This document shows positions 1 through 12,257 of a stretch of 12,257 nucleotides of DNA, one piece after another. The translations under genes and the position numbers were made by a program. How positions within the stretch are numbered: the first letter of the stretch is position 1; every line of letters starts with the position of its first letter. A model generated the notes under the pieces. The model was not told where the DNA came from and made no database searches. It worked only from the letters and a program-made list of their open reading frames with translations. Source of the DNA: a virus; the UHGV virus genome UHGV-0107510; one strand, 5' to 3'.

Positions 1-612
1 TTTCTGGCTGGTGAAGGTGAATCCGGGGTAACCGAAGAGCAGCCAGCACAGTCTGAAGTACCGGATGTGCTGACCGGGGAGGTCGAACAAAAAGTTACCG
101 CGGACATGATGATTGAGTTTATCTGTCAGGATGGGGCTAAAACGTGTGAGGAACTGGCGGATAAGTTCGGTGTTAGCATTCGCAAGGTTGCTTCCACGTT
201 GGCGGTCGTAACAGCAACGGGGCGCCTGGCACGCGTAAATCAGAACGGTAAATTTCGTTACTGCATACCGGGCGCTGATTTACCGGCAGAGCCGGAAGCT
301 GCATCCGTAGCGGAAACCGATGGTAAAGCCTTTCCTCAGCCAGCAGGTGTTGCGTTACCAGTCCGGGAAGCTGCAACACAGGAAGAAATAAAAACGGAAA
401 GTGTGGCGGTCACAGTGCAGTCACAGCCGTCGTTCACCAGAAAGCATCCGGATGGGCTGATTTTACCATCGCTGCATGTGGCTAACCGCGAGCTGCGCCG
501 GGCAAAAGGTCAGGTTCAGAAGTGGGAGCGAGTCTGCGCCGCGCTGCGGGAGCTGAACAAGTGCCGGGATATTCTCCGGGATATTACCGCCACCAGAGAA
601 CAGCAGCGGTGA
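1..612 (+). CDS. Hypothetical prophage early-region protein, 5' partial (frame is open to the window edge; the listed GTG at 67 is probably internal)
   Basis: Frame 1 has no stop from position 1 to TGA at 610-612. Product unknown; possibly one of the DUF-type proteins common in this region of lambdoid prophages, but I cannot assign a family from sequence alone. Confidence 0.55.
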   Translation, partial: FLAGEGESGVTEEQPAQSEVPDVLTGEVEQKVTADMMIEFICQDGAKTCEELADKFGVSIRKVASTLAVVTATGRLARVNQNGKFRYCIPGADLPAEPEAASVAETDGKAFPQPAGVALPVREAATQEEIKTESVAVTVQSQPSFTRKHPDGLILPSLHVANRELRRAKGQVQKWERVCAALRELNKCRDILRDITATREQQR

Positions 613-671
613 GTGGGTGGAAGACGTGGTGTCGGGCTGAAATTCTGATACTCCGGCTGTGCGCGGGAACG

Positions 672-857
672 ATGACTGTCGAAAGTATCGGCAGTCTGAT
701 TGGTCGTAGCGAGGCAGCGGTCAGAGCGAAAGCCCGGGATAAGGGAATAAGCCTGATGCTGCAGGGTGATTTTCGCCTGTCAGCCAAATTACCGTATAAA
801 GCGATGGACTGCCTGAAGCGAAACGGACTGATTGGCGCTGAGGATAGTTTACGATGA
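672..857 (+). CDS. Small hypothetical protein (61 aa) with a helix-turn-helix-like segment
   Basis: ATG at 672 is the first plausible start after the upstream gene's stop; weak GGGA Shine-Dalgarno 4-5 nt upstream. The segment ESIGSLIGRSEAAVRAKARDKGISL resembles a sigma-r4/LuxR-type HTH. The ATG at 522 would overlap the upstream gene by 90 nt in another frame. Confidence 0.4.
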   Translation: MTVESIGSLIGRSEAAVRAKARDKGISLMLQGDFRLSAKLPYKAMDCLKRNGLIGAEDSLR

Positions 858-937
858 CCTGGCCTGAGGCATTCGTAACGGTAGGAGTTGCAATGGCGGT
901 AGCGCTGGTGGTTTATTCGATTTGCCGCTGGGGTTGA
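854..937 (+). CDS. 27-aa hydrophobic peptide (MTWPEAFVTVGVAMAVALVVYSICRWG), possibly translationally coupled
   Basis: Its ATG overlaps the stop of the preceding ORF in an ATGA arrangement (854-857). One hydrophobic helix-length segment. Too short to judge by composition; included only because of the coupling geometry. Confidence 0.2.
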   Translation: MTWPEAFVTVGVAMAVALVVYSICRWG

Positions 938-1021
938 CGTAATTACTAATCCGGGGCTATATTCACCGCACGGTCGAGTTGACCGTCGGGATTGAGACCC
1001 CGGATAGAAACCGCGACAGAC

Positions 1022-1044
1022 ACACGCCGCGAGCGTGTTTTTTA
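1022..1044 (+). terminator. Rho-independent terminator candidate
   Basis: Stem ACACGC (1022-1027) / GCGTGT (1033-1038) with a 5-nt loop, followed by TTTTTT (1039-1044). Confidence 0.5.
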
Positions 1045-1204
1045 TTGTCGTATGCACGCGCACATCTGAATTATGGTGGGGCGTATAGGGGAGCTGAAAA
1101 GCTCGCCGGTTGGTTTCCCGGTAGTCTCAACCCTGTACGTCTCACCACCCGACGATTGAGACCTGACGGTGGTGATAGTTTAGAAACCACCCTAGGGTGT
1201 CGTT

Positions 1205-1753
1205 ATGACTACTCAAATCTCTGTTGAAACTCTTGTTGCTATTACTTACAACCAAATCCCTGTAATTACCACTGAGTTGTTGGCGCATCTTTATGGTGCA
1301 GACGTTAAGAATATTCAAAACAACTTTGCAAGGAATGTAGGGCGCTTTCAGATTGGAAAACACTTTTTTAAGATCGAAGGTGAAGAGTTACGTGAATTGA
1401 AGCACAGACCATCTTTAAGTGGGTCTGTGAAAATCGCCCGTAACGTTCGTTCCCTCATCCTCTGGACAGAACGCGGAGCAGCCCGTCATGCAAAAATGCT
1501 CGAAACCGATCAGGCGTGGGAAGTATTCGAAAAACTCGAAGACAGTTACTTCAACCAGTACGAGAAAGAGCGGACTATGGGAAAAATGAATATCGATTTT
1601 CACCTGGCGATCCGTGACGATAAAACCGCCTTCATCCGAAGTTATGCGCCTGGCGAGCTGGTGACGGTTGAAGAAGCCCTGGCTTTGCTTAAATCGCGCG
1701 GATGGCTGGTAATGCCACGAGATGAACTGGCCGGAAAATTAATGGAGCTTTAA
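1205..1753 (+). CDS. Phage antirepressor-like protein (ORF6N-type N-terminal domain)
   Basis: 182-aa ORF with AGGGTG Shine-Dalgarno 5 nt upstream of the ATG. The N-terminal 80 aa (…NQIPVITTELLAHLYGADVKNIQNNFARNVGRFQIGKHFFKIEGEELRELK…) matches what I recall of the ORF6N/antirepressor family. Confidence 0.75.
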   Translation: MTTQISVETLVAITYNQIPVITTELLAHLYGADVKNIQNNFARNVGRFQIGKHFFKIEGEELRELKHRPSLSGSVKIARNVRSLILWTERGAARHAKMLETDQAWEVFEKLEDSYFNQYEKERTMGKMNIDFHLAIRDDKTAFIRSYAPGELVTVEEALALLKSRGWLVMPRDELAGKLMEL

Positions 1754-1779
1754 CCGATTGAGTTAACCTTGATATGGGA

Positions 1780-1799
1780 ATTCCCATATCGGGAGAACA
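1780..1799. repeat. Perfect 20-bp palindrome GATATGGGAATTCCCATATC
   Basis: The sequence is its own reverse complement, centred on GAATTC, 27 bp after the antirepressor stop. Not followed by a T-run on either strand, so it is more likely a dimeric-protein binding site or a hairpin than an intrinsic terminator. Confidence 0.5.
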
Positions 1800-2024
1800 T
1801 TACCATCGGGGATAAAATGATTTGCGGGGAAAGAAGAGTTAAGTAGAATTGCTGCGGGTGCTTGAGGCTGTCTGCCTCGGGCATGCCGCCGTAAGGCAGA
1901 CAGAGAAAAGCCCCAGTTAACATTACGCGTCTTGCAGGACGCTTAACATTAATCTGAGGCCAATTTCATGCTTTGCACATGTAGGTTAGCCTCTTACGTG
2001 CCGAAAGGCAAGGAGAAGCAGGCT

Positions 2025-2180
2025 ATGAAGCAGCAAAAGGCGATGTTAATCGCCCTGATTGTCATCTGTTTAACCGTCATAGTGACGGCACTGGTAACGA
2101 GGAAAGACCTCTGCGAGGTACGAATCCGAACCGGCCAGACGGAGGTCGCTGTCTTCACAGCTTACGAACCTGAGGAGTAA
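2025..2180 (+). CDS. hok: Hok/Gef family type I toxin (small membrane-damaging peptide)
   Basis: 51-aa product MKQQKAMLIALIVICLTVIVTALVTRKDLCEVRIRTGQTEVAVFTAYEPEE carries the Hok/Gef signature (N-terminal TM helix, LCEVRIRTGQTEVA motif). AGGAGA Shine-Dalgarno at 2011-2016, 8 nt before the ATG. An in-frame upstream ATG at 1968 would add 19 residues. Confidence 0.9.
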   Translation: MKQQKAMLIALIVICLTVIVTALVTRKDLCEVRIRTGQTEVAVFTAYEPEE

Positions 2181-2239
2181 GAGACTTGGCGAGGGAGAAA
2201 TCCCTCGCCACCTCTGATGTGTCAGGCATCCTCAACGCA

Positions 2240-2270
2240 CCCGCACTTAACCTGCTTCGGCGGGTTTTGT
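2240..2270 (+). terminator. Terminator candidate at the end of the hok transcript
   Basis: GC stem CCCGC (2240-2244) / GCGGG (2260-2264) followed by TTTTGTTGTATT. A stable 9-bp hairpin GGCGAGGGA-GAAA-TCCCTCGCC lies just upstream (2188-2209), consistent with the structured 3' end typical of hok mRNAs. Confidence 0.4.
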
Positions 2271-2282
2271 TGTATTAGAATA

Positions 2283-2600
2283 TCAGGATATTACCTGGAT
2301 CCCGTTTTTCTCGACAACTGAAAGAAGCCGAAGAGCTGCACCTCCCGGGCGTTTCACTCCTCGTTCCCAGTCTGATATCAGGTTTTTACTGACGTTGAGG
2401 TATCTGGCAAAAACAGGTTGAGACAGATGCTCTCGTTCTCGCAGTGCACGGATCCTTTCTGGAGACATTACCGGCGCAGGCTGAAGACAAGTTTCATCGA
2501 ATTCGCGCATAGTTTGTTTTGTGATTGCACCGATATCATGGAGTGACTCCATCATTTCATGTACAGATGCAAGTGCATCACTGCGGTAATTTTTACTCAT
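2283..2600 (-). CDS. HTH-domain antitoxin (HigA-2-like, XRE-type C-terminal HTH)
   Basis: 105-aa ORF; the C-terminal segment LSQPVFARYLNVSKNLISDWERGVKRPGGAALRLL is an XRE-family HTH. Its ATG (2598-2600) overlaps the last codons of the upstream toxin frame by 8 nt, the usual toxin-first TA operon geometry. Confidence 0.8.
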   Translation of the reverse strand: MSKNYRSDALASVHEMMESLHDIGAITKQTMREFDETCLQPAPVMSPERIRALREREHLSQPVFARYLNVSKNLISDWERGVKRPGGAALRLLSVVEKNGIQVIS

Positions 2601-2965
2601 TGGGTACCTCCGTGAACTGGCCTTGTTGAATCAATTGTGCCAGCTGTTCATCAGTAAGATTGAGGACATGGGGAGCGGCTTTTCGAAAAGCATTTTCCTC
2701 TATAGCAGTGATATTCTCTCGTTCATTCTTTGCGTATGCGTAGATGAAAAAGGCTTTTTCTGCAACGCGGTAAAAAATTATTGTCCGGTAACCGCCTGAT
2801 TTTCCGCCACCACTTCGGGCTAATCTTTGTTTAATGACACCACTACCCAAATTTGCGGATATGATCCCCCTTATCGGCCTGCTCCACGATTTTGCGCAGC
2901 GATTTATCGGAAATCCGATGTTTTCGGGCGAAACGTTCAAACCAGGCGTTTTTGAAAATTCGCAT
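2593..2965 (-). pseudogene. HigB-2-like (RelE/ParE superfamily) toxin, apparently frameshifted in a C5/G5 homopolymer
   Basis: The ATG at 2965 with a GAGG Shine-Dalgarno gives MRIFKNAWFERFARKHRISDKSLRKIVEQADKG, then runs into a stop at 2843-2845. The rest of the toxin (IISANLGSGVIKQRLARSGGGKSGGYRTIIFYRVAEKAFFIYAYAKNERENIT…) is in the +1 frame down to the stop at 2593-2595. Removing one C from the run at 2866-2870 joins the two into a ~116-aa ORF. The C-terminal block resembles V. cholerae HigB-2 as I recall it. Confidence 0.65.
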
Positions 2966-2988
2966 ACCTGCCTCTGCATTTTATATAA

Positions 2989-3009
2989 CACATAGTGTTA
3001 CACTATGTG
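2989..3009. promoter_or_regulatory. Operator-like inverted repeat in the promoter of the toxin-antitoxin operon
   Basis: CACATAGTGT-t-ACACTATGTG: 10-bp arms with a 1-nt spacer, just upstream of the minus-strand toxin start. A TATAAA -10-like element (minus strand, about 2980-2985) sits between it and the start. Typical autoregulatory layout for type II TA operons. Confidence 0.55.
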
Positions 3010-3188
3010 GACTATGGAGGCAATCTTTATTTGAGAATGCTTGCTGATTTATCCGTGTTCAAAAAACAGACGTAATTCAGATTGTATAAACGGCAGACAG
3101 AAAAAGTCATTGTTCTTGCGCATAAAATCCTCAGATTTACTGAGTGAAATGCGTCTCTTTTCATGGTTATAGTCCGAGAGAAGCGATA

Positions 3189-3416
3189 ATGCATTTCATT
3201 TCCTTTACGTCAGGAGGTGTTGTGAAAATCCCAGCCAGTTTGATCCCGGGGTTTTATGAGAGCACGCGCCCGGTTGTTGTTTACAGAAACAGTGATGGTT
3301 CTTTTCAATGTGGTTTTGTTATGCGAAGTAATGAGGTTGTTGTAAGCCTTTCTCTTCTTTCTGAGGTAAGAGAGTTGGCAGGACTACCTGTTGATGATAT
3401 TCAGAAGCAGCTATAA
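3189..3416 (+). CDS. Hypothetical small protein (75 aa from ATG 3189; alternative starts ATG 3144 or GTG 3222)
   Basis: ORF on the same strand as downstream genes. GAGAGA purine tract about 8 nt before ATG 3189; the AGGAGG at 3213-3218 is only 3 nt from GTG 3222. No family recognised. Confidence 0.4.
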   Translation: MHFISFTSGGVVKIPASLIPGFYESTRPVVVYRNSDGSFQCGFVMRSNEVVVSLSLLSEVRELAGLPVDDIQKQL

Positions 3417-3469
3417 AATCAGGCTGACTTGAACCGTCGCTGAGAAACACCGTGCCACCGGAGATCCCG

Positions 3470-3739
3470 ATGGCGCACGATAGCAGATTGCACAATTCTG
3501 CCGCCCTTGCCAGTAGGCAAGGGCGGTGTTCGCACGTATTTAAAACCGACTGGTTCCAGCATCCCCCATGCACTGAAGAACAGGCCGAATGGCTGATCCA
3601 GTGTTACCGCAGGTGCGGATATGAGTTTGAGAAAGCCCTCAGCTTCGATCGTCGTCACTGGATAATCTCCGTCAGGCTCCCTTATTCCGAACGCCCGCCG
3701 CGTCCGTCCCGCACATATCAGCAACGCATCTGGAGGTAA
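3470..3739 (+). CDS. Hypothetical protein (89 aa; alternative ATG 3452), translationally coupled to the DUF968 gene
   Basis: Stop TAA at 3737-3739 lies within or adjacent to the GGAGGT Shine-Dalgarno of the next gene and is 1 nt before its GTG start. Same position as the small gene upstream of ydfU in E. coli Qin, by recollection of gene order only. Confidence 0.45.
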   Translation: MAHDSRLHNSAALASRQGRCSHVFKTDWFQHPPCTEEQAEWLIQCYRRCGYEFEKALSFDRRHWIISVRLPYSERPPRPSRTYQQRIWR

Positions 3740-3740
3740 C

Positions 3741-4790
3741 GTGCGGGTATTACTTCGACCTGTTCTGGTACCGGAACTCGGTCTGGTTATCGTTAAGCCA
3801 GACCGTGAATCAATGTCAGTATTCCATAACGGCAGAATATTGGTGGAACCGGAACCCAAAAACATGCGCAGTCTTCCGTCCGGCGTCGTTGCAGCCGTTA
3901 GCCAGCCGTTGGCTGAGGATAAAACATTACTACCATTTTTCAGCGATGAGCGGGTTATTCGTGCAGCAGGTGGTGCAGGTGCACTGTCTGACTGGTTATT
4001 ACGTCACGTGAAATCCTGCCAGTGGCCACACGGCGATTATCATCACAGCGAAACAGTCATTCACCGTTACGGTACCGGCGCGATGGTGTTGTGCTGGCAC
4101 TGTGACAACCAGCTGCGCAACCAGACATCAGAATCACTCGATCAACTTGCTCAGCAGAATCTGGTTGCCTGGATGATTGACGTCATCCGTCACGCAATAA
4201 GCGGTACGCAGGAGAGGGAGTTATCGCTGGCCGAATTATCCTGGTGGGCGGCCTGCAATCAGGTGGTGGATGCACTACCTGAGGCAGTAGCGCGTCGTTC
4301 GCTGGGATTACCGGTGGAAAAAATCCGCTCCGTATACCGTGAGAGTGACATCGTACCGGGAGAACAGACAGCCATCAGCATACTGAAGCAGCGCACAAAA
4401 AATATTGCGCTGCCACTTCACGTCCACCAGCAACAAAATCCACCACAGAAAAAAACGGTTGTCAGTATCGCCGTTGATCCGGAGTCTCCTGAATCGTTCA
4501 TGAGGCGGCCTAAACGTCGCCGTTGGGTTAATGAGAAATACACGCGCTGGGTAAAGACACAGCCGTGTGCGTGTTGTGGTAAGCCAGCTGACGATCCGCA
4601 TCACCTGATTGGTCATGGTCAGGGGGGAGTGGGAACAAAGGCCCACGACATTTTCACGCTACCGTTGTGCCGGGAGCACCACAACGAACTTCATGCAGAC
4701 CCGCTGAAGTTTGAGAAAAAGTACGGCTCTCAGATTGAGTTAATTTTTCGTTTTCTTGATCACGCCTTTGCGACTGGCGTGCTCGGGTAA
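3741..4790 (+). CDS. DUF968-family protein (YdfU-like) with a C-terminal Cys/His HNH-like motif
   Basis: 349-aa ORF with GTG start and strong GGAGGT Shine-Dalgarno (3732-3737). Length and position (just upstream of rusA/Q) match YdfU-type prophage proteins. The C-terminus carries CACCGKP…HHLIGHGQGG…CREHHNELH. Confidence 0.8.
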   Translation: MRVLLRPVLVPELGLVIVKPDRESMSVFHNGRILVEPEPKNMRSLPSGVVAAVSQPLAEDKTLLPFFSDERVIRAAGGAGALSDWLLRHVKSCQWPHGDYHHSETVIHRYGTGAMVLCWHCDNQLRNQTSESLDQLAQQNLVAWMIDVIRHAISGTQERELSLAELSWWAACNQVVDALPEAVARRSLGLPVEKIRSVYRESDIVPGEQTAISILKQRTKNIALPLHVHQQQNPPQKKTVVSIAVDPESPESFMRRPKRRRWVNEKYTRWVKTQPCACCGKPADDPHHLIGHGQGGVGTKAHDIFTLPLCREHHNELHADPLKFEKKYGSQIELIFRFLDHAFATGVLG

Positions 4791-4802
4791 AAGAGGTGAC
4801 TG

Positions 4803-5162
4803 ATGCTCATAGATTTGGTTTTACCTTACCCGCCGACGGTGAACACTTACTGGCGACGCCGTGGCAGCACATATTTTATCTCGGAGGAGGGAAAGCGTTA
4901 TCGCCGGGCTGTGGCGCTTATTGTTCGCCAGCAGCGGCTGAAATTAAGCCTGTCCGGAAGGCTGGCGATAAAGGTGATTGCAGAGCCACCGGATAAGCGT
5001 CGTCGCGACCTGGACAACATTCTGAAAGCGCCGCTGGATGCGCTGACGCATGCGGGAGTGCTCATTGATGACGAGCAGTTTGATGAAATCAATATTGTAC
5101 GTGGTCAGCCGGTATCTGGTGGACGGCTGGGTGTGAAGATTTACAAAATTGAGAGTGAGTGA
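4803..5162 (+). CDS. rusA: Holliday junction resolvase RusA
   Basis: 119-aa product; the PPTVNTYW N-terminus and the central RRRDLDN…DAL…DD motif match the RusA family. GAGGTG Shine-Dalgarno upstream; canonical nin-region position before Q. Confidence 0.9.
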   Translation: MLIDLVLPYPPTVNTYWRRRGSTYFISEEGKRYRRAVALIVRQQRLKLSLSGRLAIKVIAEPPDKRRRDLDNILKAPLDALTHAGVLIDDEQFDEINIVRGQPVSGGRLGVKIYKIESE

Positions 5163-5170
5163 GCGTAAAT

Positions 5171-5731
5171 ATGATATATCCGGAAATTACAGGCAAAAGC
5201 GGCGAACATTTACGCCTGAACACGCTGGAAGCAGTCTGGATCCAGGGGAAATTACGGATGTGGGGGCGGTGGTCGTATATAGGCGGGGGTAAATCCGGAA
5301 ATATGTTTAACCGGTTACTGGTTTCGAAGAAGCTGACGAAAACAGCAGTTAAGGAGGTTTTACGCAGAATGAAGAAATCCGGGCTGGATAAACCGGAACT
5401 TGAGGCATTTTTTCGGGATATGACCAGAGGGAAGCAGAAGAGCTGGTTGTCACATTGTACAGACACAGAGGCGTTGATTATTGATCGCGTTATCAGTGAG
5501 GTGCTTGGGGAATATCCCGGGCTAATCAATATTCTCCGGCAAAGGTACGAAGGACGAGGAATGAGCAAACTGAAAATGGCCGAAAGGTTAAATGCAGATC
5601 ATCCTGAGTGGACGTTGGTTACGTGCAGACGCCGAATTGATCAATGGTTGGGGATATCTGAATTTATGTTACATGCCCCCATGCGTATGGCTTTTGTTAC
5701 AGAGAAAAAAATGTTGCAAACTGATCAATAA
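5171..5731 (+). CDS. Q: Late-gene antitermination protein Q family (alternative GTG start at 5159 overlapping the rusA stop)
   Basis: Sits immediately after rusA and immediately before a short promoter-terminator unit, as Q genes do. Contains a WGRWSY…GGG segment resembling the WGxW region of Q-family antiterminators such as DLP12 QuuD. Family call is part positional, part motif. Confidence 0.65.
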   Translation: MIYPEITGKSGEHLRLNTLEAVWIQGKLRMWGRWSYIGGGKSGNMFNRLLVSKKLTKTAVKEVLRRMKKSGLDKPELEAFFRDMTRGKQKSWLSHCTDTEALIIDRVISEVLGEYPGLINILRQRYEGRGMSKLKMAERLNADHPEWTLVTCRRRIDQWLGISEFMLHAPMRMAFVTEKKMLQTDQ

Positions 5732-5742
5732 ACTGCTTCAAT
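5714..5742 (+). promoter_or_regulatory. Candidate late promoter pR' (-35 TTGCAA 5714-5719, -10 TTCAAT 5737-5742, 17-bp spacer)
   Basis: Overlaps the 3' end of Q and lies about 60-90 bp upstream of an intrinsic terminator, the expected pR'-qut-tR' layout. Both hexamers are imperfect; TATAAG at 5746-5751 is an alternative -10. Confidence 0.3.
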
Positions 5743-5804
5743 CCGTATAAGCTTCGCAAGGCTGTATCGCGAGGCGAAACGCAAGTTTTTTCGCACAAGG
5801 AAGC

Positions 5805-5824
5805 CACCGGAAGGTGGTTTTTTG
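5805..5824 (+). terminator. tR'-like intrinsic terminator downstream of Q
   Basis: Stem CCACC (5805-5809) / GGTGG (5814-5818) with a GGAA tetraloop, followed by TTTTTT. Confidence 0.55.
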
Positions 5825-5946
5825 TGTCCGCGATATACAGCAGCGCAATAAATTCGCTGGTGGTTATTAATACCGTTCTTTCAGCTTGCTGGCTTTTTCG
5901 ACAAGAGTTATTGGTGTGTCACGTTAACCGGAAAAGGGAAAAAGAC

Positions 5947-6144
5947 ATGCTGAAACAGCAGGATATGACCGAAACCGCCAGAGTGGTGTTTAATGAATTA
6001 AGCGTCACCGAACCGGCGACAGTCGGGGAGATTGCACAGAATACGTACCTTTCACGCGAACGCTGTCAGTTAATACTGACCCAGCTTGTTATGGCGGGTC
6101 TGGCAGACTATCAGTTCGGTTGTTACAGACGCCTTCAGTCATGA
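5947..6144 (+). CDS. Small hypothetical protein (65 aa), possibly a winged-helix DNA-binding protein
   Basis: ATG at 5947 preceded by a purine-rich tract (GGAAAAGGGAAAAAGAC). Product MLKQQDMTETARVVFNELSVTEPATVGEIAQNTYLSRERCQLILTQLVMAGLADYQFG… has an HTH-like core. Its stop codon is embedded in a terminator hairpin. The listed ATG at 5824 overlaps tR' and is unlikely. Confidence 0.5.
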   Translation: MLKQQDMTETARVVFNELSVTEPATVGEIAQNTYLSRERCQLILTQLVMAGLADYQFGCYRRLQS

Positions 6145-6154
6145 AGGCTTTTTT
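6131..6154 (+). terminator. Intrinsic terminator
   Basis: Stem GCCTTC (6131-6136) / GAAGGC (6143-6148), loop AGTCAT, followed by TTTTTT (6149-6154). Confidence 0.5.
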
Positions 6155-6294
6155 ATTTGTGGTAAATGGGCGGCTGGTGGGTGTTAGGGGCACTCACCAG
6201 CCATCTGCTCATGCGTCCGGATCACAAGCAAACCTCAGGCCCACTGCTTTGCGCAAAAGCAGAATGAGCCTATCAGAGACAGGCTTAATGATCC

Positions 6295-7353
6295 ATGCTT
6301 AGTACTGTAAAAATATCCAGTTGTGAGTTAATCAACGCCGACTGCCTGGAATTTATCCGGTCGTTACCCGAAAATTCTGTTGACCTGATAGTCACGGACC
6401 CGCCGTACTTTAAAGTGAAGCCTGAGGGCTGGGATAACCAGTGGAAGGGCGACGATGATTACCTGAAATGGCTGGACCAGTGTCTTGCGCAGTTCTGGCG
6501 GGTGCTGAAACCTGCCGGAAGTCTTTACCTGTTCTGTGGCCATCGCCTGGCGTCTGACATTGAAATCATGATGCGTGAACGCTTCAGTGTGCTGAACCAT
6601 ATTATCTGGGCGAAGCCGTCCGGACGCTGGAACGGGTGCAACAAGGAAAGCCTGAGGGCGTATTTCCCCGCCACAGAGCGCATTCTGTTCGCGGAACATT
6701 ATCAGGGGCCGTATCGCCCGAAAGATGCCGGGTATGAGGCGAAGGGCAGGGCACTGAAACAGCATGTGATGGCTCCGCTGATTGCTTACTTTCGTGATGC
6801 GCGTGCTGCCCTGGGGATAACGGCAAAACAGATTGCTGATGCCACAGGAAAGAAAAACATGGTGTCGCACTGGTTCAGTGCCAGCCAGTGGCAGCTACCG
6901 GACGAAAGCGATTATCTGAAATTACAGGCGCTGTTTGCCCGGGTGGCAGAAGAGAAGCATCAGCGGGGTGAACTGGAAAAGCCCCACCACCAGCTGCTGG
7001 AGACGTATACTTCACTGAACCGGCAGTATGCGGAACTGCAGAGTGAATATAAGCTTCTGCGGCGGTATTTTGGCGTGACGGCGCAGGTGCCGTACACGGA
7101 TGTGTGGACGCATAAACCGGCGCAGTACTATCCCGGGAAACATCCGTGCGAAAAACCGGCAGAAATGCTGCAGCAGATAATCAGTGCGAGCAGTCGTCCG
7201 GGTGACCTGGTTGCAGATTTCTTCATGGGGTCAGGTTCGACAGTCAAAGCAGCGATAGCGCTGGGACGTCGTGCAACTGGCGTTGAGCTGGAGACTGAAC
7301 GTTTTGAGCAGACGGTCAGGGAAGTACAGGATTTAGTCAGTCAGAATGGATGA
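6295..7353 (+). CDS. Orphan DNA methyltransferase, beta-class N6-adenine/N4-cytosine type
   Basis: 352-aa ORF with the catalytic DPPY motif near the N-terminus (IVTDPPYF) and the AdoMet-binding FxGxG motif near the C-terminus (DFFMGSGSTVKAAIALG). That motif order is characteristic of beta-class amino-methyltransferases. No restriction endonuclease gene is adjacent. Confidence 0.85.
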   Translation: MLSTVKISSCELINADCLEFIRSLPENSVDLIVTDPPYFKVKPEGWDNQWKGDDDYLKWLDQCLAQFWRVLKPAGSLYLFCGHRLASDIEIMMRERFSVLNHIIWAKPSGRWNGCNKESLRAYFPATERILFAEHYQGPYRPKDAGYEAKGRALKQHVMAPLIAYFRDARAALGITAKQIADATGKKNMVSHWFSASQWQLPDESDYLKLQALFARVAEEKHQRGELEKPHHQLLETYTSLNRQYAELQSEYKLLRRYFGVTAQVPYTDVWTHKPAQYYPGKHPCEKPAEMLQQIISASSRPGDLVADFFMGSGSTVKAAIALGRRATGVELETERFEQTVREVQDLVSQNG

Positions 7354-7393
7354 TATTGCAGGATTAGTTACGTACCGTTATTATCCTGCGCCC

Positions 7394-7469
7394 GGCCCTT
7401 TAGCTCAGTGGTGAGAGCGAGCGACTCATAATCGCCAGGTCGCTGGTTCAAATCCAGCAAGGGCCACCA
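7394..7469 (+). tRNA. ileZ: tRNA-Ile (anticodon CAU, ileX-like; formally could be tRNA-Met)
   Basis: 76 nt with full cloverleaf: acceptor GGCCCTT/AAGGGCC, anticodon loop CTCATAA (CAT at 7427-7429), T-loop TTCAAAT, encoded CCA. Closely resembles E. coli tRNA-Ile2 (ileX) as I recall it. Gene names follow the ileZ-argN-argO trio described upstream of stx in Stx phages. Confidence 0.85.
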
Positions 7470-7478
7470 TATCACATA

Positions 7479-7555
7479 CCGCCATTAGCTCATCGGGATA
7501 GAGCGCCAGCCTTCGAAGCTGGCTGCGCGGGGTTCGAGTCCTCGATGGCGGTCCA
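7479..7555 (+). tRNA. argN: tRNA-Arg (anticodon UCG)
   Basis: 77 nt: acceptor CCGCCAT/ATGGCGG, D-stem GCTC/GAGC, anticodon stem CCAGC/GCTGG with loop CTTCGAA (TCG at 7513-7515), T-loop TTCGAGT, discriminator T then CCA. Confidence 0.8.
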
Positions 7556-7568
7556 TTATCAGCATCAT

Positions 7569-7645
7569 GCGTTGTTAGCTCAGCCGGACAGAGCAATTGC
7601 CTTCTAAGCAATCGGTCACTGGTTCGAATCCAGTACAACGCGCCA
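7569..7645 (+). tRNA. argO: tRNA-Arg (anticodon UCU, reads AGA/AGG)
   Basis: 77 nt: acceptor GCGTTGT/ACAACGC, D-stem GCTC/GAGC, anticodon stem ATTGC/GCAAT with loop CTTCTAA (TCT at 7603-7605), T-stem ACTGG/CCAGT, T-loop TTCGAAT, discriminator G then CCA. Confidence 0.85.
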
Positions 7646-7659
7646 GACTTATTTTTCCC

Positions 7660-7683
7660 GGCTCGCTTTTGCGGGCCTTTTTT
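7660..7683 (+). terminator. Intrinsic terminator after the tRNA cluster
   Basis: Stem GGCTCGC (7660-7666) / GCGGGCC (7671-7677) with one G:T wobble, TTTT loop, followed by TTTTTT (7678-7683). Confidence 0.55.
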
Positions 7684-7814
7684 GTCTCCGCGCCACGCCC
7701 GGCGCATATCAACCACAGAGCTTTCGGGGGTGAGCTTACGGAGTGGTCAGTGTGACTTTCTCTGTGGGCAGATCGCTCCCGGGCGTTGGCTCACCCACCC
7801 AAAGGAACGTCACG

Positions 7815-8246
7815 ATGTTTGGAATCTTCAAAAAGAAAACCCGCAGAGCGGCTGCGGAAATTAAAAAGTTTGAAAAACGCGATCTGGCACAAGCAGTGAT
7901 TAACGCTGCATACCTGGTGGCTTATGCCGATGGTGAATGTGAGGCTTCCGAGAAAGCGAAGATCGAACAGGTATTACGTAACCAGCCCACCTTGTCCGCG
8001 TTTACGTCAGAAATTAATGCGATTAGCGCAACCATTATCGGTCAGCTGGATACGAACTTTAAAATTGGTCGTCGTGCGGCGTTACGTGAGATCGAGGATG
8101 TGAAACACGATACGCGTGAAGCGGAAGACGTGCTGGATGTGGCGGTGGCCATTGCCGAAGCAGACGGCGAAATAGAGCCGGAAGAGCGCAAGGTGCTGGA
8201 AGAGATTGCCGGTGTTCTGGGCCTTCGTCTGGAGAATCATCTGTGA
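7815..8246 (+). CDS. TerB-family (tellurite resistance TerB-like) protein
   Basis: 143-aa product from ATG 7815, with AAGGAA Shine-Dalgarno at 7802-7807. It has the duplicated acidic TerB signature (…LVAYADGECEASEKAKIEQVL… and …AVAIAEADGEIEPEERKVLEEIAGVLGL…), which aligns by eye with canonical TerB. The listed ATG at 7743 lacks a Shine-Dalgarno and adds a non-conserved extension. Confidence 0.75.
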   Translation: MFGIFKKKTRRAAAEIKKFEKRDLAQAVINAAYLVAYADGECEASEKAKIEQVLRNQPTLSAFTSEINAISATIIGQLDTNFKIGRRAALREIEDVKHDTREAEDVLDVAVAIAEADGEIEPEERKVLEEIAGVLGLRLENHL

Positions 8247-8254
8247 CGGTAAAA

Positions 8255-8407
8255 ATGCGTCTGGCTGTGGTTGCGCTCCTGCTGTTTCTGGTGGTGATGG
8301 TGGACTTCAGCAGCCGGATAATGTCAGTGCTGGCTGACGGTGTGCTGGTGGCGGGTGTGGTGGTTGTTGCTTTCCCGTTGCTGAAAAAGAAAGCATCAGG
8401 CGATTAG
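8255..8407 (+). CDS. 50-aa hydrophobic membrane peptide (two predicted TM segments)
   Basis: MRLAVVALLLFLVVMVDFSSRIMSVLADGVLVAGVVVVAFPLLKKKASGD: two hydrophobic stretches and a KKK-containing C-terminus. Starts 8 nt after the TerB-like stop, suggesting co-transcription. Below the ORF-track length cut-off; found by manual translation. Confidence 0.4.
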   Translation: MRLAVVALLLFLVVMVDFSSRIMSVLADGVLVAGVVVVAFPLLKKKASGD

Positions 8408-8647
8408 CAGGGTATCAGTTACCCGTTGAAATTTTTAAATACCTCACAATTCAGGCGGTTGACTGTTGTCTGGTTTGCGGGGAGTTTGTTAAAAGAAACT
8501 GGCATGGTGAATCCCCCTGTGCGGAGGGGCAATCAGCAACTGGTGTTTTGTCACCGACCCTTATCCTTTCTGTGCGGGTTCAGGTGCTGATACTGAACTC
8601 ACCGGGAGGCACCCGGCACCATGCAATGGCACATAGCGCCACTCTCC

Positions 8648-8674
8648 AGCCCCTCTCCGGAGGGGCTTTCTTGT
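8648..8674 (+). terminator. Intrinsic terminator candidate
   Basis: Perfect 8-bp stem AGCCCCTC / GAGGGGCT with loop TCCG, followed by a T-rich tail TTCTTGT. Confidence 0.5.
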
Positions 8675-8678
8675 GGGC

Positions 8679-8705
8679 AAAAAAAAAGCCCGAGTGGGTT
8701 CGGGC
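8679..8705 (-). terminator. Minus-strand intrinsic terminator
   Basis: On the + strand, A9 (8679-8687) is followed by hairpin GCCCGA-GTGGGT-TCGGGC (8688-8705). Read on the minus strand this is a GC hairpin followed by U9. No T-run follows on the + strand. Confidence 0.5.
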
Positions 8706-8760
8706 AACAGCATGAGATATACATTTTTATAATCGAATGGATTTTAACCAGAATTCATAA

Positions 8761-8787
8761 GGCTGCGCAACTGCGCGGCCTTTTTCG
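8761..8787 (+). terminator. Intrinsic terminator candidate
   Basis: Stem GGCTGCGC / GCGCGGCC (8 bp, one G:T wobble) with loop AACT, followed by TTTTT (8781-8785). Confidence 0.5.
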
Positions 8788-8888
8788 TATTGCGGGCTGT
8801 AGTCTTCCTCCTGCCATTGTCCTGTAACTTCCGGACTTCAGCCCGTTCCCTCATCTGACTCACAACATTATCCCGACCGGGAGGATTC

Positions 8889-10868
8889 ATGACATTTAAA
8901 CACTACGATGTGGTCAGGGCGGCGTCGCCGTCAGACCTTGCGGAGCGACTGACACAAAAACTGAAGGAGGGGTGGCAGCCATTTGGCAGCCCTGTCGCCA
9001 TCACGCCTTATACCCTGATGCAGGCCATTGCGGCGGAAGGTGATGTCACCACACCTGTGGTGGTGAAGCCGTCGGATGGAGAAGGCACAGTTATCAGCAC
9101 CACCAGCGAACCGGAGTATTACTTTGTTGTTGTTCTGGCGGGGCAGTCAAACTCAATGTCTTTTGGTGAAGGGCTGCCGCTGCCGGAGACATATGACCGT
9201 CCGGACCCGCGTATTAAACAGCTGGCGCGTCGCAGTACGGTGACGCCGGGTGGTGCCGCCTGTAAATATAACGACATCATTCCGGCAGACCACTGTCTGC
9301 ATGATGTGCAGGATATGAGTAACCTGAATCATCCTGAAGCGGACTTGTCAAAGGGACAGTACGGTTGTGTGGGGCATGCTCTGCATGTTGCCAAAAAGCT
9401 GCTGCCGTTTATGCCTGCGAATGCGGGTATCCTTCTTGTTCCATGTGGCCGTGGCGATTCGGGATTTACTGCGGGGGCCGAGGGGGCGTTTAACGAAGCG
9501 TCGGGAGCGACCGCAGGCTCGTCCCTGTGGGGGGCGGATAAACCGCTGTATCATGACCTGGTCAGCAGAACCCGTGCGGCCCTGAAGAAAAATCCGAAGA
9601 ACGTGCTGTTATCAGTGATCTGGATGCAGGGAGAAAAAGATGTCAGTTCGGGGAGACATGCAGAACACAATGCGCTTTTCCTTGCCATGGTAAATCAGTT
9701 CCGTACGGAACTGGCAGATGTGGCAGAGCAGTGTACTGGCGGGACAACGGCCAGCGTCCCGTGGATTTGCGGTGATACCACGTACTACTGGAAGGAAAGG
9801 TATGCAGCGCCGTATGAGGCGGTTTACGGTGGGTATAAAGGCAAAGTTGCGCAGAATATTCACTTTGTGCCGTTGATGACGGATGAGCATGGTGTGAATG
9901 TGCCGACAAACGAGCCGTCAGAAGATCCGGACATTATCCCGGCGGGATACTATGGCGCTGCGTCACGCACTGCCAGTAACTGGACGGCAGCCGATCGTAA
10001 AACGCACTTCAGTTCATGGGCGCGAAGAGGCCTTGTTTCAGACCGCCTGGCAGGTGCCATTTTGCAGTACGCCGGGCGGACATTATCGTTCCTTACCGGG
10101 CAGAGCGCACCGCAGTCGGGTGGTACAACTCCTGTCAGTCCGGGGACACCGGATGTTGAGAAACCGCAGGATGGCGGTGTTGCTGGTACTGGTCATGATG
10201 AGGCCGTGAGCAGTACCAGGACGGTGGCTGAATATGATGCGAACAGTGGAAATGGTGCATTGACAGAGCAGCAGTGGGGCGCTTCCGGCGGCAAAGGCAC
10301 TGTGACTGATGACGGTGGACGGAAAGCGCTGCGACTGGAAAAACAGCCCGGTAAACTGACGTCCTGGAAAATGTTCCGTACTGTTGCAGTGGAGGAGGCA
10401 AAAAATCTTCTCAGCAAGGGGGGTGAAATTGCCGTACGGTTCAAAATTCCGGATGGAAGCGAACTGGTGAACGGACAGTTTGTCTTTGGTCTCTACTGGC
10501 CGGTGTCGCAGTGGGCGTCAGGCGCGGCAGCAAACAGTATGCTGGCATCATTCTTCCTTCAGACGGATGCATCAAATCTGAATCTTATGCACCACAAGGG
10601 CACGTCGAATGCACAACTGGGTACATTTGGTGCGTTTGACCATAACTGGCATACGGTTGTTTTCCGCTTTGCGGGAAATAACAGCGAAAGAGTCGTTCCG
10701 GTGATTGATGGTACAGAGCAGACGGCGTTTGACCTTGTGATGTGGACAAATGATGGCTTTACAGCAGATACGCTGACGCTGACAGATATCACGGGGACAA
10801 AAGCGACGTATCCGGTACTGCTTGATACGGTCACTGTCAACGTTAACGAAAGCCGGGCATCAGCATAA
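8889..10868 (+). CDS. nanS-p: NanS-p-like prophage sialate O-acetylesterase (DUF1737 N-terminal domain, esterase core, C-terminal domain after a Gly/Thr/Pro-rich linker)
   Basis: 659-aa ORF with GGGAGG Shine-Dalgarno. The N-terminus MTFKHYDVVRAASPSDLAERLTQKLKEGWQPFGSPV matches the DUF1737 start of the gene found just downstream of stx in Stx phages; the esterase core starts near VVVLAGQSNSMSFG. Confidence 0.85.
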   Translation: MTFKHYDVVRAASPSDLAERLTQKLKEGWQPFGSPVAITPYTLMQAIAAEGDVTTPVVVKPSDGEGTVISTTSEPEYYFVVVLAGQSNSMSFGEGLPLPETYDRPDPRIKQLARRSTVTPGGAACKYNDIIPADHCLHDVQDMSNLNHPEADLSKGQYGCVGHALHVAKKLLPFMPANAGILLVPCGRGDSGFTAGAEGAFNEASGATAGSSLWGADKPLYHDLVSRTRAALKKNPKNVLLSVIWMQGEKDVSSGRHAEHNALFLAMVNQFRTELADVAEQCTGGTTASVPWICGDTTYYWKERYAAPYEAVYGGYKGKVAQNIHFVPLMTDEHGVNVPTNEPSEDPDIIPAGYYGAASRTASNWTAADRKTHFSSWARRGLVSDRLAGAILQYAGRTLSFLTGQSAPQSGGTTPVSPGTPDVEKPQDGGVAGTGHDEAVSSTRTVAEYDANSGNGALTEQQWGASGGKGTVTDDGGRKALRLEKQPGKLTSWKMFRTVAVEEAKNLLSKGGEIAVRFKIPDGSELVNGQFVFGLYWPVSQWASGAAANSMLASFFLQTDASNLNLMHHKGTSNAQLGTFGAFDHNWHTVVFRFAGNNSERVVPVIDGTEQTAFDLVMWTNDGFTADTLTLTDITGTKATYPVLLDTVTVNVNESRASA

Positions 10869-10873
10869 CCGGC

Positions 10874-10911
10874 AAAAAAAAACCGCCAGCGGCAGGAACG
10901 GAAGCTGGCGG
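10874..10911 (-). terminator. Minus-strand intrinsic terminator candidate
   Basis: On the + strand, A9 (10874-10882) is followed by stem CCGCCAGC (10883-10890) / GCTGGCGG (10904-10911) with a 13-nt loop. A hairpin followed by a U-run exists only on the minus strand. Confidence 0.4.
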
Positions 10912-11008
10912 AGGTAATCCCAATGGAGAATGTAAAGAAAAGATGCTTTCGTACATTGGTTTTTTAAATGAAAACAGTTCTCATTGTCAACCATAACGGT
11001 AAGAAACT

Positions 11009-11203
11009 ATGACATTTATTCATCAGGTGATGCTGTACTTCTGTACGGCGGTCTGTGTGCTGTATCTTCTTTCGGGTGGGTACAGGGCAGTGCGCGATTT
11101 CTGGCGCAGGCAGATTGATAAAAGGGCCGCAGAGAAAATCAGCGCCAGTCAGTCAGCCGGAGCAAAAACAGAAGCCCCACTCATTCCGGAACAACCTTCT
11201 TAA
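11009..11203 (+). CDS. Small hypothetical membrane protein (64 aa, one N-terminal TM segment)
   Basis: ORF in the late-gene orientation with a hydrophobic N-terminus (VMLYFCTAVCVLYLL). Weak Shine-Dalgarno. No family recognised. Confidence 0.4.
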   Translation: MTFIHQVMLYFCTAVCVLYLLSGGYRAVRDFWRRQIDKRAAEKISASQSAGAKTEAPLIPEQPS

Positions 11204-11228
11204 TAACCCCTTTCAACGAGAAAATCCT

Positions 11229-11519
11229 ATGTCAGAAATAAAATCGCTGGTCACTGCTGAGGCAGTGAAGGAAGTCCTGCGCTCTGAAGAAGTCAGAAGC
11301 GCACTGAAACAGCAACTTCGGCAGAACCTTGAGGCGCGTCTTGATGCAGAAGTGGATGCCATTCTGGATGAATTGCTTGGTGCACAGCCGGAACCATCCC
11401 CGGAACTGCTTCCGGAACCACAGGCGGAAGATGTCACCACGGAAAATGGTGATATTCAGCCGGAGTCACCGGTGACGGATATGACAGACACACAACCCGA
11501 ACCGGGCACAATGCTGTAA
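11229..11519 (+). CDS. Hypothetical acidic protein (96 aa)
   Basis: ATG at 11229 with a GAGAAAA purine tract upstream. N-terminal predicted helical region (…ALKQQLRQNLEARLDAEVDAILDELLG…) followed by a Pro/Glu-rich acidic tail. Followed by a strong terminator. Confidence 0.5.
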   Translation: MSEIKSLVTAEAVKEVLRSEEVRSALKQQLRQNLEARLDAEVDAILDELLGAQPEPSPELLPEPQAEDVTTENGDIQPESPVTDMTDTQPEPGTML

Positions 11520-11529
11520 CGGCGGGGCA

Positions 11530-11560
11530 GGGCCATCAGTAAAGAGCTGGTGGCCCTTTT
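11530..11560 (+). terminator. Intrinsic terminator upstream of the lysis cassette
   Basis: 10-bp stem GGGCCATCAG / CTGGTGGCCC (one G:T wobble), 7-nt loop, followed by TTTTGTTGTTG. Confidence 0.6.
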
Positions 11561-11594
11561 GTTGTTGTGAGCTTCCGAGTACGGGAGACGGGGT

Positions 11595-11810
11595 ATGTAC
11601 CAGATGGAAAAAATCACAACAGGTGTGTCATACACCACGTCAGCGGTGGGAACGGGCTACTGGTTCCTGCAGTTGCTGGACAGGGTTTCCCCGTCTCAGT
11701 GGGCGGCAATAGGCGTGCTGGGGAGTCTGCTGTTTGGTCTGCTGACATATCTGACGAACCTGTATTTCAAAATTAAAGAAGACCGGCGTAAGGCGGCGCG
11801 GGGAGAGTAG
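11595..11810 (+). CDS. S: Phage holin (Stx-phage S-like)
   Basis: 71-aa product [71 protein letters not shown] has two hydrophobic segments and a charged C-terminal tail. Near-identical, as I recall it, to the 933W-type holin. GGAG Shine-Dalgarno 9 nt upstream. Two Met codons at positions 1 and 4 (possible dual start). Confidence 0.85.
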
Positions 11811-11813
11811 ACG

Positions 11814-12164
11814 ATGAATAAACAATACGAACTGGTTGTTAAAGGGATAAATAATTACCCGGATAAGATTACTGTTACTGTGGCACTGGAAATTGGTGGG
11901 TATCCGTCACTGTTGTTGCCATATGTGGCGATTAGTCTTGACCGTACTGAAGGTGCCACGCTGGAGTTTTACGAAGCTGAGGCGAAAAAGCAGGCGAAGC
12001 AGTTTTTCATGGATGTTGCTGCCGGGTTATGTGAAGGGAACGAACCGTTGCCGGAAAAGCGCCCCGTAATTTTAGAGGCGCAGAATGTATGGATAACCAA
12101 AAAAAGAAATCTACCGGGAAGAATTACTGGTTCTCTGAAGACTCCACCGGAATCACAACCTTAA
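11814..12164 (+). CDS. DUF1327-family protein (YdfR-like), between holin and endolysin
   Basis: 116-aa ORF starting 4 nt after the holin stop, with GGAGAG Shine-Dalgarno. The MNKQYELVVKGINNYPDKITVTVAL N-terminus and the holin-to-endolysin position match YdfR-type proteins of E. coli prophages, by recollection. Confidence 0.65.
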   Translation: MNKQYELVVKGINNYPDKITVTVALEIGGYPSLLLPYVAISLDRTEGATLEFYEAEAKKQAKQFFMDVAAGLCEGNEPLPEKRPVILEAQNVWITKKRNLPGRITGSLKTPPESQP

Positions 12165-12227
12165 TTCACTGACCGGAACAGATAAACCTGTCCGTGGGCA
12201 GAAACCGATAAATCCTGATAAATATCC

Positions 12228-12257
12228 ATGAACGCAAAAATCAGATACGGCCTGTCG
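12228..12257 (+). CDS. R: Endolysin R (lysozyme), 5' fragment truncated by the window end
   Basis: ATG at 12228 gives MNAKIRYGLS, which matches my recollection of the N-terminus of the Stx-phage endolysin. Only 10 codons are visible, so this rests on position and that short match. Confidence 0.45.
   Translation, partial: MNAKIRYGLS

Follow-up and report, generated by a model that had tools for sequence, protein, structure and literature searches.

Several components of Stx-phage late regions have been described before. The moron site 3' of PR' holds convergent sRNA pairs (PMC4104026), a tellurite-resistance protein has been reported "in place of stx2d" (PMC9413875), and nanS-p, which Stx and non-Stx prophages both carry, is co-induced with stx (PMC8065619). 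The methyltransferase of phage 1720a-02 is "very similar" to M.EcoGII, and methyltransferases of the M.EcoGII type are silent in lysogens (PMC5778455). In phage JLK-2012 a TerB/DUF3927 pair is named tciA/tciB, and in P1 both tciA and tciB are non-essential by CRISPRi. Here we analysed an entire metagenome contig (ENA ERZ1309400 NODE_983; 12,257 bp, approximately 3.7x coverage, with its record listed for two samples), referred to below as the window. Its modules run 5' to 3' from the nin region through a Q-like antiterminator, an orphan DNA methyltransferase, the ileZ-argN-argO tRNAs, a cargo slot and nanS-p to the holin and the first 29 nt of endolysin R, and it very probably represents the stretch from the nin to the lysis genes in a lambdoid phage or prophage of Escherichia that shares its architectural type with many Stx2 phages. 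We found that the Stx A and B subunits are absent from the window, as the first-pass annotation had stated (tblastn with Stx2A and Stx2B, best E = 0.16), and that blastn of the stx2 interval matched the flanks alone. Nothing points to stx genes elsewhere either, within a view that ends with the contig. All the elements named in that annotation are present (nanS-p, holin, endolysin start, tRNA trio, hok, toxin-antitoxin, methyltransferase and TerB pair), and its proposed kinship of the backbone to Stx-phage late regions is borne out by alignment, with a Stx2 prophage of E. coli ST130 sharing the gene order from DUF1627 to the holin and matching positions 1-7694 colinearly in a single alignment at 97.1% identity. 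These results directly support the reading that the backbone is of the Stx-phage type and that the stx locus carries different cargo.

The left end of the window consists of nin-region accessory genes, with breakpoint clusters throughout the window mapped over 80 loci:

1-612, plus strand: DUF1627 gene, 5' end cut by the contig end (Pfam PF07789, 282.5 bits; DUF1627 annotation in TB06053 and ST130)
609-857, plus: small truncated DNA-binding-protein ORF (PHROG phrog_30109/phrog_323; "partial DNA-binding protein" in TB06053)
934-1753, plus: antirepressor unit, made up of the next four features
934-963, plus: promoter-like site, the best sigma-70-like match in the window
970-1043, plus: IsrK-like RNA (Rfam isrK 52.4 bits, GA 50)
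1069-1152, plus: C4 antisense RNA (Rfam C4 70.5 bits, GA 45)
1205-1753, plus: ORF6N antirepressor gene (Pfam ORF6N; PHROG anti-repressor, E = 9e-81)
1808-2271, plus: hok/sok type I toxin-antitoxin module (edges 1808 in 21 loci, 2271 in 29 loci)
1856-2030, plus: sok/hok leader (Rfam sok 117.3 bits)
2025-2180, plus: hokD (Pfam HOK_GEF, 82.9 bits)
2249-2266, plus: hairpin of the hok/sok module
2283-2600, minus: intact HTH antitoxin gene (Pfam HTH_3/HTH_31)
2593-2965, minus: RelE (PF06296)/HigB-2-like toxin pseudogene (two Pfam RelE fragments in different frames)
3222-3416 and 3470-3739, plus: two small conserved phage ORFs (phrog_31309, phrog_1212; called genes on the contig)
3741-4790, plus: DUF968/HNH-like protein in the NinG position (Pfam DUF968, 256 bits; weak HNHc_6)
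4803-5162, plus: RusA Holliday-junction resolvase (Pfam RusA, 63.3 bits)

At the site of the truncated DNA-binding ORF, relatives carry DUF4406 and ead/Ea22-like as extra genes, with breakpoints at approximately 785-933. The HigB-2-like module of the first-pass annotation is present with its antitoxin intact (100% identical copy in ST130), but relative to intact alleles the toxin gene is frameshifted, as the C-run at 2866-2870, which reads as G on the coding strand, is one base longer. The extra G is common to TB06053 and OkiPb01694, and the intact toxin allele matches HigB-2 (5JA9) at E = 4e-4. We also observe RNA genes that had previously been missed, namely C4/IsrK, sok, STnc100 and an AsxR-family anti-sRNA.

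The central part of the window extends from the Q cassette to the left edge of the cargo slot:

5145-5845, plus: Q cassette, swapped as a unit (breakpoints 5144 in 47 loci, 5846 in 49 loci)
5171-5731, plus: DUF1133 Q-like antiterminator gene (Pfam DUF1133 342 bits; Phage_antitermQ 33.1 bits, GA 26)
5801-5817, plus: strong terminator hairpin with U6, candidate tR' (-19.6 kcal/mol, z = -4.3)
5947-6154, plus: 65-aa conserved ORF with terminal hairpin 6131-6148 and U6 (phrog_331)
6295-7353, plus: orphan beta-class N6-adenine DNA methyltransferase, M.EcoGII-like (Pfam N6_N4_Mtase; DPPY ... FxGxG)
7394-7645, plus: tRNA trio (ARAGORN; Rfam)
7394-7469, plus: ileZ (CAT)
7479-7555, plus: argN, Arg TCG
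7569-7645, plus: argO, Arg TCT
7660-7694, plus: left slot edge, terminator hairpin 7660-7677 with U6 and about 10 conserved nt (-14 kcal/mol, z = -3.6)

The edges of the Q cassette are the two strongest breakpoint clusters (47/80 and 49/80 loci). Its product is related to Q21 (structure 6P18, E = 5e-5; PHROG Q-like), and the 114 nt downstream of the gene should contain pR'/qut and a terminator hairpin. The terminator hairpins fold far better than shuffled sequences. The 65-aa ORF product is 98.5% identical in the ST130 Stx2 prophage, and the methyltransferase, which PADLOC classifies as MTase_II (E = 3e-161) with no adjoining nuclease, is 97% identical to the phage 1720a-02 enzyme. The tRNA trio is also annotated in Sakai Sp5, upstream of stx2A.

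We next list the cargo and the modules that follow it:

7815-8246, plus: TerB-family protein (TciA), the main slot cargo (Pfam TerB 58.7 bits; phrog_632)
8243-8407, plus: DUF3927 (TciB-like) small hydrophobic protein (Pfam DUF3927 71.7 bits; phrog_1470 TciB-like)
8444-8678, plus: right slot edge and STnc100 sRNA (breakpoint cluster 8427-8444, 42 loci)
8473-8678, plus: STnc100 sRNA (Rfam STnc100 144.5 bits)
8683-8735, minus: AsxR/AgvB-family anti-sRNA, convergent with STnc100 (Rfam AsxR 63.0 bits, exactly at GA 63)
8759-8787, plus: terminator hairpin upstream of nanS-p (-18.8 kcal/mol, z = -3.3)
8889-10868, plus: nanS-p, prophage 9-O-acetyl-sialate esterase with a C-terminal lectin-like domain (Pfam DUF1737 + SASA + DUF6645)
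11009-11203, plus: DUF1378 small ORF (Pfam)
11229-11519, plus: DUF826 small ORF (Pfam)
11529-11557, plus: terminator hairpin containing a Chi octamer, Chi at 11546 (-25.8 kcal/mol)
11595-11810, plus: class II holin S, P21 type (Pfam PF04971, 112.8 bits)
11814-12164, plus: DUF1327/YdfR-family ORF between holin and endolysin (Pfam DUF1327, 145.9 bits)
12229-12257, plus: endolysin R, first 29 nt (MNAKIRYGLS...), cut by the contig end

The slot is a multi-allelic insertion point that extends from the argO-proximal hairpin (approximately 7684-7694) to the STnc100 sRNA (approximately 8432-8444). Homology to all Stx phages stops at 7694, within a breakpoint cluster at 7681-7694 (33 loci), and the left-edge sequence is kept even in JLK-2012, whose tRNAs differ. 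In the ST130 prophage, stx2A/stx2B stand in place of window positions 7695-8443 and homology restarts at 8444; the same two breakpoints recur against the Stx2a phage Stx2_95, Sakai Sp5 and strain OkiPb01694. When partitioning 60 related IMG/VR loci by slot allele, we find the empty allele, in which the T-run of the hairpin is joined directly to the STnc100 region, in 26, a 106-108-aa ORF in 11, TerB in 10, Stx2AB in six, a DUF3927 remnant in five and other cargo in two. Furthermore, among 5,426 complete E. coli genomes at least 436 have the TerB form, covering 80% or more of the interval 7560-8950. STnc100 occupies the same position, after stx2B, in Stx2_95, Sp5 and ST130. The position of the anti-sRNA agrees with Tree et al. 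2014 (PMC4104026); the AgvB model scores it at 43.4 bits, under its GA, and compared with AsxR of Sakai (Sp5), in an alignment including ABU 83972, its 3' part is conserved whereas its 5' part is different.

Regarding the cargo itself, TerB matches Klebsiella TerB (2JXU) at E = 4.5e-8, and is 96.5% identical to TciA of JLK-2012 and 99.3% identical to its counterpart in the deposited record of phage Evi. Between allelic lineages we observe 48 synonymous versus two non-synonymous differences, a dN/dS of approximately 0.01, and because the alleles differ by a dS of approximately 0.7 the TerB-bearing form is old. The stop of TerB and the GTG start of DUF3927 overlap (GTGA). A simple consensus scan, which a weak or non-sigma-70 promoter could escape, found no sigma-70 promoter in front of TerB, and since there is also a terminator upstream, expression of the pair probably resembles that of Stx2 and comes mainly from Q-dependent read-through in lytic growth. 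Neither PADLOC nor NCBIfam assigns a function to TerB/DUF3927; the analogy of the ter operon makes a role in stress or exclusion at the membrane or envelope the most likely one.

Downstream, the nanS-p product matches NanS/YjhS (3PT5; E = 1e-114) in its esterase domain and NanS-p (6YP6; E = 2e-49) in its C-terminal domain; the translation contains a GQSN motif, and the C-terminal half is mosaic, with internal breakpoints at 9935, 10081 and 10540. The holin is 100% identical to that of ST130, and the endolysin start aligns with nt 1-30 of the lysozyme gene annotated in ABU 83972 and likewise with the PhiR5_1 lysozyme start. The earlier proposal that each insert is bounded by terminators holds for some modules, but the hairpin search found none on the plus strand directly 3' of nanS-p and no canonical terminator 3' of the minus-strand toxin-antitoxin operon.

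The anatomy above is read directly from the window, and the mechanism below draws on homology and on the published behaviour of lambdoid and Stx phages. Upon induction, early rightward transcription would cross the nin accessory units (the C4/IsrK-controlled ORF6N antirepressor, hok/sok, the decayed RelE/HigB-2-type pair, DUF968 and RusA) and lead to production of the DUF1133 Q-like antiterminator. Q would then modify RNA polymerase at its own pR'/qut, presumably within the approximately 114 nt always carried along with its gene, allowing read-through of the hairpin terminators at approximately 5801, 6131, 7660, 8648/8759 and 11529. This would express, in order, the methyltransferase, the three rare-codon tRNAs, the cargo slot, nanS-p and the S-YdfR-R lysis genes. 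The methyltransferase may protect progeny DNA, and the slot would deliver TerB together with the translationally coupled, putative small membrane protein DUF3927, where sister phages would deliver stx2AB, another ORF or nothing.

It is unlikely that the window instead derives from a decayed, non-inducible cryptic prophage in which this late-operon logic no longer works. Among the lambdoid prophages of E. coli many are defective (PMC8065619), and here the toxin gene is frameshifted, the DNA-binding ORF at 609-857 is truncated and the DUF1327 ORF is shorter than the versions of some phages. However, its 116-aa form is the full-length annotated YdfR of ABU 83972, all regulatory and lysis genes in the window are intact with full-length family matches (Q-like, methyltransferase, tRNAs, nanS-p, holin), IS elements are absent from the window, and close matches occur in phage Evi (TerB) and in PhiR5_1 (96% over 8341-12149).

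Upon comparison with individual relatives, the window is a three-part mosaic that is TB06053-like at 1-7688 (99.2%), ABU 83972-like at 5846-8675 (97.7%) and PhiR5_1-like at 8341-12149 (96.1%), and among complete E. coli genomes none matches the full 12 kb closely, the best covering 85% of it at 91% identity. Together with the low coverage, and given that shared prophage sequences yield false chimeras (PMC8065619), this pattern could reflect an assembly that joined two or three lambdoid prophages of one metagenome at shared sequences into an unnatural module combination. We regard this as improbable: a long overlap with a cultured genome or isolated phage bridges each junction (1,840 nt around 7688, in ABU 83972; 335 nt around 8341-8675), natural mosaicism of lambdoid phages falls at precisely these positions in 80 independent loci, and the contig is on record for two samples. 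ABU 83972 has 5846-8675 as one block, and thus a cultured isolate contains the tRNA/TerB junction; the block from methyltransferase and tRNAs to TerB and STnc100 is real even if the contig were chimeric.

Loss of stx is known from STEC, and up to the slot the backbone shares 97% identity with a genuine Stx2 prophage. Even so, it is highly improbable that the window comes from a Stx phage in which stx was recently deleted and not from a lineage that has its own cargo. No remnant of stxA, stxB or the intergenic region is present, the slot holds an intact and strongly constrained gene pair of old standing, hundreds of genomes have this pair at the same site, among them non-STEC lineages such as ABU 83972 and O25:H4 strains, and a simple deletion would leave the empty allele, which exists separately.

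Overall, the Stx-phage-type backbone with its own cargo is best compared with Stx2 phages that have a DUF1133-type Q and the methyltransferase, which are its close relatives, closer than 933W/Sp5. The 933W-type likeness previously proposed is apparent in the tRNAs and late genes, whereas elsewhere 933W/Sp5 match poorly (71-94%) and lack the methyltransferase at this locus. Similarly, other cargo does replace stx, as the suggested moron exchange implied, but the window is no special example of it. Because TerB/DUF3927 at the stx position is a common arrangement, widespread and already published, the observation is correct but ordinary.

We found that the window, a complete metagenome contig of low coverage (3.67) whose close relatives are all Escherichia coli prophages or phages, carries the late-regulatory backbone of an Stx phage, with Q, tRNAs, cargo slot, nanS-p, S and R in that order. 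The cargo slot is the stretch between a hairpin next to argO and the STnc100 sRNA, where Stx2 phages carry stx2AB. In an Stx-converting phage, stxA and stxB occupy the interval from Q/pR' to the lysis genes; at that position the window has a gene for a TerB-family protein and one for a DUF3927 protein. An exact match to the nanS-p protein was found in one record only, ENA ERZ1309400 NODE_983_length_12257_cov_3.67, with the coordinates of the window. The gene order was derived from an ORF listing, a tRNA search and family scans. To the RNA inventory made from the sequence alone, which proved incomplete, Rfam adds an IsrK-like RNA, a C4 RNA, sok, STnc100 and an anti-sRNA.

Features of the window
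1-612, DUF1627 gene, cut at its 5' end
609-857, small truncated DNA-binding ORF
934-963, promoter-like site, the best in the window
970-1043, IsrK-like RNA (Rfam)
1069-1152, C4 antisense RNA (Rfam), with a weak a1/b1 target match at 957-1006
1205-1753, ORF6N antirepressor
2025-2180, hokD (HOK_GEF, 82.9 bits)
2283-2600, minus strand, HTH antitoxin
2593-2965, minus strand, RelE-family toxin
between the RelE-family toxin and DUF968/HNH, two small ORFs
3741-4790, DUF968/HNH
4803-5162, RusA
5171-5731, DUF1133
5947-6144, 65-aa ORF
6295-7353, N6/N4 DNA methyltransferase
7394-7645, tRNA trio with anticodons CAT, TCG and TCT
7815-8246, TerB
8243-8407, DUF3927
8683-8735, minus strand, AsxR/AgvB-family anti-sRNA (Rfam AsxR 63.0 bits, GA 63), convergent with STnc100
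8889-10868, DUF1737-SASA-DUF6645 protein (nanS-p)
between nanS-p and the holin, DUF1378, then DUF826
11595-11810, P21-type holin
11814-12164, DUF1327
12229-12257, endolysin start, triplets ATG AAC GCA AAA ATC AGA TAC GGC CTG TCG

The last of these features aligns with the first 30 nt of annotated lysozyme genes in phage PhiR5_1 and in E. coli strain ABU 83972, so that its reading as an endolysin start was right. Within the lysis cassette the holin is complete, R is represented by 29 nt only, and Rz/Rz1 lie past the contig end. Family, structure and alignment searches likewise recover nanS-p, TerB, the tRNA trio and the holin under the names that they had been given.

The absence of stx was borne out. 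Searching the window by tblastn with Stx2A and Stx2B of an Stx2a phage returned no match (best E = 0.16), word-7 blastn found no stx remnant in it, and the stx2 DNA interval matched the flanks only. The Stx-phage backbone, proposed by the first-pass annotation from gene order and N-terminal sequences, was checked by alignment with Stx phages. The Stx2 prophage of E. coli strain ST130, from yak faeces (NZ_CP043478, 2,003,860-2,016,173), shares the gene order of the window from DUF1627 through to the holin and aligns with window 1-7694 in a single block at 97.1% nucleotide identity over 7.7 kb. On the left side of the slot, the proteins compared show 92-100% identity, including the DUF1133 Q-like protein (99.5%), the methyltransferase (97.4%), the ORF6N protein (98.9%) and the HTH antitoxin (100%). 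Homology to ST130 ends at 7694 and restarts at 8444; between these points ST130 has stx2A/stx2B (1,328 nt), whereas the window has TerB/DUF3927 (749 nt). The same two breakpoints recur against Stx2a phage Stx2_95, the Sakai prophage Sp5 and E. coli strain OkiPb01694. ST130, OkiPb01694 and Stx2_95 (LC567838) group as Stx2 relatives in which the tRNA trio, the hairpin and STnc100 flank the slot likewise, and window 5849-7694 is 96% identical to Stx2_95. ST130 departs from the window in its nanS-p region downstream of the slot (only about 74-76% identical), in having no DUF1327 ORF between S and R, and in its RelE toxin, which is intact where that of the window is split.

Next, we delimited the slot. 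Its left edge is a terminator-like hairpin directly 3' of argO (7660-7677 followed by six U; -14 kcal/mol, z = -3.6), kept even in phage JLK-2012 despite its different tRNAs. The right edge lies just upstream of STnc100 (8473-8678, Rfam 144.5 bits), which is found at the same position 3' of stx2B in Stx2_95, Sp5 and ST130. In the empty allele, the T-run of the hairpin runs straight into ...AAATGTCTCACAATTCAGG, so that both ends of the cassette can be placed to within a few bases, near 7684 and near 8435. Slot contents were compared across 80 IMG/VR loci retrieved through the methyltransferase. These were the 80 best among at least 600 hits to that gene, and many of them derive from isolate genomes; both slot anchors were present in 60.

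Slot contents among the 60 loci with both anchors (the sample is biased and the proportions are illustrative only)
empty, 26/60
106-108-aa ORF, 11/60
TerB, with DUF3927 detectable or not, 10/60
Stx2AB, 6/60
DUF3927 remnant of about 200 nt, 5/60
311-aa methyltransferase, 1/60
about 100 nt, 1/60

The 106-108-aa ORF (MVFSALNIYHSYG...) is a recurrent alternative cargo, found for example at 10490-10816 of IMG/VR locus L064 and in 10 other IMG/VR loci; no Pfam family was found for the 108-aa form. In a spread set of complete E. coli genomes we saw the same variety of slot contents, with IraM and an IS1 insertion in addition. Of 5,426 complete E. coli genomes, at least 436 match window 7560-8950 over 80% or more of its length, among them ABU 83972, O25:H4 strains and isolates of dog, river and sink origin, and O157:H7 genomes have the TerB allele in a non-Stx prophage in addition to their Stx prophages.

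Cassette exchange at the stx locus, as claimed for this DNA, is therefore supported both by stx2AB and TerB/DUF3927 meeting the flanks at the same breakpoints and by the allele counts. The term moron, which had been applied to it, holds in part. The slot is a fixed site with presence/absence polymorphism, empty in some elements and filled by one of at least five alternative cargos in others, and it is flanked by hairpins at 7660 and 8648/8759. The strict sense of the term, however, is not supported: a consensus scan of 7646-7815 found no sigma-70-like plus-strand site that could serve as an own promoter of TerB/DUF3927, and the GC content of the TerB region (0.51-0.52) does not deviate from that nearby (0.51-0.56).

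The window is a mosaic of three parts, resembling E. coli strain TB06053 at 1-7688 (99.2%), ABU 83972 at 5846-8675 (97.7%) and PhiR5_1 at 8341-12149 (96.1%), and among complete genomes none holds its whole combination of modules, as would be the case if the contig were an assembly chimera. However, every junction is bridged with long overlap by a cultured genome, and the junctions coincide with natural exchange points; we regard a chimera as very unlikely, and such an assembly would leave the identity of the slot unchanged. An artefact at the tRNA/TerB junction is ruled out by ABU 83972, which bridges it.

Upon mapping breakpoints, taken as the interior ends of the BLAST alignments that the 80 loci give with the window, we observed sharp clusters at 1808 (21 of 80 loci), 2271 (29), 3467 (32), 5144 (47), 5846 (49), 7683 (33), 8432 (42), 8667 (42), 8888 (24) and 11528 (24). 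These clusters divide the window into exchange units.

Exchange units of the window, from left to right
antirepressor unit
1808-2271, hok/sok
2272-3467, toxin-antitoxin and small ORF
DUF968-RusA
5145-5845, Q cassette
5846-7683, 65-aa ORF, methyltransferase and tRNA block
cargo slot
STnc100
anti-sRNA and terminator
nanS-p, with internal domain-level breakpoints
DUF1378/DUF826
holin
DUF1327

The only clearly deviant composition is found at 2250-3500, around the toxin-antitoxin genes, where GC is the lowest in the window (0.42-0.46). The methyltransferase block is itself dispensable: PhiR5_1 has no counterpart of window 6185-8340, where the methyltransferase, tRNAs and TerB are located, and in Sp5 the methyltransferase is missing. 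We also observe that PhiR5_1 retains the 3'-terminal 67 nt of the DUF3927 gene (locus L004, 4312-4400, corresponding to window 8341-8407); keeping this end without the methyltransferase, tRNAs and TerB, it appears to derive by deletion from an ancestor that carried TerB. Terminator-like hairpins are located at 2249, 5801, 6131, 7660, 8648, 8759 and 11529, and each has a far more stable fold than shuffled sequences. The accessory modules had been described as each bounded by terminators. This is the case for the methyltransferase block and the cargo slot, which the hairpins bracket, but not throughout: the window has no plus-strand terminator directly 3' of nanS-p and no canonical terminator 3' of the minus-strand toxin-antitoxin operon.

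The window is also rich in Chi octamers (GCTGGTGG), with 8 occurrences against 0.38 expected, a number reached by none of 200 shuffles.

Chi octamers in the window
904, 5856, 6173, 8344 and 11546, top strand, four of the five intergenic
4424, 6987 and 9100, bottom strand

Those at 5856 and 11546 fall inside major mosaic breakpoint clusters, and the ends of the PhiR5_1 deletion (6184 / 8341) both lie within Chi sequences. Of the five top-strand sites, three lie no more than 30 nt from a major breakpoint cluster, which gives P of about 0.01 against uniformly random positions; when intergenic positions alone serve as the background, the association loses significance (P about 0.06-0.07), and we therefore treat it as a lead and do not claim it. 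Chi-rich lambdoid phages have been described before (PMC12315714).

We then examined how the slot may be expressed. The DUF1133 protein matches Pfam Phage_antitermQ (33.1 bits, GA 26) and the Q21 structure 6P18 (E = 5e-5) and is labelled Q-like in PHROGs; on these matches it is predicted to be the Q-family antiterminator of the late operon, a distant relative of Q21. A strong hairpin lies 70 nt downstream of the gene (5801-5817 followed by U6, to 5823; -19.6 kcal/mol, z = -4.3). The 114 nt 3' of the gene (5732-5845) always co-segregate with it, as is expected if they hold the cognate pR'/qut and a hairpin that could be tR'. This stretch is accordingly a candidate pR'/qut/tR' unit that could give rise to a short terminated transcript similar to StxS. 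From the anatomy and the homologies, which are what we observe, we infer the whole of the late-expression mechanism, taking lambda and Stx phages as the model: polymerase modified by Q would stop at none of the hairpins further downstream, and its read-through would lead to expression of the methyltransferase, tRNAs, cargo, nanS-p and lysis genes. TerB/DUF3927 would be expressed in a Q-dependent, Stx-like manner, to which the terminator upstream of TerB and the lack of a sigma-70-like promoter ahead of it both point.

The methyltransferase has the beta-class motif order, DPPY ... FxGxG, and a length of about 350 aa, and on both counts is a candidate M.EcoGII-like enzyme. It is 97% identical to the enzyme of phage 1720a-02, which has been described as 'very similar' to M.EcoGII; the latter methylates adenine non-specifically, is silent in lysogens and presumably becomes active upon induction (PMC5778455). 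In nanS-p, Pfam finds DUF1737, the SASA esterase domain and the C-terminal DUF6645, and the GQSN motif is present; residues 74-394 match NanS/YjhS (3PT5, E = 1e-114) and residues 445-653 match NanS-p (6YP6, E = 2e-49). All three domains identify the protein as a predicted NanS-p, a prophage Neu5,9Ac2 esterase. Its C-terminal half (window 9500-10540) shows much stronger mosaicism than the esterase domain, being 62-77% identical to most relatives and 98-100% to PhiR5_1. Internal breakpoints lie near 9935, 10081 and 10540, a pattern suggesting that the lectin-like part is exchanged as a domain.

Turning to the regulatory RNAs and toxin-antitoxin modules, the IsrK-like RNA and C4 sit 3' of the promoter-like site and 5' of the ORF6N antirepressor gene, an arrangement (934-1753) that we take to resemble the antirepressor control units of P1-immI/Gifsy type. 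The same unit is found in the ST130 Stx2 prophage, TB06053 and JLK-2012. The anti-sRNA next to STnc100 has the position and orientation seen in Sp5, and its position agrees with Tree et al. 2014 (PMC4104026), who place convergent sRNA pairs 3' of PR' in the moron site. Its AgvB score (43.4) is below GA (56); its 3' 35 nt equal those of Sakai AsxR, its 5' targeting region differs at several positions, and its seed is neither that of AsxR, which targets FnrS, nor that of AgvB, which targets GcvB. The window therefore carries a member of an 'anti-stx2' sRNA family and no stx, and one empty-slot locus (L032) has an AgvB-type partner in place of this RNA.

Of the hok and HigB-2-like modules that had been named, hok is confirmed together with its adjoining sok region (Rfam 117.3 bits, GA 59), and so is the intact HTH antitoxin, but the toxin (HigB-2 / RelE, PF06296) is a frameshifted pseudogene, in which an additional G within a G-run (plus-strand 2866-2870) shifts the frame by +1 relative to intact alleles. 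TB06053 and OkiPb01694 are split identically, which makes this an allele and rules out a low-coverage read error. The gene is intact, with 123 aa, in ST130, FHI_NMBU_10 and JNEC-KY176, and the intact allele is distantly similar to Vibrio HigB-2 (E = 4e-4).

Finally, we examined the cargo itself. TerB matches Pfam PF05099 (58.7 bits, GA 24.4), the Klebsiella TerB structure 2JXU (E = 4.5e-8) and phrog_632 (E = 3e-69), and PHROGs holds both the TerB and the DUF3927 families. Between the window and TB06053, the TerB genes differ by 48 synonymous and 2 non-synonymous changes (dS 0.76, dN 0.006, dN/dS about 0.01), and DUF3927 is less constrained (0.2-0.35). Such values indicate that TerB is under strong purifying selection in old allelic lineages, which argues against a recent loss of stx and would favour a real function. 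The GTG start of DUF3927 overlaps the TerB stop (GTGA), suggesting translational coupling. PADLOC assigned no defence system to TerB, DUF3927, ORF6N, DUF968, nanS-p, DUF1327 or the small ORFs, the only matches being generic methyltransferase and HTH models and a weak PDC-S05 for ORF6N; an NCBIfam scan beyond PADLOC added nothing further.

A joint reading of these observations, which we consider unlikely as a whole, is that TerB/DUF3927 is an alternative 'payload' of Stx-type phages that is exchanged as a cassette by Chi/RecBCD recombination. The pair may be expressed only by Q-dependent read-through in induced cells, like Stx, and, given the 48 versus 2 changes, may have a specific and strongly selected activity; Chi/RecBCD recombination may drive exchange at the slot and at the neighbouring module borders, as the excess of Chi octamers, the intergenic location of four top-strand sites and the Chi sequences at both PhiR5_1 deletion ends would suggest. 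Possible activities of the pair are protection of the envelope or the membrane potential until holin triggering, and keeping competing phages or colicins out of the lysing population. The very strong purifying selection on TerB points to a putative function, which could be probed at little cost.

Lambdoid prophages with the build of an Stx phage but no stx are common, and the phenomenon is already known. The same holds for the TerB allele, which is widespread, annotated in JLK-2012, represented in PHROGs and in print. The TerB/TciA-TciB pair at the stx position has been published, the flanking sRNA pair and nanS-p have been characterised, and in a 2026 preprint RusA, TerB and DUF1627 form the commonest prophage context of certain sRNAs. 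A tellurite-resistance protein in place of stx2d is reported in PMC9413875, whose reference list gives Kyle et al. 2012 as the JLK-2012 paper. 'Stx-phage-like' late regions in metagenomes, with nanS-p, tRNAs, methyltransferase and an AsxR-family 'anti-stx2' sRNA, are not evidence of stx. The empty, TerB, Stx2 and other alleles delimit the slot to a few bases, which could aid assay design, and its boundaries could help to track toxin-cassette exchange.

Among known systems, the stx-negative prophage of ABU 83972 (NC_017631, about 1.18-1.20 Mb), with relatives in O25:H4 and other strains, matches window 5846-8675 in one block of 97.7% identity that spans the 65-aa ORF, methyltransferase, tRNAs, hairpin, TerB, DUF3927 and STnc100. 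Its anti-sRNA is identical and its S-YdfR-R arrangement is the same, whereas its Q (an 822-bp 'antitermination protein') and nin region are different and its nanS-p is more divergent. In this prophage (locus L008), tandem copies of STnc100 (9913-10118 and 10396-10605) lie between DUF3927 and nanS-p, and the two copies account for its length difference of roughly 480 nt from the window.

In JLK-2012 (JQ347801; O55:H7 DEC5E), TerB is 96.5% identical and DUF3927 identical; the genes are annotated as tciA/tciB and are located downstream of Q, between the tRNA cluster with the same hairpin and STnc100/yjhS (nanS-p). JLK-2012 differs in having its own tRNAs (Asn/Thr/Gly), a different Q, nin region and lysis cassette, and no methyltransferase at the corresponding position. 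The gene names come from tciA-tciB-tciC of P1, where a TerB homologue of 41-51% identity is followed by a TciB-like small protein and a third gene, tciC, in an unrelated phage and genomic context. CRISPRi in P1 scored tciA and tciB as non-essential.

The first-pass annotation had taken 933W-type phages as its reference. The resemblance stands for the common order shared with 933W/Sp5 (Q, ileZ/argN/argO, slot, STnc100/AsxR, nanS-p, S, R) and for the tRNA segment, which is 94.5% identical, but not for closeness, since besides that segment only the late genes match, at no more than 71-81% identity. 933W/Sp5 have a different nin region, a Q of the Q933 type and stx2AB in the slot, and they lack the 65-aa ORF and the methyltransferase between Q and the tRNAs. 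Overall, as judged by these alignments, 933W/Sp5 are the looser relatives of the window, and the ST130-type Stx2 prophage the closer one.

Follow-up and report, generated by a model that had tools for sequence, protein, structure and literature searches.

The inverted repeats in front of the antirepressor-like gene ant in the window (the whole 12,257-nucleotide stretch of UHGV virus genome UHGV-0107510) are recognition sequences of a C4-type antisense RNA, together with its target sites on the ant leader. The locus is a typical case of an RNA immunity switch that is already known, of the type represented by C4 of phage P1 and IsrK of Salmonella prophage Gifsy-1, and no new riboswitch. We judge it very probable that positions 934-1210 constitute an RNA immunity module of the immI kind in a lambdoid E. 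coli prophage, and that its homologues are the c4-icd-ant operon of P1 and P7 and the isrK-orf45-anrP locus of Gifsy-1. In the present analysis this assignment is founded on family membership, fold, complementarities, geometry and covariation, while the processing of the RNA, the repression it exerts and the decoy role of an IsrK-like RNA are inferred from P1 and Gifsy-1. The features of the module are collected in Table 1.

A preliminary description of this DNA had pointed out three overlapping inverted repeats before ant and had read them as a possible riboregulatory switch between mutually exclusive hairpins. The repeats are located exactly as described: repeat 1 is GTCTCAA 1124-1130 / TTGAGAC 1156-1162; repeat 2 is CACCACC 1143-1149 / GGTGGTG 1168-1174, which extends to TCACCACC 1142-1149 / GGTGGTGA 1168-1175; and repeat 3 is GGTGG 1168-1172 / CCACC 1187-1191, which extends to GGTGGT 1168-1173 / ACCACC 1186-1191. 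A fourth 7-mer pair (TGGTTTC 1111-1117 / GAAACCA 1183-1189) had been overlooked, as had further copies of the target sequences upstream (TTGAGAC 992-998 and GAAACC 1007-1012). Perfect inverted-repeat seeds of at least 7 nt are more numerous in 1091-1204 than expected by chance (four versus 0.43 ± 0.87 in 2000 dinucleotide shuffles, P = 0.014), and the same holds for 6-nt seeds (nine versus 1.64 in shuffles, P = 0.0015). RNA folding, which had been proposed as a check, gives a z-score of −3.46 for the RNA 1045-1230. Given that repeats 1 and 2 are not mutually nested, they would create a pseudoknot if formed in cis, and both are missing from the predicted minimum-energy fold of the transcript, wherein positions 1075-1149 instead form a very stable three-way junction.

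This junction is C4-like. The Rfam model RF01695 for C4 RNA matches the plus strand at 1069-1152 over its full length (model positions 1-87) with 70.5 bits (cutoff 45) and an E-value of 2e-12. The minimum-energy fold of the predicted 75-nt RNA is the family consensus (−43.7 kcal/mol, z = −6.7, 87% of the ensemble), and the same structure is kept in the predicted fold of the whole transcript. With its acceptor-like stem and ACC tail, the predicted RNA resembles an RNase P substrate in shape. Two other readings of this segment were discarded, namely a tRNA (ARAGORN found nothing in 1069-1152) and mir-3132, whose match of 22 bits against a cutoff of 84 is attributable to chance. When the inverted repeats are placed on the C4 fold, repeat 1 becomes the pairing of a′ with a2, and the overlooked fourth pair becomes that of b′ with b2. 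This assignment agrees with the RF01695 match, with spacing like that of P1 and with covariation in 40 related units (see below), and it displaces the hairpin switch as the explanation of these repeats. The preliminary description was right in placing RNA-based control of an antirepressor gene in this leader, for which an antisense mechanism had been named as one option.

Table 1. Features of the immI-like module in the window
Feature	Coordinates	Strand	Basis or remark
Putative sigma-70-like promoter, TTGACG-18 nt-TATATT	934..963	+	Both hexamers conserved in Gifsy-1 alignment
IsrK-like leader RNA, two hairpins and intrinsic terminator	970..1043	+	Rfam RF01394, 52.4 bits (cutoff 50)
a1, TTGAGAC	992..998	+	Loop of second IsrK hairpin; complementary to a′
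b1, GAAACC	1007..1012	+	Complementary to b′
Intrinsic terminator, hairpin and T-run	1022-1044	+	Terminator scan; own terminator of IsrK-like RNA
28-codon frame from conserved AUG at C4 5′ end	1073..1159	+	Shortened equivalent of orf45 in Gifsy-1
Predicted mature C4-like antisense RNA, 75 nt	1075..1149	+	RF01695; ends modelled on annotated 77-nt P1 C4
C4-like closing stem, 16 bp	1075-1090 with 1131-1146	+	Predicted fold
C4-like hairpin 1	1091-1104	+	Predicted fold
C4-like hairpin 2	1105-1122	+	Predicted fold
b′, TGGTTTC	1111..1117	+	Loop of hairpin 2; perfect complement of 1183-1189 and 1007-1012
C4-like junction	1123-1130	+	Predicted fold
a′, GTCTCAA	1124..1130	+	Single-stranded junction; left arm of repeat 1; complement of 1156-1162 and 992-998
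C4-like 3′ tail, ACC	1147-1149	+	Predicted fold
a2 target, TTGAGAC	1156..1162	+	7 nt past C4 3′ end; right arm of repeat 1
Box, GGTGGTGA	1168..1175	+	Complementary to last 8 nt of C4, TCACCACC 1142-1149 (repeat 2)
Leader hairpin (repeat 3)	1168-1173 / 1186-1191	+	Box is the 5′ arm
b2 target, GAAACCA	1183..1189	+	4 nt upstream of Shine-Dalgarno, 15 nt upstream of ATG
Shine-Dalgarno of ant, AGGGTG	1194-1199	+
ant, ORF6N-domain antirepressor-like protein, 182 aa; regulated gene	1205..1753	+	Pfam PF10543, 69.2 bits

The putative promoter is the only promoter-like site found by a promoter scan of 600-2400 on either strand, and it is the equivalent of the isrK promoter and of P1c4/P2c4 in phage P1. 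Both this site and the terminator are conserved between the window and Gifsy-1. The terminator had earlier been thought to isolate the ant unit; a hairpin with a T-run is indeed present, but it ends the IsrK-like RNA within the operon. A model that overlaps this RNA, c4-a1b1 (RF03163), scores 27.1 bits at 957-1006, which is below its cutoff of 46.7.

The comparison with P22 ant made in the preliminary description, along with the minus-strand antisense promoter that it proposed to look for, is not borne out, since neither a sar-type antisense gene nor a promoter-like site on that strand was detected. The sar model (RF00262) yields no match even at E ≤ 1 in 850-1350. Like P22 sar, the window regulator would be a small RNA that keeps a phage antirepressor from being translated. 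The two differ in that sar is read from the strand opposite to ant, across its ribosome-binding site, whereas the window regulator is encoded on the ant strand, ahead of its target, and would pair by means of two short segments that lie apart from each other. Among 80 loci encoding Ant homologues, two (L122 and L168) carry a sar match in place of C4 upstream of the same gene family.

The product of ant carries the ORF6N domain (PF10543) and is 60% identical to Gifsy-1 AnrP over 186 amino acids (E = 7e-74); RefSeq labels it an ORF6N domain-containing protein. The ant start lies 55 nt past the C4 3′ end with no ORF in between, so no icd-like ORF separates the two.

Element by element, the locus closely follows the C4 system of P1 and P7, for which we relied on the GenBank annotation of P1 (a1, b1, C4, a2 and b2) and on secondary sources. 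The RNAs belong to the same Rfam family (RF01695, with c4-a1b1 as RF03163), and share the three-way-junction fold and the ...CCACC end, with the junction holding a′ and the hairpin-2 loop holding b′. The order a1/b1 - C4 - a2/b2 on one transcript is the same, and the spacing is nearly equal: a1 and b1 start 15 nt apart in the window and 14 nt apart in P1, and a2 and b2 start 27 nt and 29 nt apart, respectively. The a2 target occupies the same position as the annotated P1 a2, which sits 4 nt past P1 C4; b2 adjoins the ribosome-binding site of the gene that comes first downstream, as P1 b2 abuts that of icd; and the final target is an antirepressor in both cases. The recognition sequences differ, with a′/b′ being GTCTCAA/TGGTTTC in the window and CTGTCAA/TCACTAAC in P1. 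The a′ and b′ sequences vary independently with matching targets, and their combinations differ among P1, P7, D6, SJ46, 673R5 and JL22. Unlike P1, whose immI operon is c4-icd-ant1/2, the window lacks icd between the RNA and ant, encodes an ORF6N protein rather than Ant1/2, and has no annotated or evident C1 operator. Its a1/b1 segment has an intrinsic terminator of its own and is thus an IsrK-type sRNA. Moreover, P1 is a plasmid prophage, whereas the element in the window is an integrated lambdoid prophage.

Related loci were gathered by protein-anchored retrieval, and 40 distinct units from prophages and phages were compared. These include 16 a′ types and 27 b′ types, and the complementary runs between recognition elements and their cognate targets (mean 7.05 nt for a′ and 7.5 nt for b′) exceed those with non-cognate targets (4.4 and 4.6 nt). 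The a1 sequence tracks a′ in 40/40 units, and b1 offers a match of at least 6 nt in 33 of the 40. Changes on both sides occur in six of the seven a′/a2 pairs, in nine of the 16 pairs of the closing stem, which is 99.8% paired, and in all five pairs of hairpin 1; none of 500 shuffles reached the observed covariation score. In the MAFFT alignment, the variable b2 region is not reliably aligned and the P1 group is placed wrongly. A C4 or sRNA-Xcc1 match is found just upstream in 47 of the 80 Ant homologues, which represent many genera, and a related stretch is present in 1309 of 5426 complete E. coli genomes. Many of the homologues sit in Shiga-toxin phages. The record for APSE-7 annotates isrK RNA, C4 RNA and putative a′/b′ regions in the same arrangement as in the window.

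On the model of P1 and Gifsy-1, the module could operate as follows. The single promoter would yield a transcript starting near 970, and most transcripts would stop at the intrinsic terminator, giving a short IsrK-like RNA that presents a1 in a hairpin loop, followed by b1. Read-through transcripts would contain the tRNA-like three-way-junction RNA, which, by analogy with P1, RNase P may cut before G1075 and 3′ trimming to ...ACC may convert into a C4-type RNA of ~75 nt. Its hairpin-2 loop (b′) would then pair with b2 and its junction (a′) with a2, filling the 30S landing zone just upstream of the Shine-Dalgarno sequence, such that the antirepressor would remain untranslated in lysogeny. The IsrK-like RNA, bearing the same target sequences as a1 and b1, may titrate the antisense RNA and thereby switch ant on, a decoy idea that the supplement to Weinberg 2010 credits to Citron and Schuster 1990. 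The a′ and b′ elements would serve as specificity determinants that differ between related prophages, with all targets changing along with them.

Several observations count against this scheme. The b2 target ends 4 nt short of the Shine-Dalgarno sequence and does not cover it. P1 works via icd translation and Rho-dependent polarity, and icd is not present at this locus. Other units have a b2 that overlaps either the Shine-Dalgarno sequence or even the AUG. When the excised leader is folded, base pairing is predicted to involve both the Shine-Dalgarno sequence and the spacer from the outset, and binding of the antisense RNA could therefore act in ways beyond simple occlusion.

The closest characterized relative is isrK-orf45(STnc1160)-anrP of Gifsy-1, which is collinear with the window from promoter to start codon with 86% column identity. 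Both loci have an IsrK RNA with a terminator, a C4-like RNA (STnc1160 is the processed species in Gifsy-1) and an AnrP-type ORF6N protein, and both lie in the late-regulatory region of a lambdoid prophage, although the neighbours differ: the Gifsy-1 locus follows antQ, whereas that of the window follows replication and DUF1627 genes and precedes hok/sok. Differences between the window and the isrK-anrP intergenic region of Gifsy-1 are concentrated at a1, b1, b′, a′, a2 and b2, and the specificities are distinct (a′ is GTCTCAA in the window and ACGCCAA in Gifsy-1; b′ is TGGTTTC and CGGTGAT, respectively). Transcription of anrP in Gifsy-1 depends on the upstream promoter (PMC4825925). The positions mutated there, G28/G31 and C159/C162, map onto a1 and a′, and the a1 of the window corresponds to G28 and G31, both of which were tested in Gifsy-1. 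Judging from this sequence correspondence, the elements altered in the IsrK experiments on Gifsy-1 were a1 and a′ of a C4 system. Mutations in a′ raised anrP translation by >100-fold (Hershko-Shalev et al. 2016, PMC4825925), IsrK supplied in trans activated anrP >100-fold, and mutations in a1 in cis increased expression by 20- to 50-fold (PMC4825925). The last effect is not predicted by a pure decoy model.

The authors of that study explain their results by cis pairing of a1 with a′ and by coupling through orf45 (PMC4825925). If the same mechanism applied to the window, a1/b1 and a′/b′ would form a cis lock in the long transcript that short IsrK opens in trans, and translation of a small ORF overlapping the C4 region would be coupled to that of ant. 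Besides the collinearity of the two loci, this proposal is favoured by the AUG at the C4 5′ end, which is invariant in the 40-unit alignment, and by Gifsy-1 experiments wherein compensatory mutations backed the a1/a′ pairing and stop codons in orf45 lowered activation. We nonetheless regard it as unlikely for the window. The window retains 28 codons of the orf45 frame, and the TGA stop at 1157-1159, inside a2, lies 45 nt before the ant ATG, so that the stop/start overlap that permits coupling in Gifsy-1 is absent. Across the 40 units the frame is 8 to 41 codons long, except where it runs on, and in 30 of them it stops more than 3 nt before the ant ATG. Owing to this variability in stop position we rejected orf45 as a conserved coding gene, and the 28-codon frame is probably no conserved gene. 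In addition, folding of the window transcript predicts the C4 structure and not the a1/a′ pairing, and a cis lock would leave the conserved a2 and b2 sites without a role.

The arrangement around the CI RNA of satellite phage P4 has been called structurally homologous to IsrK, CI being described as a processed same-strand RNA with target copies (seqA and seqC) on both sides (PMC4825925). P4 CI acts by premature transcription termination of replication genes, not by blocking translation of an antirepressor.

Repeat 2 involves a different part of the C4 RNA. Positions 1142-1149 comprise the 3′ strand of five closing-stem base pairs, followed by the ACC tail, and the complementary box lies between a2 and b2. 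The predicted duplex has an energy of −14.1 kcal/mol (z = −4.8) and would put a2 in an 18-nt loop. Of 58 distinct units, 51 have a significant site of this kind at leader nt 12-22, with compensating sequences in divergent lineages. An exact-run test of the C4 3′ end against the box did not separate cognate from non-cognate combinations, since enterobacterial units have almost invariant boxes; duplex energies computed for a broader set, which included Chromatium, Thiorhodococcus and metagenome-assembled genomes, did separate them. Replacement boxes in divergent units (GGTAGCAGG, GGCAGCGGTC and CGGCAG) each match their own C4 3′ end. We also considered the box as a Shine-Dalgarno-like ribosome standby site, given the resemblance of GGTGGTGAT to GGAGGTGAT, and set this reading aside because the divergent units have non-Shine-Dalgarno boxes that match their own C4 3′ ends. 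We tentatively raise the possibility that, besides a′/a2 and b′/b2, C4-type systems rely on a conserved third interaction in which the C4 3′ end pairs with the box. No description of this pairing as such was found in the accessible literature, which yielded only a passing remark on overlapping terminator hairpins.

On its other side, the box is paired with b2 or with the Shine-Dalgarno-AUG stretch in 36 of 40 predicted leader folds, compared with 26.8 expected. The specific repeat-3 hairpin is 52% paired by column counting, a value affected by the unreliable alignment of the b2 region, and downstream pairing of the box was then assessed by per-sequence folding with shuffle controls. In these predictions the downstream pairing of repeat 3 appears as a weaker tendency across the family. 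The competing helices at GGTGG noted in the preliminary description are thus retained in part, with family-wide pairing to the C4 3′ end, and covariation among homologues, its suggested check, is evident for repeats 1 and 2. It is conceivable, though we hold it with reservation, that three mutually exclusive helices form a chain consisting of the closing stem, the C4 3′ end/box helix, and the box paired with the translation start region.

The same observations could be used to argue that the leader is a switch in cis, in which GGTGG 1168-1172 pairs either with the upstream CACCACC or with the downstream CCACC and sets ant translation or transcription without any RNA acting in trans. Both pairings are present in the sequence, the upstream one is conserved and covarying, the downstream one exceeds expectation, and the supplement to Weinberg 2010 mentions occasional overlap between a predicted terminator hairpin and the C4 closing stem in its 3′ half, and brings up a possible role in cis. 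Several results make this quite improbable. CACCACC forms the 3′ strand and tail of the 16-bp closing stem in the dominant C4 fold, the upstream pairing is missing from both the minimum-energy and the centroid folds of the transcript, and the specific downstream hairpin is paired in only about half of the alignment. No terminator-like site was found between 1045 and 1205, and the a1, b1, a2 and b2 copies and their three-way covariation would be left unexplained. An attenuator or riboswitch was likewise rejected, as no terminator-like site lies in that interval and the 1142-1149/1168-1175 helix is followed by TAGTTTAG with no T-run.

The cassette might instead be a decayed remnant in a cryptic prophage that controls nothing, given the pseudogenes nearby in the host prophage and the decay of some relatives. 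Decay takes the form of a 1-nt deletion in a2 in one relative (L056), and of mismatches in b′/b2 and in the C4 3′ end/box pairing in another (L033). For the window we consider this very improbable, since the promoter hexamers, the terminator, all stems and the full-length ant ORF are intact, as are the perfect 7-nt a′/a1/a2 matches, the 6- and 7-nt b′ matches and the 8-nt box pairing.

With the locus assigned to the C4 type, two RNA genes plus target sites should be annotated ahead of the ORF6N antirepressor genes of E. coli prophages, where RefSeq annotates nothing. The recognition that the Gifsy-1 mutations fall in C4 elements provides a route to reconciling the two published models. The conserved C4 3′ end/box pairing is a concrete new element that is open to testing and, if the helix chain exists, it could couple excision or docking of the antisense RNA to accessibility of the ant start site. 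Finally, the many a′/b′ types with matched targets look like interchangeable immunity specificities, and these types may decide cross-repression or cross-induction among co-resident prophages, including Shiga-toxin phages.

The three inverted repeats that the preliminary description placed at 1091-1204, before the antirepressor-like gene, can be read from the sequence as stated. Repeat 1 joins GTCTCAA (1124-1130) to TTGAGAC (1156-1162). Repeat 2, described as CACCACC (1143-1149) and GGTGGTG (1168-1174), lengthens to 8 nt (TCACCACC, 1142-1149, with GGTGGTGA, 1168-1175), and repeat 3, described as GGTGG (1168-1172) and CCACC (1187-1191), to 6 nt (GGTGGT, 1168-1173, with ACCACC, 1186-1191). The terminator proposed at 1022-1044 is likewise present as a terminator-like hairpin with a T-run. 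Inverted repeats in 1091-1204 exceed chance, with four seeds of at least 7 nt (0.43 expected from dinucleotide shuffles, P=0.014) and nine of 6 nt (1.64 expected, P=0.0015). The seed scan also uncovered a fourth 7-mer pair, absent from the earlier list, between TGGTTTC (1111-1117) and GAAACCA (1183-1189).

With curated thresholds, an Rfam scan over the whole window revealed a C4 antisense RNA (RF01695) at 1069-1152 (70.5 bits, cutoff 45) and an IsrK RNA (RF01394) at 970-1043 (52.4 bits, cutoff 50). A match to RF03163 ('a1, b1 targets of C4') at 957-1006 overlaps IsrK and, at 27.1 bits, is under its threshold of 46.7. Nucleotides 1075-1149 alone are predicted to fold exactly to the C4 family consensus (-43.7 kcal/mol, z=-6.7, 87% of the ensemble), and this fold is kept in that predicted for the whole transcript, 970-1215. 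The product of the downstream gene, ant, is 60% identical to AnrP, an antirepressor-like protein of the Salmonella prophage Gifsy-1. Over the ant and RNA region the window matches an E. coli strain GE3 prophage exactly; RefSeq annotation there is blank from the end of the preceding pseudogene to the ORF6N gene.

Elements of the C4-type locus in the window
Feature	Position	Strand	Basis or sequence
a1	992-998	+	TTGAGAC
b1	1007-1012	+	GAAACC
C4 closing stem, 16 bp	1075-1090 with 1131-1146	+	predicted fold
C4 hairpin 1	1091-1104	+	predicted fold
C4 hairpin 2	1105-1122	+	predicted fold
b'	1111-1117	+	TGGTTTC
C4 single-stranded junction, 8 nt	1123-1130	+	predicted fold
a'	1124-1130	+	GTCTCAA
C4 3' ACC tail	1147-1149	+	predicted fold
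a2	1156-1162	+	TTGAGAC
b2	1183-1189	+	GAAACCA
ant, ORF6N-domain protein	1205-1753	+	domain match

The GenBank record of phage P1, which annotates a1, b1, the 77-nt C4 RNA, a2, b2 and icd of its immI region, served as our reference. The P1 sequence places recognition element a' (CTGTCAA) within the junction and b' (TCACTAAC) within the hairpin-2 loop of a C4 RNA that begins at GG after TTAT and finishes ...CCACC; a1 and b1 are their upstream targets, and a2 and b2 those in the ant leader. The window has the same element layout, with start-to-start spacings of 15 nt from a1 to b1 (14 nt in P1) and 27 nt from a2 to b2 (29 nt in P1), but lacks icd. Given this layout and spacing, we take repeat 1 to be a'/a2 and the fourth pair to be b'/b2, whose b2 ends 4 nt upstream of the ant Shine-Dalgarno sequence (AGGGTG, 1194-1199). 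In the record of phage APSE-7, independent annotation gives the same arrangement, with an isrK RNA, a C4 RNA and putative a'/b' regions upstream of a BRO-N gene. Overall, we consider it quite likely that the locus is a C4-type immunity switch.

In such a switch, a promoter at 934-963 would produce a transcript starting near 970. The majority of transcripts would stop at the terminator and yield an IsrK-like RNA, and read-through would supply the C4-like RNA, excised, by analogy with P1, with RNase P acting at its 5' end. Pairing of b' with b2 and of a' with a2 would block initiation at the ant start, and the IsrK-like RNA would relieve the block by competing for a' and b', whose sequences would set the specificity. 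Of this picture, the sequences themselves show the family membership, fold, complementarity, geometry and covariation; processing, repression, decoy action and any role of the box discussed below are inferred.

Experiments have dissected a collinear relative, Gifsy-1. Between the -35 hexamer and the start codon, the window and the Gifsy-1 isrK-anrP intergenic region share 86% column identity, with differences concentrated at the recognition elements a' and b' and at their targets a1, b1, a2 and b2. Gifsy-1 anrP is transcribed from the isrK promoter without being translated, mutations in a' raise translation more than 100-fold, IsrK in trans activates it more than 100-fold whereas IsrK a1 mutants fail, and a processed RNA, STnc1160, accumulates from the C4 region (PMC4825925). 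Numbering the Gifsy-1 transcript from its start puts the mutated G28 and G31 within a1, C159 and C162 within a', A107 in the AUG at the C4 5' end, and G114/C175 at one closing-stem pair. These results fit a C4-type repressor titrated by IsrK, a decoy idea that the supplement to Weinberg 2010 credits to Citron and Schuster. However, a pure decoy model sits poorly with the finding that a1 mutations in cis also raise expression, and with the authors' view that activation is due to orf45 translation coupled to anrP (PMC4825925). In the window, the counterpart of the orf45 frame has 28 codons before a stop at 1157-1159, within a2, and the end point of such frames is variable in 30 of 40 units (each one C4-type RNA with its targets). 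Given these early and variable stops, orf45 coupling, as judged from the reading frames, cannot be the general mechanism and cannot act in the window in the Gifsy-1 manner. The AUGG at the C4 5' edge (window 1073-1075) is invariant in 40/40 aligned units, and the frame opened there is not conserved; a Chromatium unit (L154) has AAAGG in its place. AUGG is probably conserved for the sake of RNase P cleavage or of the closing stem, not for coding.

Relatives were drawn from 80 viral-contig loci encoding Ant homologues; from P1, P7, D6, SJ46, 673R5, JL22, APSE-7, VT2-Sakai, phi24B, phiP27, ST64B, Gifsy-1, one Klebsiella phage and one Yersinia phage; and from 80 more loci, one genome per species. 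In an alignment of 40 distinct units, the C4 closing stem is 99.8% paired, and both-side changes occur at 9/16 of its pairs, at 5/5 pairs of hairpin 1 and at 6/7 pairs of a'/a2. A test independent of alignment columns distinguished 16 a' types, with a mean complementary run of 7.05 nt to the own leader versus 4.41 nt to other leaders, and 27 b' types (7.5 nt cognate versus 4.63 nt non-cognate). Upstream, a1 tracks a' in 40/40 units and b1 tracks b' (at least 6 nt) in 33/40. The a' and b' types assort independently; within the P1 group alone, two a' types occur in several combinations with four b' types. The b2 element lies over the Shine-Dalgarno sequence in APSE-7 and two collected loci (L010, L025), and over the AUG itself in the Yersinia phage. 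Some relatives look decayed, L056 by a 1-nt deletion in a2 (GATTGCGTC) and L033 by mismatches in b'/b2 and in the box discussed below (GGTAGTGA); from their sequences, these could be derepressed or dying copies.

Repeat 2 links the 3'-terminal 8 nt of the predicted antisense RNA, comprising five positions of the closing stem and the ACC tail, to a box, 1168-1175, between a2 and b2. By column counts these segments are 92.5% paired with little covariation, because both are nearly invariant among enterobacterial units. We therefore compared the energies of duplexes that the 3'-terminal 10 nt of C4 can form with the leader in 58 distinct units, including distant ones. The duplex is better than 95% of shuffled leaders in 51/58 units, its site is at leader positions 12-22 in all cases, and cognate combinations average -13.6 kcal/mol versus -10.3 kcal/mol for non-cognate ones. 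Lineages with differing C4 3' ends carry matching boxes.

C4 3' ends and leader boxes in divergent units
Units	C4 3' end	Box
L010, L027, phi24B	TCGCCACC	GGTGGCGA
L102	CCGCCACC	GGTGGCGG
L108	GTCACCGC	GCGGTGGC
L157, one mismatch	GATCGCCGCC	GGCAGCGGTC
Chromatium loci	CTGYCG	CGGCRG
P1, 8/9 paired	CCTGCCACC	GGTAGCAGG

Units of the sRNA-Xcc1 type have as a counterpart a short covarying hairpin just past the closing stem (e.g. GCCACT...AGTGGC, ACCACT...AGTGGT). The minimum-energy fold predicted for the window transcript lacks the C4 3' end/box helix, whose formation would, by the folding model, require opening of the closing-stem end. If formed, it would present a2 in an 18-nt loop resembling that of a1 in the IsrK hairpin. 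Among the papers that we could read, just a one-sentence remark possibly touches on this pairing (supplement to Weinberg 2010). That C4-type systems use a third conserved pairing, within a chain of mutually exclusive helices, is a tentative and somewhat unlikely reading of these sequences.

The repeat 3 hairpin is in the minimum-energy fold and overlaps half of b2. Across the family its register varies, with 52% of cells paired by alignment column. When each excised leader is folded separately, the downstream partner of the box is b2 or the Shine-Dalgarno-to-AUG stretch in 36/40 units (26.8 expected), with P<=0.05 reached in 17/40 (about 2 expected); in these models this amounts to a moderate tendency rather than one defined helix. 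The proposal that GGTGG has two competing partners is upheld by its pairing upstream (51/58) and downstream (36/40), and the antisense RNA's own closing stem enters this competition as a third party. In the predicted excised-leader fold, 1151-1156 (5' flank of a2) pairs with 1199-1204 (spacer before the AUG), and 1161-1164 (ACCT, 3' end of a2) with 1194-1197 (Shine-Dalgarno AGGG); in Gifsy-1-type leaders, the predicted partner of a2 itself is GGCGTCA, which lies between the Shine-Dalgarno sequence and the AUG. Such folds suggest that masking of the ant start site may not require the antisense RNA.

A C4 or sRNA-Xcc1 match occurs at the same place in 47/80 species-level loci. The latter family (RF02221) replaces C4, at about -120 to -40 relative to the Ant start, before many of the ORF6N Ant homologues that come from neither Escherichia nor Salmonella (including L098, L103, L109, L114-L117, L121, L126, L131, L142, L144, L147, L156 and L162), with Serratia, Pectobacterium, Photorhabdus, Xenorhabdus, Arsenophonus and Accumulibacter among the genera. 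On visual inspection, the loop in these units is complementary to the Shine-Dalgarno region and part of the junction to a site immediately downstream, and a short hairpin that covaries spans the NCCA-like tail. Given this C4-like logic, sRNA-Xcc1 may be a functional analogue or distant relative of C4. In 2/80 species-level loci, a P22-type sar match (RF00262) on the opposite strand stands instead (L122, 334-405 (-), Pectobacterium brasiliense; L168, 340-408 (-), Xenorhabdus yunnanensis), and one gene family would therefore be under unrelated antisense systems.

Directly 3' of ant lies a hokD-type toxin gene whose 5' region overlaps a sok antitoxin RNA match (RF01794, 117 bits), at 1856-2030 (+) and 1968-2180 (+); Salmonella locus L118 has this ant/sok neighbourhood too. 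At 2283-2991 (-), the RefSeq features are a helix-turn-helix protein and a split RelE/ParE toxin pair, which would be a second toxin-antitoxin module near hok/sok. Farther on are three tRNA genes (Met-CAT, Arg-TCG, Arg-TCT; 7394-7645 (+)), STnc100 (144.5 bits; 8473-8678 (+)) and an AsxR 'anti-stx2' sRNA match exactly at cutoff (63 versus 63; 8683-8735 (-)), a layout typical for a Shiga-toxin phage late region.

Both RNA families of the switch are curated in Rfam, and the paradigm dates from 1990. What is new in the window is its own a'/b' specificity pair, in an arrangement without the orf45 coupling of Gifsy-1 and without icd.

Follow-up and report, generated by a model that had tools for sequence, protein, structure and literature searches.

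Toxins of Pfam family PF06296, the family that contains HigB2 of V. cholerae, are encoded ahead of their antitoxins and cleave mRNA in a ribosome-dependent manner (2025 review, PMC11980606). In the V. cholerae toxin (VcHigB2), residues R51, R64, Y82 and K84 were found by mutagenesis to be required for activity (PMC5416850). The V. cholerae HigB2/HigA2 module (PDB 5JA8, 5JA9, 5JAA and 8A0X) was compared with a toxin–antitoxin (TA) locus in the window, the term used here for the whole stretch of DNA analysed (12 257 nt, one strand of the virus genome UHGV-0107510). The two share toxin-first order, overlapping genes and a palindrome at the promoter, and the same Pfam family is matched over its full length by the toxin of the window once a single inserted base is removed (hereafter the repaired toxin). 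[quoted passage not shown] In contrast, sequence similarity to VcHigB2 could be detected over no more than residues 38–90 (E = 4e-4), the N-terminal segments of the two antitoxins are without detected similarity, and the V. cholerae module lies in a superintegron, whereas that of the window lies on an E. coli prophage and has a broken toxin ORF.

The intact E. coli allele WP_001217944.1/WP_000042395.1 (O157:H7, O26:H11 and O145) encodes the same proteins as the repaired locus in the same hokD-adjacent context, but has a G4 run (one base fewer), G at the equivalent of position 3004 and an uninterrupted toxin ORF. Two other known systems are relevant. In degraded chromosomal TA loci with orphan antitoxins, the toxin has likewise been lost by frameshift or IS insertion, recurrently in independent lineages, while the antitoxin ORF persists; with regard to the anti-addiction hypothesis for such loci, the present locus is known from sequence, with a co-resident intact module in strain ST130. 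Programmed +1 frameshifting of the prfB type shares with the window a re-pairable P-site codon and a nearby AGGGGG, but the site in the window has no slow A-site codon, has the wrong spacing of the Shine–Dalgarno-like element and is an unconserved, derived lesion.

Layout of the module and the toxin lesion

In the initial annotation, the locus was a type II TA operon in which the antitoxin is intact and a frameshift of one base in a homopolymer splits the toxin; direct reading and the PF06296 and HTH matches confirmed this. The toxin pseudogene (HigB2-like, PF06296) occupies positions 2593–2965 on the minus strand, and its 373 nt are one base over. Its start codon, ATG at 2965–2963 on the minus strand, was read directly, as was its Shine–Dalgarno sequence, GAGG at 2971–2974 (minus strand). 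The frame-0 product is MRIFKNAWFERFARKHRISDKSLRKIVEQADKG followed by DHIRKFG and a TAG stop at 2845–2843, which gives an N-terminal fragment ORF of 40 amino acids (2843–2965, minus strand) with 33 native residues (β1, α1 and α2) and 7 out-of-frame ones. The remainder of the toxin (IISANLGSGVIKQRL...PNE) is in the +1 frame (2593–2850, minus strand) and ends at TAA 2595–2593; past the junction it begins IISANLGSGVIKQRLARSGGGKSGGYRTIIFYRV and ends FTEVPNE, and it encodes the β-sheet and the equivalents of all four catalytic residues (R47, R60, Y77 and K79). Start codon and catalytic sheet of the native gene are thus in different frames.

The lesion homopolymer was read directly as CCCCC at 2866–2870 on the + strand, with T on either side; it is G5 on the coding strand, and its ancestral length is four bases. 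Removal of one C, the repair proposed in the initial annotation, reproduced the fusion of both parts into a single ORF of 372 nt, with the break at codons 33/34 (coding strand, G4 to G5). Once repaired, the protein has 123 amino acids, not 116 as had been given. Similarly, the chimera read from an upstream in-frame start, put at 127 amino acids, is one of 128 amino acids from ATG 2979 or of 132 amino acids from GTG 2991. A CDS of 85 amino acids that PGAP starts at TTG 2850 overlaps the TAG at 2843 by 8 nt.

The antitoxin/autorepressor gene, HigA2-like and 105 codons long, lies at 2283–2600 on the minus strand and encodes a C-terminal HTH_3 domain behind an N-terminal segment. Its ATG overlaps the TAA of the toxin by 8 nt (2593–2600), and a GGAGG read at 2607–2611 (minus strand), 6 nt upstream of the ATG, is its putative Shine–Dalgarno sequence. 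Upstream of the toxin, a perfect 10-1-10 palindrome at 2989–3009, a candidate operator, has arms at 2989–2998 and 3000–3009 (10 nt each, 100% complementary, 1 nt between) and lies 24 nt upstream of the toxin ATG. Both the 8-nt gene overlap and the palindrome were intact, as annotated initially. Together, overlapping genes and a candidate palindromic operator at the promoter constitute the layout of a type II TA operon.

No palindrome-like match at three or fewer mismatches was obtained in 200 shuffles. The palindrome is perfect only through the derived base at 3004 (minus-strand A); most alleles carry CACATGGTGT at this place, with a 9/10 match. The inner dyad TAACAC-TAT-GTGTTA (2986–3000) is the conserved part in an allele group of 83% identity, the left flank of which is otherwise unrelated, and may be the operator core. 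A consensus promoter scan returned no site at the palindrome and only a weak site at 3110–3081. By eye, a possible extended −10 element, TGtTATATA, was noted at 2990–2982.

The TA pair is the sole minus-strand unit in the + strand late-early block of a lambdoid prophage. The block order, taken from the annotation of GE3 (in which the TA segment is 100% identical) and of strain 10159 (intact allele), is ORF6N, hokD, [TA], DUF968, RusA, DUF1133, methyltransferase, tRNAs and TerB-like. Rfam models placed sok upstream of hokD and also matched C4 and isrK RNAs, three tRNAs, STnc100 and AsxR. Within the nin region of this prophage, the module forms an insert of opposite orientation that adjoins hokD/sok. 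Coverage of the window by any one complete genome in the collection searched did not exceed 85%, which marks the prophage as a mosaic.

Toxin family, predicted fold and antitoxin

The repaired toxin matched Pfam PF06296 over positions 1–120 of 120 with 161.3 bits (cut-off 27, E = 1.4e-47), and the native fragments matched positions 1–35 and 31–120 separately. An uninterrupted ORF for the whole domain is absent from the window, the +1 insertion at 2866–2870 splitting the domain over two frames; what the window carries is thus a family pseudogene and no functional member. The similarity search suggested in the initial annotation showed the 123 amino acids to be identical to WP_001217944.1 of O157:H7 and O26:H11, and the repaired ORF clearly belongs to the RelE superfamily of toxins. 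In a search of solved structures, it matched HigB-2 chains (E = 4e-4, residues 38–90). In the HMMER alignment to 5JA9_C, R47, R60, Y77 and K79 aligned with R51, R64, Y82 and K84 of VcHigB2, and R47, R60 and K79 were invariant or nearly invariant among 70 homologues. The whole quartet is encoded downstream of the frameshift. Judged by sequence, the locus is a HigB2/HigA2-type type II TA module with the toxin gene first. Members of PF06296 are regarded as ribosome-dependent mRNA endonucleases of RelE fold, and activity of the repaired toxin is predicted by this membership. Neither NCBIfam nor PADLOC holds a model for the toxin, and an assignment of the module as a defence system was unsupported.

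An AF2 model of an intact protein of 99% identity (70-sequence alignment) had a moderate mean pLDDT of 68, and the five top Foldseek matches in the PDB were all HigB2 but non-significant (E = 0.36–0.75, TM about 0.3); the model was used solely for the order of secondary-structure elements on account of both values. This order, β-α-α-β-β-β-β-α (β1 at 2–6, α1 at 7–15 and α2 at 20–31, followed by the sheet), is consistent with the RelE/BECR fold at this pLDDT of only 68, and places the frameshift in the predicted loop between α2 and β2 of the sheet.

For the antitoxin, HTH_3 (PF01381) was matched at residues 50–94 with 32.3 bits (cut-off 23), and residues 45–99 matched HigA-2 in the PDB (E = 6.7e-8), whereas residues 1–44 gave no sequence match to the N-terminus of VcHigA2. 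PHROG 2104 matched over the full length. The protein, WP_000042395.1, is identical in genomes with an intact toxin and genomes with a broken one.

Distribution and descent of the five-base allele

Of 5426 complete E. coli genomes, 215 had the TA segment, in every case on the chromosome. The two forms of the run were counted in complete E. coli genomes with an 80-nt probe centred on it. The exact C5 context was found in 37 genomes, and the same length with one substitution in 16 more (C5 total, at least 53); the exact C4 context was found in 113, the ratio of C4 to C5 referring to complete E. coli genomes only. The C5 24-mer also occurred in four IMG/VR contigs, and the 40-aa and 85-aa fragment proteins in at least 1000 contigs each. 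The 778-nt TA segment of the window was 100% identical to those of GE3, P15-385 and TB06053. Strain ST130 carries both forms: an intact copy (WP_001217944.1) in an Stx2 prophage at 2.006 Mb and a C5 copy at 2.18 Mb, with identical antitoxins.

These counts bear on the proposal, made in the initial annotation, that the real genome has C4 and an intact toxin and that the fifth base is a sequencing or assembly error. Homopolymer indels are the commonest error on several sequencing platforms, but an error is exceedingly improbable here: many laboratories and platforms contributed the 37 and 16 independent complete genomes in which the same context recurs, and the IMG/VR contigs have it as well; in 35 genomes it goes together with a private operator SNP; the single assembly of ST130 resolves a C4 and a C5 copy; and the segment is matched without a difference in three further strains. 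C5 is a genuine inherited allele present in dozens of genomes.

In an alignment of 13 alleles, the extra base was absent from every non-C5 allele, namely the C4 alleles of group I and those of MFDS1019527, Z1323, FORC_069, O104:H4 and phage PhiR12_3. The sequence at the run was GATAAGGGGATC in the group I C4 alleles and MFDS1019527, GATAAGGGACTC in Z1323 and GATAACGGGCTT in the 83% group. Among the 80 relatives kept from other species, 79 gave one colinear alignment over most or all of residues 1–123; for the remaining one, L085, the match was about 34 nt short. From the absence of the extra base in the other alleles and the colinearity of the heterologous relatives it follows that C5 is a derived +1 insertion. 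The alignment of homologous loci called for by the initial annotation thus gave four bases as the ancestral state, and none of the intact homologues, in which it had considered that five bases might be read through, has the extra base.

Apart from the indel, zero to three private SNPs separate the C5 alleles from that of O157:H7, a pattern that fits a single recent origin. On this evidence, C5 would derive from the intact allele of O157:H7, O26:H11 and O145, and would then have been stably inherited and have spread, mostly among LEE-negative STEC-type E. coli. Thirty-five genomes carried the operator SNP at 3004 (minus-strand A, ancestral G); each belongs to the 37 with the exact C5 context, and none has C4. 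As the SNP is restricted to C5 genomes, the order of events is C4/G to C5/G to C5/A, with no visible reversion.

Between allele groups, pN/pS was 0.07–0.09 in toxin and antitoxin alike. Such low values in both genes indicate long-term purifying selection on the module, the frameshifts being recent terminal events. Within the C5 alleles, W8R was found to replace a residue that does not vary in the family, consistent with relaxed constraint; the C-terminal block of C5 is still perfectly intact, and the substitutions are too few to demonstrate relaxed selection. The two SNPs seen in the N-terminal fragment among the aligned C5 alleles leave the residues of the toxin frame unchanged, and two of the four aligned C5 antitoxins carry amino-acid changes (I to L and P to S).

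The 83%-identical allele group (group II) comprised 36 genomes, including outbreak O104:H4, FORC_069 and phage PhiR12_3, and has an intact representative in 2013C-3033 (123 amino acids). In 27 of the 36, the toxin has lost one base (−1) from an A5 run at codons 15/16. O104:H4, NMBU-W12E19 and 23CRST047 each show an additional −1 near codon 95; 23CRST047 has another −1 near codon 89, and the toxin of NMBU-W12E19 has an IS66 insertion. With the C5 insertion, this amounts to five independent, DNA-verified toxin lesions (C5 +1, A5-run −1, two more −1 and IS66), and protein records show still further frameshifted forms. A search of a phage collection returned one distant match, PhiR12_3, in which the toxin is likewise frameshifted. 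No antitoxin lesion was seen, the ORF being intact in all 17 alleles examined. Under a random per-base expectation, five of five lesions in the toxin correspond to a binomial p of about 0.046, which is suggestive only of a toxin that decays repeatedly and an antitoxin that does not.

Interpretation of the locus

Very probably, the toxin gene of this locus, in the nin region of a lambdoid prophage, is a pseudogene and its antitoxin-repressor an orphan, the whole being carried as a derived, inherited C5 allele. One G was inserted into the coding-strand G4 run at codons 33/34, in the predicted α2–sheet loop. Ribosomes starting at ATG 2965 end seven codons past the insertion and, with the whole catalytic sheet out of frame, would make no active toxin. 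The strong Shine–Dalgarno sequence of the antitoxin would permit its translation independently of the toxin ORF; the 243 nt of toxin remnant that go untranslated ahead of it could bring about Rho-dependent polarity. The antitoxin presumably still represses the promoter through the dyad overlapping the putative −10 region. Being identical to the partner of the intact toxin, it would neutralize that toxin in a cell that harbours both prophages, as ST130 does, and any identical toxin made from another locus of the same cell would be countered likewise. Among the three alternatives of the initial annotation, an inactivated toxin with a retained regulator is the best supported.

Slippage-dependent expression, another of the three, found no support, the site being a recent derived insertion in one sublineage with an ordinary GAU as the A-site codon. 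Recoding could take the form of +1 slippage at AAG-GGG-G, slippage at GGG-UAG or reinitiation at TTG 2850, and would give a split toxin and an attenuated TA module. On the G5 run, tRNA-Gly re-pairs perfectly one base forward, so that a trace of full-length toxin is possible, and AGGGGG at the shift site presumably resembles the Shine–Dalgarno-like stimulator of prfB. The catalytic residues are all intact downstream, the break is placed by the model in a surface loop between α2 and the sheet, and the 85-aa CDS that PGAP starts at TTG overlaps the stop by 8 nt, an arrangement in which reinitiation could yield the C-terminal fragment. We nevertheless consider recoding very unlikely. The ancestors of this sublineage and 79 of the 80 heterologous relatives are in frame; the P-site GGG can re-pair, but the A-site GAU is a common codon, neither stop nor rare; the Shine–Dalgarno-like motif is not 3 nt upstream of the shift site but overlaps it; other alleles have been hit by unrelated lesions, among them an IS insertion, which cannot be recoding; and W8R has arisen at an invariant residue within the C5 alleles. 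To a like degree we doubt that C5 is an attenuated but still functional TA or defence module, in which a throttled HigB2-like RNase would be accompanied by a palindrome-perfecting SNP that co-evolved to reset autoregulation.

Phase variation, with the G4/G5 run as a reversible on/off switch of the toxin, appears even less probable. Both run lengths are common (113 against at least 53 genomes), and a second allele group is also broken at a homopolymer (A5 to A4). However, known contingency tracts are usually 7 or more bases long, far longer than four or five, and this short tract together with the lack of visible reversion argues against a switch: the 3004 SNP occurs on C5 only (35 of 35, no C4 genome) with no reversion to be seen after it, the nested private SNPs on the C5 alleles indicate stable descent, and both states coexist unchanged in ST130. 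A rather unlikely reading, albeit the most probable of those set against a pseudogene with a passively kept regulator, is that selection keeps the orphan antitoxin for anti-addiction or immunity, to counter identical toxins from prophages that share the cell or enter it; after the loss of the toxin, the G-to-A change at 3004 would have re-tuned the operator for repression by antitoxin alone. It is favoured by the intact and C5 copies of ST130 with their identical antitoxins, by five toxin lesions against zero antitoxin lesions (p about 0.046) and by the SNP that perfects the palindrome, a change that originated within the C5 clade and is carried today by 35 of at least 53 C5 genomes; the literature also discusses orphan antitoxins and the cross-interactions in which they take part. 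On the other hand, the operator change is a single mutational event for which hitch-hiking or drift is possible, the frameshifts are young and have perhaps left too little time for antitoxin decay, and two of the four aligned C5 antitoxins have amino-acid changes.

With the locus read as a toxin pseudogene and orphan antitoxin-repressor, its elements are already known: the family PF06296 (HigB2), the architecture of toxin first and HTH antitoxin, and toxin pseudogenization with an orphan antitoxin. The C5 lesion is an ordinary kind of gene decay. Both C4 and C5 alleles are already in RefSeq, where PGAP models the broken toxin in three inconsistent ways (40 + 85 aa, with the 40-aa fragment as WP_001365959.1; 128 aa; and 132 aa), and none of the RefSeq records inspected for the broken toxin carried a pseudogene flag. 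Modestly new are the direction of the change to C5 and its single origin, an operator mutation nested within that clade, lesions of independent origin in the O104:H4-type allele, and a strain that harbours an intact copy beside a broken one. The frameshift is a heritable allele, so it should not be 'corrected' in assemblies, and the inconsistent, unflagged gene models inflate counts of RelE/ParE toxins in STEC genomes. The locus offers a clean natural example of repeated toxin loss with the antitoxin kept in lambdoid prophages, including that of outbreak O104:H4, and its natural allele pairs (C4 and C5, G and A in the operator, and both copies in ST130) are suited to the study of antitoxin-only regulation and anti-addiction.

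Prophage background and neighbouring modules

Among the complete E. coli genomes in the collection, no single-place match to more than 85% of the window (1-12257) was found. The best long matches showed 91-97% identity, and the toxin-antitoxin (TA) segment alone, unlike these longer matches, was 100% identical to several genomes. Judged from these sequence comparisons, the prophage of the window is a mosaic.

Rfam matches to isrK (970-1043, plus strand) and to the C4 antisense RNA (1069-1152, plus strand) were located immediately 5' of an ORF6N-domain gene (1205-1753, plus strand). The set, spanning 970-1753, looks like a P1/P7-style antirepressor module with antisense control, carried within a lambdoid prophage. 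The type I hok/sok module (1856-2180, plus strand) was composed of sok RNA (1856-2030, plus strand; Rfam match, 117 bits) and hokD (2025-2180, plus strand), and was arranged tail-to-tail with the HigB2/HigA2-like type II module (minus strand; toxin 2593-2965, antitoxin 2283-2600). A terminator-like hairpin was present between the two modules at 2249-2266. A Doc (death-on-curing) toxin gene stood in the place of hokD on this side in the homologous loci that are 83% identical to the TA locus of the window (the 83% allele group), and also in MFDS1019527, a separate E. coli allele.

Three tRNAs (CAT, Arg-TCG and Arg-TCT) were identified in region 7394-8735; ARAGORN assigned the CAT tRNA to Met, whereas PGAP assigned it to Ile. 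STnc100 (8473-8678, plus strand) was placed 3' of the tRNAs, and both it and AsxR, the 'anti-stx2 sRNA' (8683-8735, minus strand), overlapped a TerB-family ORF. The order of tRNAs followed by STnc100 and AsxR is that of the Stx-phage late region; no stx gene was seen in the window, either among its listed ORFs or from the way matching regions are annotated.

Toxin lesions and their annotation

The E. coli ST130 chromosome (NZ_CP043478.1) contained an intact copy of the type II module in an Stx2 prophage (region 2005000-2008500) and a frameshifted copy in a second prophage (2181325-2182102), with identical antitoxin proteins. In the 83% allele group, a different homopolymer was broken (A5 to A4, codons 15/16) in outbreak O104:H4, FORC_069 and the phage PhiR12_3 locus, with a second -1 near codon 95 of the O104:H4 toxin, and the NMBU-W12E19 locus carried an IS66 insertion. 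Within this group, only a subset of strains, for example 2013C-3033, retained an intact toxin.

The one broken toxin gene (equivalents of window 2593-2991) was given three different PGAP models: a pair of CDSs, one of 40 aa and one of 85 aa with a TTG start; a 132-aa chimera with a GTG start; and a 128-aa chimera with an ATG start. Each of these models bore the name 'RelE/ParE family toxin', and the RefSeq records inspected did not mark the gene as a pseudogene.

Operator position 3004 and toxin status

The perfect form of the candidate operator palindrome (2989-3009) was unique to the allele of the window and hinged on base 3004, where most alleles had a minus-strand G, giving a palindrome match of 9/10. 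The A variant at 3004 was present in 35 complete genomes, every one with a frameshifted toxin, and in none of the intact-toxin genomes among the complete genomes searched. The A at 3004 could reflect re-tuning of the operator following toxin loss, or could be mere hitch-hiking.

Follow-up and report, generated by a model that had tools for sequence, protein, structure and literature searches.

The window analysed here, the whole 12,257-nt stretch of the virus genome UHGV-0107510, carries a DNA methyltransferase gene whose product, judged by its sequence, is a close relative of the known M.EcoGII and hence not new as an enzyme; M.EcoGII itself is a common tool for chromatin footprinting and RNA labelling. 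Directly in front of the gene lies a conserved, structured RNA leader of about 135 nt, which belongs to no described RNA family and is the main candidate control element specific to the methylase. Taken together, the sequence identity, conserved gene order and covarying RNA structure observed here suggest that this is probably an anti-restriction methylase of the phage late operon, insulated by terminators and gated at translation by its leader.

Table 1. Features between the Q-like gene and the tRNA genes of the window (P0–P4, RNA helices).
Feature	Position	Strand	Basis or remark
Q-like late antiterminator gene	5159..5731	+	PF06576 DUF1133, E 6e-103; PF06530 Phage_antitermQ, E 6e-8; phrog_753, E 3e-74
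Hairpin and U-run just 3' of Q, in tR'-type position	5793..5827	+	-19.6 kcal/mol, z -3.5
Conserved non-coding block, ACAAGAGTTATTGGTGTGTCA	5901..5921	+	Upstream of small gene
Small winged-helix protein gene	5947..6144	+	65-aa ORF
P0, intrinsic-terminator-like hairpin and T-run	6131..6158	+	Terminator scan; overlaps small-gene stop codon
Conserved structured methylase leader, ~135 nt	6160..6294	+	Between terminator and start codon
Leader helix P1	6166-6181 with 6193-6212	+	
Chi, GCTGGTGG, inside P1 5' arm	6173..6180	+	
Leader helix P2	6219-6229 with 6283-6294	+	Covers the 12 nt before AUG (ATG at 6295)
Leader helix P3/P4	6238-6252 with 6259-6270	+	
M.EcoGII-family beta-class N6-adenine methyltransferase gene	6295..7353	+	352 aa; PF01555; near-identity to M.EcoGII
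Three tRNA genes, anticodons CAU, UCG, UCU	7394..7645	+	ARAGORN; Rfam tRNA

Gene order and genomic setting

The host element is a stx-negative, Stx-phage-like lambdoid prophage with the methylase module in its late operon. The order is Q-like gene, hairpin terminator, small winged-helix gene, P0, the 135-nt leader, methylase, three tRNA genes, cargo and lysis (Table 1), in agreement with an earlier note on this DNA, which had placed the methylase between Q and the tRNAs. The phrog_753 family matched by the first of these genes is annotated as “anti-termination protein Q-like,” and the tRNA trio is the ileZ-argN-argO set of Stx-type phages; the same set (or tRNA-Ile/Arg/Arg) is found in the matching phage and RefSeq records. 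In the lambdoid late operon, as in Stx phages with their StxS RNA (PMC7547250), Q antitermination acts at PR'-tR'; there also Q and a terminator are followed by tRNAs, cargo and lysis genes, and whatever lies downstream, silent in the lysogen, is transcribed by read-through once the prophage is induced. The window departs from this standard arrangement by the methylase module, a second terminator and a long structured leader, all between tR' and the tRNAs.

The module is widespread. Of 5,426 complete E. coli genomes, 1,743 contain at least 80% of a 1,961-base query (window positions 5740–7700), and 296 phage records match it in part. Prophages of Buttiauxella, Klebsiella and Salmonella have the module downstream of three unrelated Q families (PF06530, PF06323 and DUF1133) and before the lysis genes. 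The hairpin just 3' of Q, which by its position would act as a tR'-type terminator, belongs to a Q-specific segment, since in Stx2a phages that carry another Q allele the match to the window starts only at about position 5846; a comparable hairpin and T-run precede the shared block in the Klebsiella loci. Between this hairpin and the small gene is a non-coding block whose columns are invariant across Escherichia, Buttiauxella, Klebsiella and Salmonella copies. A promoter scan found no sigma-70 consensus in it, and no sigma-70-like promoter on the + strand from 5100 to 8300, thus none between Q and the tRNAs; the late promoter PR' was not located in the window. The block could be an independent promoter of a kind that a simple scan misses.

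No restriction endonuclease was found among 17 ORFs of the window searched with Pfam or six searched with PADLOC, and none adjoins the methylase among the genes called in the related Buttiauxella, Klebsiella and Salmonella loci. The only nuclease-type domains in the window are those of RusA and, as a weak HNH-like match, of a DUF968 protein, both encoded by ordinary lambdoid nin-region genes. The description of the methyltransferase as an orphan enzyme is thus upheld.

The methyltransferase and its recognition of DNA

The methyltransferase ORF matches PF01555 (N6_N4_Mtase) in a Pfam scan (E 2.7e-43) and the MTase_II model of PADLOC (E 3e-161). DPPY is at residues 35–38 and F-M-G-S-G at residues 310–314, which confirms the beta-class order (DPPY before FxGxG) recognized earlier. 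Over its full length, including the central domain, the protein is identical to published M.EcoGII at 327 of 349 positions (about 94%); this is a lower bound and uncertain by a few residues, since the reference sequence was extracted by machine from a PDF, the supplement of PMC11551740, with some reading errors. Identity to the enzyme of phage 1720a-02, which PMC5778455 names as very similar to M.EcoGII, is higher (343 of 352 residues, 97%). M.EcoGII and the window enzyme are also of near-equal length (349 and 352 aa) and both located in prophages; the window allele, known from its sequence alone, differs by few substitutions, several of them in the central domain, and by a C-terminus three residues longer. 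Motif order, full-length identity and location in a lambdoid E. coli prophage all point to an allele of the M.EcoGI/M.EcoGII family, prophage-borne beta-class enzymes which methylate adenine at N6 in any context.

M.EcoGII and its paralogue M.EcoGI are prophage enzymes of E. coli O104:H4 C227-11 that methylate adenine in DNA, ssDNA and RNA without sequence specificity (Murray et al., 2018; PMC5778455). Relaxed specificity, phage origin and a presumed anti-restriction role are also attributed to the promiscuous phage adenine methyltransferases of Drozdz et al. (cited in PMC5778455) and to T-even Dam, but these are alpha-class enzymes, with the opposite motif order and an unrelated sequence context.

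The earlier note had assigned target recognition to the long central insert and had proposed a comparison with REBASE or by BLASTP to find the motif, with epigenetic control of a lysogen as one possible role. The insert itself stands out, in that solved structures found by a PDB sequence search align only at approximately residues 8–142 and 269–343, leaving the middle of the protein without a solved relative; the same search found no structure of M.EcoGII, its matches being the catalytic core of other beta-class enzymes. Beta-class enzymes normally have a target-recognition domain at this place, and a handful of central residues distinguish the window allele from M.EcoGII, so that a sequence-specific orphan enzyme, reading a motif through its insert and serving epigenetic control or self-protection in the lysogen, could be imagined. 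Such an enzyme is nevertheless highly unlikely here. The identity of about 94% is to an enzyme without sequence specificity, which tells against a motif-reading role for the insert, and reconstructed M.EcoGII ancestors that are clearly more divergent than the window allele are still non-specific (PMC11551740). [quoted passage not shown] Since M.EcoGII, which it closely matches, methylates adenine whatever the surrounding sequence, the window enzyme probably has no recognition motif to assign. A REBASE motif search, or a search for a new motif in the methylome of a lysogen, would probably find nothing, because enzymes of this family have no such motif and lysogens do not express them.

The upstream control region

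The terminator placed by the earlier note at the end of the small gene was recovered by a terminator scan as P0, with a stem at 6131–6148 (7 bp, 4-nt loop) followed by TTTTTTATTT. Its fold has an energy of -11.2 kcal/mol (z -3.5) and its stem covaries: all four of the core pairs have changes on both sides in some sequences, for example in 22 of 73 at one pair. A GC-rich hairpin directly before a U-run, conserved among relatives, is what an intrinsic terminator should look like; the terminator portions of the Rfam families rseX, Phe_leader and Spot 42 match P0 weakly, far below thresholds. E. coli-type copies have a strong U-tract; in those of the Klebsiella, Salmonella and Buttiauxella types it is weak (TTTCTGCTGTG), and termination there may therefore be partial. 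P0 also lies just 5' of the leader where the small gene is missing, and is thus part of the upstream control region of the methylase, not simply of the small gene. Of the suggestion that the two genes are separately regulated, the terminator, real and conserved, remains; its assignment to the small gene alone does not.

From P0 to the methylase start codon extends the leader, which the earlier note had missed. As a single sequence it folds with -62.1 kcal/mol (z -5.6). In the consensus structure from RNAalifold 98.1% of cells are paired, vs. 27–44% when partners are slid; in a set of 55 leaders, 52 of which were obtained independently of the seed 20-mer, the values are 94.6% and 24–38%, respectively. 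Both-side changes occur in this set at 15 pairs, compared with 3.6 in shuffles, a number reached in none of 500. Of 47 Enterobacterales loci with the methylase, 45 also have the leader, across at least 15 genera; with search filters off, it is absent from two Erwiniaceae loci (L153 and L162), and no credible copy lies upstream of the Proteus, Vibrio, Shewanella and more distant relatives. Matches to the leader model end 6 nt past the methylase ATG in 44 of 45 loci, and 9 nt past it in the remaining one (L156). Leader nucleotide identity across genera is 77–87%, vs. 65–80% for most flanking coding segments. There was no match to positions 5000–8900 at E<=1 in Rfam 15 (4,227 families), and only sub-threshold noise to 6120–6310 at E<=10.

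Coding in the spacer was also considered, as a 60-aa ORF spans 6120–6302 and P1 has an AUG at its base (6166). Indels of a single nucleotide interrupt the frames, and in the aligned rows, read by eye, the frame from AUG 6166 stops after 3, 7, 33 or more than 40 codons depending on the copy; a conserved peptide was rejected.

Upstream of P0, the 65-aa ORF is coding, as indicated by a strong third-position bias in its substitutions across genera (99, 100 and 335 at codon positions 1, 2 and 3). The HTH-like character noted earlier is refined by an AlphaFold2 model with mean pLDDT 89.7, which predicts a winged helix with the layout H-H-H-beta-hairpin (helices 4–16, 26–33 and 37–49; strands 53–56 and 59–62). 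Foldseek matched it only to generic winged-helix domains, best to those of IclR/MarR regulators and of O-methyltransferases, with TM-scores up to 0.83 against IclR domains. The Pfam TrmB match scores 18.1 bits, below the gathering cut-off of 25.6; the protein is predicted to share the TrmB/MarR/IclR fold class and is not a demonstrated member of the TrmB family. It also matches phrog_331 (“unknown function”) and has homologs in 335 clusters, those named being all from Enterobacterales. An exhaustive search of 1.84 billion representatives gave only 62 matches, most of them variants or pieces of this one narrow family.

The position of this gene had suggested a likeness to the controller proteins of restriction-modification systems. 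C proteins of Type II systems (e.g., C.PvuII and C.AhdI) are of the Xre helix-turn-helix type, act on C-boxes and time a nuclease. In common with them, the small protein is of a DNA-binding type and encoded just upstream of a methyltransferase, but it has a winged-helix fold, no match to the PADLOC Control_protein model or to HTH_3 or HTH_31 in Pfam, and no nuclease partner, and its gene and the methylase can occur apart. We conclude that it is no controller of a restriction-modification system.

The protein might instead be a controller dedicated to the methylase, binding the P1 inverted repeat as DNA, or the leader as RNA, to time expression. Its gene adjoins the methylase in 29 of 45 species-level loci and in 99 of 105 leader-carrying viral contigs; the fold is common to many DNA-binding regulators, and some winged-helix domains, such as those of SelB, bind RNA; P1 is an inverted repeat of 15 pairs; and the recognition helix, RCQLILTQLV.AGL, is retained in an otherwise strongly diverged variant. 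This is quite unlikely all the same, as the leader and methylase occur without the small gene in the other 16 of the 45 loci, while two loci (L026 and L064) retain the small gene, P0 and half of P1 with the methylase replaced by another gene. The lack of a control-protein match counts against it as well, as do the lack of any predicted promoter on which regulation could act and the behavior of P1, which covaries as RNA and in which G-U type changes are tolerated on the + strand alone. Although often found beside the methylase, the winged-helix protein is dispensable, and the two are separable in both directions. In L026 the replacing gene is a 237-aa ORF that appears AraC-like by eye.

The same two loci enter into another question, whether the spacer is conserved as DNA, as a Chi-bearing recombination joint between lambdoid modules, and not as a functional RNA. 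Their homology to the module ends immediately after P1; the invariant 5' arm of P1 includes a Chi site while the 3' arm is variable; and Chi is in excess, with eight sites in the window vs. 0.38 expected. Against this are the compensatory double changes at the 15 pairs described above, the pairing restored where Chi has been lost (L170, L171, L174 and L175; in Rosenbergiella and Tatumella copies and in L175 by compensating changes in the P1 3' arm), and the continuation of conservation for ~115 nt beyond Chi, to the start codon. Model scores are also strand-specific: all copies but the three most divergent score 110–164 bits on the + strand, and no score on the - strand exceeds 24 bits. Conservation as a recombination joint in place of an RNA is therefore distinctly unlikely, slightly more so than the dedicated controller, although the two readings of the spacer, as joint and as RNA, are mutually compatible.

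Expression and probable role of the methylase

In the available portions of PMC5778455 the enzyme is treated alone, and the upstream small gene, terminator and leader are not described. A literature search gave nothing relevant on methylase expression or regulation in Stx phages, nor any described leader, and no account of how phages control the enzyme was found in the M.EcoGII literature as far as it was accessible. Hypermethylated DNA transformed 4–5 orders of magnitude less well than Dam-methylated control DNA (PMC5778455). This and the slowed growth mentioned above mean that the phage must dose its methylase tightly.

The favored explanation, a late-operon anti-restriction methylase under terminator and leader control, takes the non-specific activity, lysogen silence and toxicity of the enzyme from published work. 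In the lysogen, transcription from upstream would halt at the terminators, so that the toxic methylase would not be made. On induction, Q-modified polymerase would pass them; termination at P0 and its override by Q are read only from the architecture and consensus of the region. Pairing of the 12 nt before the AUG in P2 would then limit or time translation. The methylase made would broadly methylate progeny phage DNA before packaging. On entering the next host, the methylated DNA should resist restriction of Types I, II and III. Protection of phage DNA from host restriction is the most likely role of the enzyme, as the earlier note had supposed under the name of self-protection and as was inferred by the authors of the M.EcoGII work too (PMC5778455).

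The leader has the covarying structure, the fixed position at the gene start and the paired initiation region of a gating leader, and probably keeps the toxic methylase off; this repressive role we infer from its structure, and it could instead activate expression or serve as a processing site. In lying directly 5' of an ORF, with a covarying multi-helix fold and a helix that pairs pre-AUG nucleotides, it resembles translational riboswitches, RNA thermometers and autogenous leaders. It differs from these classes in having no Rfam match, a terminator which precedes rather than follows it, and Chi in one arm. A more ambitious reading, possible though unlikely, is a new class of effector-responsive regulatory RNA gating a toxic, sequence-independent DNA/RNA adenine methyltransferase. 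Such a leader might sense SAM or SAH, or might be bound or methylated in an autoregulatory loop by the methylase itself, as RNA is among the substrates of M.EcoGII; the winged-helix protein could then be an optional modulator.

The leader could also be of use to those who wish to express the enzyme safely. More conserved than the gene it precedes, and covarying, it is a testable candidate for control of methylase dosage.

The methylase and its surroundings

The window comes from a lambdoid prophage that resembles Stx phages and lacks stx, and corresponds to its late region; at the DNA level it is matched best by phage 1720a-02 and by Stx2a-converting phages. All of the elements named in the earlier note, which was made from the sequence alone, lie where it had placed them (see table). 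The nin-like region holds two toxin-type modules, one Hok/Gef and one RelE-family/HTH_3. The place between the tRNAs and nanS-p, occupied by stxAB in related phages, is taken here by the TerB-domain and DUF3927 genes (7743-8407); phage PPyecE_EH1910 and Klebsiella prophages carry the same pair. The first tRNA is a tRNA-Met by ARAGORN (CAU anticodon) and a tRNA-Ile (ileZ) in matching RefSeq and phage records; with lysidine modification it presumably decodes Ile. The interval separating the TerB-like cargo from the NanS-p esterase gene contains the sRNA STnc100 (Rfam match, 144.5 bits, E 3e-33) and, abutting it on the opposite strand, AsxR, whose 63 bits are exactly its Rfam gathering threshold.

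Positions of features in the window
Feature	Position	Strand
DUF1627 protein	67-612	
ORF6N antirepressor-like protein	1205-1753	
Hok/Gef toxin peptide	1968-2180	
RelE-family toxin and HTH_3 antitoxin pair	2283-2991	minus
DUF968 protein	3741-4790	
RusA	4803-5162	
Q-like antiterminator	5159-5731	
Second hairpin and U-run	5793-5827	
Invariant non-coding block	5901-5921	
Small gene to methylase	5947-7353	plus
P0, terminator stem of the earlier note, plus T-run	6131-6158	
Hairpin of P0, from terminator scan	6131-6148	
P1, long hairpin	6166-6181 with 6193-6212	
P2, long-range helix	6219-6229 with 6283-6294	
P3/P4, inner hairpin	6238-6252 with 6259-6270	
Three tRNAs	7394-7645	
First tRNA	7394-7469	
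TerB-like gene	7743-8246	
DUF3927 gene	8243-8407	
STnc100	8473-8678	plus
AsxR	8683-8735	minus
NanS-p-type esterase	8889-10868	
Holin S	11595-11810	
Chi sites	904, 4424(-), 5856, 6173, 6987(-), 8344, 9100(-), 11546	

The methylase ORF (352 aa) matches PF01555 at E 2.7e-43, with DPPY at residues 35-38 and FMGSG at residues 310-314; its central third is without a structural relative, because solved relatives align to the two ends only. It is identical to the prophage adenine methyltransferase M.EcoGII at 327 of 349 residues (94%), a lower bound because M.EcoGII was compared as given in Supplementary Table S1 of PMC11551740, machine-read from the PDF with visible errors. Identity to the methylase of phage 1720a-02, called "a very similar MTase" to M.EcoGII by Murray et al. 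(PMC5778455), is 343/352. Among 5,426 complete genomes of E. coli, 1,743 contain at least 80% of a 1,961-base query (window 5740-7700) that covers the module. Together with the identity to M.EcoGII, this makes the enzyme an already known and very common one.

Murray et al. (PMC5778455) describe M.EcoGII as modifying adenine in any sequence context, in ds DNA, ss DNA and RNA. They also report that it is not expressed in the native lysogen, that constitutive expression slows growth, and that E. coli is transformed 4-5 orders of magnitude less well with DNA heavily modified by it. The largely non-specific behaviour persists in reconstructed ancestors (PMC11551740). The earlier note had pictured a sequence-specific orphan methylase active in the lysogen. 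The identity to M.EcoGII contradicts this, so that its idea of assigning the enzyme a recognition motif started from a wrong premise, and the epigenetic role is judged wrong, M.EcoGII being silent in its native lysogen. The note was partly right in its interpretation: the window ORFs scanned include no restriction endonuclease, in line with its remark on the neighbourhood, and its reading of an orphan methyltransferase with a probable anti-restriction role is upheld.

A structured leader upstream of the methylase

In aligned Escherichia, Buttiauxella, Klebsiella and Salmonella prophages, the ~150-nt spacer varies less than the coding DNA that flanks it, and a 20-mer from it is present in at least 120 viral contigs. 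A common fold was obtained for 73 distinct spacers, in which 98.1% of cells pair, compared to 27-44% with the partners slid 1-3 columns, and nine pairs are changed on both sides. This set was selected by an exact 20-mer and is a biased sample; to remove the bias, a covariance model was run on 80 loci found via the methylase protein in species-representative genomes. In 45 of the 47 Enterobacterales loci it matches immediately 5' of the methylase, including loci whose protein identity is as low as ~58%, and all but one of these matches (L156, at ATG+9) end at ATG+6. The genera include Escherichia, Salmonella, Klebsiella, Enterobacter, Citrobacter, Kluyvera, Buttiauxella, Mixta, Kosakonia, Trabulsiella, Erwinia, Rosenbergiella, Tatumella and others. 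Upstream of the Proteus, Vibrio, Shewanella and more distant methylase relatives there was no credible match, even with filters off. Nor was there one, on the same terms, in two Erwiniaceae loci, L153 (Erwinia endophytica) and L162 (Pantoea sp.), with methylases 73-75% identical to the window's; these are possible natural "leaderless" comparators.

Among 55 leaders, 94.6% of cells pair (24-38% in slid controls), and compensatory double changes occur at 15 pairs versus 3.6 in shuffles (0/500). Model scores are 110-164 bits on the plus strand, except in the three most divergent copies, and at most 24 bits on the minus strand, and G-C to G-U accounts for many of the one-sided changes; the structure is therefore that of the plus-strand transcript. 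In the 12 genera compared, leader identity to the window's is 77-87%, and that of most flanking coding segments 65-80%. No Rfam 15 family matches it, and as far as this and literature searches show, it is a previously undescribed example of a familiar type of element.

The conservation might also be explained at the DNA level. Chi (GCTGGTGG) occurs eight times in the 12.3 kb, five times on the plus strand, versus 0.38 expected from shuffles, a density about three times that of the E. coli chromosome. One site lies within the invariant 5' arm of P1, and in two prophage loci, L026 (1252-2300, minus strand) and L064, homology ends right after P1. However, P1 pairing is restored even in copies without Chi, and conservation continues up to the start codon, so that a DNA-level explanation may add to the RNA one but cannot replace it.

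The small winged-helix protein

The small ORF upstream, with 335 homologous clusters (those named all Enterobacterales) and substitutions of 99/100/335 at codon positions 1/2/3 versus 12 other genera, is a real gene, as the earlier note had it. AlphaFold2 confidently predicts a winged helix (35-sequence alignment; pLDDT 89.7), for which Foldseek finds generic winged-helix domains only (IclR, MarR/OhrR, O-methyltransferase dimerisation domains, SelB, Z-alpha). A TrmB Pfam match is sub-threshold (18.1 vs 25.6 bits), and PHROGs assigns the protein to phrog_331, of unknown function. The family is narrow (62 among 1.84 billion representatives). A second variant (MTETAAAVLHFLPADKWVTPRMMTRTTGVSEARCQLILTQLVLAGLAKDNGGYGNKFRRCQ), in L011 and 22 other viral contigs, differs from the window's over most of its length; the third helix, RCQLILTQLV.AGL, is kept almost exactly, which suggests that it carries the function. 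About 25-45 nt upstream of the gene, a non-coding block (ACAAGAGTTATTGGTGTGTCA) is invariant across four genera and stays so behind three different Q families; it has no match to the sigma-70 consensus in a promoter scan, and could serve the small gene as a promoter of its own or as an element of its 5' UTR.

The earlier note had likened the small protein, by the position of its gene, to a controller protein, which is judged wrong; a related reading makes it a dedicated controller of the methylase. The gene immediately precedes the leader in 99 of 105 viral contigs, but among 45 species-representative genomes in only 29. L026 and L064 retain the gene, with P0 and the first half of P1, and have the methylase replaced, in L026 by a 237-aa ORF, AraC-like by eye, with the tRNAs still following; the break is a mosaic joint inside the leader. 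The linkage is thus frequent and not obligatory, and the small protein is therefore not an obligatory partner or controller. The idea of a dedicated controller is further weakened by the variation in P1, which is of RNA type rather than DNA type, and no PADLOC control-protein model matches the protein.

Terminators, start region and a proposed model

The hairpin and T-run identified by the terminator scan fold at -11.2 kcal/mol, and P0 with its U-rich tail precedes the leader in nearly every locus, with or without the small gene. The terminator reported earlier is thus present, but it belongs to the region that controls the methylase and does not simply end the small gene. A second hairpin and U-run lie downstream of the Q-like gene. 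The module is found behind three unrelated Q families, and no sigma-70 promoter was predicted by the scan between the Q-like gene and the methylase. P2 pairs the 12 nucleotides immediately preceding the ATG at 6295, as is typical of translational gating. This start codon lacks a canonical GGAGG in front of it; UGAUC(C/U) is conserved at -6 to -1, and little weight is given to its complementarity with GAUCA, close to the 16S rRNA 3' end.

Enzyme identity, architecture and RNA structure are shown by the analysis; how the module is regulated is inferred. Combining this architecture with what has been published on the enzyme's silence and toxicity leads to a model in which the terminators would hold the methylase off in the lysogen. 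After induction, Q-modified polymerase would read through them, the leader would limit or time methylase translation, and the methylase would then modify progeny DNA ahead of packaging.

Follow-up and report, generated by a model that had tools for sequence, protein, structure and literature searches.

A tciA/tciB accessory cassette with a structured leader RNA at the stx2AB insertion point of UHGV virus genome UHGV-0107510

The window analysed here, i.e., the whole stretch of 12,257 nucleotides of UHGV virus genome UHGV-0107510, carries two small genes between a tRNA cluster and an esterase gene. Both open reading frames that a sequence-only reading had placed there, at 7815-8246 and 8255-8407, are present on the + strand, and they are embedded in the following series of genes and RNA elements.

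5159-5731: gene for a Q-like antiterminator (Pfam, PHROG)
6295-7353: gene for an N6/N4 DNA methylase (Pfam)
7394-7645, + strand: tRNA trio, ileZ-like (CAU), argN-like (UCG) and argO-like (UCU) (ARAGORN, Rfam)
7660-7685, + strand: Rho-independent terminator, hairpin GGCTCGC-TTTT-GCGGGCC (7660-7677) followed by a T-run (terminator scan)
7686-7814, + strand: 5' leader RNA of tciA, 129 nt, pseudoknotted as judged by covariation
7815-8246, + strand: tciA, a stand-alone TerB-family protein of 143 aa (Pfam, PHROG and PDB matches)
8243-8407, + strand: tciB, a DUF3927 peptide of 54 aa with two hydrophobic segments (Pfam, PHROG, PGAP, phage annotation)
8473-8678, + strand: STnc100-family sRNA-like element (Rfam RF02076, 144.5 bits, gathering score 47)
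8683-8735, - strand: homologue of AsxR, the 'anti-stx2 sRNA' (Rfam RF02703, 63.0 bits, equal to the gathering score of 63)
8889-10868, + strand: nanS-p-type esterase gene, DUF1737, SASA and DUF6645 (Pfam)

The gene pair is almost certainly the tciA/tciB accessory cassette of enterobacterial phages, located in the late region between Q and the lysis genes. This identity follows from Pfam TerB and DUF3927 scores above the gathering scores, full-length PHROG matches and a match to the solved TerB structure 2JXU. The pair had been presented as a nameless, stand-alone curiosity, a view that no longer holds: tciA/tciB is already known, the names originating in phage P1 (according to notes in its GenBank record), and entries for the pair exist in Pfam, PHROGs and RefSeq as well as in annotated phage records. 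Public records with 95-99.5% identity are annotated either as tciA/tciB or as TerB family/DUF3927, and tciAB is present nearly full-length in ~790 of 5,426 complete E. coli genomes.

Membership of the TerB family, which had been proposed for the 143-aa protein, was confirmed with Pfam (PF05099, 60.1 bits, gathering cut-off 24.4, E=3.2e-16, residues 26-138). TciA also matches phrog_632 from end to end (E=3e-69), and its residues 14-137 align with residues 20-144 of the solved Klebsiella TerB, 2JXU_A (E=4.5e-8), so that at the level of sequence its TerB fold is settled. The protein contains two acidic DGxxxxxE motifs, ADGECEASE (39-46) and ADGEIEPEE (117-124), and in an alignment of eight homologues with 29-70% identity the residues E46, D117 and E124 are invariant, while an N-terminal motif, M-F/L-G-x-x-K-K-K, is kept throughout. 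Both acidic motif regions are shared with the TerB of Klebsiella terZABCDEF (2JXU), a member of the same Pfam family. A weak NCBIfam match of residues 87-138 to DjlA (E=1e-6, 28.6 bits) falls far under the cut-off of 162; this and a YmfL match, also sub-threshold, were all that NCBIfam returned for the pair. More distant relatives of TciA were sought with two clade-specific profiles, since a profile built from the eight sequences was too diverse.

For the downstream peptide, which had been called as 50 aa at 8255-8407, the gene proved real and the start did not. A GTG at 8243, preceded by GGAG 8 nt upstream and overlapping the tciA stop as GTGA, gives a product of 54 aa. We consider 8243-8407 the better call because RefSeq/PGAP and phage annotators place the start at this GTG, because the same overlapping GTG is found in 80 of 81 close loci and because P1 tciB likewise overlaps the tciA stop. 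The overlapping GTGA start in these 80 loci also supports the tight linkage of the two genes claimed earlier, and the arrangement is consistent with translational coupling of tciA and tciB. TciB scores 71.6 bits against Pfam DUF3927 (PF13064, cut-off 25) and matches phrog_1470, 'TciB-like' (E=1.5e-22). The description of a conserved and translated two-helix membrane peptide stands; in 74 of 81 loci the gene encodes an intact product of 54-55 aa. Purifying selection acts on both genes, with ω of 0.01-0.02 for tciA at dS up to 0.76 and of ~0.2-0.3 for tciB at dS ~0.6, and these low values argue that neither open reading frame arose by chance.

The termini of TciB are basic (MTVKMR... and ...KKKASGD), its core DF(S/T)S-x3-S-x3-DG is invariant and kept even where TciA identity falls to 29-42%, and two invariant Asp residues lie within or beside the hydrophobic segments. 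The DUF3927/TciB family is one of small proteins, almost entirely 30-90 aa, and the homologues are mostly 54 aa. Relatives of tciB were identified by inspection of open reading frames and by profile searches, tblastn with the 54-aa peptide being insensitive (2 records). An exhaustive search returned no TerB-TciB fusion protein, and the sole long hit, P0138, was discarded as a chimeric call with a histidine-phosphatase fragment.

The conserved acidic residues of both proteins bear on a possible role in metal or cation handling. Within ter operons, TerB works with the membrane protein TerC, and tciAB could loosely be a mini TerB-TerC pair in which small oligomers of TciB, by way of its two conserved acidic residues, would conduct or bind cations and TciA would serve as a metal-binding cytoplasmic regulator through its DGxxxxxE motifs, the two together adjusting the balance of divalent cations or the redox balance of the infected cell. 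The invariance of E46, D117 and E124 in TciA and of a DF(T/A)S...DG signature in TciB would suit such a function, and PHROGs and phage annotators do call the family 'tellurite resistance'. However, these labels are homology-based only, according to the P1 record's own note, and TciB shows no homology to TerC, Pfam giving DUF3927 only; where the TerB of terZABCDEF has TerC as its partner, the window has a 54-aa DUF3927 peptide. The neighbours are tRNAs, the DUF3927 peptide and the esterase, with none of terZ, A, C, D, E and F close by, i.e., the pair is not part of a ter operon. We consider a metal-handling role quite unlikely.

The proposal that the pair occupies the slot in which Stx phages carry stx turned out to be exact to the base, as the breakpoints are those of stx2A/stx2B in the Stx2a phage WGPS2. 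Homology to WGPS2 extends over 5846-7694 (95.7%), ends 49 nt after argO and resumes at 8444 into the esterase gene, and a ~750-bp cassette (7695-8443) stands in place of the 1.3-kb stx2AB cassette of the Stx2a phage. The flanks had been described correctly as Q, a tRNA trio and an esterase. Of the three tRNAs, the one with CAU is Ile according to RefSeq and the other two are Arg-UCG and Arg-UCU; WGPS2 has the same trio, annotated ileZ/argN/argO. The tRNA unit ends in the terminator at 7660-7685, which forms the left border of a portable tciAB module, and a hairpin with a T-run lies upstream in nearly all tciAB loci, although the stems differ. On the other side, the STnc100-like region is ~70% identical to DNA 3' of stx2B in locus L001, and past the esterase come DUF1378, DUF826, a class II holin (11595-11810) and YdfR, colinear with a RefSeq-annotated prophage (L005). 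The stx2AB cassette of WGPS2 shares with tciAB its insertion point and like flanks, AsxR and STnc100 homologues lying downstream of tciAB, but the cargo is unrelated and, whereas WGPS2 has no structured leader at the site, tciAB brings its own. Elsewhere the same cargo slot holds stx, iraM or a toxin-antitoxin pair, and few alternatives to stx are commoner at this insertion point than tciAB.

The 129 nt between the terminator and tciA contain the following elements.

7690-7694/7701-7705: helix P1
7713-7720/7760-7767: pseudoknot P2
7721-7727: conserved CUUUCGG
7728-7737/7787-7796: helix P3
7740-7748/7771-7779: helix P5
7743-7749/7753-7759: alternative hairpin P4, with GGUC common to P5
7801-7806: Shine-Dalgarno AAAGGA, with the ATG start of tciA 8 nt downstream

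Covariation strongly supports the reading of the leader at 7686-7814 as a structured, pseudoknotted RNA. It adjoins tciA in 167 of 185 loci, and its conservation exceeds that of coding sequence. Among the leader pairs, G.U outnumbers A.C (48 vs 15), on which a double-stranded DNA site or folding of the minus strand was rejected, and the minus-strand fold is itself unremarkable (z=-0.98 against -1.95). The single-sequence MFE structure, in which CUCUGUGG pairs with GCUUACGGAG, was set aside because on visual check this pairing is lost in locus L172, where the P2 pairing is kept. A search of Rfam 15 over 7640-7860 gave no relevant match, either at the gathering score or with the limit relaxed to E=10, and Rfam gave no match in eight loci with paralogues of the leader. 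The yybP-ykoY (Mn) riboswitch is linked to TerC genes; as an identity for this leader it was dropped in the absence of an Rfam match.

Paralogues of the leader precede at least 12 unrelated accessory genes, mostly directly after a terminator, and a T-run lies directly 5' of the leader in 63 of 82 instances of the family. We lean, by a small degree, towards the view that the family comprises undescribed pseudoknotted cis-RNAs which sit at the 5' edge of enterobacterial phage cassettes (terminator, leader, ATG) and control translation. Such control would possibly work as a switch involving the helices P4 and P5, which exclude each other, and the P2 pseudoknot. The conserved leader may also provide homology for the exchange of cassettes, e.g., tciAB, antirepressors, Rha and glycosyltransferases. 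The leader of phage T4 gene 32 is a translational leader with a pseudoknot near the ribosome-binding site, and the tciA leader is similarly a pseudoknotted 5' UTR which ends a few nt before the Shine-Dalgarno; however, it has no sequence or Rfam relationship to leaders of the T4 gene 32 type and belongs to a multi-copy family found on many unrelated genes.

Terminator, structured leader, tciA and tciB move as a single unit. The adjacency of tciA and tciB is kept in P1, the N4-like phage Pollock, the Erwinia jumbo phage ChrisDB and CharmingMan. TciA can occur alone, as in Vibrio phage K481, where it has no small membrane ORF downstream, and in two Pseudomonas phages the small membrane ORF after it is a different one. 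In the tciABC genes of P1, TciA shares 41% identity with that of the window along its whole length, and TciB is also 54 aa, with the same overlap of the tciA stop and a near-identical core; the neighbourhood is alike too, with a DNA methyltransferase and then tRNAs including Ile-CAU. P1 differs from the window in having no structured leader and in its tciC, a third small membrane ORF of 35 aa, which has no counterpart after tciB here: no tciC-like ORF was present among those of at least 25 aa that start up to 350 nt past the tciA stop, and the ORFs in this stretch other than tciB (8426-8590 and 8548-8715) are both non-hydrophobic.

A consensus scan, which weak or non-σ70 promoters may escape, detected no σ70-like site on the + strand of 7686-7814. 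A promoter inside the leader was rejected, there being no consensus match and, visually, only 3/6 + 3/6 hexamers. Terminator hairpins lie upstream of tciAB at 6131-6148 and 7660-7677, and the nearest + strand terminator past the pair in the consensus scan is that at 8648-8667, the hairpin in which the STnc100-like element ends. The pair itself is located between Q and the holin, in what we propose is a Q-dependent late operon, whereas the P1 genes belong to the C1-controlled ban operon, where tciAB lies between the C1-operated P1ban/P2ban promoters and ban on the same strand. The tciA/tciB pair is found, in addition, in N4-like and jumbo phages that are obligately lytic. Expression of tciAB probably takes place mainly in the lytic cycle.

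This context bears directly on the superinfection-exclusion or abortive-infection role that had been suggested for the pair, which we do not regard as established. In a defence module of benefit to the lysogen, the TerB-type membrane sensor would be TciA, and TciB would be a pore or leak effector which oligomerises via its intramembrane Asp and, on attack, depolarises the cell or blocks DNA entry. There is precedent for such a design, as anti-phage systems have been validated in which a TerB-like protein is paired with a membrane or pore-forming partner: Dionysus consists of DinA (TM domain), DinB (TerB-like) and DinC (4-TM pore-forming toxin), and TerB domains have been reported in Shango SngA and Bunzi BnzA (bioRxiv 10.1101/2025.09.30.679545). 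It is on this precedent that the defence idea survives as a rival, and the classic cargo slot, the high frequency of tciAB in E. coli prophages and the two invariant Asp residues of TciB would fit with it. The resemblance to Dionysus lies in the genetic coupling of a TerB-like protein to membrane protein(s), but the DinABC architecture (MAEBL+TM protein, TerB-like protein, 4-TM toxin) is not found in tciAB, which has two genes and a 54-aa partner. Dionysus, Shango and Bunzi have three genes each and much larger proteins (MAEBL+TM plus 4-TM toxin, or ATPase plus helicase), and they are chromosomal defence-island genes, unlike tciAB.

Neither protein matched a defence model in PADLOC-DB v2, the best result for TciA being PDC-S48 (14.7 bits, E=0.003, over 35 residues) and TciB giving none. 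The obligately lytic N4-like and jumbo carriers have no lysogen to protect, the P1 pair sits in an operon that C1 represses, and in the window a terminator is found directly upstream and no promoter of the pair's own, by consensus, was detected. Moreover, an ω of ~0.01 for TciA would be unlike the rapid diversification of many defence sensors. We therefore regard a lysogen-protecting module as unlikely. Named, catalogued and common, the pair should not be entered as a novel candidate for defence; E. coli genomes that carry it number in the hundreds to thousands, and it is ordinary as a discovery.

The occurrence of the pair in both lytic and temperate phages, with expression in the lytic programme where timing can be deduced, could also suit counter-defence. 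By analogy, a phage TerB homologue might be a decoy or an inhibitor of host TerB-based or membrane-stress-based immunity, and host defence systems do use TerB domains (bioRxiv 10.1101/2025.09.30.679545). The argument is purely analogical, however, and TciA has no significant similarity to PADLOC models of the kind expected to cover SngA and BnzA. Counter-defence would also not explain why a membrane peptide is conserved as the partner, and we consider it improbable.

We favour a lytic-cycle role at the inner membrane, given the lack of a defence match, the lytic-phage carriers, the C1-repressed ban operon of P1 and the lack of a σ70-like promoter. According to this explanation, transcription of tciAB would belong mainly to the lytic programme, with Q-modified RNA polymerase passing the upstream terminators in the manner of stx2, and translation of tciA would be set by the pseudoknotted leader, which ends 5 nt before the Shine-Dalgarno. 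TciA would then attach to the cytoplasmic face of the inner membrane via its hydrophobic-polybasic N-terminus and via TciB, both termini of which, from the topology read from its sequence, would face the cytoplasm. [quoted passage not shown] We infer the physical interaction of TciA and TciB from synteny only, and a membrane complex of the two appears reasonably likely.

The weakest step is the last, in which the complex would, up to programmed lysis, condition or guard the infected cell's inner membrane, for example against depolarisation by a superinfecting phage or by pore-forming colicins. Historically, ter determinants are tied to phage-inhibition and colicin-resistance phenotypes, which the idea of a membrane guard echoes. 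A CRISPRi study of P1 found tciABC to be non-essential for plaque formation; we found no published experiments on the function of phage TciA or TciB in the literature, and neither a paper on the Nissle lambdoid prophages nor one on lysogeny transcriptomics mentions TerB or tciA. A specific membrane-guard or exclusion role is doubtful, and the explanation as a whole, a late-expressed TciA-TciB membrane cassette, is offered tentatively.

The pair is under very strong purifying selection, and its occurrence in lytic phages and in the repressed P1 operon turns attention to the lytic cycle, beyond lysogen immunity alone. If the view of the leader set out here is true, it may explain how cargo inserted in late operons is expressed independently of context. 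If confirmed, the leader would be a regulatory element that is both new and widespread among phage accessory cassettes, those of EHEC-type prophages included, and would provide a handle on the expression and shuffling of their cargo.

The tciAB pair, named in phage P1, sits in the slot, i.e., the insertion point of stxAB in Stx phages, and this placement, proposed in the sequence-only reading, holds to the base. Homology to the Stx2a phage WGPS2 covers 5846-7694 of the window at 95.7%, stopping 49 nt past argO and 43 nt before the start of stx2A, and restarts at 8444, downstream of stx2B, from where it runs on into the esterase gene; judged from these breakpoints, a tciAB cassette of ~750 bp lies in place of the 1.33-kb stx2AB cassette. 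The flanks agree with that reading. On the left are a Q-like antiterminator, a DNA methylase and three tRNAs (CAU, Arg-UCG, Arg-UCU) closed by a terminator hairpin (7660-7677), and on the right is a DUF1737+SASA+DUF6645 esterase. In a RefSeq-annotated prophage colinear with 5849-12149 (about 94%), DUF1378, DUF826, a class II holin and YdfR come after the esterase, which places the cassette between Q and the lysis genes. About 75 nt past the Q stop codon (5804-5823, + strand) is a hairpin, CCACC-GGAA-GGTGG then TTTTTT, which is a candidate tR'-like terminator, the terminator scan having given the minus strand only there.

Genes of the pair and Rfam matches in the window
7815-8246, + strand: tciA, 143 aa, ATG start, AAAGGA 8 nt upstream
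8243-8407, + strand: tciB, 54 aa from GTG, the small ORF ending at 8407
8473-8678, + strand: STnc100-family element (144.5 bits)
8683-8735, - strand: AsxR ('anti-stx2 sRNA') homologue (63 bits, exactly the gathering score)
970-1043, upstream part: isrK (52 bits)
1069-1152, upstream part: C4 antisense RNA (70 bits)
1856-2030, upstream part: sok antitoxin RNA (117 bits)

The STnc100 and AsxR matches both fall inside the 480 nt that separate tciB from the esterase gene, so the sRNA neighbourhood of Stx phages is, by these matches, retained in a phage without stx. A RefSeq relative annotates hokD at the place corresponding to the upstream Rfam matches.

The 143-aa protein does carry a TerB domain, scoring 60.1 bits against Pfam TerB (threshold 24.4), matching phrog_632 across all 143 positions (E=3e-69) and aligning over residues 14-137 with the solved Klebsiella TerB 2JXU (E=4.5e-8). 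The small ORF after it is also present and matches Pfam DUF3927 (71.6 bits, threshold 25) as well as phrog_1470, whose description reads 'TciB-like inhibition of cell division or resistance to colicin', but it was read as 50 aa from 8255, while RefSeq/PGAP and phage annotators start it at GTG 8243 (54 aa). This GTG has GGAG 8 nt upstream and overlaps the tciA stop (GTGA), as it does in 80/81 close loci; phage P1 tciB likewise overlaps the tciA stop.

The pair is not new. In JLK-2012 (DNA 95% identical) the genes are annotated tciA and tciB, and at 99.5% identity RefSeq lists a 'tellurite resistance TerB family protein' and a 'DUF3927 family protein'. Of 5,426 complete E. coli genomes, 790 carry 80% or more of a query that spans both genes. 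Slot cargo in a spread sample comprised TerB+DUF3927, 'hypothetical protein+DUF3927', either pair together with iraM, a lone hypothetical gene, or nothing; the 'hypothetical protein+DUF3927' loci are presumably a second TciA clade without the PGAP TerB label. The RpoS anti-adaptor gene iraM stands beside tciAB in some genomes (E. coli matches H153, H187). TciA homologues occur in 131 phage records, both temperate (P1, P7, D6, SJ46, lambdoid phages) and obligately lytic (N4-like Pollock, FSL SP-076, Erwinia and Salmonella jumbo phages at 68-76% identity, Pseudomonas and Vibrio phages).

A TciB gene directly follows tciA in P1, Pollock, ChrisDB and CharmingMan. At the partner position Pseudomonas Ebordelon encodes a 67-aa protein annotated 'membrane protein'. 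Pseudomonas AF (L088 1932-2153) has there a single-TM ORF of 73 aa, unannotated and with its hydrophobic segment N-terminal, which overlaps the tciA stop (GTGA) and suggests that the membrane partner in this lineage is non-homologous; no partner gene follows tciA in Vibrio K481. TciB is better conserved across phages than TciA: in Pollock TciA is 29% identical and TciB retains LLFLVV-x-(V/I)DF(T/S)S-x-(I/V)MS-x-LADGVLVA. An exhaustive search of 1.84 billion proteins gave only 53 representatives of the TciB family at 50% identity, nearly all of 30-90 aa and with the signature DF(T/A)S...S...DG. The small ORF is conserved in homologous loci, being intact at 54-55 aa in 74/81.

Among 80 viral contigs with TciA >=97% identical, compared with the window as reference, tciA differs by 1-6 non-synonymous against up to 48 synonymous changes (ω=0.01-0.02 for diverged alleles), and tciB has ω of ~0.2-0.3, its changes lying mostly in three alternative C-terminal tails (KKKASGD, KKDMPGS, KRNSLHNA; tciB region ~4429-4595 of each of L006-L085). 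The tciB DNA is only ~81% identical between the three alleles, despite the TciA identity. The pattern suggests that a recombination boundary lies at the tciA/tciB junction or close to it. The module itself stays between Q on its 5' side and the esterase on its 3' side, and the unit 5' of it varies: it may consist of Ile/Arg/Arg, Ile/Arg or Asn/Gly tRNAs (the last annotated Asn/Thr/Gly) or of a toxin-antitoxin pair, or be missing, and the methylase may be present or absent. In PPyecE_EH1910 (L003 4112-4807) a 'plasmid stabilization protein' and a 'transcriptional regulator' replace the tRNAs and look like a toxin-antitoxin module. Clusters of tRNA genes repeatedly enclose or adjoin tciAB in unrelated phages, e.g., Asn and Thr before and Ile-CAU after in P1 (L004 2616-4276), Asn/Thr/Gly in JLK-2012 (L002 4755-5749), and Trp and Cys before and Tyr/Gln/Ile/Met after in the Erwinia jumbo phage ChrisDB (L086 886-3277). 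A DNA methyltransferase lies just upstream in both P1 and the window (tRNA-tciAB stretch 7394-8407).

Expression in the lytic programme is favoured, because a consensus scan gave no σ70-like site on the + strand from the terminator to tciA, terminator hairpins lie upstream (6131-6148, 7660-7677), in P1 the pair shares its strand with the C1-operated P1ban/P2ban promoters and with ban and lies between them, and lytic carriers have no lysogen. By analogy with the lambdoid and Stx paradigm, the pair in the window would be transcribed from the Q-antiterminated late transcript, as is stx2. CRISPRi in P1 scores tciA, tciB and tciC as non-essential.

We found no experimental test of tciAB function in the literature searched. 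The N-terminus of TciA is hydrophobic-polybasic and conserved (MFGxxKKK), and the protein has two acidic motifs. TerB has been described as amphitropic (PMC7823757; bioRxiv 10.1101/2025.09.30.679545). The two hydrophobic segments of TciB have basic ends, and its termini should therefore both be cytoplasmic. On these features an inner-membrane module of the lytic cycle is the best-supported reading, in which TciA-TciB would guard or condition the membrane of the infected cell until lysis; such guarding could appear as exclusion of superinfecting phages or as colicin tolerance. The superinfection-exclusion or abortive-infection module proposed from sequence, which would defend the lysogen, is a live rival, since validated defence systems include TerB-like proteins with membrane partners (bioRxiv 10.1101/2025.09.30.679545); however, PADLOC returned no match, the pair is carried by lytic phages, for which there is no lysogen to defend, and the P1 operon context also speaks against it. 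Metal handling and counter-defence are weaker candidates than either. The original observation is thus confirmed and its interpretation partly supported, the pair being already known.

The 129 nt between terminator and ATG (7686-7814), here called the leader, are more conserved than the coding sequence; between CharmingMan and the window TciA is 42% identical and the leader DNA about 80%. A leader profile placed the element directly upstream of tciA in 167/185 loci, covering both TciA clades and an Erwinia jumbo phage, and did not find it in P1, Pollock, Pseudomonas or Vibrio phages.

Proposed fold of the leader (helices P1-P5)
7690-7694/7701-7705, + strand: hairpin P1
7713-7720, + strand: strand b, then conserved CUUUC(A/G)G
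7713-7720 (b)/7760-7767 (b'), + strand: pseudoknot P2
7728-7737/7787-7796, + strand: outer helix P3
7740-7748/7771-7779, + strand: inner helix P5, with b' inside its loop
7743-7749/7753-7759, + strand: local hairpin P4, sharing GGUC with P5
7801-7806, + strand: SD of tciA, 3' of P3

As GGUC is common to both, P4 and P5 are mutually exclusive, and the covariation support for each suggests alternative conformers and hence a possible switch. Pairing could also occur between the conserved CUUUC(A/G)G and AAAGG of the SD.

In a MAFFT alignment of 26 tciA leaders, 92.1% of cells were paired with P5 and 94.1% with P4, against 38.8-45.7% and 34.3-46.4% when partners were slid by 1-3 columns, the structure having been derived from the same, often related, sequences on which it is scored. 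Pairs changed on both sides numbered 10 with P5 (shuffles 3.5±1.3) and 8 with P4 (2.2±1.1), counts attained by 0/500 shuffles in either case. A covariance model built without P2 or P4 found paralogues before other genes at 36-90 bits, its E-values being rough owing to a shortened calibration. Family-wide, in 38 distinct sequences whose pairing is inflated by fitting to this model, 94.5% of cells were paired (76.2% shuffled, 30-42% slid), 22/24 pairs changed on both sides (13.7±1.8) and 126 cells held double changes (32.6±4.5), and 0/500 shuffles attained any of these measures. One position took GC 12, UA 7, CG 5, AU 3 and UG 3 times; even allowing for model-fit inflation, such variety of pair types per position is hard to explain otherwise.

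P2 provides an independent test, as it lies outside the model and complementarity was searched alignment-free. We found 10 different complementary variants among the 26 distinct leaders and 25 among a larger set of 61, the test being noisy for the lowest-scoring members; examples are CCACAGAG/CTCTGTGG, CCATGGAG/CTCCATGG, CCGTAGAG/CTCTACGG, CCAAAGA/TCTTTGG, CTCAGAA/TTCTGAG, GAAAGT/ACTTTC and ACCCGAG/CTCGGGT. In the 26-leader set the distance from their end to the UUUCAG motif that follows is always 1-3 nt. The excess of G.U over A.C cells (48 vs 15, p=4e-5) indicates that the folding strand is the mRNA sense.

In the viral contigs L021 and L027 (leader 1331-1463) and L032 (leader 18-150), all with tciA at 4001, gaps of ~2.5 kb and ~3.9 kb, respectively, look like insertions exactly at the leader/ATG junction, possibly of an IS element. 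Truncated copies holding hairpin P1 and strand b only, joined to the ribosome-binding site of another gene (L158/L171 1816-1902, L052 1883-1954), look like scars of recombination within the leader.

Across the family the 3' end of the model is the ATG in 36/39 aligned members, preceded, mostly by 6-9 nt, by an A-rich GG motif, and a T-run immediately precedes 63/82 instances. The genes that follow encode TciA, a GT2-type glycosyltransferase, P22-type antirepressors, Ant, Rha and several families of unknown function (paralogues, e.g., L072 7138-7275, L090 4979-5096, L109 5285-5402, L203 7089-7226, L198 4665-4782, L195 623-739). Neither the leader nor its paralogues match any Rfam family, and a literature search yielded no description of it. 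Comparative sequence evidence thus argues for a family of pseudoknotted 5' leader RNAs before tciA and before a dozen or more unrelated accessory genes, usually directly after a terminator and ending at the ATG; it is this leader RNA family, with a predicted regulatory role, that is the novel element of the locus.

What the first reader, a model, noticed from the sequence alone, without database searches (positions are those of the whole stretch)
8408..8888. A 480-bp non-coding spacer before nanS-p carrying back-to-back terminators of opposite polarity: possible small RNA locus
The spacer contains three GC-rich terminator-like hairpins: + strand at 8648-8674, minus strand at 8679-8705 (hairpin plus U9 on the minus strand), and + strand at 8761-8787, plus a further hairpin CCCCT-GTGCGG-AGGGG at 8513-8530. 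A perfect TATAAT lies at 8728-8733, about 30 nt upstream of the third hairpin. Convergent terminators imply transcription entering from both sides, so short structured RNAs may be made here. The only ORF in the track (8621-8827) runs through the hairpins and looks spurious. I have an uncertain recollection that regulatory sRNAs have been reported in late regions of EHEC lambdoid prophages, but cannot link that to this sequence.
Basis: partly seen in the sequence, partly recalled or inferred. Interest (0 to 1): 0.5.

Follow-up and report, generated by a model that had tools for sequence, protein, structure and literature searches.

The report
Known prophage small-RNA pair (STnc100 / AsxR-type)

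Summary
Two curated Rfam families explain most of them. STnc100 (8473-8678, + strand, 144.5 bits against a cut-off of 47) contains the 8513-8530 hairpin and ends at the 8648-8674 terminator. An AsxR-family anti-sRNA (8735-8683, minus strand, 63.0 bits, equal to the cut-off) ends at the hairpin plus U9.

This is the "convergent sRNA pair" or "dyad" that Tree et al. 2014 described between the moron and the esterase/lysis genes of lambdoid prophages. The spacer is homologous to the stx2B-ECs1207 spacer of the Sakai Stx2 phage.

The minus-strand RNA here has a 5' seed that differs from AsxR, AgvB and EcOnc03. It loses most of the predicted pairing to FnrS, so its target is unknown.

The third hairpin (8759-8787) belongs to neither RNA. 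It is a + strand terminator-like leader element that always accompanies the esterase gene. Its DNA also carries the -35 (TTGCGC) of the minus-strand promoter. No Hfq-bound RNA is reported there.

The TATAAT lies inside the sponge's seed, is not conserved and is not enriched. ORF 8621-8827 is spurious.

Verdict: already known, with low to moderate interest.

The parts
8444..8472 (+). Probable 5' extension of the STnc100-type RNA, containing the conserved block TCACAATTCAGnnnGTTGAC(T/A)G
   Evidence: - The block is invariant between the window and Sp5, although the sequence to its left is unrelated.
- Each of the two tandem STnc100 units in ABU 83972 starts with it.
- A 5' end here gives a ~233-nt RNA, matching the ~235-nt EcOnc27 band. 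This last step is an inference.
8473..8678 (+). STnc100 / EcOnc27 / sRNA103-type Hfq-binding sRNA (Rfam core)
   Evidence: - RF02076: 144.5 bits against a gathering score of 47, E = 1e-32, full model 1-206.
- The Sp5 homologue scores 207.7 bits.
8513..8530 (+).
   Evidence: - It matches the consensus stem <<<<<______>>>>> of the Rfam model.
- It is invariant between the window and Sp5 apart from one loop base.
8648..8675 (+). Intrinsic terminator of the STnc100-type RNA; the U-tract is interrupted (UUUCUUGU)
   Evidence: - Found by the terminator scan.
- Fold -20.2 kcal/mol, z = -2.7.
- Compensatory variants occur in other loci: GCCCCTC/GAGGGGC against GCTCCTC/GAGGAGC.
8679..8735 (-). Short anti-sRNA (sponge) of the AsxR/AgvB/EcOnc03 family, fourth seed type: CGAUUAUAAAAAUGUAUAUCUCAUGCUGUU + GCCCGAACCCACUCGGGC + U9
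   Evidence: - RF02703: 63.0 bits, equal to the gathering score. RF02702: 43.4 bits, below its gathering score.
- The 3' part is identical to EcOnc03, and the 5' part is AsxR-like with four substitutions.
- The same variant occurs in 11 of the fetched loci and in 152 E. coli genome records.
8679..8705 (-). Intrinsic terminator of the anti-sRNA (6-bp GC stem plus U9), back-to-back with the + terminator
   Evidence: - Found by the terminator scan.
- Present in the centroid fold.
8741..8770 (-). Predicted sigma-70 promoter of the anti-sRNA: -10 TAAAAT (8746-8741), 18-nt spacer, -35 TTGCGC (8770-8765)
   Evidence: - The same geometry is found in every partner family across the listed distinct sequences.
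- The predicted start coincides with the RACE-mapped AsxR 5' end.
8759..8787 (+). Third hairpin: + strand terminator-like stem (AAGGCUGCGC-AACU-GCGCGGCCUU) plus U5. It is the left edge of the esterase leader, and its DNA contains the -35 above
   Evidence: - Found by the terminator scan.
- Fold -18.3 kcal/mol, z = -5.3.
- 140 of 144 cells pair on the + strand, against 111 of 144 on the minus strand.
- 127 of 129 occurrences are followed by the esterase start 108-125 nt later.
8792..8846 (+). Long stem-loop in the esterase 5' leader
   Evidence: - Present in the MFE fold and the alifold consensus.
- 96% of cells pair, with two pairs showing double changes.
- The wobble pattern is + strand-specific: 269 of 280 against 236 of 280.
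8728..8733 (+). TATAAT hexamer: probably incidental, since it is the reverse complement of nt 3-8 of the anti-sRNA seed
   Evidence: - Not enriched.
- No -35.
- Not conserved in other seed types.
8243..8407 (+). Upstream flank: DUF3927 ORF. It is the last gene of the TerB + DUF3927 moron, which occupies the position of stx2AB
   Evidence: - Pfam PF13064, E = 4.8e-20; TerB PF05099 for 7743-8243.
- RefSeq annotation of near-identical loci agrees.
8889..10868 (+). Downstream flank: nanS-p-type sialate O-acetylesterase (DUF1737 + SASA + DUF6645)
   Evidence: - Pfam matches.
- 596 relatives in viral contigs.

Best explanation
The spacer is the sRNA dyad that lambdoid prophages carry between the moron downstream of PR' (here TerB + DUF3927, after three tRNAs) and the esterase and lysis genes.

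**Plus strand.** Transcription entering from the left ends at the 8648-8675 terminator. This yields an STnc100/EcOnc27-type Hfq-binding RNA of roughly 205-235 nt.

**Minus strand.** A sigma-70 promoter (-35 at 8770-8765, -10 at 8746-8741) starts a 53-57-nt RNA at 8735. That RNA ends at the hairpin plus U9 (8705-8679), a few nucleotides from the + terminator.

**How the short RNA acts.** By homology with AsxR and AgvB, it is an Hfq-bound sponge.
- Its conserved 3' two-thirds plus U-tail bind Hfq.
- Its variable 5' end base-pairs with and neutralises a core-genome sRNA.
- The seed here is a fourth type. It has lost the central U.G of the AsxR-FnrS duplex, so its target is probably not FnrS or GcvB and is unknown.

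**The two terminators.** Together they keep each transcript from running antisense through the other.

**The third hairpin.** It is not part of either RNA. It is a + strand intrinsic terminator at the head of the esterase leader. Most likely it is a fail-safe stop for read-through of the weak-U-tract STnc100 terminator, or for stray starts in the sponge gene. The esterase and lysis genes would then be expressed only by Q-modified polymerase.

**Shown and inferred.**
- Shown here: sequence and structure membership, synteny, promoter geometry and strand bias.
- Shown by others on homologues: transcripts, Hfq dependence and sponge action.
- Inferred: expression of this copy, its target and the role of hairpin 3.
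For: **Identity of the two RNAs.**
- Rfam matches.
- The spacer is collinear with the Sp5 stx2B-ECs1207 spacer, which has the same two Rfam hits at the same relative positions.

**Published description of the arrangement.**
- Tree et al. [quoted passage not shown] They give Northern, RACE and Hfq data and show sponge activity of AsxR on FnrS and of AgvB on GcvB (PMC4104026).
- A later review calls them dyads (PMC7873438).

**Seed type and target.**
- The catalogue of seed variants shows four types with a shared 3' module.
- RNAduplex reproduces the published AsxR-FnrS terminator-loop pairing: -7.3 kcal/mol, with 0.7% of shuffles as good. The window variant gives only -4.6 kcal/mol, with 9% of shuffles as good.
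- Pairing of the window variant with GcvB is no better than shuffles, whereas AgvB gives -26.0 kcal/mol.

**Promoter.** The geometry is conserved in all partner families.

**Hairpin 3.**
- It is the strongest fold outlier.
- It carries G.U wobbles that work only on the + strand.
- It is linked to the esterase start in 127 of 129 occurrences, whichever partner RNA lies upstream.
Against: - No expression data exist for this exact copy or seed variant.
- The AsxR match sits exactly at the gathering score, not above it.
- I could not find a convincing sigma-70 promoter for the STnc100-type RNA, so whether it is a primary transcript or a processed 3' end of the moron/tRNA transcript is open.
- Covariation support for hairpin 3 and the leader stem is modest, because the sequences are close relatives. 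Three of 20 pairs show double changes, and 49 of 500 shuffles reach that count.
- Conservation of part of hairpin 3 could be due to the embedded -35 alone.
- The fail-safe role of hairpin 3 is inference only.
Confidence: 0.82

Rival explanations
1. A third small RNA exists. The TATAAT at 8728-8733 starts a + strand transcript near 8740 that ends at hairpin 3 (about 45-50 nt), diverging from the sponge gene.
For: - The -10 hexamer is perfect and sits about 30 nt upstream of a strong terminator.
- Hairpin 3 is selected as a + strand RNA.
Against: - The hexamer is not enriched and has no -35.
- It lies in the variable seed of the sponge and is absent from the other seed types, which nevertheless keep hairpin 3.
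- It would compete with the overlapping sponge promoter.
- No Hfq-CRAC peak lies beyond the 5' end of AsxR, EcOnc03 or AgvB in Sakai. Sakai does not carry this seed type, however.
Confidence: 0.08
2. The minus-strand RNA is simply an AsxR orthologue that still sponges FnrS and de-represses chuS.
For: - It is the best Rfam match.
- Nt 1-7 (CGAUUAU) are identical to AsxR, and 5 bp of the FnrS pairing remain.
Against: - U8 to A converts the central U.G of the 11-bp duplex into A.G. The predicted energy falls from -7.3 to -4.6 kcal/mol, which is the level of the non-cognate EcOnc03 and AgvB.
- Three further substitutions fall at seed nt 13-16.
- This is prediction only, without accessibility or Hfq effects.
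Confidence: 0.2
3. The hairpins are only transcriptional insulators around a moron. The RNAs released have no trans-acting function in this prophage: they are a 3' UTR remnant and a decaying sponge.
For: - The function of STnc100/EcOnc27 is still undefined.
- No target could be predicted for this seed.
Against: - The STnc100 unit is conserved over 200 nt with its structure. It occurs without any moron CDS (L004) and in two to four tandem copies.
- The sponge gene and promoter are at least 99% identical in 152 genome records.
- Homologues are among the most abundant Hfq ligands, and AgvB gives a fitness effect.
Confidence: 0.1
4. The spacer encodes small proteins, for example ORF 8621-8827, or the hypothetical proteins annotated in some phage records.
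For: - ORFs of 41-68 aa exist on both strands.
- Some phage records annotate hypothetical proteins here.
Against: - No Pfam match.
- The ORF crosses three terminators.
- Homologous spacers differ by frame-breaking indels and by whole-module swaps.
- RefSeq annotates nothing here.
Confidence: 0.02

Closest known systems
AsxR (EcOnc02, Rfam RF02703) of Stx2 phage Sp5, and its relatives AgvB (RF02702) and EcOnc03
   Same: - Position: convergent to STnc100, between the moron and the esterase.
- Size, promoter geometry and 5' CGAUUAU.
- The conserved AUCUCAUGC...GCCCGAACCCACUCGGGC-U-run module.
- The 3' part is identical to EcOnc03.
   Different: - Seed nt 8 and 13-16, and nt 27-28, differ from AsxR.
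- Predicted FnrS pairing is largely lost, and there is no GcvB target motif (CACAACA).
- It sits in a non-Stx prophage with a TerB/DUF3927 moron, and is found in ExPEC-type genomes rather than O157.
STnc100 (RF02076) = EcOnc27 (Sakai) = sRNA103 (EDL933); related to PasD of EPEC
   Same: - Full-length covariance-model match, same internal stems and terminator.
- Same place immediately after the moron.
[quoted passage not shown]
   Different: - About 75-80% identical to the Sp5 copy, with several indels in the central part.
- The 5' end is not mapped here.
- PasD-type spacers (class C) lack the convergent partner, and their own terminator sits where hairpin 3 is.
The 'convergent sRNA pair' or 'dyad' architecture of lambdoid prophages (Tree et al. 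2014; Sy and Tree review 2021)
   Same: Exactly this arrangement: two Hfq-binding sRNA genes tail to tail, downstream of PR' and upstream of the lysis genes.
   Different: None in kind. This analysis adds two points:
- The minus-strand slot is filled by at least three unrelated RNA families, all using one fixed -35.
- A third + strand terminator follows the dyad.
Q-overridden intrinsic terminators of lambdoid late operons (tR' type)
   Same: Hairpin 3 is a GC-rich stem plus U-run on the late-transcript strand, upstream of late genes.
   Different: - It lies kilobases downstream of PR'/tR', after the moron and dyad.
- It overlaps a promoter on the other strand.
- Neither termination nor Q read-through has been tested.

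Membership tests
AsxR/AgvB anti-sRNA family (RF02703/RF02702; Tree et al. 2014) | Covariance-model score at or above the curated gathering score | tested here: met
   RF02703 scores 63.0 bits against a gathering score of 63, so it is met exactly at the threshold. RF02702 scores 43.4 against 56, which is not met.
AsxR/AgvB anti-sRNA family (RF02703/RF02702; Tree et al. 2014) | Highly conserved ~42-nt 3' region with a Rho-independent terminator, and a variable 14-18-nt 5' region | tested here: met
   The 3' 35 nt are identical to EcOnc03, and the 5' region is distinct from all three named members.
AsxR/AgvB anti-sRNA family (RF02703/RF02702; Tree et al. 2014) | Unusually short primary transcript (51-60 nt) | tested here: inconclusive
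   The promoter geometry predicts 53 nt plus the U-tail, starting at the position homologous to the RACE-mapped AsxR 5' end. No transcript data exist for this copy.
AsxR/AgvB anti-sRNA family (RF02703/RF02702; Tree et al. 2014) | [quoted passage not shown] | tested here: met
   The gene order is Q-like gene, methylase, three tRNAs, TerB, DUF3927, dyad, esterase. It is collinear with Sp5.
AsxR/AgvB anti-sRNA family (RF02703/RF02702; Tree et al. 2014) | Binds Hfq and antagonises a core-genome sRNA through its 5' region | not testable with these tools
   Duplex prediction only: FnrS pairing is weakened, and GcvB pairing is no better than shuffles.
STnc100 (RF02076) / EcOnc27 / sRNA103 | Covariance-model score above the gathering score over the full model | tested here: met
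   144.5 bits against 47, model positions 1-206 of 206.
STnc100 (RF02076) / EcOnc27 / sRNA103 | Discrete Hfq-associated transcript of ~235/247 nt ending at the intrinsic terminator | not testable with these tools
   Shown for the Sp5 homologue only. The terminator is present here.
Intrinsic (Rho-independent) terminator, applied to hairpin 3 | GC-rich stem-loop immediately followed by a U-run on the transcribed strand | tested here: met
   A 10-bp stem with 7 GC pairs, a 4-nt loop and U5; -18.3 kcal/mol, z = -5.3. The substitutions are + strand wobbles.
Intrinsic (Rho-independent) terminator, applied to hairpin 3 | Causes transcript 3' ends in vivo or in vitro | not testable with these tools
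   No 3'-end data were found. No Hfq peak is listed there in Sakai.
   The TATAAT is present only in this seed type, has no -35 and is not enriched.

The most novel reading that the evidence does not exclude
Hairpin 3 is a dual-use element.
- As RNA, it is a + strand terminator and leader guarding the esterase and lysis genes.
- As DNA, it provides the fixed -35 of a cassette slot. Unrelated short Hfq-binding RNA genes have been swapped into that slot: AsxR/AgvB/EcOnc03-type, a ~67-nt class B RNA, and others absent from Rfam.

On this reading, the occupant in this window is a fourth sponge specificity, directed at a host sRNA other than FnrS or GcvB. Q-driven late transcription through the slot would then shut the sponge off. 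That would give a rationale for the dyad arrangement, which the literature calls unexplained.
Probability: 0.25. Interest if true: 0.45.

Novelty: already known. Interest (0 to 1): 0.25.

Why it matters
Prophage sponge RNAs rewire core sRNA networks. AsxR acts on FnrS and so on haem use; AgvB acts on GcvB and so on amino-acid uptake and fitness in bovine mucus.

This copy shows that the same dyad sits in non-Stx prophages of commensal and extraintestinal E. coli. At least 152 of the 20,395 complete-genome records searched (5,426 genomes) carry this exact gene, and it is never annotated. Its seed has not been characterised.

Identifying its target would extend the known set of anti-sRNA specificities. 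The fixed -35 inside the hairpin, together with the swappable partner RNA, may help explain why the dyad arrangement is maintained. For genome annotation, the practical point is that these 480 bp are two RNA genes plus a leader, not hypothetical ORFs.

Tried and rejected
1. **Weak Rfam hits on hairpin 3.** Leu_leader, OmrA-B, SorY and StyR-143 score 17-25 bits, far below their gathering scores. They are terminator-only resemblances and were rejected.
2. **A promoter for the STnc100-type RNA.** The invariant TTGAC(T/A) at 8459-8464 has no usable -10 at 16-18 nt, and the scan found nothing on the + strand. The 5' end is left unresolved, as either a primary start near 8444 or processing.
3. **A + strand promoter for hairpin 3.** There is only the non-conserved TATAAT.
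4. **Hfq-CRAC peaks over hairpin 3.** None is listed in Sp5, Sp9, Sp10 or Sp17 in Tree et al. Table S2.
5. **Whole-molecule RNAduplex of the window seed against FnrS and GcvB.** The result is no better than shuffles.
6. **The genome-contig scan.** It returned only six loci, mostly distant esterases without the spacer, so it was of little use.
7. **Literature on nanS-p.** No description of a terminator or leader upstream of the gene was found.
8. **Coding potential of ORF 8621-8827.** There is no family match, and homologues carry frame-breaking indels.

Full report
**Observation**

The region was read directly. It lies between a 54-aa DUF3927 ORF (8243-8407), which is preceded by a TerB-family ORF, and a 659-aa esterase with DUF1737, SASA and DUF6645 domains (8889-10868).

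- + strand 8648-8667.
- Minus strand 8705-8688, followed by nine T.
- + strand 8759-8782.

The scan lists four sites, against 1.2 +/- 1.1 in shuffles.

Folding with shuffled controls gives these values:

| Element | Energy (kcal/mol) | z |
|---|---|---|
| + terminator | -20.2 | -2.7 |
| Third hairpin, + strand | -18.3 | -5.3 |
| 8513-8530 hairpin alone | - | -1.0 |

- The third hairpin folds less well on the minus strand, at -14.8 kcal/mol with an internal mismatch.
- The TATAAT at 8728-8733 is real but not unusual: 2.7 copies are expected in the window.

**Identity**

A scan of the window against Rfam at the curated thresholds returns two families inside the spacer:
- STnc100 (RF02076) at 8473-8678 on the + strand. 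It scores 144.5 bits against a cut-off of 47, over the full model.
- AsxR (RF02703) at 8735-8683 on the minus strand. It scores 63.0 bits, equal to the cut-off.

The related AgvB model scores 43.4 bits, below its cut-off.

- The 8513-8530 hairpin is a consensus stem of STnc100.
- The 8648 hairpin is the STnc100 terminator.
- The hairpin plus U9 is the AsxR-type terminator.

**Homology with the Sakai Stx2 phage**

The stx2B-ECs1207 spacer of E. coli O157 Sakai prophage Sp5 is 486 bp, against 481 bp here. It has the same two Rfam hits in the same relative positions.

The two spacers align end to end. They are nearly identical from the anti-sRNA terminator to the esterase ATG. They diverge, with several small indels, in the centre of STnc100.

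**Literature**

Tree et al. 2014 (PMC4104026) found that the most abundant new Hfq ligands of Sakai are 51-60-nt RNAs. [quoted passage not shown]

In Sp5 the pair is as follows:

| RNA | Strand | Northern size | Hfq |
|---|---|---|---|
| EcOnc27 | + | ~235 and 247 nt | The 247-nt form is destabilised without Hfq |
| EcOnc02 = AsxR | minus | 54 nt | Destabilised without Hfq |

What these RNAs do:
- AsxR pairs through its 5' end with the terminator loop of FnrS. It destabilises FnrS and de-represses chuS.
- AgvB mimics a GcvB target.
- A later review calls the arrangement a "dyad" and says that why it occurs is unclear. It equates EcOnc27 with sRNA103 of EDL933 (PMC7873438).
- STnc100 downstream of stx2 is discussed in PMC12370729 and PMC12711010.

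**This copy of the sponge RNA**

Among about 90 homologous spacers, fetched by anchoring on the esterase, the minus-strand RNA occurs with four 5' seeds on one conserved 3' module:
- AsxR type.
- AgvB type.
- EcOnc03 type.
- The window's type: CGAUUAUAAAAAUGUAUAUCUCAUGCUGUU.

The window's type is the commonest among these loci. The 81-nt gene plus promoter is at least 99% identical in 152 complete E. coli genome records, and nothing is annotated there. O157 strains reach only 85-87% identity, so this seed type was not among those studied in Sakai.

RNAduplex reproduces the published AsxR-FnrS interaction, in which nt 1-11 of AsxR pair with the FnrS terminator loop and 3' arm:
- AsxR 12-mer: -7.3 kcal/mol, with 0.7% of shuffles as good.
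- Window 12-mer: -4.6 kcal/mol, with 9% of shuffles as good. U8 to A replaces a central U.G with A.G.
- The window seed pairs with GcvB no better than shuffles.

The target of this seed is therefore unknown. This rests on prediction only.

**The spacer is modular**

STnc100 is present in every spacer class that has any of these elements:
- Once in most loci.
- Twice in ABU 83972.
- Four times in L032.
- Directly after the tRNAs, with no moron CDS, in L004.

Each STnc100 unit begins with the invariant block TCACAATTCAG...GTTGAC. A 5' end at that block would give about 233 nt here, matching the ~235-nt EcOnc27 band. This is an inference.

The minus-strand slot is filled by unrelated RNAs:
- The anti-sRNA family.
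- A ~67-71-nt class B RNA. Its own terminator shows compensatory changes.
- Other RNAs.

None of the non-AsxR partners matches any Rfam family.

**The third hairpin**

It is part of neither known RNA. The evidence is:
- In 127 of 129 occurrences in viral contigs, the M[A/T]FKHYDV esterase start follows 108-125 nt later, whichever partner RNA lies upstream. The hairpin therefore belongs to the esterase leader.
- Its substitutions are G.U wobbles that are valid only on the + strand. 140 of 144 cells pair on the + strand, against 111 of 144 on the minus strand.
- A second long stem follows at 8792-8846, with the same strand bias (269 of 280 against 236 of 280).
- Formal counts for the two helices give 93.9% of cells paired, against 27-42% when partners are slid. 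Three of 20 pairs show double changes, and 7 cells do (0 of 500 shuffles reach 7). This is modest, because the sequences are close relatives.
- On the minus strand, the inner left arm and the first two loop bases of the hairpin read TTGCGC. An 18-nt spacer and then TAAAAT or TATTAT follow in every partner family. The predicted start coincides with the RACE-mapped AsxR 5' end.
- The hairpin DNA therefore doubles as the -35 of the partner promoter.
- No Hfq-bound peak is listed over the equivalent position in Sp5, Sp9, Sp10 or Sp17.
- The nanS-p literature I could search does not mention the hairpin.

My best reading is a fail-safe + strand terminator. It would stop read-through of the STnc100 terminator, whose U-tract here is interrupted (UUUCUUGU). 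It would also stop stray initiation within the sponge gene. The esterase and lysis genes would then be reached only by Q-modified polymerase. This is inference.

**The TATAAT**

It is the reverse complement of nt 3-8 of the sponge seed. It is absent from the other seed types, lacks a -35 and is not enriched. A third sRNA starting from it is unlikely, at about 8%.

**The ORF**

ORF 8621-8827 has no family match. It crosses both RNA genes, and the homologous spacers differ by frame-breaking indels and module swaps.

**Verdict**
- The element is an already known prophage sRNA dyad: an STnc100/EcOnc27-type RNA with an AsxR-family sponge.
- The residual points of interest are the uncharacterised seed of this sponge and the dual-use third hairpin.

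Noticed in passing
window 10874-10992, minus strand: Immediately after the esterase stop codon there is another minus-strand hairpin plus T9 (stem 10895-10883). It is preceded by TTGACA-N18-TAAAAA, which predicts an ~85-nt RNA convergent with the esterase gene. The position matches where PasA and PasC are reported, between the esterase and the holin, but I had no PasA/PasC sequence to compare.
   Followed up: partly
window 8792-8846 (+), and the SD-proximal CCCG-N2-CGGG at about 8870-8880: The esterase 5' leader contains a long, conserved stem-loop with + strand-specific wobble changes and a few compensatory pairs. A short hairpin also partly covers the Shine-Dalgarno sequence. No Rfam family matches, and the function is unknown.
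   Followed up: partly
L004 about 2285-2375 and 37 other viral loci (class B); also L070, L074, L076, L032: In place of the AsxR-type RNA, other prophages carry unrelated minus-strand RNA genes that use the same -35. One example is a ~67-71-nt RNA: GCUGAAAUAUUACUUCACGUUUUGUUGUUUAUUCCUUGCCGCCCGCGUCUCCCAGCGCGGGCUUUUU. None matches any Rfam family.
   Followed up: partly
L207 (E. coli ABU 83972) 1709-2673; L032 1180-2295: The same spacer is 965 bp in ABU 83972 and related ExPEC genomes. It holds two tandem STnc100 units, separated by an extra terminator-like hairpin (GGCCCATCCGCTCCGGTGGGCCTTTTT). One viral contig has four tandem STnc100 copies.
   Followed up: partly
window 970-1152 (+): Rfam finds isrK (970-1043, 52.4 bits) and C4 antisense RNA (1069-1152, 70.5 bits) side by side. 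This is the P1/P7-type c4 immunity RNA arrangement, and it is also present in Sp5.
   Followed up: no
window 1856-2180 (+): A sok antitoxin RNA matches at 117.3 bits (1856-2030) and overlaps the start of a 70-aa ORF (1968-2180). This is probably a hok/sok-type toxin-antitoxin locus inside the prophage.
   Followed up: no
window 7394-7642 (+): Three tRNA genes lie upstream of the TerB/DUF3927 moron. They are in the position of ileZ-argN-argO upstream of stx2 in Sp5, so the TerB + DUF3927 pair occupies the stx slot.
   Followed up: no
window 8663-8691: The tail of the + terminator and the A-run of the minus terminator are mutually complementary (GGGCTTTCTT / AAAAAAGCCC, 90%). Read-through transcripts could therefore form an alternative hairpin spanning both terminators.
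   Followed up: no
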